Assembly (NCBI RefSeq): GCF_006345805.1
Contig: NW_021832404.1
Location: 22,667-86,666, forward strand
Direction: 5' to 3'
Source of the DNA: Octopus sinensis
Lineage: Eukaryota
Length of the DNA stretch: 64,000 bases
Program-made: the position numbers and the translations under genes
Shown here: positions 1 to 64,000 of the stretch, in pieces
How the letters are laid out: every line of letters begins with the position of its first letter
How positions within the stretch are numbered: the first letter of the stretch is position 1
Notes under the pieces: model-generated
What the model saw: only the letters and a program-made list of their open reading frames with translations
What the model was told of the DNA's origin: nothing
Database searches by the model: none

Positions 1-112
1 TCCTGACATTCCTGACATTCTAGACATTCCTGACATTCCAGACATTCCGAACATTCCAGACATTCCTGGCATTCCAGACATTCCTGACATTCCAGATATT
101 CCAGACATTCCT
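1..112 (+). repeat. 9-bp tandem array (GACATTCCW)n, truncated by the window start
   Basis: Repeated GACATTCCT/GACATTCCA units read directly; translates as poly-(PDI). Confidence 0.95.
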
Positions 113-116
113 CTTT

Positions 117-512
117 GCCGACAGAGATCAAAGAGGAGTACCGACAGAGATCAAAGAAGGTGCCGACAGAGATCAAAGAGGGTCCCCATAGAGATCAAAG
201 AGGGTGCCGACAGAGATCAAAGAGGAGTACCGACAGAGATCAAAGAAGGTGCCGACAAAGATCAAAGAGGTTGCCCACAGAGATCAAAGAAGGTGCCGAA
301 AGTGATCAAAGAGGAGTTCCGAAAAAGATCGAAGAGGAGTACCGAAAGAGATCAAAGAGGGTACCGACAGAGATCAAAGAAGGTACCGAAAGAGATCAAA
401 GAGGACTACCGAAAGAGATCAAAGAATGTGCCGACAGAGATTAAAGAGGGTGCCGAAAGAGATCAAAGAAGGGCCGACAGAGGTCAAAGAGGAGTACCGA
501 AAATGATCAAAG
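117..512 (+). repeat. 22/24-bp tandem array (GCCGACAGAGATCAAAGAGGGT, with GGAGTA variants), about 17-18 units
   Basis: Recurring RCCGAMAGAGATCAAAGA core with 22- or 24-bp spacing; followed by one inverted unit at ~519-542. Confidence 0.95.
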
Positions 513-542
513 CTGGTGTCTCTGTCGGCACCTCTGATCTCT

Positions 543-905
543 GACATTCCTCACATTATAAACATTCTTGACATTACAGGCATTCCTGACATTCCAGCCA
601 TTCCTGACATTACAGACATTCCTGACATTCCAGACATTCCTGACATTCCAGACATTCCTGACATTCCGAAAATTCCAGACATTCCTGACATTACTGGCTT
701 CCAGACATTCCTGACATTCCAGACATTCCTGACATTCCTGACATTCCTGACATTCCAGTCATTCCTGACATTCCACACATTCCTGACATTCCAGACATTT
801 CAGATATTACTGACATTCCAGACATTCCAGAAATCCTGATATTCCTGACATTCCTGACGTTCCAAACATTCCAGACATTCCTGACATCCAGACATTCCTG
901 ACATT
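543..905 (+). repeat. 9-bp tandem array (GACATTCCW)n
   Basis: About 40 GACATTCCW units with scattered substitutions. Confidence 0.95.
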
Positions 906-1104
906 TGAAACGGTTCGATATGGCTTGATCCAGTTGAACCGGTTTGATCTGGTTTGATCCGGTTTGAACCGATTTGATCTGGTTTGAACCGGTTTGATAC
1001 GGTTTGAACCGTTTTGATCCGGTTTGATCCGTTTCAACCGGTTTGATCCGGTTTGATCCGTTTTCAACCGGTTTGATCCGGTTTGAACCGGTTTAATCTG
1101 GTTT
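905..1104 (+). repeat. 10-bp tandem array (CCGGTTTGAW)n
   Basis: Repeated ccggtttgat/ccggtttgaa; followed by two inverted 22-bp units at ~1105-1148. Confidence 0.95.
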
Positions 1105-1148
1105 ATCGGCACCGTCTTTGATCTTTGTTGGCACACTCTTTGATCTCT

Positions 1149-1291
1149 GACATTCCTGACATTCCAGACATTCCTGACATTCCTGACATTCTAGACATTC
1201 CTGACATTCCTGACATCCAGACATTCCGAACATTCCAGACATTCCTGGCATTCCAGACATTCCTGACATTCCGAAAATTCCAGACATTCCT
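1149..1291 (+). repeat. 9-bp tandem array (GACATTCCW)n
   Basis: Near-identical to 1-112 at an offset of ~1179 bp. Confidence 0.95.
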
Positions 1292-1295
1292 CTTT

Positions 1296-1690
1296 GCCGA
1301 CAGAGATCAAAGAGGAGTACCGACAGAGATCAAAGAAGGTGCCGACAGAGATCAAAGAGGGTCCCCATAGAGATCAAAGAGGGTGCCCACAGAGATCAAA
1401 GAGGAGTACCGACAGAGATCAAAGAAGGTGCCGACAAAGATCAAAGAGGTTGCCCACAGAGATCAAAGAAGGTGCCGAAAGTGATCAAAGAGGAGTTCCG
1501 AAAAAGATCGAAGAGGAGTACCGAAAGAGATCAAAGAGGGTACCGACAGAGATCAAAGAGGTACCGAAAGAGATCAAAGAGGACTACCGAAAGAGATCAA
1601 AGAATGTGCCGACAGAGATTAAAGAGGGTGCCGAAAGAGATCAAAGAAGGGCCGACAGAGATCAAAGAGGAGTACCGAAAATGATCAAAG
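1296..1690 (+). repeat. 22/24-bp tandem array, second copy of 117-512
   Basis: Same diagnostic variants in the same order (gtccccatag, ttgcccacag, aagtgatc, gatcgaag, gattaaag, aaatgatc). Confidence 0.95.
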
Positions 1691-1720
1691 CTGGTGTCTC
1701 TGTCGGCACCTCTGATCTCT

Positions 1721-2085
1721 GACATTCCTCACATTATAAACATTCTTGACATTACAGGCATTCCTGACATTCCAGCCATTCCTGACATTACAGACATTCC
1801 TGACATTCCAGACATTCCTGACATTCCAGACATTCCTGACATTCCGAAAATTCCAGACATTCCTGACATTACTGGCTTTCCAGACATTCCTGACATTCCA
1901 GACATTCCTGACATTCCTGACATTCCTGACATTCCAGTCATTCCTGACATTCCACACATTCCTGACATTCCAGACATTTCAGATATTACTGACATTCCAG
2001 ACATTCCAGAAATCCTGATATTCCTGACATTCCTGACGTTCCAAACATTCCAGACATTCCTGACATTCCTGACATTCCTGACATT
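1721..2085 (+). repeat. 9-bp tandem array, second copy of 543-905
   Basis: Same variants (cacattataaacattcttg, ccagccattcc, ccgaaaattcc). Confidence 0.95.
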
Positions 2086-2265
2086 TGAACCGGTTCGATA
2101 TGGCTTGATCCAGGTTGAACCGGTTTGATCTGGTTTGATCCGGTTTGAACCGATTTGATCTGGTTTGAACCGGTTTGATACGGTTTGAACCGGTTTGATC
2201 CGGTTTGATCCGTTTCAACCGGTTTGATCCGGTTTCAACCGGTTTGATCCGGTTTAATCTGGTTT
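2086..2265 (+). repeat. 10-bp tandem array (CCGGTTTGAW)n
   Basis: Copy of 905-1104; inverted 22-bp linker follows at ~2266-2309. Confidence 0.95.
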
Positions 2266-2309
2266 ATCGGCACCGTCTTTGATCTTTGTCGGCACAAACG
2301 TTGATCTCT

Positions 2310-2601
2310 GACATTTCTGACATTCCAGACATTCCTGACATTTCAGACATTCCTGACATTCCAGACATTCCTTACATTCCAGACATTCCCGACATTCAAG
2401 ACATTCCAGACATTCCAGACATTCCTGACATTCCTGACATTCCAAACATTCCTGACATTCTAGTCATTCCTGACATTCCACACATTCCTGACATTCCAGA
2501 CATTTCAGATATTACTGACATTCCAGACATTTTAGAAATCCTGACATTCCTGACATTCCAAACATTCCAGACATTCCTGACATTCCTGACATTCCTGACA
2601 T
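2310..2601 (+). repeat. 9-bp tandem array (GACATTCCW)n
   Basis: Direct reading of units. Confidence 0.95.
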
Positions 2602-2743
2602 TTGAACCGGTTCGTTATGGCTTGATCCAGGTTGAACCGGTTTGATCTGGTTTGATCCGGTTTGAACCGATTTGATCTGGTTTGAACCGGCTTGATCCGG
2701 TTTGATCCGGTTTCAACCGGTTTGATCCGGTTTAATCCGGTTT
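2602..2743 (+). repeat. 10-bp tandem array (CCGGTTTGAW)n
   Basis: Third copy; inverted 22-bp linker follows at ~2744-2787. Confidence 0.95.
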
Positions 2744-2787
2744 ATCAGCACCGTCTTTGATCTTTGTCGGCACAAACTTTGATCTCT

Positions 2788-3028
2788 GACATTTCTGACA
2801 TTCCAGACATTCCTGACATTTCAGACATTCCTGACATTCCAGACATTCCTTACATTCCAGACATTCCCGACATTCCCGACATTCCCGACATTCCAGACAT
2901 TCCTGACATTCCAGACATTCCTGACATTCCTGACATTCCAAACATTCCTGATATTCTAGACATTCCTGATATTCCAGACATTCCTGACATTCCAGATATT
3001 CCTGACATTCCAGACATTCCAGAAATCC
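2788..3028 (+). repeat. 9-bp tandem array abutting the 58-bp satellite
   Basis: GACATTCCW units run directly into tgaacatttcagggagg at 3029. Confidence 0.95.
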
Positions 3029-6000
3029 TGAACATTTCAGGGAGGAGGATTTGAAGGTGAAGGTAAGGAATGGGAAGAAGGAATATTTAACATTCCAGGG
3101 AGGGGGATTTGAAGGTAAAGGGGAGGAATGGGAAGAAGGAATATTGATCATTCCAGAGAGAGGGATTTGAAGGTAAAGTGGAGGAATGGGAAGAAGGAAT
3201 ATTGAACATTCCAGAGAGGGGGATTTGAAGGTAAAGGGGAGGAAAGGGAAGAAGGAATATTGAACATTGCATAGGGGGGGTTTGAAGGTGAAGGGGAGGA
3301 ATGGGAAGAAGGAATACGGAACATTCCAGAGAGGGAGATTTCAAGGTAAATTGAGGAATTGGAAGGAGGAATATTGAACATTCCAGAGAAAGGGATTTAA
3401 AGAGAAAGGGGAGGAATGGGAAGAAGGAATATTGAACATTCCAGAGAGGGGGATTTGAAGGTAAAGGGGAGGAATGGGAAGAAGGAATATTGAACATTCC
3501 AGGGAGGAGGATTTGATGGTGAAGTTAAGGAATGGGAAGAAGGATTATTGAACATTCCAGAGAGGGGGATTTGAAGGGAAGGGGGAGGAGTGGGAAGATG
3601 GAATATTAAACATTCCAGAGAGGGGGATTTGAAGGTGAAGGGGAGGAAGGGGAGGAAGGAACATTGAACATTGCAGAGAGGGGGATTTGAAGATGAAGGG
3701 GAGGAATGGGAAGAAGGAATATTGAACATTCCAGAGAGAGGGATTTGAAGGTAAAGGGGAGGAATGGGAAGAAGGAATATTGAACATTCCAGAGAGGGGG
3801 ATTTAAAGGTGAAAGGGAGGAAGGGGTGGAAGGAATATTGAACATTCCAGAGAGGGGGATTTTGAAGGGGAAGGGGAGGAAGGGGAGGAAGGGATACTGA
3901 ACATTCCAGAGAGGGGGATTTGAAAGTGATCGTGAGGAAGGGGAGGAAGGAATATTGAACTTCCATCCGGGAGGGGGATTTGAAGGTGAAGGGGAGGAAG
4001 TGGAGAATGGAATACTTTACATTCCAGAGAGGGGGAATTGAAGGTAAAGGGGAGGAATGGGAAGAAGAGAATATTTAACCTTCAAGAGAGGGGGATTTGA
4101 AGGTGAAGGTAAGGAATGGGAGAAAGGAATATTGAACATTCCAGAGAGAGGGATTTGAAGGTAAAGTGGAGGAATGGGAAGAAGGAATATTGAACATTCC
4201 AAGAGGGGGATTTTGAAGGGGAAGGGGAGGAAGGGGAGGAAGGGATACTGAACATTCCAGAGAGGGGGATTTGAAAGTGATCGTGAGGAAGGGGAGGAAG
4301 GAATATTGAACATTCCAGGGAGGGGGATTTGAAGGTGAAGGGGAGGAAGTGGAGAATGGAATACTTTACATTCCAGAGAGGGGGAATTGAAGGTAAAGGG
4401 GAGGAATGGGAAGAAGGAATATTTAACCTTCAAGAGAGGGGGATTTGAAGGTGAAGGTAAGGAATGGGAGAAAGGAATATTGAACATTCGAGAGAGGGAT
4501 TTGAAGGTAAAGGTGAGGAATGGAAGAAGGAATATTGAACATTCCAGAGAGGGGGATTTGAAGGTAAAGGGGAGGAAGGGAAGAAGGAATATTGAACATT
4601 GCATAGGGGGTTTGAAGTGAAGGGGAGGAATGGGAAGAAGGAATACGGAACATTCCAGAGAGGGAGATTTCAAGGTAAATTGAGGAATTGGAAGGAGGAA
4701 TATTGAACATTTCAGAGAAAGGGACTTAAATGGAAAGGGGAGGAATAGGAAGAAGGAATATTGAACATTCCAGAGAGGGGGATTTGAAGGTAAAGGGGAG
4801 GAATGGGAAGAAGGAATATTGAACATTCCAGGGAGGAGGATTTGATGGTGAAGTTAAGGAATGGGAAGAAGGATTATTGAACATTCCAGAGAGGGGGATT
4901 TTGAAGGAAGGGGGAGGAGTGGGAAGATGGAATATTAAACATTCCAGAGAGGGGGATTTGAAGGTGAAGGGGAGGAAGGAACATTGAACATTGCAGAGAG
5001 GGGGATTTGAAGATGAAGGGGAGGAATGGAAGAAGGAATATGAACATTCCAGAGAGAGGGATTTGAAGGTAAAGGGGAGGAATGGGAAGAAGGAATATTG
5101 AACATTCCAGAGAGGGGGATTTAAAGGTGAAAGGGAGGAAGGGGTGGAAGGAATATTGAACATTCCAGAGAGGGGGATTTTGAAGGGGAAGGGGAGGAAG
5201 GGGAGGAAGGGATACTGAACATTCCAGAGAGGGGGATTTGAAGGTGATCGTGAGGAAGGGGAGGAAGGAATATTGAACATTCCAGGGAGGGGGATTTGAA
5301 GGTGAAGGGGAGGAAGTGGAGAATGGAATACTTTACATTCCAGAGAGGGGGAATTGAAGGTAAAGGGGAGGAATGGGAAGAAGGAATATTTAACCTTCAA
5401 GAGAGGGGGATTTGAAGGTGAAGGTAAGGAATGGGAGAAAGGAATATTGAACATTACAGAAAAGGGGATTTGAAGGTAAAGGGAAGGAATGGGAAGAAGG
5501 AATATTGAACATTCCAGTGAGGGGATTTAAAGGTAAAGGGGTGGAATGGGAAGAAGGAATATTGAATATTCCAGGGAGGAGGATTTGAAGGTGAAGGTAA
5601 GGAATGGGAAGAAGGAATATTGAACATTACAGAGAAGGGGATTTGAAGGTAAAGGGGAGGAATGGGAAGAAGGAATATTGAACATTCCAGAGAGGGGGAT
5701 TTGAAGGTAATGGGGAGGAATGGGAAGAAGGAATATTTAACCTTTCAAAGAGTGGGATTTGAAGGTGAAGGTAAGGAATGGGAAGAAGGAATATTGAACA
5801 TTCCAGGGAGGGGGATTTGAAGGTGATTGGGAGGAATGGGAAGAAGGAATATTGAACATTCCAGAGAGAGGGATTTGCAGGTAAAGTGGAGGAATGGGAA
5901 GAAGGAATATTGAACATTCCAGAGAGGGGATTTGAAGGTAAAGGGGAGGAATGGGAAGAAGGAATATTGAACATTCCATAGGGGGGATTTGAAGGTGAAG

Positions 6001-9000
6001 TGGAGGAATGGCAAGAAGTAATATTGAACATTTCAGAGAGGGGGATTTAAAGGTAAAGGGGAGGAATGGGAATAAGGAATATTCAACATTCCACAGAAGG
6101 GGATTTGAAGGTAAAGGGGAGGAATGGGGAGGAGGAATATTGAACATTCCAGAGAGGGAGATTTGAAGGTAAAGGCGAGGAATGGGAAGAAGGAATATTG
6201 AACATTCCAGAGAGGGGGATTTAAAGGGGAAGGTGAGAAATGGGAAGAAGGAATATTGAACATTCCAGAGAGGGAGATTTGAAGGTAAAGGGGAGGAATG
6301 GGAAGAAGGAATATTGAACATTCCAGAGAGGGGGATTTGAAGGCGAAGGGGAGGAAGTGGAGAATGGAATACTGAACATTCCAGAGAGGGGGAATTGAAG
6401 GTAAATAGGAGGAATGCGAAAAAGGAATATTGAACATTACAGAGAAGGGGATTTGAAGGTGAATTGGAGGTAGGGGTGGAAGGAATATTGAACATTCCAG
6501 AGAGGGGGATTTGAAGATGAAGGGGAGGAAGGGGAGGAAGGAATATTGAACATTCCACTGGGGGGATTTGAAGGTGAAGGTGAGGAATGGGAAAAGTAAT
6601 ATTAAACATTCCAGAGACGGAGATTTCAAGGTAAAGGGGATGAGTGGGAAGAAGGAATATTGAACATTCCAGAGAGGGGGATTTGAAGGTGAAAGGGATG
6701 AAGGGGAGGAAGGAATATTGAACGTTCCAGAGAGGGAGATTTGAAGGTGAAGGGGAGGAAGGGGAGGAAGGAATATTGAACATTCCAGAGAGTGGTATTT
6801 GAAAGTGGATAGGAGGATGCAGAGGAGGGAATACTGAACATTCCAGAGAGGGGGATTTGAAGGTGAAGGGGAGGAAGGGGAGGAAGGAATATTGAACATA
6901 CCAGAGAGGGGGATATGAAGGTGAAGGGGAGGAAGGGGGAAGGAATATTGAACATTCCACAGAGGGGGATTTGAAGGTAAATGGGAAGAATGGGAAGAAG
7001 GAATATTTAACATTCCAGGGAGAGGGATTTGAAGGTAAAGTGGAGGAATGGGAAGAAGGAATATTGAAGATTACAGAGAGGAGTATTTGAAGGTGAAGGG
7101 AAGGAATGGGAAGAAGGAATATTGAACATTACAGAGAAGGGGATTTGAAGGTAAAGGGGAGGAATGGGAAAAAGGAATATTCAACATTCCACAGAGGGGG
7201 ATTTGTAGGTGAAGGGGAGAAAGGGGAGGAAGGAAGACTGAACATTCCAGAGAGGAGGATTTGAAGGTAAAGTAAGGAATGGGAAGAAGGAATATCTAAC
7301 ATTCCAGAGAGGGGGATTTGAAGGTGAAGGTAAGGAATGGGAGAAAGGAATATTGAACATTCCAGGGAGTGGGATTTCAAGGTAAAGGGGAGGAATGGGA
7401 AGAAGGAATATTGAACATTCCAGAGAGGGGGATTTAAAGGTAAATGGGTGGAATGGGAAGAAGGAATTTTGAACATTCCAGAGAAAGGGATTTGAAGGTA
7501 AAGAGGAGGAATGGGAAGAAGGAATATTTAACCTTTCAAAGAGGGGGATATGAAGGCGAAGGTAAGGAATGGGAAGGAGGAATATTGTACATTCCATAGA
7601 GGGGGATTTGAAGGTAAAGGGGAGGAATGGGAAGAAGTAATATTGAAAATTGCAGAGAGGGGGATTTGAAGGTAAAGGGGAGGAATGGGAAGAAGGTATA
7701 TTGAACATTCCAGAGAGGGTGATTTGAAGGTAAAGGGGAGGAATGGGAAGAAGGAATATTGAACATTCCACGGAGGAGGATTTGAAGGTGAAGGTAAGGA
7801 ATGGGAAGAAGGAAAATTGAACATTACAGAGAAGGGGATTTGAAGGTAAATGGGAGGAATGGGAATAAGGAATATTCAACATTCCACAGAAGGGGATTTG
7901 AAAGTGAAGGTGAGGAATGGGAAGAAGGAATATTGAACATTCCAGAGAAGGGGATTTGAAGGTAAATGGGAGGAATGGGAATAAGGAATATTCAACATTC
8001 CACAGAAGGGGATTTGAAGGTGAAGGTGAGGAATGGGAAGAAGGAATATTGAACATTCCAGAGAGGGGGATTTGAAGGTGAAGGGGATGAATGTGAAGAA
8101 GGAATATTCAACATTCCAGAGAGGGGGATTTGAAGGTGAAGGGGAGGAAGAGGAGGAAGGAACATTGAACATTGCAGAGAGTGGGATTTGAAGATGAAGG
8201 GGAGGAAGGGGAGGAATGAATATTGAACATTCCAGAGAGGGGTATTTGAAGGTGAAGGGAGGAATGGAAGAAGGATATTCAACATTCCAGAGTGTAGTAT
8301 GTGAAGGTAAAGGGGAGGAATGGAAAAGGAATATTGAACATTCCAGAGAGGGGGATTTGAAGGTGAAGGGGAAGAAGGGAGGAAGGGATACTGAACATTC
8401 CAGAGAGGGGATTTGAAGGTGAATTGGAGGTAGGGGTGGAAGGAATATTGAACATTCCAGAGAGGGGGATTTGAAGATGAAGGGGAGGAAGGGGAGGAAG
8501 GAATATTGAACATTCCAGAGAGTGGTATTTGAAGGTAAACGGGAGGAATGGGAACAAGAAGTATTGAACATAACAGGAGGGGGATTTGAAGGTAAAGGGG
8601 AGGAATGGGAAGAAGGAATATTTAACGTTCCAGAGAGGGGGATTTAAGGTAAAAGGGTGGAATGTGAAGAAGGAATATTGAACATTCCAGAGAAAGGGAT
8701 TTGAAGGTAAGGGGAGGAATGGGAGAAGGAATATTGAACATTACAGGGAGGAGGATTTGAAGGTGAAGGGAAGGAATGGGTAGAAGGAATATTGAACATT
8801 CAGAGAAGGGGATTTGAAGGTAAAGGGGAGGAATGGGAAGAAGGAATATTCAACATTCCACAGAGGGAGACTTGAAGGTAAATGGGAGGAATGGGAAGAA
8901 GGAATATTTAACCTTTCAATGAGGTGGATTTGAAGGTGAAGGTAAGGAATGGGAAGAAGGAATATTGAACATGCCAGAGAGGGGGATTTGAAGGTAAAGG

Positions 9001-12000
9001 GGAGGAATGGGAAGAAGTAATATTGAACATTCCAGAGAGGGCGATTTGAAGGTAAAGAGGAGGAAGGGGAAGAAGGAATTTTGAACATTCCAGAGGGGGA
9101 TTTGAAGGTAAAGGGGAGGAATGGGAAGAAGGAATATTGAACATTCCATGGAGGAGGATTTGAAGGTGAAGGTAAGGAATGGGAAGAGGTATATTGAACA
9201 TTACAGAGAAATGGATTTGAAGGTAATGGGAGGAATGGGAATAAGGAATATTCAACATTCCACAGAAGGTGATTTGAAGGTAAGGGGAGGAAGGGGAATA
9301 AGGAATATTGAACATTCCATAGAGATGGATTTGAAGGTAAAGGGTAGGAATGGGAAGAAGGAATACTGAACATTCCAGAGAGGGATATTTGAAGGTAAAG
9401 GGGAAGAAGGGGAAGAAGAATATTGAACATTCCAGAGAGGGGATTTGAAGGTAAATGGGAGGAATGGGAAGAAGGAATATTAAACATTCCAGAGAGGGGG
9501 ATTTGAAGGTGATGGGTAGGAAGGGGAGGAAGGAACATGAACATTGCAGAGAGTGGGATTTGGAGGTGAAGGGGAGGAAGGGGAGGAATGAATATTGAAC
9601 AATCCAGATAGGGGGATTTGAAGGTGAAGGGAGGAATGGAAGAAGGAATATTCAACATTCCAGAGAGTAGTTGTGAAGGTAAAGGGGAAGAATGGGAAGA
9701 AGGAATATTGAACATTACAGAGAGGGGATTTGAAGGTGAATTGGAGGAAGAGGAGGAAGGAATATTGAACATTCCAGAGAGGGGGATTTGAAGGTGAAGG
9801 GGAGGAAGGAATATTGAACATTCCAGAGAGGGGGATTTGAAGGTGAAGGGGAGCAAAGGAGGAAGGAATATTGAACATTCCAGAGAGGGGGATTTGAAGA
9901 TGAAGGGGAGGAAGGGGAGAAGGAATATTGAACATTCCAGAGAGGGGGATTTGAAGGTGAAGGGAGGAAGAAATATTGAACATTGTAGAGAGGGGGATAT
10001 GAAGGTGAAGGGGAGGAAGGGGAGGAAGGAATATTGAACATTTCAGAGAGGTGGATTTGAAGTTGAAGGGGAGGAGTGGAGGAAGGAATATTGAACATTC
10101 CAGAGAGTGGATTTGAAGGTGAAGGGGAGGAGAGGAGAATGAATACTGAACATTCCAGAGATGGGGATTTCAAGGTGAATTGGAGTATGGGTGGAAGGAA
10201 TATTGAACATTCCAGAGAGGGGATTTGAAGATGAAGGGGAGGAAGGGGAGGAAGGAATATTGAACATTCCACTGGGGGGATTTGAGGTGAAGGGAGGAAT
10301 GGGAAAAGGAATATTGAACATTCCAGAGACGGAGATTTCAAGGTAAAGGGGATGAGTGGGAAAAGGAATATTGAACATTCCAGAGAGGGGGATTTGAAGG
10401 TGAAAGGGATGAAGGGGAGAAGGAATATTGAACATTCCAGAGAGGAGATTTGAAGGTGAAGGGGAGGAAGGGGGAGGGATATTGAAAATTCCAGAGAGTG
10501 GTATTTGAAAGTGAAGGGGAGGAAGGGGAGGAAGGAATATTGAACATACCAGAGAGGGGGATATGAAGGTGAAGGGGAGGAAGGGGTGGAAGGAATATTG
10601 AACATTCCAGAGAGTGGTATTTGAAAGTGAAGGGGAGGAAGGGGAGAAAGGAATACTGAACATTCCATAGAGGGGGATTTGAAGGTAAAGGGGAGGAATG
10701 GGATGGAGGAATATTGAACATTCCAGAGATGGAGATTTAAAGGTAAAGGGGTGGAATGGGTAGAAGGAGTATTGAACATTCCAGAGAGAGGGATTTGAAG
10801 GTAATGGGGAGGAATGGGAAGAAGGAATATTGATCATTCCAGGGAGGAGGATTTGAAGGTGAAGAGAAGGAATGGGAAGAAGGAATATTGAACATTACAG
10901 AGAAGGGGATTTGAAGGTATAGGGGAGGAAGAGAAAGAAGGAATATTCAACATTCCACAGAGGGGGATTTGAAGGTAAACGGGAGGAATGGGAACAAGAA
11001 GTATTGAAACATATGTGGAGGGGATTTAAGGTAAAGGGGAGGGTGGGAAGAAGGAATATTGAAAAGAGAAGGATTTAAAGTAAAAGGGTGGAATGGGAAG
11101 AGGAATATTCCAGAGAAAGGGATTTGAAGGTAAGGGGAAGATGGGAAGAAGGAATATTTGACCATTACAGGGAGGAGGATTTGAAGGTGAAGGGAAGGAA
11201 TGGGAAGAAGGAATATTGAACATTACATAGAAGGGATTTGATGGTAAAGGGGAGGAATGGGAAGAAGGAATATTCAACATTCCACAGAGGGAGACTTGAA
11301 GGTAAATGGGAGGAATGGGAAGAAGGAATATTTAACCTTTCAAGAGGTGGATTTGAAGGTGAAGTAAGGAATGGGAAGAAGGAATATTGAACATTCCAGA
11401 GAGGGGGATTTGAAGGTAAAGGGGAGGAATGGGATGAAGTAATATTGAACATTCCAGAGAGAGGTGATTTGAAGGTAAAGAGGAGGAATTGGAAGAAGGA
11501 ATATTGAACATTCCAGAGAGGTGATTTGAAGGCAAAGGGGAGGAATGGGAAGAAGGAATATTGAACATTCCATGGAGGAGGATGTGAAGGTGAAGGTAAG
11601 GAATGGAGGAAGGAATATTGAACATTACAGAGAAAGGGATTTGAAGGTAAATGGGAGGAAGGGAATAAAGAATATTCAACATTCCAAGAAGGGGGATTTG
11701 AAGGTAGGGGAGGAAGGGGAAGAAGGAATATTGAACATTCCATAGAGATGTATTTGAAGGTAAAGGGGAGGAATGGGAAGAAGGAATATTGCATCCAGAG
11801 GGGATATTTGAAGGTAAAGGGGAGGAGGGGAAGAAGAATATTGAACATTCCAGAGAGGTGGATTTGAAGGTAAATGGGAGGAATGGAAGAAGGAATATTA
11901 ACATTCCAGAGAGGGGGATTTGAAGGTGAAGGCTAGGAAGGGGAGGAAGGAACATTGAACATTGCAGAGAGTGGGATTTGAGATGAAGGGGAGGAAGGGG

Positions 12001-15000
12001 AGGAATGAATATTGAACATTCGAGAGAGTAGTATGTGAAGTAAGGTGGAAGAATGGGAAGAAGGAATATGAACATTACAGAGAGGGGATTTGAAGGTGAA
12101 GGGGAGGAAGAGGAGAAGGAATATTGAACATTCAAGAGAGGGGTAATTTGAATGTGAAGGGGAGGAAGGAATATTGAACATTCCAGAGAGAGGGAGTTGA
12201 AGGTGAAGGGGAGAAGGGGAGGAAAGGAATATTGAACATTCCTAGAGAGGGGGATTTGAAGGTGAAGGGAGGAGGAGGGAGGAAGGAATATTGAACATTC
12301 CAGAGAGGTGGATTTGAAGGTGAAGGGGCGGAAGGGAGAAAGGAATATTGAACATTACAAAGAGGGGGATTCAAGGTGAAGGGGAGGAAGGGTGGATGAA
12401 TATTGAACATTCCAGAGAGGGGATTTGAAGGTGAAGGGGAGGAATGGGAGGAAGAATATTGAACATTCCAGAGAGGGGGATTTTAAGGTTTAAAGGGGAG
12501 GAATGGAAGAAGGAATAATGAACATTCCAGAGAGGGATTTTAAGGTTAAGGGGAGGAATGGGAAGAAGGAATATTGAACATTCCAGAGAGGGGTGATTTG
12601 AAGGTGAAGGGGAGGAAGTTGAGGAAGAAATATTAAACATTCCAGAGAGGGGGATTTGAAGGTGAAGGTATGGAATGGGAAGAAGGAATAATGAACATTC
12701 CAGAGAGGGGGATATGAAGGTGAAGGAGAGGAAGGGGAGAAAGGAATACTGAACATTACAAAGATGGGGATTTCAAGGTGAAGGGGAGGAAGAGGAGGAT
12801 GGAATAATGAAGATTCCAGAGAGGGGGATTTAATGGTGAAGGGGAGGAATGGGAAGAAGGAATATTGAACATTCCAGAGAGGGGGATTTGAAAGTAAATC
12901 GGAGGAATGGGGAAGAAGGAATATTGAACATTCCAGAGAGGGGGATTTGAAGGTAAAGGGGAGGAAGGGAAGAAGGAAATATTGAAAATTCCAGCGGGGG
13001 GATTTGAAGGTAAATGGGATGAATGGGAGAAGGAATATTAACATTCCAGAGAGGGGGATTTGAAGGTGAAGAGAGCATGGGAAGAAGCAATATTGAAGAT
13101 TCCAGAGATGGGATTTGAAGGTGAAAGGGAGAAAGGGGAGAAATGAATATTGAACATTTCAGAGAGGAGGATTTTGAAGGTAAAGGGGGAAATGGGAAGA
13201 AAGAATATTGAACATTCCAGAGATGGGATTGAAGGTGAAGTGAGGAAGGAGAGGAAGGGATATCTGACATTCCAAGAGGGGGATTTGAAGGTAAGGGGAG
13301 GAAGGGCAGGAAGGAATATTGACATGCCAGAGAGGGGGATTTGAGTGAAGGGGAGAAGTGGAGAAAGGAATATTGAATATTTGCAGAGAGGGGGATTTGA
13401 AGGTAAATGAGGAATGGGAAGAAGGAATACTTATCCTTCCAGAAGGGGATTTGAAGGTGAAGGTAGGAATGGGAAAAGGAATATTGAACATTCCAGGATT
13501 GGGATTTCAAGGTAAGGGGAGGAATGGGAAGAAGGAACATTGAACATTCCAGAGAGAGAGATTTCAAGGTAAAGGGGAAGAATGTGAAGAAGGAATATTG
13601 AGCATTCCAGAGAGAGGGATTTAAAGGTAAAGGGGAGGAATTGGAAGAAGGAACATTGAACATTACTGAGAAGGGGTTTTGAAGGTAAAGGCGAGGAATG
13701 GGAAGAAGGAATATTGAACATTCCAGGGAGGAGGATTTGAAGGTAAATGGGAGGAATGGGAAGAAGGAATATTGAACATTCCAGGGAGAGATTTGAAGGT
13801 GAAGGTAAGGAATGGGAATAAGGAATATTGAACATTACTGAGAAGGGGATTTGAAGTAAAGGGGAGGAATGGGAAGAAGGAATATTGAACATTCCATACA
13901 GTGGGATTTGAAGGTGAAGGGTAGGAATGAAGAATGAATATTGAACATTCCATAGAGGGGGATGTGAAGTTGAAGGGGAGGATTGGAAGAAGGAATATTG
14001 AACATTCCAGAGAGGGGGATTTGAAGGTAAAGGTGAGGAAGGAGAGAAGGAATATTGAACATTCCAGAGAGGGGGATTTGAAGGTGAAGGGGAGGAAAAG
14101 GAGGAAGGAATATTAACATTCCAGAGGGGGGATTTGTGAGAAAAAAGAAAGAAGGGAAAAGGGGAGGAAGTAATATTGAAACATTCCAGAGAAGGGATAT
14201 GAAGGTAAAGGGGAGGAAGGGAGGAAGGAATATTGAACATTCCAAGTGGGGGATTTGAAGGTGAAGGGGAGGAAGGGGAGGAAGGATACTGAACATTCCA
14301 GAGAGGGTGGATTTGAAGGTAAAGGGGAGGAATGGGAGAAGGAATATTGAACATTCCAGAGAGTGGGATTTGACGGTAAGGGGAGGAATGGGAGAAGGAA
14401 TATTCAACATTCCAGAGAGGGGGATGTGAAGTTAAGGGGAGGAATGGGAAGAAGGAATATTGAACATTCCAGAGAGGGGGATTGAAGGTAAAGAGAGCAA
14501 TGGGAAGAAGCATATTGAAGATTCCAGAGAGGGTGATTTGAAGGTGAAAGGGAGGAAGGGTGAAAGGAATATTGAACATTTCAGAGAGGGGGATTTGAAG
14601 GTAAAGGGGGGAAAATGGGAAGAAGGAATATTGAACATTCTAGAGATGGGGATTTGAAAGTGAAGGGAGAGGAAGGGGATGAAGGAATATTGAACATTCA
14701 GAGAGGGGGATTTGAAGGTGAAGGGGAGGAAGGAGAGAAGGATCTGTGAACATTCCAGAGAGGGGGATTTGAAGGTAAAGGGACGAATGGGATGAAGGAA
14801 TATTGAACATTAAGAGAGGGGGATTTGAAGGTGAAGGGGAGGAATGGAGGAAGGAATATTGAACATTCCAGAGAGGGGGATTTGAAAGTGAAAGGGAGGA
14901 AGTGCAGAAAGGAATACTGAACATTGCAGAGAGGGGGATTTTAAGGTAAATGGAGGAATGGGAAGAAGGAATATTTACCTTCCAGAGAGGGGGATTTGAA

Positions 15001-18000
15001 GGTGAAGGTAAGGAATGGGAAGAAGAATATTGAACATTCCATAGAGAGAGATTTCAAGGTAAAGGGAGGAATGGGAAGAAGGAATATTGAACATTCCAGA
15101 GAGGGGGATTTAAGGTAAGGGGAGGAATGGGAAGAAGGAACATTGAACATTACAGAGAGGGGATTTGAAGGTAAGGGGAGGAAGGGAAGAAGGAATATTG
15201 AACATTCCAGGAGGAGGATTTGAAGGTGAAGGTAAGGAATTGGAAGAAGGAATATTGAACATTACAGAGAAGGGGATTTTGAAGGTAAAGGGAGGAATGG
15301 GAAGAGGAATATTGAACATTCCAGAGAGGGGATTTGAAGGTAAGGTGAGGAATTGGGAATGTGGGAATATTGAACATTCCAGAGAGGGGATTTGAGGGTG
15401 AAGGGAAGAAGAGGTGAGGAAGGGAATATGAACATTTCAGAGGGGGGTTTGAAGATGAAGGGGAGGAAGTGGAGAAGGAATATTGAACATTCAAGAGAGG
15501 GGATTTGAAGGTGAAGTGGGAGGAAGGAGGAAGGAATATTGAACATTCCAGAGAGGGGGATTTGAAGGTGAGGGGAGGAAGGGGAGGAAGGATATTGAAC
15601 ATTCCAGAGAGGGGAGTTGAAGTTGAAGGTGAGAAGGGGAGGAAGGGGACAAAGGATACTGAACATTCCAGAGAGGGGATTTGAAGGTGAAGGGGAGGAA
15701 GGGAGGAAGGATATTTGAACATTCCAGAGAGGGGGATTTGAAGGTGAGGGAGAGGAATTGTAGGAAGGAATACTGAACATTCCAGAGAAGGGAATTTGAA
15801 GGTGAAGGGGAGGAATGGGGAGGAAGGAATATTGAACATTCCAGAGAGGATGATTTTAAGGTAAGGGGAGGAATGGGAAGAAGGAATATTGAACATTCAG
15901 AGAGGGGATTTGAAGGTGAAGGGGAGGAATGGGATAAGGAATATTGAACATTCCGAGAGGGGGAATTTAAGGTGAAGGGGAGGAATCTGAAAAAGGAATA
16001 TTGAACATTCCAGAGAGGGGAATTTAAAGGTAAGGTAAGGAATGGGAAGAAGGAATATTGAACATTCCAGAGAGGGGGATTTTAAGGTAAGGTAAGAAAT
16101 GGAGGAAGGTAAGGAATGGTGAAGGTAAGGAATGGTGAAGGTGAAGGTAAGGAATATTGAACATTCCAGAGAAGGATTTGAGGTGAAGGGAGGAATGTGA
16201 AGAAGGAAATATTGACATTCCAGAGAGGGGGATTTGAAGATGAAGGGGAGGAGGGGAGGAAGGAATATTGAACATTCCACTGGGGATTTTGAACGTGAAG
16301 GGAGAATGGAGAAAGGAATATTGAACATTCCAGAGACGGAGATTTCAAGGTAAGGGATGAGTGGGAAGAAGGAATATTGAAACATTCCAGAGAGGGGGAT
16401 TTTGAAGGTGAAAAGGATGAGGGAGGAAGGAATATTGAACATTCCAGAGAGGGAGATTTGAAGGTGAAGGGGAGGAAGGGGAGGAAGGAATATTGAACAT
16501 TCCAGAGAGTGGTATTTGAAAGTGAAGGGGAGGAAGGGGAGGAAGGAATATTGAACATACCAGAGAGGGGGATATGAAGGTGAAGGGGGAGGAGGGTGAA
16601 GGAATATTGAACATTCCAGAGAGTGGTATTTGAAAGTGAAGGGGAGGAAGGGGAGAAAGGAATACTGAACATTCCATAGAGGGGGATTTGAAGGTAAAGG
16701 GGAGGAATGGGATGGAGGAATATTGAACATTCCAGAGATGGAGATTAAAGGTAAAGGGGTGGAATGGGTAGAAGGAGTATTGAACATTCCAGAGAGAGGG
16801 ATTTGAAGGTAATGGGGAGGAATGGGAAGAAGGAATATTGATCATTCCAGGGAGGAGGATTTGAAGGTGAAGAGAAGGAATGGGAAGAAGGAATATTGAA
16901 CATTACAGAGAAGGGGATTTGAAGGTAAAGGGGAGGAAGAGAAAGAAGGAATATTCAACATTCCACAGAGGGGGATTTGAAGGTAAACGGGAGGAATGGG
17001 AACAAGAAGTATTGAACATATGTGGGAGGGGGATTTTAAGGTAAAGGGGAGGAGTGGGAAGAAGGAATATTGAAAATTCCAGAGAAGGGGATTTAAAGGT
17101 AAAAGGGTGCAATGGGAAGAAGGAATATTGAACATTCCAGAGAAAGGGAATTGAAGGTAAAGGGGAAGAATGGGAAGAAGGAATATTGAACATTACAGGG
17201 AGGAGGATTTGAAGGTGAAGGGAAGGAATGGGAAGAAGGAATATTGAACATTACAGAGAAGGGGATTTGATGGTAAAGGGGAGGAATGGGAAGAAGGAAT
17301 ATTCAACATTCCACAGAGGGAGACTTGAAGGTAAATGGGAGGAATGGGAAGAAGGAATATTTAACCTTTCAAAGAGGTGGATTTGAAGGTGAAGGTAAGG
17401 AATGGGAAGAAGGAATATTGAACATTCCAGAGAGGGGGATTTGAAGGTAAAGGGGAGGAATGGGATGAAGTAATATTGAACATTCCAGAGAGGGTGATTT
17501 GAAGGTAAAGAGGAGGAATGGGAAGAAGGAATATTGAACATTCCAGAGAGGGTGATTTGAAGGCAAAGGGGAGGAATGGGAAGAAGGAATATTGAACATT
17601 CCATGGAGGAGGATGTGAAGGTGAAGGTAAGGAATGGGAGGAAGGAATATTGAACATTACAGAGAAGGGGATTTGAAGGTAAATGGGAGGAATGGGAATA
17701 AAGAATATTCAACATTCCACAGAAGGGGATTTGAAGGTAAGGGGAGGAAGGGGAAGAAGGAATATTGAACATTCCATAGAGATGTATTTGAAGGTAAAGG
17801 GGAGGAATGGGAAGAAGGAATATTGAACAATCCAGAGAGGGATATTTGAAGGTAAAGGGGAGGAGGGGAAGAAGGAATATTGAACATTCCAGAGAGGGGG
17901 ATTTGAAGGTAAATGGGAGGAATGGGAAGAAGGAATATTAAACATTCCAGAGAGGGGGATTTGAAGGTGAAGGCTAGGAAGGGGAGGAAGGAACATTGAA

Positions 18001-21000
18001 CATTGCAGAGAGTGGGATTTGAAGATGAAGGGGAGGAAGGGGAGGAATGAATATTGAACATTCGAGAGAGTATTATGTGAAGGTAAAGGGAAGAATGGGA
18101 AGAAGGAATATTGAACATTACAGAGAGAGGGGGATTTGAAGGTGAAGGGGAGGAGGGAGAAAGGAATATATGAACATTCAGAGAGGGGTTTGAAGGTGAA
18201 GGGGAGGAAGGAATATTGAACATTCCAGAGAGAGGGAGTTGAAGGTGAAGGGGAGGAATGGGAGGAAGCAATATTGAACATTCTAGAGAGGGGGATTTGA
18301 AGGTGAAGGGGAGGAAGGGGAGGAAGGAATATTGAACATTCCAGAGGAGGTGGATTTGAAGGTGAAGGGCGGAAGGGGAGAAAGGAATATTGAACATTAC
18401 AAAGATGGGGATTTCAAGGTGAAGGGGAGGAAGGGATGGATGGAATATTGAACATTCCAGAGAGGGGGATTTGAAGGTGAAGGGGAGGAATGGCAGGAAG
18501 GAATATTGAACATTCCAGAGAGGGGGATTTTAAGGTTAAGGGGAGGAATGGGAAGAAGGAATAATGAACATTCCAGAGAGAGGGATTTTAAGGTTAAGGG
18601 GAGGAATGGGAAGAAGGAATATTGAACATTCCAGAGGGGGGGATTTGAAGGTGAAGGGGAGGAAGTTGAGGAAGAAATATTAAACATTCCAGAGAGGGGG
18701 ATTTGAAGGTGAAGGTATGGAATGGGAAGAAGGAATAATGAACATTCCAGAGAGGGGATATGAAGGTGAAGGAGAGGAAGGGAGAAGGAATACTGAACAT
18801 TACAAAGATGGGGATTTCAAGGTGAAGGGAGAAGAGGAGGATGGAATAATTGAAGATTCCAGAGAGGGGGATTTAATGGTGAAGGGAGGAATGGAGAAGG
18901 AATATTGAACATTCCAGAGAGGGGGATTTGAAAGTAAATCGGAGGAGGAAAAGGAATATTGAACATTCAGAGAGGGGATTTGAAGGTAAAGGGGAGGAAT
19001 GGGAAGAAGGAATATTGAAAATTCCAGCGAGGGGATGTGAAGGTAATGGGATGAATGGGAAGAAGGAATATTTAACATTCCAGAGAGGGGGATTTGAAGG
19101 TGAAAGAGAGCAATGGGAAGAAGCAATATTGAAGATTCCAGAGATGGGGATTTGAAGGTGAAAGGGAGAAAGGGGAGAAATGAATATTGAACATTTCAGA
19201 GAGGGGGATTTGAAGGTAAAGGGGAGAAATGGGAAGAAGGAATATTGAACATTCCAGAGATGGGATTGAAGGTGAAGGTGAGGAAGGAGAGGAAGGGATA
19301 CTGAACATTCCACAGAGGGGGATTTGAAGGTGAAGGGGAGGAAGGGCAGGAAGGAATATTGAACATGCCAGAGAGGGGGATTTGAAGGTGAAGGGGAGGA
19401 AGTGGAGAAAGGAATACTGAATATTGCAGAGAGGGGGATTTGAAGGTAAATGGAGGAATGGGAAGAAGGAATACTTATCCTTCCAGAGAGGGGGATTTGA
19501 AGGTGAAGGTAAGGAATGGGAAAAAGGAATATTGAACATTACAGGGAGTGGGATTTCAAGGTAAAGGGAGGAATGGGAAGAAGGAACATTGAACATTCCA
19601 GAGAGAGAGATTTCAAGGTAAAGGGGAGAATGTGAAGAAGGAATATTGAACATTCCATAGAGAGGGATTTAAAGGTAAAGGGGAGGAATTGGAAAAGGAA
19701 CATTGAACATTACTGAGAGGGGGTTTTGAAGGTAAAGGCGAGGAATGGAAGAAGGAATATTGAACATTCCAGGAGGAGGATTTGAAGGTAAATGGGAGGA
19801 ATGGGAAGAAGGAATATTGAACATTCCAGGGAGGAGGATTTGAAGGTGAAGGTAAGGAATGGGAAGAAGGAATATTGAACATTACTGAGAAGGGGATTTG
19901 AAGGTAAAGGGGAGGAATGGGAAGAAGGAATATTGAACATTCCATACAGTGGGATTTGAAGGTGAAGGGGAGGAATATGAAGAATGAATATTGAACATTC
20001 CATAGAGGGGGATGTGAAGTTGAAGGGGAGGATTGTGACGAAGGAATATTGAACATTCCAGAGAGGGGGATTTGAAGGTAAAGGTGAGGAAGGAGAGGAA
20101 GGAATATTGAACATTCCAGAGAGGGGGATTTGAAGGTGAAGGGGAGGAAAAGGAGGAAGGAATATTAAACATTCCAGAGAGGGGGATTTGAAGATGAAGG
20201 GGAGGAAGGGGAGGAAGTAATATTGAACATTCCAGAGGAAGGGATATGAAGGTAAAGGGGAGGAAGGGGAGGAAGGAATATTGAACATTCCAGAGTGGGG
20301 GATTTGAATGTGAAGGGGAGGAAGGGGAGAAAGGAATACTGAACATTCCAGAGAGGGGGATTTGAAGGTAAAGGGGAGGAATGGGAAGAAGGAATATTGA
20401 ACATTCCAGAGAGTGTGATTTGACGGTAAAGGGGAGGAATGGGAAGAAGGAATATTCAACATTCCACAGAGGGGGATGTGAAGTTAAAGGGGAGGAATGG
20501 GAAGAAGGAATATTGAACATTCCAGAGAGGGGGATTTGAAGGTAAAAGAGAGCAATGGGAAGAAGCAATATTGAAGATTCCAGAGAGGGTGATTTGAAGG
20601 TGAAAGGGAGGAAGGGGTGAAAGGAATATTGAACATTTCAGAGAGGGGGATTTGAAGGTAAAGGGGAGAAATGGGAAGAAGGAATATTGAACATTCTAGA
20701 GATGGGGATTTGAAAGTGAAGGAGAGGAAGGGGATGAAGGAATATTGAACATTCCAGAGAGGGGGATTTGAAGGTGAAGGGGAGGAAGGAGAGAAAGGGA
20801 TACTGAACATTCCAGAGAGGGGGATTTGAAGGTAAAAGGGACGAAGGGGATGAAGGAATATTGAACATTACAGAGAGGGGGATTTGAAGGTGAAGGGGAG
20901 GAAGGGGAGGAAGGAATATTGAACATTCCAGAGAGGGGGATTTGAAAGTGAAAGGGAGGAAGTGCAGAAAGGAATACTGAACATTGCAGAGAGGGGGATT

Positions 21001-24000
21001 TGAAGGTAAATGGAGGAATGGGAAGAAGGAATATTTATCCTTCCAGAGAGGGGGATTTGAAGGTGAAGGTAAGGAATGGGAAGAAGGAATATTGAACATT
21101 CCAGAGAGAGAGATTTCAAGGTAAAGGGGAGGAATGGGAAGAAGGAATATTGAACATTCCAGAGAGGGGGATTTAAAGGTAAAGGGGAGGAATGGGAAGA
21201 AGGAACATTGAACATTACAGAGAAGGGGATTTGAAGGTAAAGGGGAGGAATGGGAAGAAGGAATATTGAACATTCCAGGGAGGAGGATTTGAAGGTGAAG
21301 GTAAGGAATTGGAAGAAGGAATATTGAACATTACAGAGAAGGGGATTTGAAGGTAAAGGGGAGGAATGGGAAGAAGGAATATTGAACATTCCAGAGAGGG
21401 CGATTTGAAGGTAAAGGTGAGGAATTGGAAATGGGAATATTGAACATTCCAGAGAGGGGGATTTGAGGGTGAAGTGGAAGAAGAGGAGGAAGGAATATTG
21501 AACATTTCAGAGAGGGGGGTTTGAAGATGAAGGGGAGGAAGTGGAGGAAGGAATATTGAACATTCAAGAGAGGGGTATTTGAAGGTGAAGTGGAAGAAAA
21601 GGAGGAAGGAATATTGAACATTCCAGAGAGGGGGATTTGAAGATGAAGGGGAGGAAGGGGAGGAAGGAATATTGAACATTCCAGAGAGGGGGAGTTGAAG
21701 TTGAAGGGGAGGAAGGGGAGGAAGGGGACAAAGGAATACTGAACATTCCAGAGAGGGGGATTTGAAGATGAAGGGGAGGAAGGGGAGGAAGGAATATTGA
21801 ACATTCCAGAGAGGGGGATTTGAAGATGAAGGAGAGGAAGTGTAGGAAGGAATACTGAACATTCCAGAGAAGGGAATTTGAAGGTGAAGGGGAGGAAGGG
21901 GAGGAAGGAATATTGAACATTCCAGAGAGGATGATTTTAAGGTGAAGGGGAGGAATGGGAAGAAGGAATATTGAACATTCCAGAGAGGGGGATTTGAAGG
22001 TGAAGGGGAGGAATGGGATGAAGGAATATTGAACATTCCAGAGAGGGGGAATTTAAGGTGAAGGGGAGGAATCTGAAAAAGGAATATTGAACATTCCAGA
22101 GAGGGGAATTTAAAGGTAAAGGTAAGGAATGGGAAGAAGGAATATTGAACATTCCAGAGAGGGGGATTTTAAGGTAAGGTAAGAAATGGAGGAAGGTAAG
22201 GAATGGTGAAGGTAAGGAATGGTGAAGGTGAAGGTAAGGAATATTGAACATTCCAGAGAAAGGGATTTGGAGGTGAAGGGGAGGAATGTGAAGAAGGAAT
22301 ATTGAACATTCCAGAGAGGGGGATTTGAAAGTAAAGGGGCGGAAAGGGAAGAAGGAATATTGAACATTCCAGAGAGGGGGATTAGAAGGTGAAAGAGAGC
22401 AATGGGAAGAAGCAATATTGAACATTCCAGAGAGAGGGATTAGAAGGTTAAAGGGAGGAAGGGGAAGGAAGGAGAAAGAATATTGAACATTCCAGAGAGG
22501 ACGATTTGAATGTAAAGGGGGGGAATGGGAAAAGGAATATTAAACATTCCAGAGAGGGGGATTTGAAGTTAAAGGGAGGAATGGAAGAAGGAATATTGAA
22601 CATTCCAGAGAGGGGGATTTGAAGGTGAAGGGGAGGAAGAGGAGGAAGAATATTGAACATTGCTGAGAGAAGGTATTTGAAGGTGAAGGGAGGAAGTGGA
22701 GGAAGAGATACTGAACATTCCAGAGAGGGGGATTTGAAGGTGAAATGGAGGTAGGGGAGGAATGAATATTGAACATTCCATAGAGTGGAATTTGAAGGTG
22801 AAGGGGATGAAGGGGAGGAAGGAATATTGAACTTTCCAGAGAAGGGGAATTTAAGGTAAAGGGAGGAATGGGAAGAAGGAATATTTAACATTCCAGAGAT
22901 TGTGGATTTGAAGGTGAAGGGGGAAGAAATATTGAACATTCCAGAGAGGGGCATTTGAAGGTGAAGGGGAGGAAGGGGAGGAAGGAATGTTGAACATTCC
23001 AGAGAGGGGGATTTGAAGTTGAAGGGGAGGAATAAGAAGAAGGAATATTGAACATTCCAGAGAGGGGGATTTGAAGGTAAAGGGGAGGAATGGGAAGAAG
23101 GAATATTGAACATTCCAGAGAGGGGTGATTTGAAAGCGAAGGGGAGGAAGGTGGGAAGGAATATTCAACATTCCAGTGAGTGGGGGATTTGAAGGTGAAG
23201 GGGGGAAGGAATATTGACCATTCCAGAGAGGGGGATTTGAAGGTGAATGGGAGGAAGGGGGGAAGGAATATTAACATTCCAGAGAGGGGGATTTGAAGGT
23301 GGAGGGGAAGAATGGAGAAGGAATACTGAACATTCCAGAGAGGGGGATTTGAAGGTAAAGGGGAGGAATGGGGAGGAGGAATATTTAACCTTCCAGAGAG
23401 TGGGATTTGAAGGTGAAGGTAAGGAATGGGAAAAAGGAATATTGAACATTCCAGGTAGAAGGATTTGAAGGTAAAGGGGAGGAATGGGAAGAAGGAATAT
23501 TGATTATTCCAGAGATCGGGATAGAAAGGTAAAGGGGAGGAATGGGTTAAAGGAATATTGAACATTCCAGAGAGGGGGATTTGAAGGTGAATTGGATGAA
23601 TGGGAAGAAGGAATATTGAACATTCCAGAGAGGGGGATTTGAAGGTGATGGGGAGGAAAAGGAGGAAGGAATATTGAACATTTCAGAGAGGGGGATTTGA
23701 AGGTGAATTGGAGGTAGGGGAGGAAGGAATATTGAACATTCCAGAGTGGATTTGAAGGTGACGGGGAGGAAGGAATATTGAACATTCCAGAGAGGGGCAT
23801 TTGAAGGTGAAGGGTGGAAAGGGAGGAAGGGATATTGAACATTCCAGAGAGGGGGATTTGAAGGTAAAGGGGAGGAATGGGAAAAAGAATCTTGAACATA
23901 CCAGAGGGGGGGATTTAAAGGTGAAGGGGAGGAAGGGTAGGGAGGAATATTGAACATTCCAGAGATTGGGATTTGAAGGTGAATGGGAGGAAGGGGAGGG

Positions 24001-27000
24001 AGGAATATTGAACATTCCAGAGAGGGGGTTTACGGTGAAGGGAGGAAGGGGCGGGGGAATTTGAACATTCCAGAGAGGGGATTTGAAGGTGAAGGGGGAA
24101 GGAATATAAACATTCCAGAGAGGGGGATTTGAAGGTGAAGGAGAGGAAGGCGAGAAGGAATATTGAAAATTCCAGAGGGGGGATTTGAAGTTGAAGGGAG
24201 GAATGGGATGAAGGAATATTCAACATTCCAGAGAGGGGATTTGTAGCTAATGGGGAGGAATGGGTAGAAGGAATATTGAACATTCCAGAGGGGGGGGATT
24301 TTAAGGTGAAGGGGAGGAATGGGAAGAAGGAATATTGAACATTCCAGAGAGGGGGATTTGAAGGTAAAGGGGAGGAATGGGATGAAGGAATATTGAACAT
24401 TCCAGAGAGGGGGATTTTATGGTGAAGGGGAGGAATGGGAAGAAGGAATATTGAACATTCCAGAGAGAGGGATTTGAAGGTAAAGGTAAGGAATGGGAAG
24501 AAGGAATATTGAACATTCCAGAGAGGGGGATTTGAAGGTGAGGGTAAGGAATGGTGAAGTTAGACATGGTGAAGGGTAAGGAATGGTGAAGGTGAAGGTA
24601 AAGGAATGTGGAACATTCCAAGAGAGGGATTTGGAGGTGAAGGGGAGTATGGGAAGAAGGAATATTGAACATTCCAGAGAGGTGGATTTGAAGGTAAAGG
24701 GCGGAATGGGAAGAAGGAATATTGAACATTCCAGAGAGGGGGATTTGAAGGTGAAAGAGAGCAATGGAAGAAGCAATATTGAACATTCCAGAGAGGGGGA
24801 TTAGAAGGTTAAGTGAGGAAGGGGAGAAGGAATATTGAACATTCCAGAGAGGAGGATTTGAAGGTAAAGGGGAGGAATGGGAAGAAGCAATATTGAACAT
24901 TCCTGAGAGGGGGATTTGAAGGTAATGGGGAGGAATGGGAAGAAGCAATATTGAACATTCCAGAGAGGGGGATTTGAAGGTGAAGGGGAGGAAGGGGAAG
25001 AAGGAATATTGAACATTCCAGAGAGTGGGATTTAAAGGTAAGGTGGAGGAATGGGAAGAAGGAATATTGAAAATTCCAGAGGGGGGGATTTGAAGGTGAA
25101 GGTGGGGAATGGAAGAAGGAATATTGAACATTCCATAGAGGGGATTTGAAGGTGAAAGGAGGAATGGGAAGAAGGAATAATATTGAACATTCCAAAGAGT
25201 GGGATTTGAAGTTGAATGGGTGGAATGGGAAGAAGGAATATTGAACATTCCAGAGAGGGAGATTTGAAGGTGAAGGTAAGGAATGGTGAATGTAAGGAAT
25301 GGTGAAGGTGAAGGTAAGGAATATTGAACATTCCAGAGAGAGGGATTTGGAGGTGAAGGGGAGGTATGGGAAGAAGGAATATTGAACATTCCAGAGAGGG
25401 GGATTTGAAGGTAAAGGGGCGGAATGGGAAGAAGGAATATTGAACATTCCAGAGAGGGGGATTTGAAGGTGAAAGAGAGCAATGGGAAGAAGTAATATTG
25501 AACATTCCAGAGAGGGGGATTAGAAGGTTAAAGGGAGGAAGGGGAGGAAGGAATATTGAACATTCCAGAGAGGAGGATTTGAAGGTAAAGGGGAGGAATG
25601 GGATGAAGGAATATTGAACATTCCTGAGAGGGGGATTTGAAGGTGAAAGAGAGCAATGGGAAGAAGCAATATTGAAGATTCCAGAGATGGGGATTTGAAG
25701 GTGAAAGGGAGAAAGGGGAGAAATGAATATTGAACATTCCAGAGAGGGGGATTTGAAGGTAAGGGGAGAATGGAATAAGGAATATTGAACATTCCAGAGA
25801 TGGGATTTGAAGGTGAAGGTGAGGAAGGAGAGGAAGGGATACTGAACATTCCACAGAGGGGGATTTGAAGGTGAAGGGGAGGAAGGGCAGGAAGGAATAT
25901 TGAACATGACAGAGAGGGGGATTTGAAGGTGAAGGGGAGGAAGTGGAGAAAGGAATACTGAACATTGCAGAGAGGGGGATTTGAAGGTAAATGGAGGAAT
26001 GGGAAGAAGGAATATTTATCCTTCCAGAGAGGGGGATTTGAAGGTGAAGGTAAGGAATGGGAAAAAGGAATATTGAACATTACAGGGAGTGGGATTTCAA
26101 GGTAAAGGGGAGGAATGGGAAGAAGGAACATTGAACATTCCAGAGAGAGAGATTTCAAGGTAAAGGGGAAGAATGTGAAGAAGGAATATTGAGCATTCCA
26201 GAGAGAGGGATTTAAAGGTAAAGGGAGGAATTGGAAGAGGAAGAAGAACATTGTGAACATTACAGAGAAGGGGTTGAAGGTAAAAGCGAGGAATGGGAAG
26301 AAGGAATATTGAACATTCCAGGGAGGAGGATTTGAAGGTAAATGGGAGGAATGGGAAGAAGGAATATTGAACATTCCAGGGAGGAGGATTTGAAGGTGAA
26401 GGTAAGGAATGGGAAGAAGGAATATTGAACATTACTGAGAAGGGGATTTGAAGGTAAAGGGGAGGAATGGGAAGAAGGAATATTGAACATTCCATACAGT
26501 GGGATTTGAAGGTGAAGGGGAGGAATAGGAAGAATGATTATTGAACATTCCATAGAGGGGGATGTGAAGTTGAAGGGAGGAATGTGACGAAGGAATATTG
26601 AACATTCCAGAGAGGGGGATTTGAAGTAAAGGGGAGGAAGGAGAGGACGGAATATTGAACATTCCAGAGAGGGGGATTTGAAGGTGAAGGGGAGGAAAGG
26701 AGAAAAGGAATATTGAACATTCCAGAGAGGGGGATTTGAAGATGAAGGGGAGGAAGGGAGGAAGTAATATTGAACATTCCAGAGAAGGGATATGAAGGTA
26801 AAGGGAGGAAGGGGGAGGAAGGAATATTGAACATTCCAGAGTGGGGGATTTGAATGTGAAGGGGAGGAAGGGAGAAAGGAATACTGAACATTCCAGAGAG
26901 GGGGATTTGAAGGTGAAGGGAGGAAGTGGAGAAAAAAATACTGAACATTCCAGAGAAAGGGATATGAAGGTAAAGGGGAGGAGGGGAGAAGGAATATTGA

Positions 27001-30000
27001 ACATTCCAGAGAGGGGGAATTGAAGGTGAAGGGGAGGAAGGGAAAAGGAATACTGAACATTCCAGAGAGGGGATATGAAGGTGAAGGGGAGGAATGGGAA
27101 GAAGGAATATTGAACATTCCAGAGTGGGGGATTTCAAGGTGAAGGGGAGGAAGTGGAGAAAAAAATACTGAACATTCTAGAGACGGGGATTTCAAGGTGA
27201 AGGGGAGGAAGGGTATGAAGGAATATTGAACATTCCAGAGAGGGGGATTTGAAGGTGAAGGGGAGGAATGGGAGGAAGGAATATTGAACATTCCAGAGAG
27301 GGGGATTATAAGGTGAAGGGGAGGAATGGGAAGAAGGAATATTGAACATTCCAGAGAGAGGGATTTGAAGGTAAAGGGGAGGAATGGGAAGAAGGAATAT
27401 TGAACATTCCAGAGAGTGTGATTTGACGGTAAAGGGGAGGAATGGGAAGAAGGAATATTCAACATTCCACAGAGGGGGATGTGAAGTTAAAGGGGAGGAA
27501 TGGGAAGAAGGAATATTGAACATTCCAGAGAGGGGGATTTGAAGGTAAAAGAGAGCAATGGGAAGAAGCAATATTGAAGATTCCAGAGAGGGTGATTTGA
27601 AGGTGAAAGGGAGGAAGGGGTGAAAGGAATATTGAACATTTCAGAGAGGGGGATTTGAAGGTAAAGGGGAGAATGGGAAGAAGGATTTGAACATTCTAGA
27701 GATGGGGATTTGAAAGTGAAGGAGAGGAAGGGGATGAAGGAATAATGAACATTCCAGAGAGGGGATTTGAAGGTGAAGGGCAGAAAGGAGAGAAAGGATA
27801 CTGAACATTCCAGAGAGGGGGATTTGAAGGTAAAAGGGACGAAGGGGATGAAGGAATATTGAACATTACAGAGAGGGGATTTGAAGGTGAAGGGGAGGAA
27901 GGGGAGAAGGAATATTGAACATTCCAGAGGGGGGATTTGAAAGTGAAAGGGAGGAAGTGCAGAAGGAATACTGAACATTGCAGAGAGGGGGATTTGAAGG
28001 TAATGGAGGAATGGAAGAAGAAGGAATATTTATCCTTCCAGAGAGGGGGATTTGAAGGTGAAGGTAAGGAATGAAGAAGGAATATTGAACATTCCAGAGA
28101 GGGGGATTTAAAGGTAAGGGGAGGAATGGGAAGAAGGAACATTGAACATTACAGAGAAGGGGATTTGAAGGTAAAGGGGAGGAATGGGAAGAAGGAATAT
28201 TGAACATTCCAGGGAGGAGGATTTGAAGGTGAAGGTAAGGAATTGGAAGAAGGAATATTGAACATTACAGAGAAGGGGATTTGAAGGTAAAGGGGAGGAA
28301 TGGGGAAGAGGAATATTGAACATTCCAGAGAGGGCGATTTGAAGGTAAAAGGTGAGGAATTGGAAATGGGAATATTGAACATTCCAGAGAGGGGGATTTG
28401 AGGGTGAAGTGGAAGAAGAGAGGAAGGAATATTGAACATTTCAGAGAGGGGGTTTGAAGATGAAGGGGAGGAAGTGGAGGAAGGAATGTTGAGCATTCAA
28501 GAGGGGTATTTGAAGGTGAAGGGAGAAAAGGAGGAAGGAATATTGAACATTCCAGAGAGGGGGATTTGAAGATGAAGGGTAGGAAGGGGAGGAAGGAATA
28601 TTGAACATTCCAGAGAGGGGGAGTTGAAGTTGAAGGGGAGGAAGGGGACAAAGGAATACTGAACATTCCAGAGAGGGGGATTTGAAGGTGAAGGGGAGGA
28701 AGGGGAGGAAGGAATATTGAACATTCCAGAGAGGATGATTTTAAGGTGAAGGGGAGGAATGGGAAGAAGGAATATTGAACATTCCAGAGAGGGGGATTTG
28801 AAGGTGAAGGGGAGGAATGGGATGAAGGAATATTGAACATTCCAGAGAGGGGGAATTTAAGGTGAAGGGGAGGAATCTGAAAAAGGAATATTGAACATTC
28901 CAGAGAGGGAATTTAAAGGTAAAGGTAGGAATGGGAAGAAGGAATATTGAACATTCCAGAGAGGGGGATTTTAAGGTAGGTAAAATGGAGAAGGTAGGAA
29001 TGGTGAAGGTAAGGGATGGTGAAGGTGAAGGTAAGGAATATTGAACATTCCAGAGAAAGGGATTTGGAGGTGAAGGGGAGGAATGTGAAGAAGGAATATT
29101 GAACATTCCAGAGAGGGGGATTTGAAAGTAAAGGGGCGGAAAGGGAAGAAGGAATATTGAACATTCCAGAGAGGGGTATTAGAAGGTGAAAGAGAGCAAT
29201 GGGAAGAAGCAATATTGAACATTCCAGATAGAGGGATTAGAAGGTTAAGGGGGAAGGGGAGAAAGAATATTGAACATTCCAGAGAGGACGATTTGAAGGT
29301 AAAGGGGAGGAATGGGAAGAAGGAATATTAAACATTCCAGAGAGGGGGATTTGAAGTTAAGGGGAGGAATGGGAAGAAGGAATATTGAACATTCCAGAGA
29401 GGGGGATTTGAAGGTGAAGGGGAGGAAGAGAAGGAAGAAATATTGAACATTGCTGAGAGGAGGTATTTGAGGGTGAAGGGGAGGAAGTGGAGGAAGAGAT
29501 ACTGAACATTCCAGAGAGGGGGATTTGAAGGTGAAATGGAGGTAGGGGAGGAATGAATATTCAACATTCCATAGAGTGGAATTTGAAGGTGAAGGGGAGC
29601 AAGGGGAGGAAGGAATATTGAACTTTCCAGAGAAGGGGAATTTAAGGTAAGGGAGGAATGGGAAGAAGGAATATTTAACATTCCAGAGATTGTGGATTTG
29701 AAGGTGAAGGGGAAGAATATTGAACATTCCAGAGAGGGGATTTGAAGGTGAAGGGGAGGAAGGGGAGGAAGGAATGTTGAACATTCCAGAGAGGGGGATT
29801 TGAAGTTGAAGGGGAGGAATAAGAAGAAGGAATATTGAACATTCCAGAGAGGGGGATTTGAAGGAAAGGGGAGGAATGGGAAGAAGGAATATTGAACATT
29901 CCAGAGAGGGTGATTTGAAAGCGAAGGGGAGGAGGGGTGGAAGGAATATTCAACATTCCAAGTGAGTGGGGATTTGAAGGTGAAGGGGGGAAGGAATATT

Positions 30001-33000
30001 GACCATTCCAGAGAGGGGGATTTGAAGGTGAAGGGGAGGAAGGGGGGAAGGAATATTAAACATTCCAGAGAGGGGGATTTGAAGGTGCAGGGGAAGAAGT
30101 GGAGAAGGAATACTGAACATTCCAGAGAGGGGGATTTGAAGGTAAAGGGGAGGAATGGGAGGAGGAATATTTAACCTTCCAGAGAGTGGGATTTGAAGGT
30201 GAAGGTAAGGAATGGGAAAAAGGAATATTGAACATTCCAGGTAGAAGGATTTGAAGGTAAAGGGGAGGAATGGGAAGAAGGAATATTGATTATTCCAGAG
30301 ATCGGGATAGAAAGGTAAAGGGGAGGAATGGGTTAAAGGAATATTGAACATTCCAGAGAGGGGGATTTGAAGGTGAATTGGATGAATGGGATGAAGGAAT
30401 ATTGAACATTCCAGAGAGGGGGATTTGAAGGTGATGGGGAGGAAAAGGAGGAAGGAATATTGAACATTTCAGAGAGGGGGATTTGAAGGTGAATTGGAGG
30501 TAGGGGAGGAAGGAATATTGAACATTCCAGAGAGTGGGATTTGAAGGTGACGGGGAGGAAGGAATATTGAACATTCCAGAGAGGGGCATTTGAAGGTGAA
30601 GGGTGGAAAGGGAGGAGGGATATTGAACATTCCAGAGAGGGGGAATTGAAGGTAAAGGGAGGAATGGGAAAAAGAATCTGAACATACCAGAGGGGGGGAT
30701 TTAAAGGTGAAGGGGAGGAAGGGTAGGGAGGAATATTGAACATTCCAGATATTGGGATTTGAAGGTGGATGGGAGGAAGGGGAGGGAGGAATATTGAACA
30801 TTCCAGAGAGGTGGGTTTACGGTGAAGGGGAGGAAGGGGGCGGGGGAATATTGAACATTCCAGAGAGGGGGATTTGAAGGTGAAGGGGGAAGGAATATTG
30901 AATATTCCAGAGAGGGGGATTTGAAGGTGAAGGAGAGGAAGGCGAGGAAGGAATATTGAAAATTCCATAGGGGGGGATTTGAAGTTGAAAGGGAGGAATG
31001 GGATGAAGGAATATTCAACATTCCAGAGAGTGGGATTTGTAGCTAATGGGGACGAATGAGTAGAAGGAATATTGAACATTCCAGAGGGGGGGATTTTAAG
31101 GTGAAGGGGAGGAATGGGAAGAAGGAATATTGAATATTCCAGAGAGGGGGATTTGAAGGTAAAGGGGAGGAATGGGATGAAGGAATATTGAACATTCCAG
31201 AGAGGGGGATTTTATGGTGAAGGGGAGGAATGGGAAGAAGGAATATTGAACATTCCAGAGAGGGGGATTTGAAGGTAAAGGTAAGGAATGGGAAGAAGGA
31301 ATATTGAACATTCCAGAGAGGGGGATTTGAAGGTGAAGGTAAGGAATGGTGAAGGTTAGAAATGGTGAAGGTAAGGAATGGTGAAGGTGAAGGTAAGGAA
31401 TATGGAACATTCCAGAGAGAGGGATTTGGAGGTGAAGGGGAGGTATGGGAAGAAGGAATATTGAACATTCCAGAGAGGTGGATTTGAAGGTAAAGGGGCG
31501 GAATGGGAAGAAGGAATATTGAACATTCCAGAGAGGGGGATTTGAAGGTGAAAGAGAGCAATGGGAAGAAGCAATATTGAACATTCCAGAGAGGGGGATT
31601 AGAAGGTTAAAGGGAGGAAGGGGAGGAAGGAATATTGAACATTCCAGAGAGAGGATTTGAAGGTAAGGGGAGGAATGGGAAGAAGGAATATTGAACATTC
31701 CTGAGAGGGGGATTTGAAGGTAATGGGGAGGAATGGGAAGAAGCAATATTGAACATTCCAGAGAGGGGGATTTGAAGGTGAAAGGGGAGGAAGGGGAAGA
31801 AGGAATATTGAACATTCCAGAGAGTGGTATTTAAGGTGAGGTGGAGGAATGGGAAGAAGGAATATTGAAAATTCCAGAGGGGGGGATTTGAAGGTGAAGG
31901 GGAGGAATGGGAAGAAGGAATATTCAACATTCCAGAGTGTAGTATGTGAAGGTAAAGGGGAAGAATGGGAAGAAGGAATATTGAACATTCCAGAGAGGGG
32001 GATTTGAAGGTGAAGGGGAAGAAGGGGAGGAAGGGATACTGAACATTCCAGAGAGGGGGATTTGAAGGTGAATTGGAGGTAGGGGTGGAAGGAATATTGA
32101 ACATTCCAGAGAGGGGGATTTGAAGATGAAGGGGAGGAAGGGGAGGAAGGAATATTGAACATTCCAGAGAGTGGTATTTGAAGGTAAACGGGAGGAATGG
32201 GAACAAGAAGTATTGAACATAACAGGGAGGGGGATTTGAAGGTAAAGGGGAGGAATGGGAAGAAGGAATATTTAACGTTCCAGAGAGGGGGATTTAAAGG
32301 TAAAAGGGTGGAATGTGAAGAAGGAATATTGAACATTCCAGAGAAAGGGATTTGAAGGTAAAGGGGAGGAATGGGAAGAAGGAATATTGAACATTACAGG
32401 GAGGAGGATTTGAAGGTGAAGGGAAGGAATGGGTAGAAGGAATATTGAACATTACAGAGAAGGGGATTTGAAGGTAAAGGGGAGGAATGGGAAGAAGGAA
32501 TATTCAACATTCCACAGAGGGAGACTTGAAGGTAAATGGGAGGAATGGGAAGAAGGAATATTTAACCTTTCAATGAGGTGGATTTGAAGGTGAAGGTAAG
32601 GAATGGGAAGAAGGAATATTGAACATTCCAGAGAGGGGGATTTGAAGGTAAAGGGGAGGAATGGGAAGAAGTAATATTGAACATTCCAGAGAGGGCGATT
32701 TCAAGGTAAAGAGGAGGAAGGGGAAGAAGGAATTTTGAACATTCCAGAGAGGGTGATTTGAAGGTAAAGGGGAGGAATGGGAAGAAGGAATATTGAACAT
32801 TCCATGGAGGAGGATTTGAAGGTGAAGGTAAGGAATGGGAAGAAGGTATATTGAACATTACAGAGAAATGGATTTGAAGGTAAATGGGAGGAATGGGAAT
32901 AAGGAATATTCAACATTCCACAGAAGGTGATTTGAAGGTAAGGGGAGGAAGGGGAATAAGGAATATTGAACATTCCATAGAGATGGATTTGAAGGTAAAG

Positions 33001-36000
33001 GGTAGGAATGGGAAGAAGGAATACTGAACATTCCAGAGAGGGATATTTGAAGGTAAAGGGGAAGAAGGGGAAGAAGGAATATTGAACATTCCAGAGAGGG
33101 GGATTTGAAGGTAAATGGGAGGAATGGGAAGAAGGAATATTAAACATTCCAGAGAGGGGGATTTGAAGGTGATGGGTAGGAAGGGGAGGAAGGAACATTG
33201 AACATTGCAGAGAGTGGGATTTGGAGGTGAAGGGGAGGAAGGGGAGGAATGAATATTGAACAATCCAGATAGGGGGATTTGAAGGTGAAGGGGAGGAATG
33301 GGAAGAAGGAATATTCAACATTCCAGAGAGTAGTATGTGAAGGTAAAGGGGAAGAATGGGAAGAAGGAATATTGAACATTACAGAGAGGGGGATTTGAAG
33401 GTGAATGGGAGGAAGAGGAGGAAGGAATATTGAACATTCCAGAGAGGGGGATTTGAAGGTGAAGGGGAGGAAGGAATATTGAACATTCCAGAGAGGGGGA
33501 TTTGAAGGTGAAGGGGAGCAAAGGAGGAAGGAATATTGAACATTCCAGAGAGGGGGATTTGAAGATGAAGGGGAGGAAGGGAGAAGGAATATTGAACATT
33601 CCAGAGAGGGGGATTTGAAGGTGAAGGGGAGGAAGAAATATTGAACATTGTAGAGAGGGGGATATGAAGGTGAAGGGGAGGAAGGGGAGGAAGGAATATT
33701 GAACATTTCAGAGAGGTGGATTTGAAGTTGAAGGGGAGGAAGTGGAGGAAGGAATATTGAACATTCCAGAGAGGTGGATTTGAAGGTGAAGGGGAGGAAG
33801 AGGAGAATGAAATACTGAACATTCCAGAGATGGGGATTTCAAGGTGAATTGGAGGTATGGGTGGAAGGAATATTGAACATTCCAGAGAGGGGGATTTGAA
33901 GATGAAGGGGAGGAAGGGGAGGAAGGAATATTGAACATTCCACTGGGGGGATTTGAAGGTGAAGGGGAGGAATGGGAAAAGGAATATTGAACATTCCAGA
34001 GACGGAGATTTCAAGGTAAAGGGGATGAGTGGGAAGAAGGAATATTGAACATTCCAGAGAGGGGGATTTGAAGGTGAAAGGGATGAAGGGGAGGAAGGAA
34101 TATTGAACATTCCAGAGAGGAGATTTGAAGGTGAAGGGGAGGAAGGGGGAGGGATATTGAAAATTCCAGAGAGTGGTATTTGTAAGTGAAGGGGAGGAAG
34201 GGGAGGAAGGAATATTGAACATACCAGAGAGGGGGATATGAAGGTGAATCGGAGGAGGGGTGGAAGGAATATTGAACATTCCAGAGAGGGGGATTTGAAG
34301 GTGAAGGGGAGGAAGTGGAGAAAGGAATACTGAACATTCCATAGAGGGGGATTTGAAGGTAAAGGGGAGGAATGGGATGGAGGAATATTTAACGTTCCAG
34401 ACGGGGGGGATATGAAGGTGAAGTTAAGGAATGGGAAAAAGGAATATTGAACATTCCAGGGAGTGGCATTTTAAGGTAAAGGGGAGGAATGGGAAGAAGG
34501 AATATTGAACATTCCAGAGAGGGAGATTTAAAGGTAAAGGGGTGGAATGGGTAGAAGGAATATTGAACATTCCAGAGAGAGGGATTTGAAGGTAAACGGG
34601 AGGAATGGGAAGAAGGAATATTGATCATTCCAGGGAGGACGATTTGAAGGTGAAGAGAAGGAATGGGAAGAAGGAATATTGAATATTACAGAGAAGGGGA
34701 TTTGAAGGTAAAGGGGAGGAAGAGAAAGAAGGAATATTCAACATTCCACAGAGGGGGATTTGAAGGTAAACGGGAGGAATGGGAACAAGAAGTATTGAAC
34801 ATATGAGGGAGGGGGATTTTAAGGTAAAGGGGAGGAGTGGGAAGAAGGAATATTGAAAATTCCAGAGAGGGGGATTTAAAGGTAAAAGGGTGGAATAGGA
34901 AGAAGGAATATTGAACATTCCAGAGAAAGGGATTTGAAGGTAAAGGGGAGGAATGGGAAGAAGGAATATTGAACATTACAGGGAGGAGGATTTGAAGGTG
35001 AAGGGGAAGAATGGGAAGAAGGAATTTGAACATTACAGAGAAGGGGATTTGAAGGTAAAGGGGAGGAATGGGAAGAAGGAATATTCAACATTCCACAGAG
35101 GGAGACTTGAAGGTAAAGGGGAGGAATGGGAAGAAGGAATATTTAACCTTTCAAGAGGTGGATTTGAAGGTGAAGTAAGGAATGGGAAGAAGGAATATTG
35201 AACATTCCAAGAGGGGGATTTGAAGGTAAAGGGGAGGAATGGGAAGAAGTAATATTGAACATTCCAGAGAGGGTGATTTGAAGGTAAAGAGGAGGAATGG
35301 GAAGAAGGAATATTGAACATTCCAGAGAGGGTGATTTGAAGGTAAAGGGGAAATGGGAAGAAGGAATATTGAACATTCCATGGAGGAGGATTTGAAGGTG
35401 AAGGGAAGGAACGGGAAGAAGGAATATTGAACATTACAGAGAAGGGGATTTGAAGGTAAATGGAGGAAATGGGAATAAAGATATTCAACATTCCACAGAA
35501 GGGGATTTGAAGGTAAGGGGAAGAAGGGGAAGAAGGAATATTGAACATTCCATAGAGATGGATTTGAAGGTAAAGGGGAGGAATGGGAAGAATGAATATT
35601 GAACAATCCAGAGAGGGATATTTGAAGGTAAAGGGGAGGAGGGGAAGAAGGAATATTGAACATTCCAGAGAGGGGGATTTGAAGGTAAATGGGAGGAATG
35701 GGAAGAAGGAATATTAAACATTCCAGAGAGGGGGATTTGAAGGTGAAGGCTAGGAAGGGGAGGAAGGAACATTGAACATTGCAGAGAGTGGGATTTGAAG
35801 ATGAAGGGGAGGAAGGGGAGGAATGAATATTGAACATTGCAGAGAGGGGGATTTGAAGGTGAAGGGGAGGAATGGAAGAAGGAATATTCAACATTCGAGA
35901 GAGTAGTATGTGAAGGTAAAGGGAAGAATGGGAAGAAAATATTGAACATTCCAGAGAGGGGATTTGAAGGTGAAGGAGAGGAAGAGGAGGAAGGAATATT

Positions 36001-39000
36001 GAACATTCAGAGAGGGGATTTGAAGGTGAAGGGGAGGAAGGAATATTGAACATTCCAGAGAGAGGGATTTGAAGGTGAAGGGGAGGAAGGGGAGGAAGGT
36101 ATTGAACATTCTAGAGAGGGGGATTTGAAGGTGAAGGGGAGGAAGGGGAGGAAGGAATATTGAACATTCCAGAGAGGTGGATTTGAAGGTGAAGGGGAGG
36201 AAGGGGAGAAAGGAATATTGAACATTACAAAGATGGGGATTTCAAGGTGAAGGGGAGGAAGGGATGGATGGAATATTGAACATTCCAGAGAGGGGGATTT
36301 GAAGGTGAAGGGGAGGAATGGGAGGAAGGAATATTGAACATTCCAGAGAGGGGGATTTTAACGTTAAGGGGAGGAATGGGAAGAAGGAATATTGAACATT
36401 CCAGAGAGAGGGATTTTAAGGTTAAGGGGAGGAATGGGAAGAAGGAATATTGAACATTCCAGAGAGGGGGATTTGGAGGTGAAAGGGAGGAATGGGAAGA
36501 AGGAATGTTGAACATTCCAGAGAGGGGGATTTGAAGGTGAAGGGGAGGAAGTTGAGGAAGAAATATTAAACATTCCAGAGAGGGGGATTTGAAGGTGAAG
36601 GTATGGAATGGGAAGAAGGAATAATGAACATTCCAGAGAGGGGGATATGAAGGTGAAGGGGAGGAAGGGGAGATAGGAATACTGAACATTACAAAGATGG
36701 GGATTTCAAGGTGAAGGGGAGGAAGGGGAGGATGGAATAATTAAGATTCCAGAAGAGGGGATTTAATGGTAAAGGGAGAATGGGAAAAAGGAATATTGAA
36801 CATTCCAGAGAGGGGGATTTGAAAGTAAATCGGAGGAATGGGAAGAAGGAATATTGAACATTCCAGAGAGGGGGATTTGAAGGTAAAGGGAGAATGGGAA
36901 GAAGGAATATTGAAAATTCCAGAGAGGGGGATGTGAAGGTAAATGGGATGAAATGGAAGAAGGAATATTTAACATTCCAGAGAGGGGGATTTGAAGGTGG
37001 AAGAGAGCAATGGGAAGAAGCATTATTGAAGATTCCAGAGATGGGGATTTGAAGGTGAAAGGGAGGAAGGGGAGAAAGGAATATTGAACATTTCAGAGAG
37101 GGGGATTTGAAGGTTAAGGGGAGAAATGGGAAGAAGGAATATTGAACATTCCAGAGATGGGATTTGAAGGTGAAGGTGAGGAAGGAGAGGAAGGGATACT
37201 GAACATTCCAGAGAGGGGATTTGAAGGTGAAGGGGGGAAGGGCAGGAAGGAATATTGAACATTCCAGAGAGGGGGATTTGAAGGTGAAGGGGAGGAAGTG
37301 GAGAAAGGAATACTGAACATTGCAGAGAGGGGGATTTGAAGGTAAATGGAGGAATGGGAAGAAGGAATATTTATCCTTCCAGAGAGGGGGATTTGAAGGT
37401 GAAGGTAAGGAATGGGAAAAAGGAATATTGAACATTACAGGGAGTGGGATTTCAAGGTAAAGGGGAGGAAAGGGAAGAAGAACATTGAACATTCCAGAGG
37501 GAGAGATTTCAAGGTAAAGGGGAGAATGTGAAGAAGGAATATTGAACATTCCAGAAGAGGGATTTAAAGGTAAGGGGAGGAATTGGAAAAGGAACATGAA
37601 CATTACATACTGAGAAGGGGATTTGAAGGTAAAGGCGAGGAATGGGAAGAAGGAATATTGAACATTCCAGGAGGAGGATTTGAAGGTAAATGGGAGGAAT
37701 GGGAAGAAGGAATATTGAACATTCCAGGAGAGGATTTGAAGTGAAGAAGGAAGGGAAGAAGGATATTGAACATTACTGAGAGGGGATTTGAAGGTAAAGG
37801 GGAGGAATGGGAAGAAGGAATATAGAACATTCCAGAGAGGGGGATTTGAAGGTAAAGGAAAGAATGGGAAGAAGTAATATTGAACATTCCATAAGGGGGA
37901 TTTGAAGGTGAAGGGGAGGAATGGGAAGAAGGAATATTGAACATTCCAGAGAGGGAGATTTGAAGGGAAAGGGGAGGAATGGGAAGAAGGAATATTAAAC
38001 ATTCCAGAGAGGGGGATTTGAAGGTGAAGGCTAGGAAGGGGAGGAAGGAACATTGAACATTGCAGAGAGTGGGATTTGAAGATGAAGGGGAGGAAGGGGA
38101 GGAATGAATATTGAACATTGCAGAGAGGGGGATTTGAAGGTGAAGGGGAGGAATGGGAAGAAGGAATATTCAACATTCGAGAGAGTAGTATGTGAAGGTA
38201 AAGGGGAAGAATGGGAAGAAGGAATATTGAACATTACAGAGAGGGGGATTTGAAGGTGAAGGAGAGGAAGAGGAGGAAGGAATATTGAACATTCAAGAGA
38301 GGGGGATTTGAAGGTGAAGGGGAGGAAGGAATATTGAACATTCCAGAGAGAGGGATTTGAAGGTGAAGGGGAGGAAGGGGAGGAAGGTATATTGAACATT
38401 CTAGAGAGGGGGATTTGAAGGTGAAGGGGAGGAAGGGGAGGAAGGAATATTGAACATTCCAGAGAGGTGGATTTGAAGGTGAAGGGGAGGAAGGGGAGAA
38501 AGGAATATTGAACATTACAAAGATGGGGATTTCAAGGTGAAGGGGAGGAAGGGATGGATGAATATTGAACATTCCAGAGAGGGGGATTTGAAGGTGAAGG
38601 GGAGGAATGGAGGAAGGAATATTGAACATTCCAGAGAGGGGATTTTAACGTTAAGGGGAGGAATGGGAAGAAGGAATATTGAACATTCCAGAGAGAGGAT
38701 TTTAAGGTTAAGGGGAGGAATGGGAAGAAGGAATATTGAACATTCCAGAGAGGGGATTGGAGGTGAAAGGGAGGAATGGAAGAAGGAATGTTGAACATTC
38801 CAGAGAGGGGGATTTGAAGGTGAAGGGGAGGAAGTTGAGGAAGAAATATTAAACATTCCAGAGAGGGGGATTTGAAGGTGAAGGTATGGAAGGGAAGAAG
38901 GAATAATGAACATTCCAGAGAGGGGGATATGAAGGAAGGGGAGGAAGGGGAGATAGGAATACTGAACATTACAAAGATGGGGATTTCAAGGTGAAGGGGA

Positions 39001-42000
39001 GGAAGGGGAGGATGGAATAATGAAGATTCCAGAGAGGGGGATTTAATGGTAAAGGGGAGGAATGGGAAGAAGGAATATTGAACATTCCAGAGAGGGGGAT
39101 TTGAAAGTAAATCGGAGGAATGGGAAGAAGGAATATTGAACATTCCAGAGAGGGGGATTTGAAGGTAAAGGGGAGGAATGGGAAGAAGGAATATTGAAAA
39201 TTCCAGAGAGGGGGATGTGAAGGTAAATGGGATGAATGGGAAGAAGGAATATTTAACATTCCAGAGAGGGGGATTTGAAGGTGAAAGAGAGCAATGGGAA
39301 GAAGCAATATTGAAGATTCCAGAGATGGGGATTTGAAGGTGAAAGGGAGGAAGGGGAGAAATGAATATTGAACATTTCAGAGAGGGGGATTTGAAGGTTA
39401 AGGGGAGAAATGGGAAGAAGGAATATTGAACATTCCAGAGATGGGATTTGAAGGTGAAGGTGAGGAAGGAGAGGAAGGGATACTGAACATTCCAGAGAGG
39501 GGGATTTGAAGGTGAAGGGGAGGAAGGGCAGGAAGGAATATTGAACATTCCAGAGAGGGGGATTTGAAGGTGAAGGGGAGGAAGTGGAGAAAGGAATACT
39601 GAACATTGCAGAGAGGGGGATTTGAAGGTAAATGGAGGAATGGGAAGAAGGAATATTTATCCTTCCAGAGAGGGGGATTTGAAGGTGAAGGTAAGGAATG
39701 GGAAAAAGGAATATTGAACATTACAGGGAGTGGGATTTCAAGGTAAAGGGGAGGAATGGGAAGAAGGAACATTGAACATTCCAGAGGGAGAGATTTCAAG
39801 GTAAAGGGGAAGAATGTGAAGAAGGAATATTGAACATTCCAGAGAGAGGGATTTAAAGGTAAAGGGGAGGAATTGGAAGAAGGAACATTGAACATTACTG
39901 AGAAGGGGATTTGAAGGTAAAGGCGAGGAATGGGAAGAAGGAATATTGAACATTCCAGGGAGGAGGATTTGAAGGTAAATGGGAGGAATGGGAAGAAGGA
40001 ATATTGAACATTCCAGGGAGGAGGATTTGAAGATGAAGGTAAGGAATGGGAAGAAGGAATATTGAACATTACTGAGAAGGGGATTTGAAGGTAAAGGGGA
40101 GGAATGGGAAGAAGGAATATAGAACATTCCAGAGAGGGGGATTTGAAGGTAAAGGAAAGAATGGGAAGAAGTAATATTGAACATTCCATAAGGGGGATTT
40201 GAAGGTGAAGGGAGGAATGGGAAGAAGGAATATTGAACATTCCAGAGAGGGAGATTTGAAGGGAAAGGGGAGGAATGGGAAGAAAGAATATTGAACATTC
40301 CAAGGAGGGGGGATTTAAAGGTAAAGGGGAAGAATGGGAAGAAGGATTATTGAACATTCCAGAGAGGGGGATTTGAAGGTAAACGTAAAGAATGGGAACA
40401 AGAAATATTGAACGTTCCAAAGAGTGGGATTTGAAGCTGAATGGGTGGAATGGGAAGAAGGAATATTGAACATTCCATACAGTGGGATTTGAAGGTGAAG
40501 GGGAGGAATAGGAGGAATGAATATTGAACATTCCATAGAGGGTGATGTGAAGGTGAAGGGGAGGAATGTGACGAAGGAATATTGAACATTCCAGAGAGGG
40601 GGATTTGAAGGTAAAGGTGAGGAAGGAGAGGAAGGAATATTGAACATTCCAGAGAGGGGGATTTGAAGGTGAAGGGGAGGAAAAGGAGGAAGGAATATTG
40701 AACATTCCAGAGAGGGGGATTTGAAGATGAAGGGGAGGAAGGGGAGGAAGTAATATTGAACATTCCAGAGAAAGGGATATGAAGGTAAAGGGGAGGAAGG
40801 GGAGGAAGGAATATTGAACATTCCAGAGTGGGGGATTTGAATGTGAAGGGGAGGAAGGGGAGAAAGGAATACTGAACATTCCAGAGAGGGGGATTTGAAG
40901 GTGAAGGGGAGGAAGTGGAGAAAAAAATACTGAACATTCCAGAGAAAGGGATATGAAGGTAAAGAGGAGGAAGGGGAGGAAGGAATATTGAACATTCCAG
41001 AGTGGGGGATTTGAAGGTGAAGGGGAGGAAGGGGAGAAAGGAATACTGAACATTCCAGAGAGGGGGATATGAAGGTGAAGGGGAGGAATGGGAAGAAGGA
41101 ATATTGAACATTCCAGAGTGGGGGATTTGAAGGTGAAGGGGAGGAAGTGGAGAAAAAAATACTGAACATTCTAGAGACGGGGATTTCAAGGTGAAGGGGA
41201 GGAGGGGAGGAAGGAATATTGAACATTCCAGAGAGGGGGATTTGAAGGTAAAGTGAGGAAGGAGAGGAAGGAATATTGAACATTCCAGAGAGGGGATTTG
41301 AAGGTGAAGGGGAGGAAAAAAGGAGAGGAATATTGAACATTCCAGAGAGGGGGATTTGAAGATGAAGGGGAGGAAGGGGAGGAAGTAATATTGAACATTC
41401 CAGAGAAAGGGATATGAAGGTAAAGGGGAGGAAGGGGAGGAGGAATATTGAACATTCCAGAGAGGGGGATTTGAATGTGAGGGGAGGAAGGGGAGAAAGG
41501 AATATGAACATTCCAGAGAGGGGGATTTGAAGTGAAGGGGGGAAGTGGAAAAAAATACTGAACATTCCAGAGAAAGGGATATGAAGGTAAAGAGGAGAAG
41601 GGGAGGAAGGATATTGAACATTCCAGAGTGGGGGATTTGAAGGTGGGGAGGAAGGGGAGAAAGGAATACTGAACATTCCAGAGAGGGGGATATGAAGGTG
41701 AAGGGGAGGAATGGGAAGAAGGAATATTGAACATTCCAGAGTGGGGGATTTGAAGGTGAAGGGGAGGAAGTGGAGAAAAAAATACTGAACATTCTGAGAC
41801 GGGGATTTCAAGGTGAAGGGGGGAGGGTAGGAAGGAATATTGAACATTCCAGAGAGGGGGATTTGAAGGTGAAGGGGAGGAATGGAGGAAGGAATATTGA
41901 ACATTCCAGAGAGGGGGATTTTAAGGTGAAGGGGAGGAATGGGAAGAAGGAATATTGAACATTCCAGAGAGAGGGATTTGAGGTAAAGGGAGGAATGGGA

Positions 42001-45000
42001 AGAAGGAATATTGAACATTCCAGAGAAGGGGATTTGAAGGTGAAGGTAAGGAATGGGAAGAAGGAATATTGAACATTCCAGAGAGGGGGATTTGGAGGTG
42101 AAAGGGAGGAATGTAAGAAGGAATATTGAACATTCCAGAGAGGTGGATTTGAAGGTGAAGGGGAGGAAGTGGAGGAAGAATATTGAACATTCCAGAGTGG
42201 GGGATTTGAAGGTGAAGGTATGGAATGGGAAGAAGGAATATTGAACATCCAGAGAGGGGGATTTGAAGGTGAAGTTAGGAATGGAAGAAGGATATTGAAC
42301 ATTGCAGAGAGGGGATTTGATGGTAAAGGGGAGGAATGGGAAGAAGGAATATTGAACATACCAGAGAGTGTGATTTGACGATAAAGGGGAGGAATGGGAA
42401 GAAGGAATATTCAACATTCCACAGAGGGGGATGTGAAGTTAAAGGGGAGGAATGGGAAGAAGGAATATTGAACATTCCAGAGAGGGGGATTTGAAGGTGA
42501 AGGGGAGGAAGGAGAGAAAGGGATACTGAACATTCCAGAGAGGGGGATTTGAATGTAAAAGGAATGAAGGGGATGAAGGAATATTGAACATTACAGAGAG
42601 GGGGATTTGAAGGTGAAGGAGGAAGGGGAGGAAGGATATTGAACATTCCAGAGAGGGATTTTGAAAGTGAAAGGGAGGAAGTGCAGAAAGGAATACTGAA
42701 CATTGCAGAGAGGGGGATTTGAAGGTAAATGGAGGAATGGGAAGAAGGAATATTTATCCTTCCAGAGAGGGGGATTTGAAGGTGAAGGTAAGGAATGGGA
42801 AGAAGGAATATTGAACATTCCAGAGAGAGAGATTTCAAGGTAAAGGGGAGGAATGGGAAGAAGGAATATTGAACATTCCAGAGAGGGGGATTTAAAGGTA
42901 AAGGGGAGGAATGGGAAGAAGGAACATTGAACATTACAGAGAAGGGGATTTGAAGGTAAAGGGGAGGAATGGGAAGAAGGAATATTGAACATTCCAGGGA
43001 GGAGGATTTGAAGGTGAAGGTAAGGAATTGGAAGAAGGAATATTGAACATTACAGAGAAGGGGAATTGAAGGTAAAGGGGAGGAATGGGAAGAAGGAATA
43101 TTGAACATTCCAGAGAGGGCGATTTGAAGGTAAAGGTGAGGAATAGGAAGTGGGAATATTGAACATTCCAGAGAGGGGGATTTGAGGATGAAGTGGAAGA
43201 AGAGGAGGAAGGAATATTGAACATTTCAGAGAGGGGGGTTTGAAGATGAAGGGGAGGAAGGGGAGGAAGGAATATTGAACATTCAAGAGAGGGGTATTTG
43301 AAGGTGAAGGGGAGGAAAAGGAGGAAGGAATATTGAACATTCCAGAGAGGGGGATTTGAAGATGAAGGGGAGGAAGGGGAGGAAGGAATATTGAACATTC
43401 CAGAGAGGGGGAGTTGAAGTTGAAGGGGAGGAAGGGGACAAAGGAATACTGAACATTCCAGAGAGGGGGATTTGAAGGTGAAGGGGAGGAAGGAATATTG
43501 AACATTCCAGAGAGGGGGATTTGAAGATGAAGGAGAGGAAGTGTAGGAAGGAATACTGAACATTCCAGAGAAGGGAATTTGAAGGTGAAGGGGAGGAAAA
43601 GGAGGAAGGAATATTGAACATTCCAGAGAGGATGATTTTAAGGTGAAGGGGAGGAATGGGAAGAAGGAATATTGAACATTCCAGAGAGGGGGATTTGAAG
43701 GTGAAGGGGAGGAATGGGATGAAGGAATATTGAACATTCCAGAGAGGGGGAATTTAAGGTGAAGGGGAGGAATCTGAAAACGGAATTTTGAACATTCCAG
43801 AGAGGGGGAATTTAAAGGTAATGTAAGGAATGGGAAGAAGGAATATTGAACATTCCAGAGAGGGGGGATTTAAGGTAAGGTAAGAAAATGGTGAAGGTAA
43901 GGAATGGTGAAGGTGAAGGTAAGGAATATTGAACATTCCAGAGAAGGGATTTGGAGGTGAAGGGGAGGAATGTGAAGAAGGATATTGAACATTCCAAGAG
44001 GGGGGATTTGAAAGTAAGGGGCGGAAAGGGAAGAAGGAATATTGAACATTCCAGAGAGGGGGATTAGAAGGTGAAAGAGAGCAATGGGAAGAAGCAATAT
44101 TGAACATTCCAGAGAGAGGGATTAGAAGGTTAAAGGGAGGAAGGGGAGAAAGTAATATTGAACATTCCAGAGAGGACGATTTGAAGGTAAAGGGGAGGAA
44201 TGGGAAGAAGGAATATTAAACATTCCAGAGAGGGGGATTTGAAGTTAAAGGGGAGGAATGGGAAGAAGGAATATTGAACATTCCAGAGAGGGGGATTTGA
44301 AGGTGAAGGGGAGGAAGAGGAGGAAGAAATATTGAACATTGCTGAGAGGAGGTATTTGAAGGTGAAGGAGAGGAAGTGGAGGAAGAGATACTGAACATTC
44401 CAGAGAGGGGGATTTGAAGGTGAAATGGAGGTAGGGGAGGAATGAATATTGAACATTCCATAGAGTGGAATTTGAAGGTGAAGGGGAGGAAGGGGAGGAA
44501 GGAATATTTAACTTTCCAGACAAGGGGAATCTAAGGTAAAGGGAGGAATGGGAAGAAGGAATATTTAACATTCCAGAGATTGTGGATTTGAAGGTGAAGG
44601 GGAGAAATATTGAACATTCCAGAGAGGGGGATTGAAGGTGAAGGGGAGGAAGGGAGGAAGGAATTTTGAACATTCCAGAGAGGGGGATTTGAAGTTGAAG
44701 GGGAGGAATAAGAAGGAATATTGAACATTCCAGAGAGGGGGGGTTGAAGGTAAGGGGAGGAATGGGAGAAGGAATATTGAACATTCCTGAGAGGGTGATT
44801 TGAAAGCGAAGGGGAGGAAGGGGTGGAAGGAATATTCAACATTCCAGTGAGTGGGGATTTGAAGGTGAAGGGGGGAAGGAATATTGACCATTCCAGAGAG
44901 GGGGATTTGAAGGTGAAGGGGAGGAAGGGGGGAAGGAATATTAAACATTCCAGAGAGGGGGATTTGAAGGTGCAGGGGAAGAAGTGGAGAAAGGAATACT

Positions 45001-48000
45001 GAACATTCCAGAGAGGGGGATTTGAAGGTAAAGGGGAGGAATGGGGAGGAGGAATATTTAACCTTCCAGAGAGTGGGATTTGAAGGTGAAGGTAAGGAAT
45101 GGGAAAAGGAATATTGAACATTCCAGTTAGGGGATTTGAAGGTAAAGGGGAGGAATGGGAGAAGGAATATTGATTATTCCAGAGATCGGGATAGAAAGGT
45201 AAAGGGAATGGGTTAAAGGAATATTGAACATTCCAGAGAGGGGATTTGAAGGTGAATTGGATGAATGGGAAGAAGGAATATTGAACATTCCAGAGAGGGG
45301 GATTTGAAGGTGATGGGGAGGAAAAGGAGGAAGGAATATTGAACATTTCAGAGGGGGATTTGAAGGTGAATTGGAGGTAGGGGAGGAAGGAATATTGAAC
45401 ATTCCAGAGAGCGGGATTTGAAGGTGACGGGGAGGAAGGAATATTGAACATTCCAGAGAGGGGCATTTGAAGGTGAAGGGTGGAAAGGGAGGAAGGGATA
45501 TTGAACATTCCAGAGAGAGGGATTTGAAGGTAAGGGGAGGAATGGAAAAACAATCTTGAACATACCAGAGGGGGGGATTTAAAGGTGAAGGGGAGGAAGG
45601 GTAGGGAGGAATTTGAACATTCCAGAGAGGGGGATTTGAAGGTGAAGGGGGAAGGAATATTGAACATTCCAGAGAGGGGGATTTGAAGGTGAAGGAGAGG
45701 AAGGCTAGGAAGGAATATTGAAAATTCCAGAGGGGGGGATTTGAAGTTGAAGGGGAGGAATGGGATGAAGGAATATTCAACATTCCAGAGAGTGGGATTT
45801 GTAGCTAATGGGGAGGAATGGGTAGAAGGAATATTGAACATTCCAGAGGGGGGGATTTTAAGGTGAAGGGAAGGAATGGGAAGAAGGAATATTGAACATT
45901 CCAGAAAGGGGGATTTGAAGGTAAAGTGGAGGAATGGGATGAAGGAATATTGAACATTCCAGAGTGGGGGATTTGAAGGTGAAGGGGAGGAATGGGAAGA
46001 AGGAATATTGATCATTCCAGAGAGGGGGATTTGAAGGTAAAGGTAAGGAATGGGAAGAAGGAATATTGAACATTCCAGAGAGGGGGATGTGAAGGTGAAT
46101 GTAAGGAATGGTGAAGTAAGGAATGGTGAAGGTGAAGGTAAGAATATGGAACATTCCAGAGAGAGGGATTTGGAGGTGAAGGGAGGTATGGAAGAAGGAA
46201 TATTGAACATTCCAGAGAGGTGGATTTGAATATAAAGGGGCGGAATGGGAAGAAGGAATATTGAACAATCCAGAGAGGGGGATTTGAAGGTGAAAGAGAG
46301 CAATGGGAAGAAGCAATATTGAACATTCCAGAGAGGGGGATTAGAAGGTTAAAGGGAGGAAGGGGAGGAAGGAATATTGAACATTCCAGAGAGGAGGATT
46401 TGAAGGTAAAGGGGAGGAATGGGAAGAATGAATGTTGAACATTCCAGAGAGGGGGATTTGAAGTTGAAGGGGAGGAATAAGAAGGAATATTGAACATTCC
46501 AGAGAGGGGGATTTGAAGGTGAAGGGGAGGAATGGGAGGAAGGAATATTGAACATTCCAGAGAGGGGGATTATAAGGTGAAGGGGAGGAATGGGAAGAAG
46601 GAATATTGAACATTCCAGAGAGAGGGATTTGAAGGTAAAGGGGAGGAATGGGAAGAAGGAATATTGAACATTCCAGAGAAGGGGATTTGAAGGTGAAGGT
46701 AAGGAATGGGAAGAAGGAATATTGAACATTCCAGAGAGGGGGATTTGGAGGTGAAAGGGAGGAATGTGAAGAAGGAATATTGAACATTCCAGAGAGGTGG
46801 ATTTGAAGGTGAAGGGGAGGAAGTGGAGGAAGAAATATTGAACATTCCAGAGTGGGGGATTTGAAGGTGAAGGTATGGAATGGGAAGAAGGAATATTGAA
46901 CATCCAGAGAGGGGGATTTGAAGGTGAAGTTAAGGAATGGGAAGAAGGAATATTGAACATTGCAGAGAGGGGGATTTGATGGTAAAGGGGAGGAATGGGA
47001 AGAAGGAATATTGAACATACCAGAGAGTGTGATTTGACGGTAAAGGGGAGGAATGGGAAGAAGGAATATTCAACATTCCACAGAGGGGGATGTGAAGTTA
47101 AAGGGGAGGAATGGGAAGAAGAATATTGAACATTCCAGAGAGGGGATTTGAAGGTGAAGGGGAGGAAGGAGAGAAAGGGATACTGAACATTCATTCCAGA
47201 GAGGGGATTTGAATGTAAAGGAATGAAGGGATTAAGGAATATTGAACATTACAGAGAGGGGGATTTGAAGGTGAAGGGGAGGAAGGGGAGGAAGGAATAT
47301 TGAACATTCCAGAGAGGGGGATTTGAAAGTGAAAGGGAGGAAGTGCAGAAAGGAATACTGAACATTGCAGAGAGGGGGATTTGAAGGTAAATGGAGGAAT
47401 GGGAAGAAGGAATATTTATCCTTCCAGAGAGGGGGATTTGAAGGTGAAGGTAAGGAATGGGAAGAAGGAATATTGAACATTCCAGAGAGAGAGATTTCAA
47501 GGTAAAGGGGAGGAATGGGAAGAAGGAATATTGAACATTCCAGAGAGGGGGATTTAAAGGTAAAGGGGAGGAATGGGAAGAAGGAATATTAAACATTCCA
47601 GGGAGGAGGATTTGAAGGTGAAGGTAAGGAATTGGAAGAAGGAATATTGAACATTACAGAGAAGGGGAATTGAAGGTAAAGGGGAGGAATGGGAAGAAGG
47701 AATAGTGAACATTCCAGAGAGGGCGATTTGAAGGTAAAGGTGAGGAATAGGAAGTGGGAATATTGAACATTCCAGAGAGTGGGATTTGAGGATGAAGTGG
47801 AAGAAGAGGAGGAAGGAATATTGAACATTTCAGAGAGGGGGGTTTGAAGATGAAGGGGAGGAAGGGGAGGAAGGAATATTGAACATTCAAGAGAGGGGTA
47901 TTTGAAGGTGAAGGGGAGGAAAAGGAGGAAGGAATATTGAACATTCCAGAGAGGGGGATTTGAAGATGAATGGGAGGAAGGGGAGGAAGGAATATTGAAC

Positions 48001-51000
48001 ATTCCAGAGAGGGGGGTTGAAGTTGAAGGGGAGGAAGGGGACAAGGAATACTGAACATTCCAGAGAGGGGATTTGAAGGTGAAGGGAGGAAGGAATATTG
48101 AACATTCCAGAGAGGGGATTTGAAGATGAAGGAGAGGAATGTAGGAAGGAATACTGAACATTCCAGAGAAGGGAATTTGAAGGTGAAGGGGAGGAAAAGG
48201 AGGAAGGAATATTGAACATTCCAGAGAGGATGATTTTAAGGTGAAGGGGAGGAATGGGAAGAAGGAATATTGAACATTCCAGAGAGGGGGATTTGAAGGT
48301 GAAGGGGAGGAATGGGATGAAGGAATATTGAACATTCCAGAGAGGGGGAATTTAAGGTGAAGGGGAGGAATCTGAAAACGGAATTTTGAACATTCCAGAG
48401 AGGGGAATTTAAAGGTAAATGTAAGGAATGGGAAGAAGGAATATTGAACATTCCAGAGAGGGGGATTTTAAGGTAAGGTAAGAAATGGTGAAGGTAAGGA
48501 ATGGTGAAGGTGAAGGTAAGGAATATTGAACATTCCAGAGAAAGGGATTTGGAGGTGAAGGGGAGGAATGTGAAGAAGGAATATTGAACATTCCAGAGAG
48601 GGGGATTTGAAAGTAAAGGGGCGGAAAGGGGAAGAATAATATTGAACATTCCAGAGAGGGGGATTAGAAGGTGAAAGAGAGCAATGGGAAGAAGCATATT
48701 GAACATTCCAGAGAGAGGGATTAGAAGGTTAAAGGGGAGGAAGGGGAGAAAGTAATATTGAACATTCCAGAGAGGACGATTTGAAGGTAAAGGGGAGGAA
48801 TGGGAAGAAGGAATATTAACCATTCCAGAGAGGGGGATTTGAAGTTAAAGGGGAGGAATGGGAAGAAGGAATATTGAACATTCCAGAGAGGGGGATTTGA
48901 AGGTGAAGGGGAGGAAGAGGAGGAAGAAATATTGAACTTGCTGAGAGAGGTATTTGAAGGTGAAGGAGAGGAAGTGGAGGAAGAGATACTGAACATTCCA
49001 GAGAGGGGGATTTGAAGGTGAAATGGAGGTAGGGGAGGAATGAATATTGAACATTCCATAGAGTGGAATTTGAAGGTGAAGGGGAGGAATGGGAAGAAGG
49101 AATATTTAACATTCCAGAGATTGTGGATTTGAAGGTGAAGGGGGAAGAAATATTGAACATTCCAGAGAGGGGGATGTGAAGGTGAAGGGGAGGAAGGGGA
49201 GGAAGGAATTTTGAACATTCCAGAGAGGGGGATTTGAAGTTGAAGGGGAGGAATAAGAAGGAATATTGAACATTCCAGAGAGGGGGATTTGAAGGTAAAG
49301 GGGAGGAATGGGAAGAAGGAATATTGAACATTCCTGAGAGGGTGATTTGAAAGCGAAGGGGAGGAAGGGGTGGAAGGAATATTCAACATTCCAGAGAGTG
49401 GGGATTTGAAGGTGAAGGGGGGAATGAATATTGACCATTCCAGAGAGGGGGATTTGAAGGTGAAGGGGTGGAAGGGGGGGAAGGAATATTAAACATTCCA
49501 GAGAGGGGGATTTGAAGGTGAAGGGGAAGAAGTGGAGAAAGGAATACTGAACATTCCAGAGAGGGGGATTTGAAGGTAAAGGGGAGGAATGGGGAGGAGG
49601 AATATTTAACCTTCCAGAGAGTGGGATTTGAAGGTGAAGGTAAGGAATGGGAAAAAGGAATATTGAACATTCCAGTTAGGGGGATTTGAAGGTAAAGGGG
49701 AGGAATGGGAAGAAGGAATATTGATTATTCCAGAGATCGGGATAGAAAGGTAAAGGGGAGGAATGGGTTAAAGTAAAGAATATTGAACATTCCAGAGAGG
49801 GGGATTTGAAGGTGATTGGATGAATGGGAAGAAGGAATATTGAACATTCCAGAGAGGGGGATTTGAAGGTGATGGGAGGAAAGGAGAAGGAATATTGAAC
49901 ATTTCAGAGAGGGGGATTTGAAGGTGAATTGGAGGTAGGGGAGGAAGGAATATTGAACATTCCAGAGAGCGGGATTTGAAGGTGACGGGGAGGAAGGAAT
50001 ATTGAACATTCCAGAGAGGGGCATTTGAAGTGAAGGGTGAAAGGGAGGAAGGATATTGAACATTCCAGAGAGGGGGATTTGAAGGTAAAGGGGAGGAATG
50101 GGAAAAACAATCTTGAACATACCAGAGAGGGGGATTTAAAGGTGAAGGGGAGGAAGGGTAGGGAGGAATATTGAACATTCCAGAGAGGGGGGGTTTACGG
50201 TGACGGGGAGGAAGGGGGCGGGGGAATATTGAACATTCCAGAGAGGGGGATTTGAAGGTGAAGGGGGAAGGAATATTGAACATTCCAGAGAGGGGGATTT
50301 GAAGGTGAAGGAGAGGAAGGCTAGGAAGGAATATTGAAAATTCCAGAGGGGGGGATTTGAAGTTGAAGGGGAGGAATGGGATGAAGGAATATTCAACATT
50401 CCAGAGAGTGGGATTTGTAGCTAATGGGGAGGAATGGGTAGAAGGAATATTGAACATTCCAGAGGGGGGGATTTTAAGGTGAAGGGGAGGAATGGGAAGA
50501 AGGAATATTGAACATTCCAGAGAGGGGGATTTGAAGGTAAAGGGGAGGAATGGGATGAAGGAATATTGAACATTCCAGAGTGGGGATTTGAAGGTGAAGG
50601 GGAGGAATGGGAAGAAGGAATATTGATCATTCCAGAGAGGGGGATTTGAAGGTAAAGGTAAGGAATGGGAAGAAGGAATATTGAACATTCCAGAGAGGGG
50701 GATGTGAAGGTGAATGTAAGGAATGGTGAAGGTAAGGAATGGTGAAGGTGAAGGTAAAGAATATGGAACATTCCAGAGAGAGGGATTTGGAGGTGAAGGG
50801 GAGGTATGGGAAGAAGGAATATTGAACATTCCAGAGAGGTGGATTTGAATATAAAGGGGCGGAATGGGAAGAAGGAATATTGAACAATCCAGAGAGGGGG
50901 ATTTGAAGGTGAAAGAGAGCAATGGGAAGAAGCAATATTGAACATTCCAGAGAGGGGGATTAGAAGGTTAAAGGGAGGAAGGGGAGGAAGGAATATTGAA

Positions 51001-54000
51001 CATTCCAGAGAGGAGGATTTGAAGGTAAAGGGGAGGAATGGGAAGAATGAATGTTGAACATTCCAGAGAGGGGATTTGAAGTTGAAGGGGAGGAATAAGA
51101 AGGAATATTGAACATTCCAGAGAGGGGGATTTGAAGGTAAAGGGGAGGAATGGAAGAAGGAATATTGAACATTCCAGAGAGGGGATTTGAAAGCGAAGGG
51201 GAGGAAGGGGTGGAAGGAATATTCAACATTCCAGAGAGTGGGGATTTGAAGGTGAAGGGGGGAATGAATATTGACCATTCCAGAGAGGGGATTTGAAGGT
51301 GAAGGGGAGGAAGGGGGGGAAGGAATATTAAACATTCCAGAGAGGGGGATTTGAAGGTGAAGGGGAAGAAGTGGAGAAAGGAATACTGAACATTCCAGAG
51401 AGGGGGATTTGAAGGTAAAAAGGAGGAATGGGGAGAAGGAATATTTAACCTTCCAGGTAGGGGGATTTGAAGGTGAAGGTAAGGAATGGGAAAAAGGAAT
51501 ATTGAACATTCCAGGTAGGGGGATTTGAAGGTAAAGGGGAGGAATGGGAAGAAGGAATATTGATTATTCCAGAGATCGGGATAGAAAGGTAAAGGGGAGG
51601 AATGAGTTAAAGGAATATTGAACATTCCAGAGAGGAGGATTTGAAGGTGAATTGGATGAATGGGAAGAAGGAATATTGAACATTCCAGAGAGGGGGATTT
51701 GAAGGTGATGGGGAGGAAAAGGAGGAAGGAATATTGAACATTTCAGAGAGGGGGATTTGAAGGTGAATTGGAGGTAGGGGAGGAAGGAATATTGAACATT
51801 CCAGAGAGCGGGATTTGAAGGTGACGGGGAGGAAGGAATAATGAACATTCCAGAGAGGGGCATTTGAAGGTGAAGGGTGGAAAGGGAGGAAGGGATATTG
51901 AACATTCCAGAGAGGGGGATTTGAAGGTAAAGGGGAGGAATGGGAAAAACAATCTTGAACATACCAGAGGGGGGGATTTAAAGGTGAAGGGGAGGAAGGG
52001 TAGGGAGGAATATTGAACATTCCAGAGATTGGGATTTGAAGGTGAATGGGAGGAAGGGGAGGGAGGAATATTGAACATTCCAGGAGGGGGGTTTACGGTG
52101 AAGGGGAGGAAGGGGGCGGGGGAATATTGAACATTCCAGAGAGGGGATTTGAAGGTGAAGGGGGAAGGAATATATGAAACATTCCAGAGAGGGGGATTTG
52201 AAGGTGAAGGAGAGGAAGGCGTGGAAGGAATATTAAAATTCCAGAGGGGGGGATTTGAAGTTGAAGGGGAGAATGGATGAAGGAATATTCAACATTCCAG
52301 AGAGTGGGATTTGTAGCTAATGGGGAGGAATGGGTAGAAGGAATATTGAACATTCCAGAGGGGGGGGATTTTAGGTGAAGGGAAGGAATGTGAGAAGGAA
52401 TATTGAACATTCCAGAGAGGGGGATTTGAAGGTAAAGGGGAGGAATGGGATGAAGGAATATTGAACATTCCAGAGAGGGGGATTTTAAGGTGAAGGGGAG
52501 GAATGGTGAAGGTAAGGAATGGTGAAGGTGAAGGTAAGGAATATGGAACATTCCAGAGAGAGGGATTTGGAGGTGAAGGGGAGGTATGGGAAGAAGGAAT
52601 ATTGAACATTCCAGAGAGGTGGATTTGAAGGTAAATGGGCGGAATGGGAAGAAGGAATATTGAACATTCCAGAGAGGGGGATTTGAAGGTGAAAGAGAGC
52701 AATGGGAAGAATCAATATTGAACATTCCAGAGAGGGGGATTAGAAGGTTAAAGGGAGGAAGGGGAGGAAGGAATATTGAACATTCCAGAGAGGAGGATTT
52801 GAAGGTAAAGGGGAGGAATGGGAAGAAGGAATATTGAACATTCCTGAAAGGGGGATTTGAAGGTAATGGGGAGGAATGGGAAGAAGCAATATTGAACATT
52901 CCAGAGAGGGGGATTTGAAGGTGAAGGGGAGGAAGGGGAAGAAGGAATATTGAACATTCCAGAGAGTGGGATTTAAAGGTGAGGTGGAGGAATGGGAAGA
53001 AGGAATATTGAAAATTCCCGAGGGGGGGATTTGAAGGTGAAGGTGGGGAATGTGAAGAAGGAATATTGAACATTCCATAGAGGGGGATTTGAAGGTGAAA
53101 GGAGGAATGGGAAGAAGGAATATTGAACATTCCAAAGAGTGGGATTTGAAGTTGAATGGGTGGATTGGGAAGAAGGAATATTGAACATTCCAGAGAGGGG
53201 GATTTGAAGGTGAAGGTAAGGAATGGCGAAGGTAAGGAATGGTGAAGGTGAAGGTAAGGAATATTGAACATTCCAGAGAGAGGGATTTGGAGGTTAAGGG
53301 GAGGTATGGGAAGAAGGAATATTGAACATTCCAGAGAGGGGGATTTGAAGGTAAAGGGGCGGAATGGGAAGAAGGAATATTGAACATTCCAGAGAGGGGG
53401 ATTTGAAGGTGAATTGGATGAATGGGAAGAAGGAATATTGAACATTCCAGAGAGGGGGATTTGAAGGTGAATTGGAGGTAGGGGAGGAAGGAATATTGAA
53501 CATTCCAGAGAGCGGGATTTGAAGGTTACGGGGAGAAGGAATATTGAACATTCCAGAGAGGGGCATTTGAAGGTGAAGGGTGGAAAGGGAGGAAGGGATA
53601 TTGAACATTCCAGAGAGGGGGATTTGAAGGTAAAGGGGAGGAATGGGAAAAACATCTTGAACATACCAGAGGGGGGGATTTAAAGGTGAAGGGATGAAGG
53701 TAGGGAGGAATATTGAACATTCCAGAGATTGGGATTTGAAGGTGAATGGGAGGAAGGGGAGGGAGGAATATTGAACATTCAGAGAGGGGGGTTTACGGTG
53801 AAGGGGAGGAAGGGGGCGGGGAAATATTGAACATTCCAGAGAGGGGATTTGAAGGTGAAGGGGGAAGGAATATTGAACATTCCAGAGAGGGGGATTTGAA
53901 GGTGAAGGAGAGGAAGGCGAGGAAGGAATATTGAAAATTCCAGAGGGGGGGATTTTTGAAGTTGAAGGGGAGGAATGGGATGAAGGATATTCAACATTCC

Positions 54001-55840
54001 AGAGAGTGGATTTGTAGCTAATGGGGAGGAATGGGTAGAAGGAATTTTGAACATTCCAGAGGGGGGGGATTTTACGGTGAAGGGTGGAAGGGGAAGAAGG
54101 AATATTGAACATTCCAGAGAGGGGGTTTGAAGGTAAAGGGGAGGAATGGGATGAAGGAATATTGAACATTCCAGAGAGGGGGGATTTTAAGGTGAAGGGG
54201 AGGAATGGAATAAGGAATATTGAACATTCCAGAGAGGGGGATTTGAAGGTAAGGTAAGGAAGGGAAGAAGGAATATTGAACATTCCAGAGAGGGGGATTT
54301 GAAGGTGAAGTAAGGAATGGTGAAGGTAAGGAATGGTGAAGGTGAAGGTAAGGATATGGAACATTCCAGAGAGAGGGATTTGGAGGTGAAGGGGAGGTTG
54401 GGAAGAAGGATTATTGAACATTCCAGAGAGGTGGATTTGAAGGTAAAGGGGCGGATGGAAGAAGGAATATTGAACATTCCAGAGTGGGGGTTTGAAGGTG
54501 AAAGAGAGCAATGGGAAGAAGCAATATTGAACATTACAGAGAGGGGGATTAGAAGGTTAAAGGGAGGAAGGGGAGGAAGGAATATTGAACATTCCAGAGA
54601 GGAGGATTTGAAGGTAAAGGGGAGGAATGGGAAGAAGGAATATTGTACATTCCTGAGAGGGGGATTTGAAGGTAATGGGGAGGAATGGGAAGAAGGAATA
54701 TTGAACATTCCAGAGAGGGGGATTTGAAGGTGAAGGGGAGGAAGGGGAAGAAGGAATATTGTACATTCCAGAGAGTGGGATTTAAAGGTGAGGTGGAGGA
54801 ATGTGAAGAAGGAATATTGAAAATTCCAGAGGGGGGGATTTGAAGGTGAAGGTGGGGAATGTGAAGAAGGAATATTGAACATTCCATAGAGGGGGATTTG
54901 AAGGTGAAAAGGAGGAATGGGAAGAAGGAATATTGAACATTCCAAAGAGTGGGATTTGAAGTTGAATGGGTGGAATGGGAAGAAGGAATATTGAACATTC
55001 CAGAGAGGGGGAATTGAAGGTGAAGGTAAGGAATGGTGAAGGTGAAGGTAAGGAATATTGAACATTCCAGAGAGAGGGATTTGGAGGTGAAGGGGAGGTA
55101 TGCGAAGAAGGAATATTGAACATTCCAGAGAGGGGGATTTGAAGGTAAAGGGGCGGAATGGGAAGAAGGAATATTGAACATTCCAGAGAGGGGGATTTGA
55201 AGGTGAAAGAGAGCGATGGGAAGAAGCAATATTGAACATTCCAGAGAGGGGGATTAGAAGGTTAAAGGGAGGAAGGGGAGGAAGGAATATTGAACATTCC
55301 AGAGAGGAGGATTTGAAGGTAAAGGGGAGGAATGGGAAGAAGGAATATTGAACATTCCAGAGAGGGGGATTTGAAGGTGAAGGGGAGGAAGGGGAAGAAG
55401 GAATATTGAACATTCCAGAGAGTGGGATTTAAAGGTGAGGTGGAGGAATGTGAAGAAGGAATATTGAAAATTCCAGAGGGGGGGATTTGAAGGTGAAGGT
55501 GGGGAATGTGAAGAAGGAATATTGAACATTCCATAGAGGGAGATTTGAAGGTGAAAAGGAGGAATGGGAAGAAGGAATATTGAACATTCCAAAGAGTGGG
55601 ATTTGAAGTTGAATGGGTGGAATGGAAGAAGGAATATTGAACATTCCATACAGTGGGATTTGAAGGTGAAGGGGAGGAATAGGAAGAATGAATATTGAAC
55701 ATTCCATAGAGGGGGATTTGAAGGTGAAGGGGAAGAATGGGACGAAGGAATATTGAACATTAAATAGAGTTTGGATTTGAAGGTGAAGGGGAGGAATGGG
55801 AATAAGGAATATTGAACTTTCCAGAGAGGGAGATTTGGAG
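3029..55840 (+). repeat. 58-bp satellite array, about 900 units; consensus GAATATTGAACATTCCAGAGAGGGGGATTTGAAGGTRAAGGGGAGGAATGGGAAGAAG
   Basis: Unit counted as 58 nt; repeat-derived ORF starts recur at 58-bp steps (e.g. 17657, 17599); single orientation throughout; 45 of 58 consensus bases are purines on the + strand. Confidence 0.98.
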
Positions 55841-55842
55841 AT

Positions 55843-56211
55843 TTATAAAAGCTATAAATAGAAGCTATAAATAGAAGCTATAACTAGAAGCTATAAATAG
55901 AAGCTATAAATAGAAGCTATAACTAGAAGCTATAAATAGAAGCTATAAATAGAATCTATAAATAGAATCTATAAATAGAATCTATAAATAGAATCTATAA
56001 ATAGAATCTACAAATAAATAAATAAATAAATAAATAAATAAATACATAAATAAATAGAATCTATAAATAGAATCTATAAATAGAAGCTAAAAATAGAATC
56101 TATAAATAGAATCTATAAATAGAATCTATTAATAGAAGCTATAAATAGAAGCTATAAATAGAAGCTATAAATAGAAGCTATATATAGAAGCTATAAATAG
56201 AAGCTATAAAT
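55843..56211 (+). repeat. 13-bp tandem array (KCTATAAATAGAA)n with an internal (AAAT)n stretch
   Basis: Repeated gctataaatagaa/tctataaatagaa; interrupts the 58-bp satellite. Confidence 0.95.
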
Positions 56212-56460
56212 ATTGAACATTCAATAGAGGGGGATTTGAAGGTGAAGGGGAAGAATGGGAAGAAGGAATATTGAAAATTAAATAGAGTGGGATTTGAAGG
56301 TGAAGGGGAGGAATGGGTAGAAGGAATATTGAACATTCTAGAGAGGGAGATTTGGAGGTGAAGGGGAGGAATGGGAAGAAGGAATATTGAACATTCCATA
56401 GAGGGGGATTTGAAGATAAAGGGGAGGAATGGGAACAAGGAATATTTAACATTCCAGAGA
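56209..56460 (+). repeat. Terminal ~4.5 units of the 58-bp satellite
   Basis: aatattgaacat...gggatttgaaggtgaagggg units resume after the 13-bp array. Confidence 0.95.
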
Positions 56461-56541
56461 GTTCAGACATGCTCAAACCAGTTAAAACCGGTTCAAACTG
56501 GTTCAAAATGTTCAAACCGGTTGAAACCGGAACAAACCAGT

Positions 56542-56602
56542 TCAAACACTTTCATCAAACACTTTCATCAAACATTTTTCATCAGACATTTTCATCAAAC
56601 AT
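56542..56602 (+). repeat. 13-bp tandem array (AACAYTTTCATCA)n, block 1
   Basis: aaacactttcatc / aacatttttcatc / gacattttcatc units. Confidence 0.9.
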
Positions 56603-56750
56603 TAAACCGGTTCAAACCGGCTCAAACCGGATCAACCACATCAAACAAGTTCAAACCGGATCTAACCAATTCAAAACGGTTCAAACTGGTTCAAACCGGT
56701 TCAAACCGGTTCGAACCGGTTCAAACCGGTTCAAACCGGATCAAACCAGT

Positions 56751-56880
56751 TCAAACACTTTCATGAAACGTTTTTCATTAGACATTTTCATCAAACATTT
56801 TTCATCAGACATTTTCATCAGACATTTTCATCAAAAATTTTCATCAAACATTTTCATCAAACATTTTCATCAGACATTTT
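56751..56880 (+). repeat. 13-bp tandem array (RACATTTTCATCA)n, block 2, about 10 units
   Basis: Direct reading of units. Confidence 0.92.
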
Positions 56881-57032
56881 GATCCTGTTTGAACCGGTTT
56901 TATTCGATTTGTACCGGTTTGGTCCGGTTTAAACCGTATCAAACCAGTTCAAATTGGTTCAAACCGGTTCAAACCGGATCAAACCAGTTCAAACCGGTTC
57001 AAACTGGTTCAAACCGGTTCAAACTGGTTCAA

Positions 57033-57156
57033 ATCTATAAATAGTATCTATAAATAGAATCTATAAATAGAATCTATAAGTAGAATCTATAAATAGTATC
57101 TATAAATAGAATCTATAAATAGAATCTATAAATAAATAAATAAATAAATAAATAAA
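57033..57156 (+). repeat. 13-bp (TCTATAAATAGAA)n followed by (AAAT)n
   Basis: Direct reading of units. Confidence 0.93.
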
Positions 57157-57345
57157 ATATATATGCAAATTATAAATAGGCAATTATGTATATATATATG
57201 CAAATTATGTATATATATATATATGCAAATTATGTATATATATATGCAAATTATGTATATATATATGAAAATTATGTATATAAATATATGCAAATTATGT
57301 ATATATATATGTAAATTATGTATATATATATGCAAATTATGCATA
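57157..57345 (+). repeat. ~21-25-bp array (TA)n-TGCAAATTATG containing ATGCAAAT
   Basis: Six perfect ATGCAAAT (57163, 57198, 57223, 57244, 57288, 57330) plus ATGAAAAT and ATGTAAAT variants, separated by variable (TA)n. Confidence 0.9.
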
Positions 57346-58530
57346 TAGAATCTATAAATAGAATCTATCAATAGAATCTATAAATAGAATCTATAAATAG
57401 AATAAATAAATAAATAAATAAATAAATAGTATCTATAAATAGAATCTATAAATAGAATCTATAAATAGAATCTACAAATAGAATCTATAAATAGAATCTA
57501 TAAATAGAATCTATAAATAGAATCTATAAATAAATAAATAAATAAATAAATACAATCTATAAATAGAATCTATAAATAAATAAATAAATAAATAAATAAA
57601 TACTATCTATAAAAATAATCTATAAATAGAATCTATAAATAGAATCTATAAATAGAATCTATAAATAAATAAATAAATAAATAGAATCTATAAATAGAAT
57701 CTATAAATAGAATAAATAAATAAATAAATAAATAAATAGAATCTATAAATAGAATCTATAAATAGAATCTATAAATAGAATCTATAACTAGAATCTATAA
57801 ATAGAATCTATAAATAGAATCTATAAATAGAATCTATAAATAAATAAATAAATAAATGAATAAATAAATACATAAATAAATAAATAGAATCTATAAATAG
57901 AATCTATAAATAGAATCTATAAATAGAATCTATAAATAAATAAATAAATAAATGAATAAATAAATACATAAATAAATAAATAGAATCTATAAATAGAATC
58001 TATAAATAGAATCTATAAATAGAATAAATAAATAAATAAATAAATAGAATCTATAAATAGAATCTGTAAATAGAATCTATAAATAGAATCTATAAATAAA
58101 TACATAAATAAATAAATAGAATCTATAAATAGAATCTATAAATAAATAAATAAATAAATGAATAAATAAATACAGAAATAAATAAATAGAATCTATAAAT
58201 AGAATCTATAAATAGAATCTATAAATAGAATCTATAAATAAATAAATAAATAAATGAATAAATAAATACATAAATAAATAAATAGAATCTATAAATAGAA
58301 TCTATAAATAGAATAAATAAATAAATAAATAAATAAATAAATAGAATCTATAAATAGAATCTATAAATAGAATCTATAAATAGAATTTATAAATAGAATC
58401 TATAAATAAATACATAAATAAATAAATAGAATCTATAAATAGAATCTATTAATAGAATCTATAAATAAATAAAAATAAATAAATATATAGTATCTATAAA
58501 TAGAATCTATAAATAGTATCTATAAATAGA
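57346..58530 (+). repeat. Compound array of 13-bp TCTATAAATAGAA blocks alternating with (AAAT)n
   Basis: Direct reading; recurring higher-order block marked by aaatgaataaataaatacataaat. Confidence 0.95.
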
Positions 58531-58696
58531 TGTCAGGAATGTCAGGAATGTCTGGAATGTCAGGAATGTCAGGATTACCGGAATATCTGGAATGTCAGTA
58601 ATATCTGGAATGTCTGGAATGTCTGGAATGTCAGGAATGTCTGGAATGTCTGGAATGTCTGGAATGTCAAGAATGTTTGGAATGTGAGGAATGTCA
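58530..58696 (-). repeat. 9-bp array in inverted orientation (WGGAATGTC)n
   Basis: Reverse complement of the left-flank 9-bp array, including the cacatt..aaacattcttgac variant next to the junction. Confidence 0.95.
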
Positions 58697-60535
58697 GAGA
58701 TCAGAGGTGCCGACAGAGACACCATCTTTGATCATTTTCGGTACTCCTCTTTGATCTCTGTCGGCCCTTCTTTGATCCCTGTCGGCCCTTCTTTGATCTC
58801 TTTCGGCACCCTCTTTCATCTCTGTCGGCACATTCTCTGATCTCTTTCGGTAGTCCTCTTTGATCTCTTTCGGTACCTTCTTTGATCTCTGTCGGTACCC
58901 TCTTTGATCTCTTTCGGTACTCCTGTTTGATCCATTTCGGTACTCCTCTTTGATCACTTTCGGTACCTTCTTTGATCTCTGTGGGCACCCTCTTTGATCT
59001 CTGTCGGCACCTTCTTTGATCTCTGTCGGTACTCCTCTTTGATCTCTGTCGGCACCCTGTTTGATCTCTGTCGGTACCCTCTTTGATCTTTTTCGGTACT
59101 CCTCTTTGATCTCTGTCGGCAACCTCTTTGATCTCTGTCGGCACCCTCTTTGATCTCTTTCGGCACCCTCTTTGATATCTGTCGGCACCCTTTTTGATCT
59201 CTTTCGACACCCTTTTTGATCTCTGTAGGTCCTTCTTTGATCTCTTTCGGCACCCTCTTTGATCTCTGATAGAAAGAGATCAAAGAGGGTGCCGACAGAG
59301 ACCAAAGAGGAGTACCGAAAAATATATCTTTCGGTACTCCTCTTTCATCTCTGTCAGCACTATCTTTGATCTTTTTCGGTACTGCTCTTTGATCTCTGTC
59401 GGCACCCTCTTTGATCTTTTTCGGTACTCCTCTTTGATCTCTGTCGGCCCTTCTTTGATATCTTTCGGCACCCTCTTTGATCTCTGTCGGCACCCTCTTT
59501 GATATCTGTCGGCACCTTCTTCGATCTTTTTCGGTACTCCTCTTTCATCTCTTTCGGCACCCTCTTTGATCTATGTCGTCACACTCATTGATCTTTTTCG
59601 GTACTCCTCTTTGGTCTCTGTCGGCAACCTCTTTGATCTTTGTCGGCACCCTCTTTGATCTCTTTCGGCATCCTCTTTGATCCCTTTAGGTGCTCCTCTT
59701 TGATCTCTGTCGGCACCTTCTTTGATCTCTTTAGGTTCTCCTCTTTGATCTCTGTCGGTACTCCTCTTTGATCTATGTCGGCACTCTCTTTGATCTCTTT
59801 CGGTACTCCTCTTTGATCTCTGTCTGCACCCTCTTTGATCTCTTTCGATACTCCTCTTTGATCTCTGTCGGCACCCTGTTTGATCTCTTCCGACACTCTC
59901 TTTGATATCTCTCGGCACCCTCTTTGATCTCTGTTTGTCCCCTTTTTGATGTCTTTCGACTCCCTTTTTGTTCTCTGTCGGCACCCTCTTTGATGTCTTT
60001 CGACACCCTCTTTGATCTCTTTCGGCACCCTCTTTGATCTCTGTCGGTACTACCTTTGATCTCTTTAGGCACCCTCTTTGATGTCTGTCGGCACTCTCTT
60101 TGATATCTTTCGGGACTCTTCTCTGATCTCTTTCGGCACAATTTTTTATCTCTTTCGGCACCCTATTTGATCTCTTTCGGTGCCCTATTTCATCTCTGTC
60201 GGGACCCTTTTTGATCTCTTTCGGCACCCTCTTTGATCTTTTTCGGCACCCTCTTTTATCTCGGTCGGCACCCACTTTGATCTCTTTCGGTACTCCTCTT
60301 TGATATCTGTCGGCACCCTCTTTGATCTCTGTCGGCACCCTCTCTGATCTCTTTCGGCACCCTCTTTTATGTCTTTCTGTACTCCTCTTTGACCTCTTTC
60401 GGTACGCTCTTTGATGTCTGTCGGCACCCTTTTTGATCTCTTTCGGCACCCTGTTTAATGTCTTTCGGCGCACTCTTTGATCTCTTTCGGGACTCCTCAT
60501 TGATCTCTCTCGGGACTCTTTCATCTCTTTCGGCG
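58697..60535 (-). repeat. 22/24-bp array in inverted orientation (CTCTTTGATCTCTGTCGGCACC)n, about 80 units, with a micro-inversion at ~59272-59322
   Basis: Reverse complement of 117-512; units become more degenerate towards 60535. Confidence 0.95.
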
Positions 60536-61112
60536 TTTCATTCATTTCGTTTTCTAGCATATCACTCGCCTGCATGACGCTGGGTTTTCCGCTGCTCCGC
60601 TGCTGCATTAACTTTCGGGTAGTGCTCCATGATCTCTGGGCATCTGCAAACGAAACGTATTCCTCTTCCACAATTACCTCGTCGTCTTCACTTTCCACCG
60701 GCTCTTCGTTTTGCCTTACCTCCTTTGCTATTTCTTCTAGAGTGAAACATGTTGGACAATACAAGTGGCGGTAACTTGTATCAGATATTACTAATGATAC
60801 GAGGGGCCCGACAATAACATTTTTCGCAGCATCGATAATCTCCTTCTTTTCCTTCAGCGTAAACTCAGTTCGCTTGCGTTTCTGAGCTGACACTGTGCTA
60901 CTTTCTGAACTTTTCAGATACGAAATGTACAAAATGTAGGAGTACAAAATTTCGAAAAGTTGCTTGCGCTAATTTTACAAGTGGCATAGTAGCGTGAGTT
61001 GAGGGTGGCATAGTAAAATATTTTTGTTTATTATTTGGCCGGGATCGCGCAAAACTGGCATTGTAGTGAGAGTGGCATAGTAGCGAGGTAGCATAGTAGC
61101 GAGAGTTCACTG
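60536..61112 (-). mobile_element. Left end of a pogo/Tigger-like (Tc1/mariner superfamily) DNA transposon, internally deleted
   Basis: Minus strand reads TA|CAGTGAACTCTCGCTACTATGC from 61114/61112, i.e. a TA target plus a CAGT-type TIR. About five subterminal GCATAGTAG-like direct repeats lie at 60981-61103, followed by a transposase-like remnant. Family assigned from recalled features, not a database search. Confidence 0.75.
60538..60881 (-). pseudogene. Deleted Tigger/CENP-B-like transposase remnant (N-terminal HTH start joined to the acidic C-terminal tail; no DDE domain)
   Basis: KRKRTEFTLKEKKEIIDAAKN (60881-60819) resembles the CENP-B-type HTH N-terminus of pogo/TIGD proteins. TLEEIAKEVRQNEEPVESEDDEVIVEEEYVSFADAQRSW resembles their acidic C-terminal region. 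Only ~20 codons separate the two, so the catalytic core is missing. Confidence 0.7.
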
Positions 61113-61144
<32 letters not shown>

Positions 61145-61169
61145 ATATATATATATTTATATAGTGGCG

Positions 61170-61207
<38 letters not shown>

Positions 61208-61245
61208 ATATATATATATATATAATATATATATATATATATACA

Positions 61246-61304
<59 letters not shown>

Positions 61305-61313
61305 TATATATAT

Positions 61314-61381
<68 letters not shown>
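61113..61381. repeat. (TA)n microsatellite with (TC)n and (TACA)n interruptions
   Basis: Direct reading; the transposon end abuts this TA tract. Confidence 0.97.
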
Positions 61382-61944
61382 CAGGTTGTTTGTTATGACA
61401 GGTCATATATCTAGCATTTTTGATCAAACTATTTAATTTCACGTTGCTCCAGTCCATTCAAATGGCAAAATTAAGTAAGTCTGCGACGGACTAGTGTCCT
61501 CTCCACTGGTGGTAGACACTATTTACGTCACAGAATCCGGGAAACCGGCCTCATGAGTCTACGACACGGGAAAAACTTTTTTTGAAATCATCAGCTTCAC
61601 GAGCCTGGATTTAACAGATTTCGTATTTAACAGTGATCAGTTTAAACTCTATTTATTCCTCAGTGTAATACGCGTACCTCTGATCACGTGGTTACAACTG
61701 TTTTGGGTGGCGGTTTGTTTGTTACATTTTCCCGTGCAAAGAGAAAAACAAAAATCATTTTCAAAGAGATCAGGAAGTCACTGAAGAATTTTTTGATTTT
61801 TGGCTGGCATGGGTGGTTAAGAAATAGGATTGGTTGTCACAGCTGGTGGTGGCTTTCGAGTTAATTGATTTTTTAAATGTGTGTGTCTAAGAATGTTGTG
61901 TGATGAGACTAAATATTGTTTATTGTTTGTCTGTGCAAGAGGTG

Positions 61945-62105
61945 AGGAGAGAGAGAGAATGAGAAGGAGGGAGAGAGGGAATTCAGAGAAAGAAAGGGAG
62001 AAAGAGAGAAGAGAGAGAAAAAGAGGGAGAGAGAGAGAAGAGAGAGAGAGGAAGAAAGGGAGAGAGAAAAGAGAGTGAAAGAGAGGGAGAGAAAGAGGAG
62101 GGAAT
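61945..62105 (+). repeat. GA-rich low-complexity tract
   Basis: Degenerate (GA)n/(GAGG)n. Confidence 0.9.
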
Positions 62106-62188
62106 GGGTTACCGGCTATAGGACAATTGTATTTTATAAGGAAAGAATTTGATTTTAGAAAGAGAAATCCTCTACAAGGAAAGGATAA

Positions 62189-62440
62189 GGAAACAGAAGT
62201 GTTTATATAAATGAATAAATAAATATATAGAGAGATGTTTGTGTTCGTCCCACACCACTAGGTTATGTGTTTACACCTCCGTAACTTAGCGGTTCGGCAA
62301 AGGGACCGATAGAATAAGTACCAGGCTTAAAAAATAAGTTCTGGGGTCGATTCGTTGGTCTAAAATCCTTCAAGTCTGTGCCCCAGCATGACGGCAGTGC
62401 AATGACTGAAACAAGTAAAATTTAAGAGAAAATATAAAAG
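62189..62440 (+). mobile_element. SINE 3' portion resembling the abundant octopus tRNA-derived SINE family
   Basis: Contains gtgtttac..ccgtaacttagcggttcggcaaa..gaccgatagaataagtaccaggctt..ctggggtcgatt..ccagcatg..gcagt..aatgactgaaacaagtaaaa and an A-rich tail, matching my recollection of the octopus SINE consensus (not database-checked). Confidence 0.75.
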
Positions 62441-63073
62441 ATATGTTTAAAACCCCTATACACTAATCAAATTGCTTACAGAACTATGAACACCCGGAGA
62501 GAAACGTGTAAGCACAAAACCAAACTTTCCGCCTCTCTACATTATTTTGTGAAAAACAGTTGAGACACCGAATTGATAAAGGCTTAAATGCTGGACTTTG
62601 TACTTTTGACCATTATACTGTCAAAGCAAAGAGATTAAATCCAATAATACCAAAAGCAACGAAAATCCTATCACATTTTTGTGCCCACCTAACAAAAGAG
62701 AAACACATAAAGACTCGTTTACAACGTTCTATATGCGTGAATAAATTCTAAACAACACCATAACCCCAAGTTTAATAAATTAACATTTTTTTCAGAACAC
62801 CTTTCCATAACGACCGACCACAAAACTTAATTACCACTCCACTCAAACCCACACACCCAAAAGGGGATTTTAACTCAACCGAGACGAAATAAAGGCAAGA
62901 CTAACTCTAATACACCGCAGTTCGACACTGGCTTAGCTGGTCGAAACTTCGAAGTCACTATCAAGGAATTCTTGCATAAAAATAATAAATTTGTCCTCTA
63001 CAATAGTATTGAGCAATTCATCAGATTAATGTAGAATTGTTTTGATTATAACTGAACGTAAATATAAACAATA

Positions 63074-63160
<87 letters not shown>

Positions 63161-63198
63161 ATCTATCTATCTATCTATCTATATATATATATTATATA
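63074..63198. repeat. (TATC)n tetranucleotide microsatellite followed by short (TA)n
   Basis: About 27 TATC units. Confidence 0.97.
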
Positions 63199-63235
63199 CA
63201 TGTGGTTGGGAAGCAAGCTTCTTAACACACAGTCA

Positions 63236-63236
<1 letters not shown>
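63199..63236 (-). mobile_element. Short SINE 5'-head fragment
   Basis: Minus strand agtgactgtgtgttaagaagcttgcttcccaaccacatg resembles the tRNA-like head of the same SINE family as recalled. Confidence 0.5.

Positions 63237-63237
<1 letters not shown>

Positions 63238-63291
<54 letters not shown>
63238..63291. repeat. (TA)n microsatellite
   Basis: Direct reading. Confidence 0.97.
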
Positions 63292-63293
<2 letters not shown>

Positions 63294-63492
63294 ACAATTG
63301 AGGGTAAAATTAATTAATTAATCAATTTCACCAAGTGTTCAGTATGTAAAAGGACCATTTAAGGCGAATTCAAAATATTACATTATATAAGAGAAATTTT
63401 CTTTAAGTAGTAGAAATGCTAAGAAAATTTTTTTGGCTGCTATTTCTACTAAGTTCAGTATGTGGCAAAGTAATATATTTTACTAAGCCCTA

Positions 63493-63499
63493 ATATATA

Positions 63500-63583
<84 letters not shown>
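63493..63583. repeat. (TA)n microsatellite
   Basis: Direct reading. Confidence 0.97.
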
Positions 63584-63586
<3 letters not shown>

Positions 63587-63630
63587 AAATGTGCATATAA
63601 TTTTCGTCGAAGGACTGTTTTATAGATATA

Positions 63631-63666
63631 GACTAGCTTAAGGTGACCCGCTCTACGCACGGGTAA
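63631..63666 (+). mobile_element. Possible Helitron/Helentron (HINE-type) terminus
   Basis: ACTAGC followed by an ACCCG-N9-CGGGT hairpin, an arrangement common at ends of non-autonomous helitron-like elements in invertebrates; followed by CT-rich low complexity. The other end is not visible. Confidence 0.35.
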
Positions 63667-63679
63667 GAGTGTGGTTGTT

Positions 63680-63950
63680 ACTTTCTGTTGCTTCCTTTCT
63701 GTTTTTTATCACCACATTCTCCCTCTTTGTTTCTCTCTCCTTTCTCTCTCACTTTCCCACTTCTCTTACTCTTCATTTCTCTCGGACTTTCCCTCGCTTT
63801 CTCTTAATCTCTATCTTTCTCTATCTCTCTCTTCCATTTATAAACAACAAAGTTGAGAAAGAAAATATTTTTACGCTTTTTAAACCCTTCGTCGTTATTC
63901 TCATTCACTCATTATTACTTTCTCCCTTCCTTTCATTTCTCTCTATAACG
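63680..63950 (+). repeat. CT-rich low-complexity tract
   Basis: Degenerate (CT)n/(CTTT)n. Confidence 0.8.
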
Positions 63951-64000
63951 TCGTTTGATAGCGTCTACTATCTTTCCTCCGCCGCCTTCGCCAGCGCTGT

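Follow-up and report, generated by a model that had tools for sequence, protein, structure and literature searches.

In Drosophila, the Rsp-like and 1.688 satellites spread to new loci by microhomology-mediated insertion into another satellite; hybrid junctions have formed more than once and been copied onward, arrays grow locally by unequal exchange, and the repeats are present on eccDNA (Sproul et al., 2020, PMC7403614). MORC3-restricted tandem-repeat enhancers hold homotypic clusters of SPI, AP-1 and SP/KLF motifs with up to 61 sites (PMC13373173), TEAD1 depots form on pericentromeric clusters of MCAT motifs in cancer cells (PMC13335116), and Caenorhabditis Helitrons carry tandem heat-shock elements (HSEs; PMC6927752). 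In ALT cells, NR2C/F-targeted telomere insertion has been proposed as a mechanism in which a repeat-bound factor brings repeats to other loci for insertion (review, PMC7073516). The synthetic POPHHOP reporter combines TCF HMG sites with Helper sites, for which the worm consensus is GCCRAnW; dense perfect clusters of this kind are stated not to be found among endogenous Wnt elements (PMC3916239).

The window analysed here, a stretch of 64,000 nucleotides from Octopus sinensis (contig NW_021832404.1, positions 22,667 to 86,666), belongs, as a large member, to a family of minisatellite arrays that carry no genes and are scattered through the genome, and whose short units closely match binding sites of Wnt, Hippo, muscle and stress factors. 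Like Rsp-like/1.688, the octopus arrays are dispersed and inserted into other satellites with microhomology, and their joins are re-copied; unlike those two long-unit families they comprise at least 12 short-unit families, and the Drosophila study makes no claim that units are factor sites. Dense homotypic motif clusters are shared with the MORC3-restricted enhancers, but the latter are described as individual elements with shown function, whereas the octopus has multi-locus families of candidate sites, in arrays of up to hundreds of sites and with different pathways in one block. Clustered TEAD motifs in repeat DNA recall the TEAD1 depots, although the octopus unit is a double site and its arrays are scattered and intermingled with arrays of other motifs rather than pericentromeric and devoted to one factor. 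As in the Caenorhabditis Helitrons, mobile repeat DNA bears dense HSE clusters; there they lie inside a transposon and serve one factor, whereas the octopus arrays have no carrier ends. The likeness to NR2C/F lies in the proposed mechanism and in TTAGGG arrays, only two of which occur in about 906 kb, both adjoining 22-mer arrays; that case is somatic, telomeric and, per the review, from one cell line, whereas the octopus arrays are germ-line fixed and non-telomeric, and their co-clustering would be an indirect sign of bridging. As in POPHHOP/TOPflash, the HMG site, a purine-rich spacer and the Helper follow in that order, and a 23-bp variant also has the 6-bp spacer, but the octopus arrays are natural, diverged and present in hundreds of copies, with 5 bp the commonest spacer. 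Searches of mainly open-access literature turned up no such arrays in octopus or other molluscs; supplementary repeat libraries could list the units.

Tandem units were delimited with TRF and from the sequence itself, and all seven units named in a preliminary description were found as described. Its extent of 1 to 61,112 shifted at both ends: the composite starts about 4.1 kb upstream of the window (G000:C8875, about 18,545) and ends at 60,534. On the forward strand, a 9-bp array of GACATTCCW with TEAD double-site geometry (1–111, extending upstream beyond the window) is followed by a 22/23-bp array with a TCF HMG site, a 5/6-bp spacer and the Helper RCCGAnW (116–512), a second TEAD-type 9-bp array (541–905) and a 10-bp array with a Grainyhead/CP2 site that is compatible with a degenerate TCF core as well (904–1104). 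A local duplication of about 1.18 kb provides a second copy of this 9-mer/22-mer/9-mer/10-mer module (1147–2265, with its 22-mer at 1295–1690), and further 9-mer/10-mer/9-mer blocks have short inverted 22-mer remnants at their joins (2308–3036). The purine-rich 58-bp satellite, with a near-perfect HSE overlapping a TEAD site in its conserved half, occupies 3029–55837 in about 860–900 copies, about 86% of the stretch, with higher-order periods near 2.3, 4.6, 6.8–7.0 and 21–24 kb. To its right lie a 13-bp MEF2-box array with (AAAT)n slippage runs (55845–56212), a short 58-bp block of 4.4 copies (56209–56461), 10-bp blocks that alternate with 13-bp (TGATGAAAA) blocks and include a local inversion (56473–57033, no single strand), whose succession of joins is found again at G000:C14 52.3 Mb and on C11044, a 13-bp MEF2-box array (57032–57170), eight copies of a TA-rich 21-bp octamer unit containing ATGCAAAT (57171–57347), and another 13-bp MEF2-box array with (AAAT)n runs (57347–58530). 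The reverse strand carries a TEAD-type 9-bp array (58530–58697), joined to the 22-mer by an inverted copy of the 512–541 join, and the 22/23-bp HMG+Helper array at the right end of the composite (58720–60534). Beyond it, also in reverse, an unrelated MITE contributes its 5' 580 bp (60535–61112; full element 810–900 bp, with TIRs and TA flanks).

The 9-mer and the 22/23-mer match published binding geometry beyond a core, and the TEAD and TCF assignments proved stronger than first claimed. The published TEAD double site is CATTCC-NNN-CATTCC (PMC4546604); the 9-mer reproduces its 3-bp spacer, and 437 of 629 neighbouring CATTCC pairs lie 9 bp apart. The 22/23-mer fits both GCCRAnW and the POPHHOP arrangement in Helper orientation and spacing: RCCGAnW is present in 1,886 of 2,524 HMG units, with a spacer of 5 in 1,645 and 6 in 241. 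The 10-bp period of the Grainyhead/CP2 array corresponds to CNRG-N6-CNRG (PMC5829564). Relative to 200 kb of control DNA, the roughly 60 kb hold more TEAD double sites (98 versus 0), HMG+Helper (53 versus 0), GRH (25 versus 0), HSE (527 versus 2) and MEF2 sites (130 versus 24), with no clear enrichment of loose CP2 sites (101 versus 177). A weak point is the ATF-like 13-mer TGATGAAAA: its motif (CARE) is not enriched (9 occurrences in the roughly 60 kb, against 40 in the 200-kb control), and the unit grades into a phased A-tract repeat without the motif. Two unforeseen units of 18 and 20 bp keep the MEF2 box beside the 13-mer with other spacers, and a STAT/ETS-like 52-mer adjoins the TGATGAAAA array. 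Other abutting units match no nameable motif (a phased A-tract 12/13-mer, a 32-mer, the L162 13-mer and TTAGGG).

All six units that were searched for have further copies elsewhere in the genome, frequently combined into new composites, as dispersed clusters at many loci on many chromosomes; the 22-mer occupies at least 30 places among the matches listed. Triples of TCF sites (5,673 versus 1 for the reversed control) and MEF2 sites (875 versus 1) are abundant, which is positive by construction, and AP-1-site triples (698 versus 165) had not been looked for beforehand. Predicted Notch-site arrays did not appear, their triples not being enriched (215 versus 394 in the control). Many single-locus minisatellites in that search hold a 7-mer by chance. 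Arrays lie directly against one another much more often than such rare sequences should: of 20 loci chosen for their 22-mer, 8 have another satellite type adjoining it, and arrays of any type occur in 0 of 20 control loci. Because units share cores, microhomology alone may explain part of this clustering. Junctions comprise 20 pair types, the 9-mer/22-mer joins of eight loci falling into about 15 rough classes; 1–9 bp of microhomology and small inversions are common, modules are re-copied together with their joins, and arrays grow after arrival by ordinary local duplication. The locus is not a single designed hub but one among many composites that repeated copying has produced. Array borders are sharp, lie in unrelated DNA and show no target-site duplication where checkable. 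Both flanks were collinear in many other copies for only 1 of 28 arrays (L067, inside a SINE); of 57 pairs there, 48 had a 1–2 bp gap, with no duplication. The 22-mer is diverse (739 variants among 2,474 units). Long strings shared between loci (longest exact matches with a median of 47 bp and a maximum of 132 bp) were rejected as proof of a common donor; they are uninformative on this point because they may be runs of the commonest unit.

The reading preferred here, at a little under even probability, is that these satellites are copied by break repair and filtered for factor binding. Arrays would move by templated insertion at breaks, through microhomology-mediated template switching in which another locus or an extrachromosomal circle serves as donor. 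Transcription-factor binding would then filter which units succeed, favouring those that form optimal sites at cooperative spacing (TEAD double, TCF HMG+Helper, CP2/GRH, MEF2, HSF, STAT/ETS). Such units would stay accessible and be drawn into shared factor hubs, where an array would more often lie near a break or another array and so be copied more often; the repeat itself would gain, and host benefit would be unnecessary. The proposal that the arrays were selected as factor platforms is supported only at the level of sequence, by the motif matches and the 22-mer constraint; the ATF-like 13-mer and the octamer unit bear little or no constraint particular to the motif.

Constraint on motif over spacer was clearest in the 22-mer (20 loci, about 2,374 units). 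One-off mutations are evenly spread, whereas amplified variants avoid the HMG and Helper positions: core/non-core counts are 96/124 for singletons and 10/78 for amplified variants (p = 3e-8), and 138/82 versus 19/69 with the Helper counted as core. When amplified alleles are counted once, p is 0.068 (HMG) and 0.023 (HMG+Helper). The expected motif–spacer contrast was weak in the 10-, 9- and 58-mers and absent from the octamer unit; with alleles counted once it is gone for the 10-, 9-, 13- and 58-mers (p = 0.42–0.82). The TGATGAAAA 13-mer has little or weak constraint, and the 18-mer conserves its spacer as much as its MEF2 box. The positions free to vary coincide with the degenerate ones (W in the 9-mer, n and R in the Helper, the MEF2-unit spacer), and several units vary more at G/C than at A/T positions. 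Against binding as the filter, the HMG site is imperfect in 300 of 1,514 units lying between intact Helpers, and at L165 a variant in which both HMG and Helper are broken has reached about 17 copies.

The strongest competitor, although unlikely, is chance combined with structural bias: microhomology repair spreads satellites of an ordinary kind, units that are palindromic or derive from microsatellites are readily amplified and happen to look like dimeric-factor sites, and hundreds of motifs offer a wide field for coincidence. The 10-mer, MEF2 unit, 58-mer head and STAT-like unit are indeed (quasi-)palindromic, the MEF2 unit passes gradually into (AAAT)n and the octamer unit into (TA)n, and the cores TTTGAW and ACATTCCAG are common to several units, so that the seven matches are not independent. 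The view that so many matches are hard to dismiss gained from shuffling: a shuffled unit holds its own motif with P = 0.0012–0.010, and any motif of a 22-motif panel, chosen after the units had been seen, with P = 0.025–0.038 (58-mer, 0.129). Leaving spacing geometry out of the count, at 100, 300 and 600 motif classes P is 3e-6, 1.7e-3 and 0.04 for all seven units, and 4e-4, 0.017 and 0.12 for the four with independent cores. The last value, the lack of enrichment of Notch-site triples and the weak distinct-allele tests suit chance. It sits poorly with the non-palindromic TEAD double spacing and bipartite HMG+Helper unit, with the 22-mer's flat singletons and core-avoiding amplified variants, with a Helper CpG that stays intact (0.96/0.96) versus the decayed, tolerated CpG of the 10-mer (0.76/0.84), and with three MEF2-box units whose spacers are 3, 8 and 10 bp.

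Somewhat less probable still are host-selected depots or mega-enhancers, kept by the animal to store or buffer TEAD, TCF, MEF2, HSF and other factors or to boost nearby genes. The motif and constraint evidence fits them as it fits filtered break repair, and the TEAD1 depots and MORC3-restricted enhancers are precedents. Conversely, array locations have nothing in common (SINEs, MITEs, transposase remnants and telomeric repeats are all interrupted by them), size and order vary, no gene was noticed in a scan of the 22 kb upstream for repeats only, and variants predicted not to bind expand locally, as at L165.

Also doubtful, and slightly more so, is the idea that units were cut from a transposon or virus regulatory region with optimal sites already in place and then expanded neutrally. 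It would explain optimal geometry without continuing selection, and has the Caenorhabditis Helitrons as precedent, but it leaves the core-avoiding amplified variants unexplained. No common terminus exists in 40 flanks of 20 loci or at 22 outer borders, where only host repeats or local duplicates are shared; Helitron or retroelement carriage was rejected for want of such ends there. Viral or metagenome origin was likewise rejected, the 22-mer dimer having 0 matches in viral and 0 in metagenome contigs. The MITE is a bystander outside the array family. It joins the 22-mer at 60,535 through a 9-bp microhomology, and two unrelated MITE copies, with 0 of 25 and 17 derived sites shared, are joined at that same microhomology; all 20 of 20 MITE copies are array-free, a genome-wide pattern search (exact or one mismatch) found one other MITE 5' join and no array-to-3'-half join, and a TIR borders the composite on the right only, with none in 24 kb upstream. 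A Pfam scan of the MITE fragment returned no significant family, so the label pogo/Tigger-like rests on TIRs, TA flanks and resemblance. Derivation of the 22-mer from the MITE reading frame was discarded (only a Helper-like 9 bp is in common), as was a coding repeat, open frames being by-products of a non-triplet repeat.

An assembly artefact or synthetic reporter contamination is most improbable: the contig that carries the window is unplaced and small (86.7 kb) and the units resemble reporter constructs, but diverged units occur within native repeats on many chromosome-scale contigs, and six public runs from four studies under three organism labels match 0.22–0.39 of the words sampled from 55840–61112, a share that may come from any part of it (shares below 0.2 uncounted). 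No RNA dataset was among the matches listed.

It has long been asked why certain short sequences succeed as satellites. In this one genome, no fewer than five to eight units, unrelated or only loosely related, resemble optimal signalling-factor sites, and one, the 22-mer, has a measurable amplification bias against motif-breaking variants; therefore, the idea that protein binding selects satellite units becomes directly testable, each array being a ready-made reporter with natural, predicted non-binding variants such as that of L165 as controls. Being bound by signalling proteins may help junk DNA spread. A bolder form of the preferred reading, held more tentatively, is that the arrays may be selfish DNA without a gene or ends of its own, whose sole 'trait' would be an ideal multimerised factor site gathered in hubs and copied by break repair, the germ line running a natural site-selection experiment. 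If bound in vivo, the arrays would be the densest natural clusters of Wnt, Hippo, MEF2 and heat-shock elements in the genome and would distort ChIP and ATAC motif analyses, and possibly factor dosage. If the selfish-site reading is true, they would record which sites are optimal, and which spacings cooperative, for the factors active in the germ line or early embryo of this animal, and could also rewire signalling through Wnt, Hippo, MEF2, heat-shock and STAT/ETS factors or titrate it.

The composite in the window (G000:C8875:22,667-86,666, in an assembly of 2.72 Gb and 13,516 contigs) is a mosaic of tandem arrays, and all seven distinct units claimed in the preliminary description were confirmed using TRF and direct reading of the sequence. 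Its extent, placed there at 1..61112, holds as an array mosaic and is corrected at both limits: the composite stops at 60,534 on the right and begins ~4.1 kb upstream of the window on the left, where the start is abrupt, non-repeat DNA adjoins, and a TIR was looked for and found absent. The 58-mer satellite occupies 3029-55837 (TRF and sequence reading), with mosaics of short units at either end of the composite (TRF and direct reading). Its higher-order periods near 2.3, 4.6, 6.8-7.0 and 21-24 kb are ordinary local growth once the array had arrived. The join at 512-541 recurs in inverted form at ~58,697-58,730. From 61113 to 64000, TA, GA and ATCT microsatellite runs and SINE-like pieces form ordinary background; the window's SINEs and its load of microsatellites appear octopus-like.

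The seven units are a 9-mer (TEAD-type), a 22/23-mer (TCF HMG site plus Helper), a 10-mer (Grainyhead/CP2), the 58-mer (HSE/TEAD), a MEF2 13-mer, a 21-bp octamer unit and the TGATGAAAA 13-mer (C/EBP-ATF-like). MEF2, octamer, HSE, CARE, STAT, ETS, AP-1, CSL and Onecut are labels that we presume for predicted sites. These matches had been called hard to dismiss as chance. Shuffled units carried their own motif at P = 0.0012-0.010; for any motif of the 22-motif panel, P was 0.025-0.038 (58-mer, 0.129). Because this panel was picked after the units were seen, P was rescaled to 100, 300 and 600 motif classes, giving 3e-6, 1.7e-3 and 0.04 for all seven units matching and 4e-4, 0.017 and 0.12 for four whose cores are independent. 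Four units have a TTTGAW core, and the TGATGAAAA and 10-bp units merge gradually into a phased A-tract repeat, so fewer than seven independent events are involved; the claim survives the shuffles and loses the independence of the seven matches. Chance aided by palindrome bias is an unlikely account, and the geometry bears on it as well. The 9-mer repeat spells CATTCC-NNN-CATTCC, a TEAD double site that is enriched and functional (PMC4546604, in part); of the 629 adjacent CATTCC pairs across 10 loci, 437 are spaced at 9 bp. RCCGAnW follows 1,886 of the 2,524 perfect HMG sites in the 22/23-mer, with a spacer of 5 (1,645) or 6 (241). PMC3916239 gives GCCRAnW as the worm Helper consensus, and in it the unit of the synthetic Wnt reporter POPHHOP has the order of the 22/23-mer with a 6-bp spacer; PMC4154663 gives RCCG as the vertebrate Helper and counts a Helper upstream of HMG at spacing 6, by that paper's own way of measuring, among the best-bound layouts. 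The 10-bp period is compatible with CNRG-N5/6-CNRG and with the AACCGGTT site, in which the outermost C and G are most important (PMC5829564, partial text). As read from sequence, this geometry adds to the case for motifs beyond chance. The HSE consensus also appears in the available part of PMC6927752.

Constraint was assessed on units aligned without motif anchoring, with one-off substitutions set against variants that had multiplied inside one locus (threshold, 3 copies and 8% within it). For the 22-mer (20 loci, ~2,374 units), the HMG core took 96 of the singletons and the remaining positions 124, versus 10 and 78 amplified variants (p=2.7e-8); for HMG plus Helper, the counts were 138/82 and 19/69 (p=5e-11). 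With each allele counted once to blunt shared descent, they were 7/21 for HMG (p=0.068) and 11/17 for HMG plus Helper (p=0.023). Amplification in the 22-mer is core-avoiding. Core-versus-rest p values, per-locus and distinct-allele, were 0.012 and 0.73 for the 10-mer, 0.024 and 0.65 for the TGATGAAAA 13-mer, 0.056 and 0.82 for the 58-mer and 0.079 and 0.42 for the 9-mer, and the octamer unit displayed no contrast (1 and 1). The suggested conservation of motif core over spacer is borne out by the 22-mer, weakly by the 10-mer, 9-mer, 58-mer and TGATGAAAA 13-mer, and not by the octamer. In the MEF2 13-mer tally, box positions reach 0.93-0.99 and spacer positions 0.87, 0.96 and 0.87. The positions that vary freely are degenerate in the sites: the W in the 9-mer, the R and n in the Helper, and the central CG in the 10-mer. 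At L165:3312-3692 a 22-mer variant with HMG and Helper both broken was amplified, which is a natural negative control.

Further loci, whose sequence was not used when forming the factor-site idea, contain additional units; the MEF2-box, STAT/ETS-like, Onecut/NFI-like, TGACGT-rich and AP-1 units speak for it. Beside the 13-mer, two units keep the MEF2 box with other spacers: the 18-mer, seen in 184 units, and the 20-mer, with 32 units tallied (L157:1-9202; L159:6983-7551); the spacer of the 20-mer presumably resembles a forkhead site, and that of the 18-mer is as conserved as the box, with no motif-specific contrast. Words resembling STAT, ETS and Rel sites overlap in a 21/52/73-bp satellite (L129:968-3292 and 8367-9681) that has a few telomere-like repeats near one end, and its 52-mer, where STAT- and ETS-like sites overlap, adjoins a TGATGAAAA array. 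A 22-mer/9-mer block sits inserted in a 26/27-bp satellite with Onecut- and NFI-half-like words (L079:272-2918 and 7501-10000); the STAT/ETS and Onecut motifs joined the panel only after their units were seen. A TGACGT-rich degenerate 10/25-bp repeat, putatively CRE/bZIP-like, is always found beside 9-mer arrays (L161:3060-3400; L164:3290-3575; borders of L162 and L163). AP-1 triples number 698 versus 165 in the control, a few arrays dominating among the matches listed; stand-alone 29-bp and 18-bp AP-1-site arrays lie at G000:C1:129,002,317-129,003,996 and L156:1506-1761, the latter with no window-type arrays adjoining. Notch-site triples are not enriched (215 versus 394), which counts against the idea, as do the conserved 18-mer spacer and the amplified L165 variant. 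Also against it, no nameable motif was found in the phased A-tract 12/13-mer, the 32-mer, the L162 13-mer or TTAGGG, all of which adjoin arrays. The A-tract satellite into which the 10-mer and TGATGAAAA units merge (A4-5T4, 12-13 bp period) is interleaved with the 32-mer at L073:985-2405 and 7612-9290, L126:4450-5420, L121:3400-4870 and L158:7187-8193, and resembles periodic An/Tn clusters (bioRxiv 10.64898/2026.08.08.743475, in part). The 13-bp unit at L162:1-1106 has TTGGC half-sites, a CTATTTGG word and inversions, and adjoins the 22-mer. Two related 70-bp repeats have a common CGCCATGGCG word (L012:4718-4905; L154:2286-2818), and one of them adjoins an octamer array.

The arrays are dispersed over the genome. 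The 22-mer occupies at least 30 distinct places among 150 matches listed (37 of 208 candidates scored). The block of 10-mer and 13-mer, the octamer unit and the 9-mer recur at many places each, the 58-mer was also met incidentally on contigs C14, C11044, C8 and C11, and a pure 23-bp array lies at C2:3.385 Mb. TCF-site triples number 5,673 and MEF2-box triples 875, each versus 1 for the reversed pattern, counts that overlap and whose enrichment is positive by construction. The 20 loci picked on the 22-mer have sharp borders and unrelated flanks (unique DNA, SINEs, a MITE, telomeric repeats, other satellites). That the arrays are host depots or enhancers, for which PMC13335116 and PMC13373173 can be cited in part, is rather improbable. 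Among 22 further outer borders there is no common terminus, save in one pair 15 kb apart. Both flanks are collinear in many other copies for 1 of 28 arrays tested, L067, which lies within a SINE; 48 of the 57 pairs have a 1-2 bp gap, and duplication is absent. At L073, the array is flanked by the middle and the end of a single transposase-like frame, with no intact copy among the loci examined. At L070, the flanks of the 22-mer array are a mutual inverted duplication (92% over 447 bp). The 22-mer loci L074, L076 and L078 have a common upstream flank, and L076 and L078 share both; here the array was copied along with its surroundings.

Arrays also join each other. Another satellite type adjoins 8 of the 20 22-mer loci (L068, L069, L071, L073, L079, L080, L081, L082), and none of the arrays was found in 20 MITE-centred control loci (200 kb). 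A junction census of 25 stretches gave 20 pair types; 27 joins between 9-mer and 22-mer were counted in 8 loci (~15 rough classes). Some joins are common to the window, C14 and C11044, and modules have been re-copied. Only two TTAGGG arrays occur in ~906 kb, both interstitial and adjoining 22-mer arrays (L080:6347-6542; L082:7576-9058), with the same strand polarity in both cases. Rsp-like sequences that entered 1.688 satellites through microhomology repair display a matching anatomy (PMC7403614, partial text).

At the right end, window 60535-61112 (minus strand) holds 580 bp from the 5' end of a MITE, which we take to be pogo/Tigger-like. The element is abundant and young, with 16-17-bp subterminal repeats and a transposase frame that is deleted internally and keeps its start and end; it has no Pfam match. 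The fragment has at least 47 matches genome-wide (40 of 128 candidates scored). Both TIRs are present in all 20 fetched copies (L045-L064; 807-904 bp), TA stands on both sides, as printed, in 18, and none contains arrays. In the window copy and in a second array-joined copy (L072:8600-9157), MITE switches to 22-mer at an identical 9-bp word common to both. The two copies have 25 and 17 differences from consensus and share no derived substitution. Pattern searches returned a single L072-type junction, and no array was found to lead back into the MITE 3' half. The MITE is a bystander, struck twice via microhomology. Plain copies have 4-16 differences from consensus, and the greater divergence of the array-joined copies possibly reflects error-prone repair synthesis or age. 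Inheritance of enhancer pieces from transposons, for which PMC6927752 can be cited in part, is quite improbable. Part of 55840-61112 is present in 15 public runs from 7 studies, with 0.22-0.39 of its sampled words in 6 runs (4 studies, 3 organism labels), one of which may be the source of the assembly, and an artefact is scarcely credible.

The sequence itself establishes dispersal, absence of a carrier, microhomology at joins, re-copied modules, motif geometry and core-avoiding amplification in the 22-mer. We tentatively favour, at somewhat less than even confidence, insertion of arrays by templating at breaks with factor binding as a filter. Arrays would enter new loci when breaks are repaired from an array template, and binding of factors would determine which succeed; in the simplest form, bound arrays may remain accessible and collect in common hubs, there serving as repair templates. 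Targeted telomere insertion by NR2C/F in one cell line is a mechanistic precedent (PMC7073516, in part). Each ingredient of these arrays has precedent. Multi-family, carrier-free composite arrays, each a lookalike of a different signalling factor's optimal site, were not found in the literature searched, with subscription papers and supplements outside reach. The arrays are best classed as a variant of mobile satellite; a categorically new reading, doubtful at present, is that they would be selfish DNA with neither genes nor ends, whose sole trait is an ideal multimerised host-factor site.

Follow-up and report, generated by a model that had tools for sequence, protein, structure and literature searches.

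Foldback elements, such as Tetris (PMC4079207), Galileo (PMC3573991), Drosophila FB and sea urchin TU, have modular, repetitive inverted segments on either side of a non-coding middle, with tandem repeats that are able to expand into satellite. Most of them are Mutator-like, and Galileo is P-like. Tetris has TIRs of up to 1,735 bp, TSDs of 8-10 bp and several copies (PMC4079207). In the MITE-borne satellites miDNA4 and Xstir of Xenopus (reviewed in PMC12628747), a non-autonomous element of the Tc1/mariner group is joined to a tandem array, with microhomology at the join, and the arrays ride inside many element copies. In cichlid centromeres, according to the available part of PMC13652916, a large satellite lies between an inverted pair of "centroids" linked to a non-autonomous DNA transposon; the centroids, ~15 kb long, are found on most chromosomes, where they lie between satellite blocks that alternate in orientation.

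Here we describe a locus of Octopus sinensis in a window of 64,000 nucleotides (the whole stretch of DNA analyzed). Repetitive inverted segments lie on either side of a 58-bp satellite, so the layout resembles that of a foldback, and the non-coding middle and expandable tandem repeats are shared as well. Unlike in the described foldbacks, the middle is 53 kb long, the arms are asymmetric, no second copy is known, and the single visible terminus is a pogo end with TA. Compared with the centroids, as far as the available text on these goes, the arms are below 1 kb, consist of short-period repeats and enclose a main array that is not flipped. These octopus repeats were not found among the papers listed in searches of the open-licence literature; one cephalopod repeat survey, in its available part, left out simple repeats (PMC8967140). 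The locus has the look of satellite DNA rearranged in the ordinary way, and not of a giant mobile element.

Layout of the locus and its inverted core

The features are collected in Table 1. A block of 22-mer, junction, 9-mer and 10-mer repeats is present twice, in opposite orientations, the right copy with a 13-mer insertion and the left copy tandemly duplicated, and a non-autonomous pogo element that has lost its 3' end lies directly next to the right 22-mer array.

Table 1. Features of the locus. Modules: A, 22/23-bp; B, 9-bp; C, 10-bp; D, 58-bp; E, 13-bp AT-rich; F, second 13-mer.
Feature	Position	Strand	Remarks
Module B 9-bp array	1..111	+	Outside first 22-mer block; continues past window edge
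Module A 22/23-bp array, left copy 1	116..512	+	18 monomers; begins at 9-bp hairpin (109-137)
A-to-B junction	513..545	+	Holds one reversed 22-mer; common to right arm
Module B 9-bp array, left copy 1	541..905	+	
Module C 10-bp near-palindromic array	904..1104	+	
Linker of two reversed 22-mers, distinct sub-variant	1105..1146	-	Recurs at ~2266-2307 and ~2744-2785
Second tandem unit, B-A-junction-B-C-linker	1147..2307	+	Period ~1.18 kb; 99.3% identical to first
Truncated units, B-C-linker-B, running into 58-mer	2308..3036	+	
Module D 58-bp satellite	3029..55837	+	~900 copies, single orientation
Module E 13-bp AT-rich array	55845..56212	+	Interrupts 58-mer
Final 4.4 58-mer copies	56209..56461	+	Orientation of main array
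Inverted 10-bp arrays alternating with module F	56473..57033	-	Short piece, 56878-56936, flipped back
Module E block (1.5 kb) that includes 4-mer and 21-mer runs	57032..58529	+	At right-arm B/C junction, AT either side
Right-arm 9-bp array B	58530..58697	-	Left B start and end variants kept; ~200 bp shorter
Core inverted paralogue of 191-575 and 1370-1753	58663..59068	-	96.1% identity
Long 22/23-bp array	58720..60534	-	~82 monomers; innermost ~15 in register with left
Micro-inversion of ~2.5 monomers between two perfect hairpins	59247..59345	no strand	
Non-autonomous pogo-superfamily element (TIGD4-like relatives)	60535..61112	-	
Pogo terminus with five subterminal 14-bp motifs	60981..61112	-	
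TA microsatellite directly outside pogo terminus	61113..61381	no strand	Provides TA target

The initial annotation had taken 58530-~59270 to be the reverse complement of ~117-710 and of its duplicate at ~1296-1890. Inverted homology was recovered by blastn, in which 58530-59143 (minus strand) matched 116-708 and 1295-1887 at 88.8% and 88.6% over 616 columns, but the in-register part ends at ~59070, and ~15 of the ~80 monomers of the right array match in register while the rest do not. The junction and the translations that had been quoted occur on both sides, and the order of the 22-mer variants holds for the core, which has one unique register: when left 191-435 was moved stepwise along the reverse complement of the right 22-mer array, the best ungapped position scored 0.959 and the next best 0.702 (with gaps, 0.942 against 0.863, with a median of 0.808 over 66 registers). 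Within left copy 1 of module A, the part in register is 191-512. The true inverted paralogue is ~0.4 kb long and consists of 22-mers, the junction and the start of the 9-mers (58663-59068; 96% identity); alignment of 191-575 with its reverse complement gave 370 matches, 15 substitutions and one 21-bp gap. About 65 outer monomers of the right array have no left counterpart within the window. The inversion is real, yet smaller and less symmetrical than had been claimed.

On the left side, bases 1-905 recur at 1180-2085 with 99.3% identity, and the blocks are tandem 1.18-kb units with 9-mers lying outside them. The left A blocks start at the 9-mer/hairpin junction and not at a long 22-mer array, and single reversed 22-mers are present at every left junction. 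At 19 of the 21 variable sites, the two left copies group together against the right copy.

The order A-B-C is mirrored if the 1.5-kb 13-mer insertion is discounted. This insertion (57032-58529) falls exactly at the right-arm 9-mer/10-mer junction, which means that the mirrored order reaches as far as the 10-mer. The claim that both arms run in the same order from the outside in is borne out for A-B-C, but 9-mers (1-111) lie outside the left 22-mers and the 13-mer modules are confined to the right side. The 10-bp arrays are mostly inverted between the sides, as had been proposed, and have their monomer in common, but without a unique register (best 60-bp tiles, 0.75-0.88); none of the 30 longest exact inverted matches of at least 30 bp that were listed involves them. 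The 58-mer, which had been counted into the mirrored arms, does not belong there. It is inverted nowhere in the window, with 24,525 forward diagnostic 9-mer words against 1 reverse over 3000-56500, the block at 56209-56461 included. A minus-strand count of 510 was set aside because its anchor is nearly palindromic, and the diagnostic words are the valid test. Internal duplications of 1.5-3.2 kb in the 58-mer array are 98.8-99.5% identical and rich in 1-bp indels; over 3.2 kb there were 52 gap events and 37 substitutions.

Both hairpins that bound the small flip inside the right 22-mer array are perfect, one with a 21-bp stem and a 7-nt loop and the other with a 17-bp stem and an 8-nt loop (fold z of -15.5, equalled by 0 of 200 shuffles). 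A flip bounded in this way points to template switching, and the mechanism proposed for the long inversion is an extension from such small ones.

The truncated pogo element

The remnant at 60535-61112 consists of the 5' end, the first 25 codons, ~75 bp of filler and the C-terminal region, and breaks off ~20 codons before the stop, at ~14 nt resembling the 22-mer. It is without a start codon, and its last codons and entire 3' end are replaced by the 22-mer array. Judged by its sequence, it is a 3'-truncated, internally deleted element of the pogo superfamily; the replaced 3' end and the single terminus match mark it as a truncated copy. Nine transposase matches were obtained, eight of them with PF03184 and PF03221 (E values of 4e-28 to 8e-19), and the remnant shares 57-69% with DDE_1/HTH_Tnp_Tc5 transposases over about half the query. 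The domains were verified in the relatives P0002 and P0005, while the remnant itself has no significant Pfam match. As in the superfamily, there is transposase homology (CENP-B_N/HTH_Tnp_Tc5 plus DDE_1) and a TA beside a short terminus, at 61112, where a TA run follows; no second terminus or second TIR was found within the window, which holds one match only. Five 14-bp subterminal motifs with 0-3 mismatches occur at the terminus, against 0.56 expected by chance. The N- and C-terminal transposase remnants, the outside TA and the subterminal repeats are shared with TIGD4-like transposases (P0002-P0009 and P0032), and the full-length relatives have DD30D spacing (counted by eye in P0005). TIGD4 is derived from pogoR according to the available part of PMC7386202.

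The closest named relatives are from Octopus vulgaris. The same deletion and filler recur in two O. vulgaris open reading frames, P0011 and P0031 (88% and 81%), whose scaffolds measure 182 and 136 Mb; of the two, P0031 reaches a normal C-terminus without any 22-mer. A representative protein search gave 21 matches; of seven new ones that were inspected, P0011, P0012, P0013 and P0026 are pogo remnants, and P0021, P0022 and P0028 were rejected as unrelated repeats. A protein search with a 10-mer/9-mer frame (82 matches, none named octopus) was dropped as low-complexity. The long open frames are repeat translations without a significant Pfam match in the part tested, and a coding role was rejected; Rfam gave 0 matches on 55000-64000.

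Four of the 24 raw-read runs were used (X1, X2, X13 and X16), with no reads placed from X16; X3-X12, with small shares, were excluded. The contigs, for which 24 of 1,265 pieces were listed, show presence and not absence, and their depth does not equal copy number. The pogo/22-mer junction was bridged at low depth in two of the four runs, by one listed contig each: at depth 27 with 0 differences in 153 in X1, and at depth 67.3 with 1 difference in 123 in X2. No bridging contig was among the pieces listed for X13. Summed depth at 60535 was 27 in X1 and 67.3 (one contig) in X2. Pogo consensus pieces reached depths of 900-1,800, and the X1 consensus contig, at 1503, runs into the normal C-terminal codons and not into the 22-mer. 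Given junction depths of 27 and 67 against ~1,500 for the family, the pogo end is probably a neighbour of the array at one locus and not a family terminus. In miDNA4 and Xstir the array lies inside many copies, whereas here the common pogo form, represented by the high-depth contig and P0031, continues normally without it, and the junction looks locus-specific.

How the locus may have formed

We lean towards a patchwork of composite satellite DNA in which one copy is ectopic and inverted. The locus would have been assembled from 9-, 10-, 13-, 22- and 58-bp repeats through slippage, unequal exchange and template switching. A single fold-back or ectopic copying event may have produced the inverted block (3.9% divergence), with the left unit duplicated afterwards (0.7%); the 58-mer would have expanded, or been brought in, between the inverted blocks, and the pogo 3' end may have been lost in a microhomology-guided join to the 22-mer array. 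This reading draws on the unique register and 96.1% identity of the core, the 19 of 21 sites that unite the left copies, the hairpin-bounded flip and the reversed 22-mers at the left junctions. It also draws on the 13-mer block at the B/C junction, the one-orientation 58-mer, the pogo relatives with the same deletion and the low-depth junction. With only one end, the unit is not expected to transpose, and the locus is best seen as passive, rearrangement-prone satellite DNA. As such, it illustrates on a small scale how short near-palindromic satellites flip and insert into each other and how a pogo element is truncated at satellite microhomology. It can inform work on satellite evolution and the assessment of assemblies, but it is not a new kind of element.

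An unlikely alternative, though one that carries some weight, is that the A-B-C block is a composite repeat dispersed over many loci, of which two independent copies flank the 58-mer in opposite orientations, either truly or by an assembler join through the 53-kb satellite. The 22-mer is very abundant (summed depth of 20,000-245,000 at 60463-60508), 96% identity fits divergence at the family level, and the many 1-bp indels of the 58-mer blocks form the pattern of a noisy long-read consensus, an opening for mis-joins. The O. vulgaris gene model P0010 combines 22-mer and 10-mer translations in differing proportions, but it may represent the orthologue of this locus or one nearby. Against dispersal, the searches yielded no second occurrence of the junction, with 0 matches in metagenome and viral contigs and low-complexity protein matches only, a weak test in these mostly microbial or viral collections.

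That the 22-bp satellite was born at this locus from pogo's last transposase codons is doubtful. The 30-nt normal transposase continuation aligned to the 22-mer array with a score of 26, which was reached by 56 of 1,000 shuffles and by 20 of the 621 control windows (a conservative comparison, as some controls adjoin the junction), and the similarity is not significant.

The initial annotation had proposed a foldback-like unit with the satellite as loop or cargo. Inverted segments that are modular and internally repetitive do lie on either side of the 58-mer array, with the 0.4-kb core and the mirrored A-B-C order (58-mer and 13-mers excluded), but a foldback unit with satellite cargo is unsupported: the window has a single terminus, which comes from an ordinary, deleted pogo family whose terminal sequence is short and of which a sister copy ends normally. 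A giant one-off foldback would need the pogo head and satellites to have been copied inverted, with a second terminus upstream of base 1, a length above 61 kb and a TA duplication. We regard this as improbable, and paired pogo ends around the 53-kb satellite as about equally so. The mirrored modules and the intact terminus with subterminal motifs and TA would fit it, as would, in the available parts of these sources, the TIR extension through recombination proposed for Galileo (PMC3573991) and the TIRs of 392-856 bp in some unclassified pogo elements (PMC7386202). However, no second diverged pogo/22-mer junction is visible among the contigs placed at 60535 in X1 and X2, and several dispersed copies with the same ends are not indicated by the junction depths (a rough guide) or the sister copy. 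The left A blocks open at the hairpin junction with 9-mers outside, and the outer right monomers are unpaired in the window. A TA is present on the right, and the left end lies beyond the window. The arms are 96.1% identical by substitutions, with large length differences, against 98-100% within a Galileo copy in the available part of PMC3573991. The mirrored A-B-C modules and the genuine transposon end beyond the right arm would be expected of a foldback, and both count against the patchwork. A second pogo end in the DNA upstream of base 1 would make the locus much more important.

Still less probable is that the pogo element both seeded the 22-bp satellite here from its own last codons and was then copied inverted, head and satellites together; if true, satellite birth and the formation of a foldback-like unit exceeding 61 kb would have taken place in one pogo element at one place. 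Finally, although 1-bp indels are frequent in the satellite, it is very improbable that the inverted arm is an assembly artefact with the same DNA placed twice, since 15 substitutions and one whole monomer set the arms apart, without noise-type indels relative to left copy 1, as do B length and the 13-mer insertion, and the outer end of the right arm was confirmed in two of the four runs, from different studies.

Module order and extent of the inverted block

Nearly the whole window is tandem repeat, and the nearest named proteins to its translations are all Octopus vulgaris gene models. We read the locus as a composite satellite in which an inverted paralogous block lies next to a pogo element that has been truncated.

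Principal components of the window, in order
Feature	Position	Strand
9-, 10- and 22/23-bp arrays	1-3036	
58-bp satellite (58-mer)	3029-55837	
13-, 10-, 9- and 22-bp arrays	after the 58-mer, up to 60534	
Non-repetitive 578-bp piece (pogo element)	60535-61112	-
Microsatellite-rich DNA	beyond 61112	

The inverted arms described in the initial annotation are confirmed in part: they are real but shorter and less symmetrical than stated there. In blastn, 58530-59143 is inverted relative to 116-708 and 1295-1887 with ~89% identity. When left 191-435 was slid along the right array, a single register was obtained (ungapped 0.959 versus 0.702 for the next; gapped 0.942 versus 0.863, 66 registers), so the likeness goes beyond a common monomer. 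The ~0.4-kb core in this unique register, 191-575 against the reverse complement of 58663-59068, matches at 370 positions, with 15 substitutions and a single gap of 21 bp. The right 9-mer block is ~200 bp shorter than the left one and keeps its start and end variants. A 1.5-kb 13-mer block of the right arm lies, with AT on both sides, at exactly the point that corresponds to the 9-mer to 10-mer transition in the left copies; the order 22-mer, junction, 9-mer, 10-mer is therefore mirrored, which reaches slightly further than had been claimed. The symmetry has limits, however: ~15 of the ~80 right-array 22-mer monomers are in register with the left, the register being lost near 59070, and the 10-mer arrays are inverted as monomers but lack a unique register between the arms. 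The 58-mer is unmirrored and keeps one orientation across its array (diagnostic words, 24,525 forward versus 1 reverse).

On the left, the modules are repeated in tandem: 1-905 recurs at 1180-2085 with 99.3% identity, and 19 of 21 variable sites group both left copies against the right copy. The left 22-mer blocks are short, start at a 9-bp hairpin, and are flanked by 9-mers on their outer side.

The truncated pogo element and its junction

The 578-bp piece is a pogo-superfamily element carrying a deletion. Its translation matches nine proteins, eight of them with DDE_1 and HTH_Tnp_Tc5; one cluster member bears the name TIGD4-like, and TIGD4 is derived from pogoR in PMC7386202, which also treats pogo TSD and TIR types. 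In the window, the element has one terminus, with a TA run outside it, and five subterminal motifs (0.56 expected). The same deletion with its ~75-bp filler occurs in two O. vulgaris ORFs, P0011 and P0031, whose scaffolds measure 182 and 136 Mb. P0031 reaches the normal C-terminus; P0011 ends two residues beyond the junction and is uninformative on DNA further on. The window's copy stops ~20 codons early, at the start of the 22-mer array, where ~14 nt are similar to transposase codons.

Around 60500-60540, the first junction 22-mer resembles the last transposase codons apart from small deletions, and both common 22-mer monomer starts occur, 19 nt apart, in the continuation that was lost. This likeness may reflect microhomology or a birthplace and is not significant. 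It is an appealing idea that the end of the transposase gave rise to the 22-mer, but the alignment behind it is not significant, 56 of 1,000 shuffles reaching the same score. The filler (60745-60822) is also found in contigs continuing into dissimilar sequence, which points to capture from another repeat. Full-length transposases 57-69% like the octopus remnant (P0002-P0009, P0032, and P0034) include Anneissia japonica records and a UniRef deuterostome entry, a distribution for which horizontal transfer is possible.

Reads of 4 of 24 runs (X1, X2, X13, and X16) were compared with 60440-61118, using the best 24 of 1,265 pieces. The pogo/22-mer junction was bridged in two of the four, from different studies and organism labels, by contigs of depth 27 in X1 (0 differences in 153 letters) and 67.3 in X2 (1 difference in 123 letters). 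No bridging piece was found among the pieces listed for X13; from X16, which has the same species label, zero reads matched, though the 22-mer was abundant in X13. The X1 pogo consensus contig (depth 1503) runs into normal codons, translating as IRRKKMRQPT. Pieces across the filler had depths of 640-1,804 and the 22-mers summed depths of 20,000-245,000, depth not being copy number. Among the pieces listed, there was no second diverged junction at 60535. We cautiously conclude that the junction is real and locus-specific and that, taken separately, both the pogo family and the 22-mer are common.

Possible origin and comparison with foldback elements

In the right array, ~2.5 monomers are flipped between a pair of perfect hairpins, one having a 21-bp stem and a 7-nt loop and the other a 17-bp stem and an 8-nt loop; every left junction holds reversed 22-mers, and a 10-mer piece at 56878-56936 is flipped back. 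Fold-back template switching is expected to yield hairpin-bounded flips. The larger inverted copy would have been made once, by the same flipping tendency or by ectopic repair between satellites, and would precede the left tandem duplication. The pogo 3' end was probably lost through a join at microhomology with the 22-mer.

Alternatively, and in our view rather unlikely, a dispersed composite unit is present in two copies, possibly united by a mis-join; in its favor are P0010, from an unplaced O. vulgaris locus, in which linker-sub-variant 22-mers occur together with 10-mers, and the near-identical multi-kb blocks of the 58-mer with many 1-bp indels. A one-off giant foldback would require a second pogo end upstream and is quite doubtful, and the substitution pattern between the arms makes a pure artefact very improbable.

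The proposal that the 58-mer is the loop or cargo of a giant foldback-like unit is borne out as a resemblance only: the layout is like that of a foldback element, but multiple copies and comparable arm identity were not found. Tetris TIRs reach 1,735 bp with TSDs of 8-10 bp (PMC4079207), TIRs of one Galileo copy are 98-100% alike and TIR extension is proposed (PMC3573991), and miDNA4 and Xstir are covered (PMC12628747). PMC13652916 treats cichlid centromeres with inverted 'centroids', a survey of cephalopod repeats left simple repeats aside (PMC8967140), and PMC5432645 offered nothing of relevance. No description of these octopus satellites was among the open-licence papers listed by a literature search.

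Other satellites and the flank

A 13-bp AT-rich satellite breaks up two arrays, at 55845-56212 in the 58-mer and at 57032-58529 at the 9-mer/10-mer junction, a pattern that would fit insertion into other satellites. The 58-mer array has higher-order duplications at offsets of ~2.3, 4.6, 6.8, and 23.7 kb. Its monomer includes a 9-mer-like word beside a small palindrome, and the passage from the 9-mer array at ~3030 is seamless, so the 58-mer may derive from the 9-mer array. In the flank, 62219-62420 presumably resembles an octopus SINE in its tail region; Rfam gave no match for it. At 63225-63291 there is a second CACTG end, with a TA run after it, that does not match the pogo terminus pattern, and a short motif at 63630-63670 is one that we take to be like a Helitron-like end.

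What the first reader, a model, noticed from the sequence alone, without database searches (positions are those of the whole stretch)
60380..61114. The 22-bp array appears to originate from the 3' end of a pogo/Tigger transposase gene
Seen: on the minus strand the transposase-like tail (..DMLENEMNE) runs without a junction into aacgccgaaagagatgaaagagtc-ccgagagagatcaatgaggagtc-ccgaaagagatcaaagagtg-cgccgaaagacattaaacagggtg. Divergent proto-units progressively converge on the consensus. Inference: the seed cgccgaaagagatgaaagagtc is the former basic C-terminal coding stretch of the transposase (RRK-x-MK-x-S-like), which was amplified and drifted to the TCF site AGATCAAAG. The whole >60-kb complex may lie inside, or be bounded by, a non-autonomous Tigger element able to spread it. 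Pogo transposases are also the source of CENP-B-like satellite-binding proteins.
Basis: partly seen in the sequence, partly recalled or inferred. Interest (0 to 1): 0.78.

Follow-up and report, generated by a model that had tools for sequence, protein, structure and literature searches.

The report
Satellite fused to broken pogo transposon
In an octopus-type genome, a short repeat array is joined to the cut-off end of a defective DNA transposon at a spot where the two happen to share about 14 letters, which looks like an ordinary repair join rather than the birthplace of the repeat.

Summary
The element is real: 60536-61112 (minus) is a non-autonomous pogo-superfamily transposon with TA site, 5' TIR and an internal deletion shared with two Octopus vulgaris copies. 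The intact tail holds no whole 22-bp seed: it scores 6 against the unit, a score reached by 435 of 600 shuffled windows, while real units score 14 or more. Seven of 10 Octopus proteins and the deep contigs keep the normal tail; none reads into the array. The junction contig is shallow (about one locus), the element tens of times deeper, the repeat over a thousand times. Units near the junction are more decayed but not more transposon-like, and are two to three times more diverged than the element is from its family. No partner TIR is in the window. Best reading (0.72): an older satellite was joined to this one copy by microhomology-mediated repair, which removed the element's 3' end. Origin from this family is not excluded (about 0.2 in all). 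Low interest.

The parts
61113..61381 (.). (TA)n microsatellite; its first TA is the target site next to the element's 5' end
   Evidence: same TA-CAGT start as the complete relative L001
61087..61112 (-). 5' terminal inverted repeat, about 26 bp, beginning CAGT
   Evidence: aligns to the 5' end of L001, whose two 26-bp TIRs bound 3-1962; no partner in the window at up to 6 substitutions
60981..61099 (-). four 12-bp subterminal motif copies (likely transposase binding sites; inference)
   Evidence: 4 hits in the whole window, all here; also present at both ends of L001
60823..60893 (-). first 24 codons of the transposase (start of CENP-B_N-type HTH); start codon is GTG here, ATG in the family
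   Evidence: table 3 (60893); Pfam on full-length relatives
60745..60822 (-). 78-bp filler that replaces the central part (HTH_Tnp_Tc5 and DDE_1) of the transposase gene; also found in other contexts
   Evidence: same 26-residue stretch in P0053 and P0071; contigs that match only 60745-60822 (table 8)
60536..60747 (-). C-terminal coding block of the transposase, about 4-5% from the family contig
   Evidence: 9 differences in 192 letters (X1) and in 212 letters (X4)
60522..60535 (-). junction: 14-nt imperfect microhomology between the RRKKM codons and a satellite unit
   Evidence: (loose end at 60536 in X1 and X4); bridged by contigs in X1 (0 differences in 153) and X2 (1 in 123)
58720..60534 (-). 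22/23-bp satellite array, 82 copies; proximal 30 units more decayed
59272..59334 (+). fold-back inversion of about two units inside the array
   Evidence: sequence
116..512 (+). second array of the same 22-bp family, opposite orientation, entered from 9-bp units, no transposon
   Evidence: 89% identical over 611 columns to 58534-59143
1295..1690 (+). third array of the 22-bp family, copy in a roughly 1.2-kb higher-order repeat
   Evidence: 956 of 992 columns identical to the copy at 116
3029..55837 (+). central 58-bp satellite of the complex (context)

Best explanation
A non-autonomous pogo element inserted at a TA in a (TA)n tract. Later its 3' part was joined to an already existing 22-bp satellite through a chance 12-14-nt match between the RRKKM codons and the CCGAAAGAGAT half of the unit, by microhomology-mediated repair or template switching. 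Either a deletion in cis removed the element's last 190-200 bp, the flank and the outer units, or the break switched to an ectopic array. The copy lost its 3' TIR and is immobile. Shown: element identity, loss of the 3' end, position and size of the homology, normal tail in other copies. Inferred: order of events, the repair pathway, single-locus status.
For: Intact tail has no whole-unit seed (score 6; 435 of 600 random shuffled windows and 300 of 300 shuffled blocks reach it; real units 14 or more). A half-unit match is expected by chance (125 of 600 at 707 nt, 306 of 400 at 1,940 nt), so a landing site was available. Small deletions sit at the join, and the one inside it gives the satellite's spelling, while the 192 letters before it have no gap against the family contig. 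Normal tail: 7 of 10 Octopus proteins, 0 of 10 reading into the array; contigs at depth 1503 (X1) and 58 (X4). Junction contigs at depth 27 (X1) and 67 (X2) against 43,774 and 251,394 over the units. Element 3-5% from its family; units about 8% from the nearest of four consensus types, 17% pairwise, 19% in the proximal 30. Proximal units are not more tail-like. The GTC-CCGA spelling of units 1-2 also occurs in loose ends of other arrays (table 7). Neighbouring modules of the complex overlap by 1-8 nt at 10 boundaries and the array has a fold-back, so such switches are common here. Decay at array ends and joins at short similarities are described for other satellites (PMC5139131, passages).
Against: Units 1 and 2 each carry two tail-like states (ATG and TC; AAT and TC) and none of the other 75 carries two. 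The TCF 9-mer is depleted near the junction. The 10 element bases before the junction match the second half of units at 6 of 10 typically, 7 of 10 in units 1-2 (but 7 is also reached by many distal units). Contig depth is not a copy number, and no assembly could be searched. Satellites need not follow a transposon clock. No outgroup genome was tested.
Confidence: 0.72

Rival explanations
1. This copy seeded the array: the roughly 24-nt stretch coding MNEIRRKK was duplicated by slippage between short repeats, drifted to the present unit and spread to other loci.
For: Junction falls exactly on a homologous stretch; tail-like states cluster in units 1-2; TCF 9-mer rises away from the junction (rho 0.26, p 0.02); minisatellite birth inside transposons by this route is known (PMC6947457, passages).
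Against: Whole-unit similarity at chance level; units more diverged than the element; no gradient of tail likeness; the two bases deleted at the junction are the ones claimed as ancestral in units 1-2, so a simple duplication does not explain both; the family must then have reached over a thousand units and another O. vulgaris chromosome-sized scaffold (P0076) within the element's age.
Confidence: 0.1
2. An older relative of this pogo family seeded the satellite long ago, and today's junction is a secondary join between homologous remnants.
For: A second site, 60642-60613, resembles a full 23-bp period (19 of 23; 4 of 300 codon shuffles; local score 31, 3 of 500). The L001 tail aligns to a unit at 19 of 22 with gaps.
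Against: The second site owes one match to a base private to this copy (60632); without it the score is about 26, reached by 47 of 500 shuffles. The L001 tail score (9) equals the best elsewhere in L001 and the shuffle mean; L001 as a whole is at chance (227 of 400). The unit's ATCAAA core is shared with the 10-bp and 13-bp modules.
Confidence: 0.1
3. The whole complex is cargo of a giant composite or foldback element bounded by pogo ends and is spread by transposition.
For: The 9-bp and 22-bp modules form inverted arms about 58 kb apart (89% over 611 columns); the left end of the complex is outside the window. Tandem-repeat-carrying MITEs exist in molluscs (PMC3879986, abstract start only).
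Against: No second TIR in 64 kb; junction at about single-locus depth; left arrays have no transposon; central DDE region deleted.
Confidence: 0.04
4. Pure coincidence: blunt truncation, or insertion next to the array, with the 14-nt match playing no part.
For: Matches of this size occur by chance somewhere in the element; abrupt satellite junctions without sequence features are reported in bivalves (PMC5139131).
Against: The break would have to fall on one of the few such sites in about 770 bp; a TA insertion alone would leave the 3' TIR in place.
Confidence: 0.04

Closest known systems
pogo superfamily, probably family pogoR (TIGD4/TIGD6-like) rather than Tigger in the strict sense (Gao et al. 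2020, PMC7386202)
   Same: TA target, TIR under 40 bp, relatives of about 511 aa with CENP-B_N (just under cut-off), HTH_Tnp_Tc5 and DDE_1, DD30D in 7 of 9 relatives counted; nearest named relative is 'TIGD4-like'
   Different: This copy lacks the catalytic domain, the ATG and the 3' TIR; family within pogo not tested with a tree
Satellite-transposon junctions at short similarities (Nasonia PSR, Drosophila, bivalves; as summarised in PMC5139131)
   Same: Abrupt join at a short local match; decayed units at the array end
   Different: Here the partner is a pogo deletion derivative and the join keeps the reading frame
Transposon-derived mini- and satellite DNAs (Alu, B1, MITE-derived Xstir, HindIII, BIV160; table in PMC6947457)
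   Same: Array directly continuous with transposon sequence
   Different: In those cases the unit is part of the element; here only half a unit matches and intact copies have no seed
Tandem-repeat-containing MITEs of bivalves (DTC84, pearl/CvA) and foldback elements (the latter recalled)
   Same: Modular short arrays, inverted arms
   Different: No second terminus, no sign of many copies with the same junction, array not an internal module of the element family

Membership tests
pogo-superfamily DNA transposon | Transposase with CENP-B_N/HTH_Tnp_Tc5 and DDE_1 domains | tested here: met
   Met by the full-length relatives; the window remnant matches their N- and C-termini at 58-86% but has no Pfam hit itself
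pogo-superfamily DNA transposon | TA target site and short TIR | tested here: met
   5' end only in the window; both ends in L001
pogoR versus Tigger family | Position in the transposase tree | not tested
   DD30D fits both ranges; the 'TIGD4-like' name points to pogoR; no tree built
non-autonomous deletion derivative (MITE-like family) | Same internal deletion in several copies | tested here: met
   P0053 and P0071 on two different O. vulgaris scaffolds; full-length-type contig also seen (loose end at 60747)
mobilisable MITE (this copy) | Two TIRs | tested here: not met
   No partner TIR within the 64 kb; sequence beyond the window not available
transposon-derived satellite | Intact element contains a whole-unit seed | tested here: not met
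   half-unit match only, whole-unit score at chance
transposon-derived satellite | Units nearest the element are closest to it | tested here: inconclusive
   Units 1-2 carry tail-like states but no trend over units 2-77
transposon-derived satellite | Satellite is younger than, and confined to lineages with, the element | tested here: inconclusive
   Divergence points the other way; species range could not be read: one O. vulgaris hit among 8000 scored candidates
transposon-borne array (DTC84/pearl type, foldback) | Many copies share the same array junction and flanks | tested here: not met
   0 of 10 Octopus proteins read into the array; junction contigs shallow against element contigs (depth is only a rough guide)

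The most novel reading that the evidence does not exclude
A horizontally acquired pogo transposase gene (this copy or an older relative) gave rise from its C-terminal codons to a multi-locus octopus satellite in which each unit pairs a TCF/LEF HMG site with a C-clamp helper-like site, so that a coding fragment became thousands of potential Wnt-effector binding sites, with the birthplace still visible at this locus.
Probability: 0.15. Interest if true: 0.6.

Novelty: new member of a known kind. Interest (0 to 1): 0.2.

Why it matters
As most likely read, it is one more satellite-transposon junction made at a short match. Its use is modest: it dates an edge of an undescribed octopus satellite complex and shows how a microhomology join can mimic a birthplace. 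If the origin reading were true, it would be a rare case where the seed of a satellite family can be traced to named codons, and it would give a source for a large array of TCF-like sites.

Tried and rejected
Pfam on the window peptide: nothing significant. Two-unit pattern in prokaryote genomes and viral contigs: 0 and 0 (not informative for an animal repeat). Rfam on 60300-64000: 0. Four look-ups of earlier findings: nothing. Run search: no RNA holder listed; not used as evidence. X3 and X4 show no contig bridging the junction among those listed (1379 pieces and 148 loose ends were not shown). 72 of the 73 loci are distant (27-48%) and were not used. Inverted-repeat search was swamped by TA tracts. 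A fusion protein was considered: the frame stays open 320 codons into the array (35 of 3000 unit-order shuffles; 0 stops against 7 and 9 in the other frames), but the consensus unit has no stop in any frame, the family ATG is lost, and the test was made after the fact; not taken as evidence of a gene. Gene conversion from satellite into 60642-60613 was considered and dropped, since only one private base supports it. One paper look-up failed on a term format and was not repeated, so the HMG-helper orientation names were not checked.

Full report
What is there. The window is almost all satellite: a 53-kb 58-bp array with 9-, 10-, 13- and 22-bp modules at both ends. On the minus strand, 61112 begins with TA-CAGT after a TA tract, and one frame runs through KRKRTEFTLKEKKEIIDAAK and an acidic block ending LENEMNE into the 22-bp array. 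No whole genome is held. The host is taken to be Octopus from the nearest named proteins; the species is not known.

The element. The 128-residue remnant found 11 longer proteins among 390 candidates, led by O. vulgaris and O. sinensis copies and 492-536-residue transposases. Two relatives scanned carry HTH_Tnp_Tc5 and DDE_1 above cut-off and CENP-B_N just below; 7 of 9 counted are DD30D, one has N at the third position and one has spacing 29. One cluster member is named TIGD4-like, and TIGD4 derives from pogoR (PMC7386202, passages), so 'pogo superfamily, probably pogoR' is safer than 'Tigger'; no tree was built. L001 is a complete relative, bases 3-1962 between two TA, with 26-bp TIRs (my scripts used its first 1,940 bp). 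The window's 5' end aligns to it from the first base. Two O. vulgaris proteins share the window's internal deletion and 26-residue filler, so this is a non-autonomous family. This copy has GTG where others have ATG.

The junction. Contigs of four public runs were laid on 60440-61112 at 80%. The dominant element contig (depth 1503 in X1, 58 in X4) leaves the window at 60536, and its loose end codes IRRKKMRQPT, the family's normal tail. That tail matches window 60535-60522 at 14 letters with one gap. Two bases are missing just before, and after the Met codon the sequences part. By L001's measure about 190-200 bp of the 3' end, with the TIR, are gone. Of 10 Octopus proteins, 7 pass this point with a normal tail, 1 stops at EIR, 2 end earlier, and none reads into the array; some O. 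vulgaris and O. sinensis entries look like orthologous copies, so these are about five or six loci. The junction itself is bridged in X1 (153 letters, 0 differences, depth 27) and X2 (123 letters, 1 difference, depth 67), which carry different species labels; one may be the source sample. Depth over the first units is 43,774 and 251,394. The tool warns that depth is no copy number; taken roughly, the junction is one locus, the element tens of copies and the repeat over a thousand units.

Is there a seed? The half-unit match (local score 19) is reached by 125 of 600 shuffles of 707 nt and 306 of 400 shuffles of 1,940 nt. Aligning a whole unit in any rotation to the intact tail gives 6, reached by 435 of 600 random windows of codon-shuffled sequence; real units give 14 or more. 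What is not chance is that the break falls on the match, which both a repair join and an origin predict.

Is there a gradient? Over 77 parsed units (82 by TRF; the inverted stretch and the last units were left out), distance to the nearest consensus shows no significant trend (rho -0.15, p 0.20), though the first 30 are more decayed (2.1 against 1.5 edits, p 0.016 after the fact). The exact TCF 9-mer is in 8 of the first 30 and 30 of the other 47 (best-split permutation 0 of 300). Likeness to the tail does not fall with distance (rho -0.05, p 0.65). This is decay at an array end, a described pattern (PMC5139131, passages), not convergence from the transposase. Against this reading, units 1 and 2 are the only ones with two tail-like states. 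One of these is explained if the crossover lies after the Met codon, and the GTC-CCGA spelling appears in loose ends of other arrays, where it would lengthen the match and favour such a donor.

Which is older? The element copy differs from its family contigs by 3-5% (tables 3 and 8). Units differ by about 8% from the nearest of four consensus types and by 17% from each other, 19% near the junction. The first units are the same in independent runs, so this is not assembly error. With the scale used for O. vulgaris repeats (0.09 = 25 million years; PMC13282606, first third read plus a term search) the element is roughly 8-13 million years old and the units older; the join is probably older than the 2.5-million-year split of O. 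vulgaris and O. sinensis if those are the two labels (PMC10700109, passages). This is inference: satellites need not keep that clock. A variant of the repeat, next to the 10-bp module, is encoded on another O. vulgaris scaffold with no transposase peptide (P0076).

Is the complex inside the element? No second TIR or subterminal motif occurs in 64 kb. The two left-hand 22-bp arrays are entered from 9-bp units. The 22-bp and 9-bp modules do form inverted arms (89% over 611 columns), and the left end is outside the window, so this is unlikely but not closed.

Mechanism. Most likely (0.72) a microhomology-mediated join of an older satellite to one pogo copy. Adjacent modules of the complex overlap by 1-8 nt at 10 boundaries, and the array holds a fold-back inversion, so seamless switches are the rule here. 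Origin from this copy (0.10) or from an older relative (0.10), cargo of a giant element (0.04) and pure coincidence (0.04) remain.

Literature. Six searches found no description of this satellite or junction; 'satellite' does not occur in the main text of the two O. vulgaris papers, whose supplements were not opened. Transposon-derived tandem repeats are a well-known kind (PMC6947457, passages). TCF motifs are from PMC4154663 (passages) and PMC4267635 (start of abstract). Foldback elements and the repair pathway names are recalled.

Verdict. Observation partly confirmed, origin claim disfavoured, a new example of a known kind of junction. Interest 0.2.

Noticed in passing
window 58720-60534 (also 116-512, 1295-1690): The unit pairs a TCF/LEF HMG core with a helper-like motif: 46 CTTTGWWS sites in the array, RCCG four bases before AGATCAAAG in 30 of 77 units, and 22 copies of GCCGACA (6 of 7 to the fly helper GCCGCCR). 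No chance control or binding test; may be more interesting than the junction.
   Followed up: partly
window 59571-60968 (-): 465-codon stop-free frame joining the transposase remnant to 320 codons of array; first Met at 60608 gives 345 residues; 35 of 3000 shuffles reach this length.
   Followed up: partly
window 60613-60642 (-): A second satellite-like site inside the element, about 100 bp before the junction, 19 of 23 to a full unit; one match is private to this copy.
   Followed up: yes
window 60745-60822: The 78-bp filler of the deleted element also occurs with other flanks in public contigs, so it is a captured piece of another repeat.
   Followed up: no
window 116-744 (+) and 58534-59143 (-): Inverted arms about 58 kb apart with the same order of unit variants and the same 22-to-9-bp spacer, 89% identical; the left side is a roughly 1.2-kb higher-order repeat that runs off the window.
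   Followed up: partly
window 1-58720: The 9-, 10-, 13-, 22- and 58-bp units share short cores (ACATTCC in the 9 and 58; ATCAAA in the 10, 13 and 22), as if derived from one another.
   Followed up: no
proteins P0001-P0031, P0087, P0089: Close relatives of this transposase are named from octopus, a crinoid, a hagfish entry, an apple snail and a myxozoan, which suggests horizontal transfer among aquatic animals; the crinoid and hagfish entries share an identical C-terminal 330 residues, so one may be a merged or mislabelled record.
   Followed up: no
window 62240-62410 and 63640-63670 (-): Stretches that look like common octopus SINE-type repeats (recalled; no Rfam match).
   Followed up: no

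Follow-up and report, generated by a model that had tools for sequence, protein, structure and literature searches.

The window analysed here, a stretch of 64,000 nucleotides from Octopus sinensis, is a patchwork of tandem arrays with units of 9, 10, 13 (two kinds), 21 and 22 bp, to which is added a 53-kb satellite with units of 58 bp (Table 1). Tandem repeats occupy positions 1-60535, and the open reading frames found between 58500 and 64000 are either read-throughs of repeats or parts of the remnant of a pogo-like transposon. No gene was seen within the 64-kb window, and no Rfam match was obtained at 55800-64000. On the minus strand, ~62240-62420 corresponds to what we take to be a common Octopus SINE-like repeat. 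The 58-bp satellite displays a strong G/A skew and recurring sub-blocks, which make it a candidate for a major or centromeric octopus satellite. Its unit contains ACATTCCA plus TTTGAAG, a sequence resembling the TCF core.

Table 1. Repeats and transposon-derived features of the window, with positions counted from its first nucleotide.
Feature	Position	Strand	Basis or further occurrences
22/23-bp minisatellite, ~80 units	58720..60535	+	TRF and unit parse
Putative local inversion, ~2 units inside the 22-bp array	59269..59321	-	minus-strand units at 59285 and 59307
Junction of the 9-bp and 22-bp arrays	58698..58725	+	found inverted in both left copies too
9-bp array, TEAD-like ACATTCC, 14 matches	58530..58697	-	
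Inverted copy of the start of the 22-bp array	116..540	-	
Second inverted copy of the start of the 22-bp array	1295..1718	-	
Two-unit remnant of the 22-bp family with a different spacer, between 10-bp and 9-bp arrays	1105..1146	+	again at 2266-2307 and 2744-2785
58-bp satellite of ~900 units with 650 plus-strand TEAD-like matches	3029..55837	+	
10-bp arrays (Grainyhead-like AACCGGTT or TTTGATCCGG variant) mixed with 13-bp array	56462..57033	.	also 904-1104, 2084-2265, 2602-2743
13-bp array, MEF2-like CTATAAATAG and ATAA runs	57032..58530	+	also 55838-56212
21-bp array, octamer ATGCAAAT, 6 matches	57157..57347	+	
Internally deleted pogo/Tigger-like DNA transposon remnant, high-copy family	60536..61112	-	homologues
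Sole terminal repeat of the pogo element in the window, beside TA	61091..61112	-	
Subterminal repeats of the pogo element (four, 12 bp each), differing from the 22-bp unit	60983..61101	+	
Microhomology of ~13 nt; the array stands here in place of the pogo element's last codons and far end	60522..60535	+	

A preliminary description of this DNA had drawn attention to a 22-bp tandem array, in which each unit would be a bipartite binding element for TCF. The array itself is real. TRF calls it at 58720-60534, with 82.0 copies and 78% matches, and a parse of the individual repeats gives 80 units, mostly of 22-23 bp: 53 of 22 bp, 20 of 23 bp, four of 21 bp, one of 20 bp, one interval of 62 bp, and the last unit. 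The 62-bp interval contains the inverted patch, which may have arisen by local template switching; one degenerate unit beside it was dropped, and motif counts are given over the remaining 79 units. Local flips of orientation are also observed at 56751-57033, between blocks of the 13-bp and 10-bp repeats. Within a unit of the 22-bp array, an 11-bp HMG-like site is followed by a 7-bp reversed Helper-like site and by a spacer of 4-5 bp. Long open reading frames cross the array, and they were rejected as genes, since the minus strand of the consensus unit is free of stop codons. One such stop-free frame, of 465 codons (59571-60968, minus strand), joins the pogo remnant to the repeat and is probably an artefact.

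The DNA helix makes one turn every 10.5 bp, and the period of the array had been equated with two such turns. Averaged over the 77 regular intervals, the period is 22.2 bp, that is, about 1.2 bp (~40 degrees) beyond two turns at each unit, so that the TCF-like sites drift out of phase along the array. With such a period, and with mixed unit lengths, helical phasing was rejected as support for a TCF reading.

The module made of the 22-bp and 9-bp arrays recurs in inverted orientation at the left of the window, at 116-696 and 1295-1874, with 88.9% and 88.7% identity to the right-hand module over 611 nt. Both left copies sit inside a 1179-bp tandem duplication (95% identical), in an internal position; the left end of a putative foldback element would fall outside the window.

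How good is the match of the unit to a TCF site? According to Hoverter et al., the WRE is defined as CTTTGWWS, and RCCG is too frequent for meaningful searches (PMC4267635). The core CTTTGATS is present in 46 of the 79 units, and CTTTGATCT is found exactly in 39/79. Over the whole window, CTTTGWWS has 86 matches for 21.9 expected from shuffles, which ignore repetition. The longer consensus SCTTTGATS, quoted in the preliminary description, occurs in just one of 79 units because the base that precedes the core is T. The perfect 11-bp HMG site SCTTTGWWSWW was found in none of the 79 units, and with one mismatch in nine. On the Helper side, the triplet CGG is present in 63 of 79 units and CGG(C/T), i.e., RCCG, in 59. 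No unit (0/79) has a perfect Helper, either GCCGCCR or RCCGCC. The six-out-of-seven match GCCGACA does exist, but in 22 of 79 units only, and it accompanies CTTTGATS in 16. Thus, the juxtaposition of an HMG site and of a Helper look-alike stands, whereas the match is weaker than had been claimed, with most units offering only the 4-bp RCCG. Once the HMG site is given, a Helper matching at six of seven positions appears by chance in 0.7% of draws with flank composition, 2.4% with uniform composition and 9.6% with shuffling, and RCCG in 5-35%.

The layout of the unit suits TCF better than had been noticed. The fly scheme pairs an HMG site of 11 bp with a Helper of 7 bp, and among the arrangements of the two sites AK6 and FF0 bind best, KK0 being intermediate (PMC4154663). 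Furthermore, AK and KK pairs are active in fly assays, and a Helper anywhere in the vicinity is of help (Archbold et al., 2014, PMC4154663). Each HMG-like site of the array stands in the KK0 arrangement to one neighbouring Helper-like site; to the next one, the arrangement is AK4 in 53, AK5 in 19 and AK3 in 4 of 79 units. The Helper-like sites are therefore both close to the HMG-like sites and in an active orientation (KK0, AK3-AK5), and AK4/AK5 are near the fly optimum AK6. The AK6 probe itself is composed of AAGATCAAAGG, 6 bp and GCCGCCA (PMC4154663), and the minus strand of the octopus unit reads alike. The array thus resembles the HMG-Helper pairs and AK-KK reporters of Drosophila (PMC4154663) in having a WRE core beside a GC-rich Helper-like site in KK0 and AK4/5 geometry. 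Unlike the fly pairs, most octopus units depart from the 11-mer consensus at two positions and from the Helper at one to three. Moreover, the fly enhancers contain one to three pairs (PMC4154663), whereas the putative octopus sites are present in ~80 tandem satellite copies. The C-clamp is stated for non-vertebrate TCFs in general (PMC4267635), with further background on this domain in PMC11601247 and PMC4963812; the literature covered yielded no paper on the octopus TCF. Methylation of the Helper CpG strongly cut binding in a preliminary human test (PMC4267635). Since the HMG/Helper layout fits the published fly scheme and the WRE definition, binding in vitro is plausible: we consider it likely that the 22-bp unit would bind TCF with the help of the C-clamp, if unmethylated and accessible.

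Conservation does not single out the HMG site. It was assessed on 72 regular units, which are not independent, so that the p-values given below are too small. CTTTGATCT had been presented as the most stable part of the unit; its mean mismatch is 0.068, the remaining columns having 0.080 (Fisher p=0.44), and this 9-mer ranks 13th by stability among the 22 nine-column windows. T columns vary little throughout the unit and C/G columns drift throughout. Mismatches at C/G columns amount to 32/216 in the HMG site and 36/288 elsewhere (p=0.51), and within the array's second half the HMG site has C/G columns that fare worse than the rest (23/108 vs 13/144, p=0.01). The conservation argument made for the HMG site therefore fails. 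The CGG columns are somewhat steadier, with 15/216 mismatches versus 36/288 for the other C/G columns (p=0.05, and p=0.07 when retested on 57 distinct units). The retention of the CpG, also put forward in the preliminary description, was confirmed: CpG transitions (2/144) occur less often than the remaining C>T/G>A changes (33/576; p=0.03). These signals are weak, because the units share ancestry and because several tests were made. Transposable elements are weakly methylated in octopus, satellites being relatively more so (Macchi et al., PMC9476566). Given the low methylation of octopus repeats, the lack of CpG decay needs no selection. Low methylation can account for this absence of decay, yet not for the deficit of change at the CpG.

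Other arrays of the window carry motifs of other transcription factors. ACATTCC is repeated 10-26 times per 9-bp block and 650 times in the 58-bp satellite, and a period of 9 bp may suit paired TEAD sites. Each 10-bp block has two to six AACCGGTT, and the 13-bp arrays taken together have 70 copies of the MEF2-like CTATAAATAG. The ATAA runs of the 13-bp array (57380-58489) give 135 matches to RTAAAYA in 57348-58530, which we take to be Forkhead-like and which are expected for such AT-rich repeats. The TEAD core was taken from PMC11526998, the Grainyhead motif from PMC5829564 and the octamer from PMC13043367. Overall, textbook transcription-factor motifs were recognized in five of the seven short unit types, with a chance per motif in a random unit of 0.0001-0.002 (flank composition) or 0.0008-0.007 (shuffle). 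The motifs were chosen by eye after the units had been viewed, and the look-elsewhere correction assumed libraries of 50-400 motifs; depending on the null and on the library size, the corrected chance of five motif-bearing units out of seven is about 1e-6 to 1. As this rough estimate is so broad, the richness in motifs is suggestive only. In the 9-, 13- and 22-bp units the most frequent variant lies outside the motif (joint chance 0.004, post hoc), and in the 10-bp unit it lies inside.

On its right side, the array runs into the pogo remnant, two pieces of which were recognized, an N-terminal HTH part (60819-60893) and a C-terminal part (60537-60764). A Pfam search with the 144-aa piece returned no significant family and three weak hits below the cut-off; the identity of the remnant rests on its homologues, since all nine hits are relatives; eight of these have DDE_1 and HTH_Tnp_Tc5 domains, and the hit from O. 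vulgaris shows 82% identity across 76 residues. High-depth contigs span the internal deletion point (60819-60822) and others diverge there, indicating that longer members of the pogo family exist. In four of four runs, contigs of this family start matching at 60536. The loose end of a contig from run X5 continues in frame as the last residues of the transposase, as seen in P0002, and shares ~13 nt, with one gap, with an array unit. Scored by hand, this match reaches 10, a value attained by 4/556 control 18-mers of the flank and 0/559 of the remnant. No contig bridging the junction was found among those listed. Because the family contigs begin at 60536 and because of the ~13-nt match, the junction appears guided by homology rather than being a transposon end; it may have arisen by template-switch repair or by deletion. 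The preliminary description had offered, as an alternative, that the units are subterminal repeats bound by a transposase. For the adjacent pogo element this does not hold, as its own subterminal 12-mers differ and as the family contigs stop short of the array. The C-terminal coding stretch of pogo contains GCCGAAA and GCCGACA 19 bp apart; an origin of the 22-bp unit from it is unlikely, the rest of the unit being mismatched.

Relatives of the array exist elsewhere in Octopus. Two predicted proteins of O. vulgaris, P0001 and P0011, are read-throughs of the 22-bp repeat at two other loci (records of 147.5 and 119 Mb). In P0001 the read-through includes the 10-bp module as well, and this protein was the only true relative among the five hits of a representative search, P0012-P0015 being unrelated low-complexity proteins. 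Annotation of the repeat as protein is probably a gene-model error in both cases. In one of them, the repeat makes up a ~245-residue N-terminus on a myo-inositol transporter, which puts an array close to that gene. When the three loci are compared via their protein read-throughs, the spacer varies and the GATCAAAG and CCGA parts are kept. At the P0011 locus, Gly follows four of 10 IK anchors, versus 1/65 in the window; as deduced from the protein, this would imply the full consensus base.

Part of 58500-61112 is found in 20 of 24 listed sequencing runs (10 studies, four organism labels), with a share under 0.2 in 16 of the 20; no RNA run figures among the listed ones that contain it. Contigs matching the unit have a very high summed depth, with the same consensus, in each of the four runs compared (four organism labels; X5 and X6, which belong to the group with a share under 0.2, are among them): 2,761-111,849, versus about 150-2,400 along the greater part of the pogo remnant, depth not being equivalent to copy number. 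Loose contig ends repeat the 22-bp unit, and the last units of the array continue elsewhere into more array. Pattern scans gave no locus in metagenome contigs and none in viral contigs.

Considering these data, we incline, if only somewhat, to view the 22-bp array as a module of a self-spreading, dispersed patchwork satellite, probably able to bind TCF, selection for this binding being unproven. The array would be one of several modules, with units of 9, 10, 13, 21, 22 and 58 bp, of a high-copy satellite of Octopus. Slippage and unequal exchange would make the arrays grow, as the 22/23-bp variants and the 1179-bp duplicated block may illustrate, and local template switching would flip their orientation. 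Modules would join other repeats at short homologies, here the pogo remnant at the ~13-nt match. That the window consists nearly entirely of tandem arrays shuffled in order and orientation argues for such a history, and comparable shuffled satellite loci have been described in oyster (PMC12628747). Some observations fit it less well: motifs in five of seven unit types are not predicted by neutral drift, the amplified variants of the 9-, 13- and 22-bp units fall outside the motif, fewer mutations hit the CpG than other C/G positions although octopus satellites are relatively more methylated than transposable elements, and the full consensus base would be more frequent at the P0011 locus.

According to a less probable, tentative reading, the patchwork would be a selected platform for transcription factors, its TCF+Helper, TEAD, Grainyhead, MEF2 and POU arrays recruiting host factors. 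The benefit could be that of the repeat itself, through open chromatin, transcription and amplification, or the platform could serve the host as a sink or hub; the Wnt-responsive array proposed in the preliminary description would be a special case. The motif counts per block, with a per-motif chance of 0.0001-0.007, point in this direction, as do the rarity of a 6/7 Helper beside a given HMG site (0.7-9.6% of draws), the proximity of AK4/AK5 to the AK6 optimum, the tendency of amplified variants to avoid the motifs, and the persistence of GATCAAAG and CCGA in proteins from three loci with changing spacers. A precedent is provided by human HSat3, bound by TEAD (PMC11526998). As in Human Satellite 3 (Franklin et al., PMC11526998), a tandem unit recreates the motif of a signalling factor many times, ACATTCC in the 9- and 58-bp arrays playing this part here. 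However, HSat3 is a megabase pentamer array with demonstrated binding (PMC11526998), whereas the octopus repeats form kilobase-scale blocks of different units, each with a candidate motif of its own. The case for selection is weakened by the corrected chance for five of seven units, which spans 2e-6 to 1, by the choice of the motifs after inspection of the units, by the partial relatedness of units through descent (9/58-bp; 10/13/22-bp), and by the near-palindromic form of two motifs, which repeats favour anyway. Moreover, the HMG site shows no excess conservation and no perfect copy, and the window no gene.

A third reading, somewhat more doubtful than the platform, sees in the arrays either the inverted-repeat modules of a foldback/Mutator-like element or arrays internal to a Helitron/Helentron, with units that a transposase binds or that are simply carried. 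The true end of the element would then have been lost in a deletion reaching into the pogo copy. In agreement with this, the 22-bp + 9-bp module is inverted on either side of the 58-bp satellite, and modules travel together to another locus (P0001). Foldback elements do possess inverted repeats of modular build, from which satellites can arise (PMC4079207), and mollusc Helentrons carry mixed arrays (PMC12628747). The locus resembles the foldback element Tetris, with inverted tandem-repeat modules around a variable middle (Dias et al., 2014, PMC4079207). It also resembles loci of Crassostrea gigas in which satellites and Helitrons are shuffled, several array types occurring in both orientations within truncated elements (PMC12628747). 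Unlike in Tetris, neither a flanking domain nor an 8-10-bp target duplication was seen (PMC4079207), and unlike in the C. gigas loci, no Helitron/Helentron end was identified at the octopus locus (PMC12628747). The right end, devoid of a terminal domain and of a target-site duplication, runs straight into pogo coding sequence through the microhomology join, and the last units continue elsewhere into more array on contigs. In addition, both left copies lie internally and within a duplication, inversions are seen inside arrays too, and neither P0001 nor P0011 is fused to a transposase. The satellite, platform and transposon readings overlap, and a repeat born from a transposon could later be shaped by binding.

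It may also be imagined, although we regard this as improbable, that the modules are homotypic arrays for signalling factors (a TCF+Helper array of the TOPflash/AK type beside TEAD, Grainyhead, MEF2 and POU arrays) amplified by binding itself and serving as Wnt/Hippo-responsive platforms, as sinks or as mobile enhancers. That the array is a true Wnt enhancer of some gene at this locus is very unlikely.

The patchwork-satellite family apparently represents an undescribed octopus repeat: within the literature covered, largely other than subscription papers, on octopus satellites, on TCF/Wnt with satellite DNA and on satellites with TEAD, no description of it was found. A satellite unit that recreates a factor motif is of a known kind (HSat3); new would be a patchwork of arrays with different motifs, including a bipartite TCF unit. 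Should TCF bind these arrays in vivo, they could, with thousands of sites, titrate TCF/beta-catenin or make nearby genes Wnt-sensitive. The array would then be a natural counterpart of the synthetic multimer reporters, something that has not been found in natural modules according to Archbold et al. (PMC4154663). Otherwise, the family still contaminates gene models, as P0001 and P0011 illustrate. Finally, a satellite with motifs for several factors would allow one to ask directly whether the binding of factors drives the amplification of satellites.
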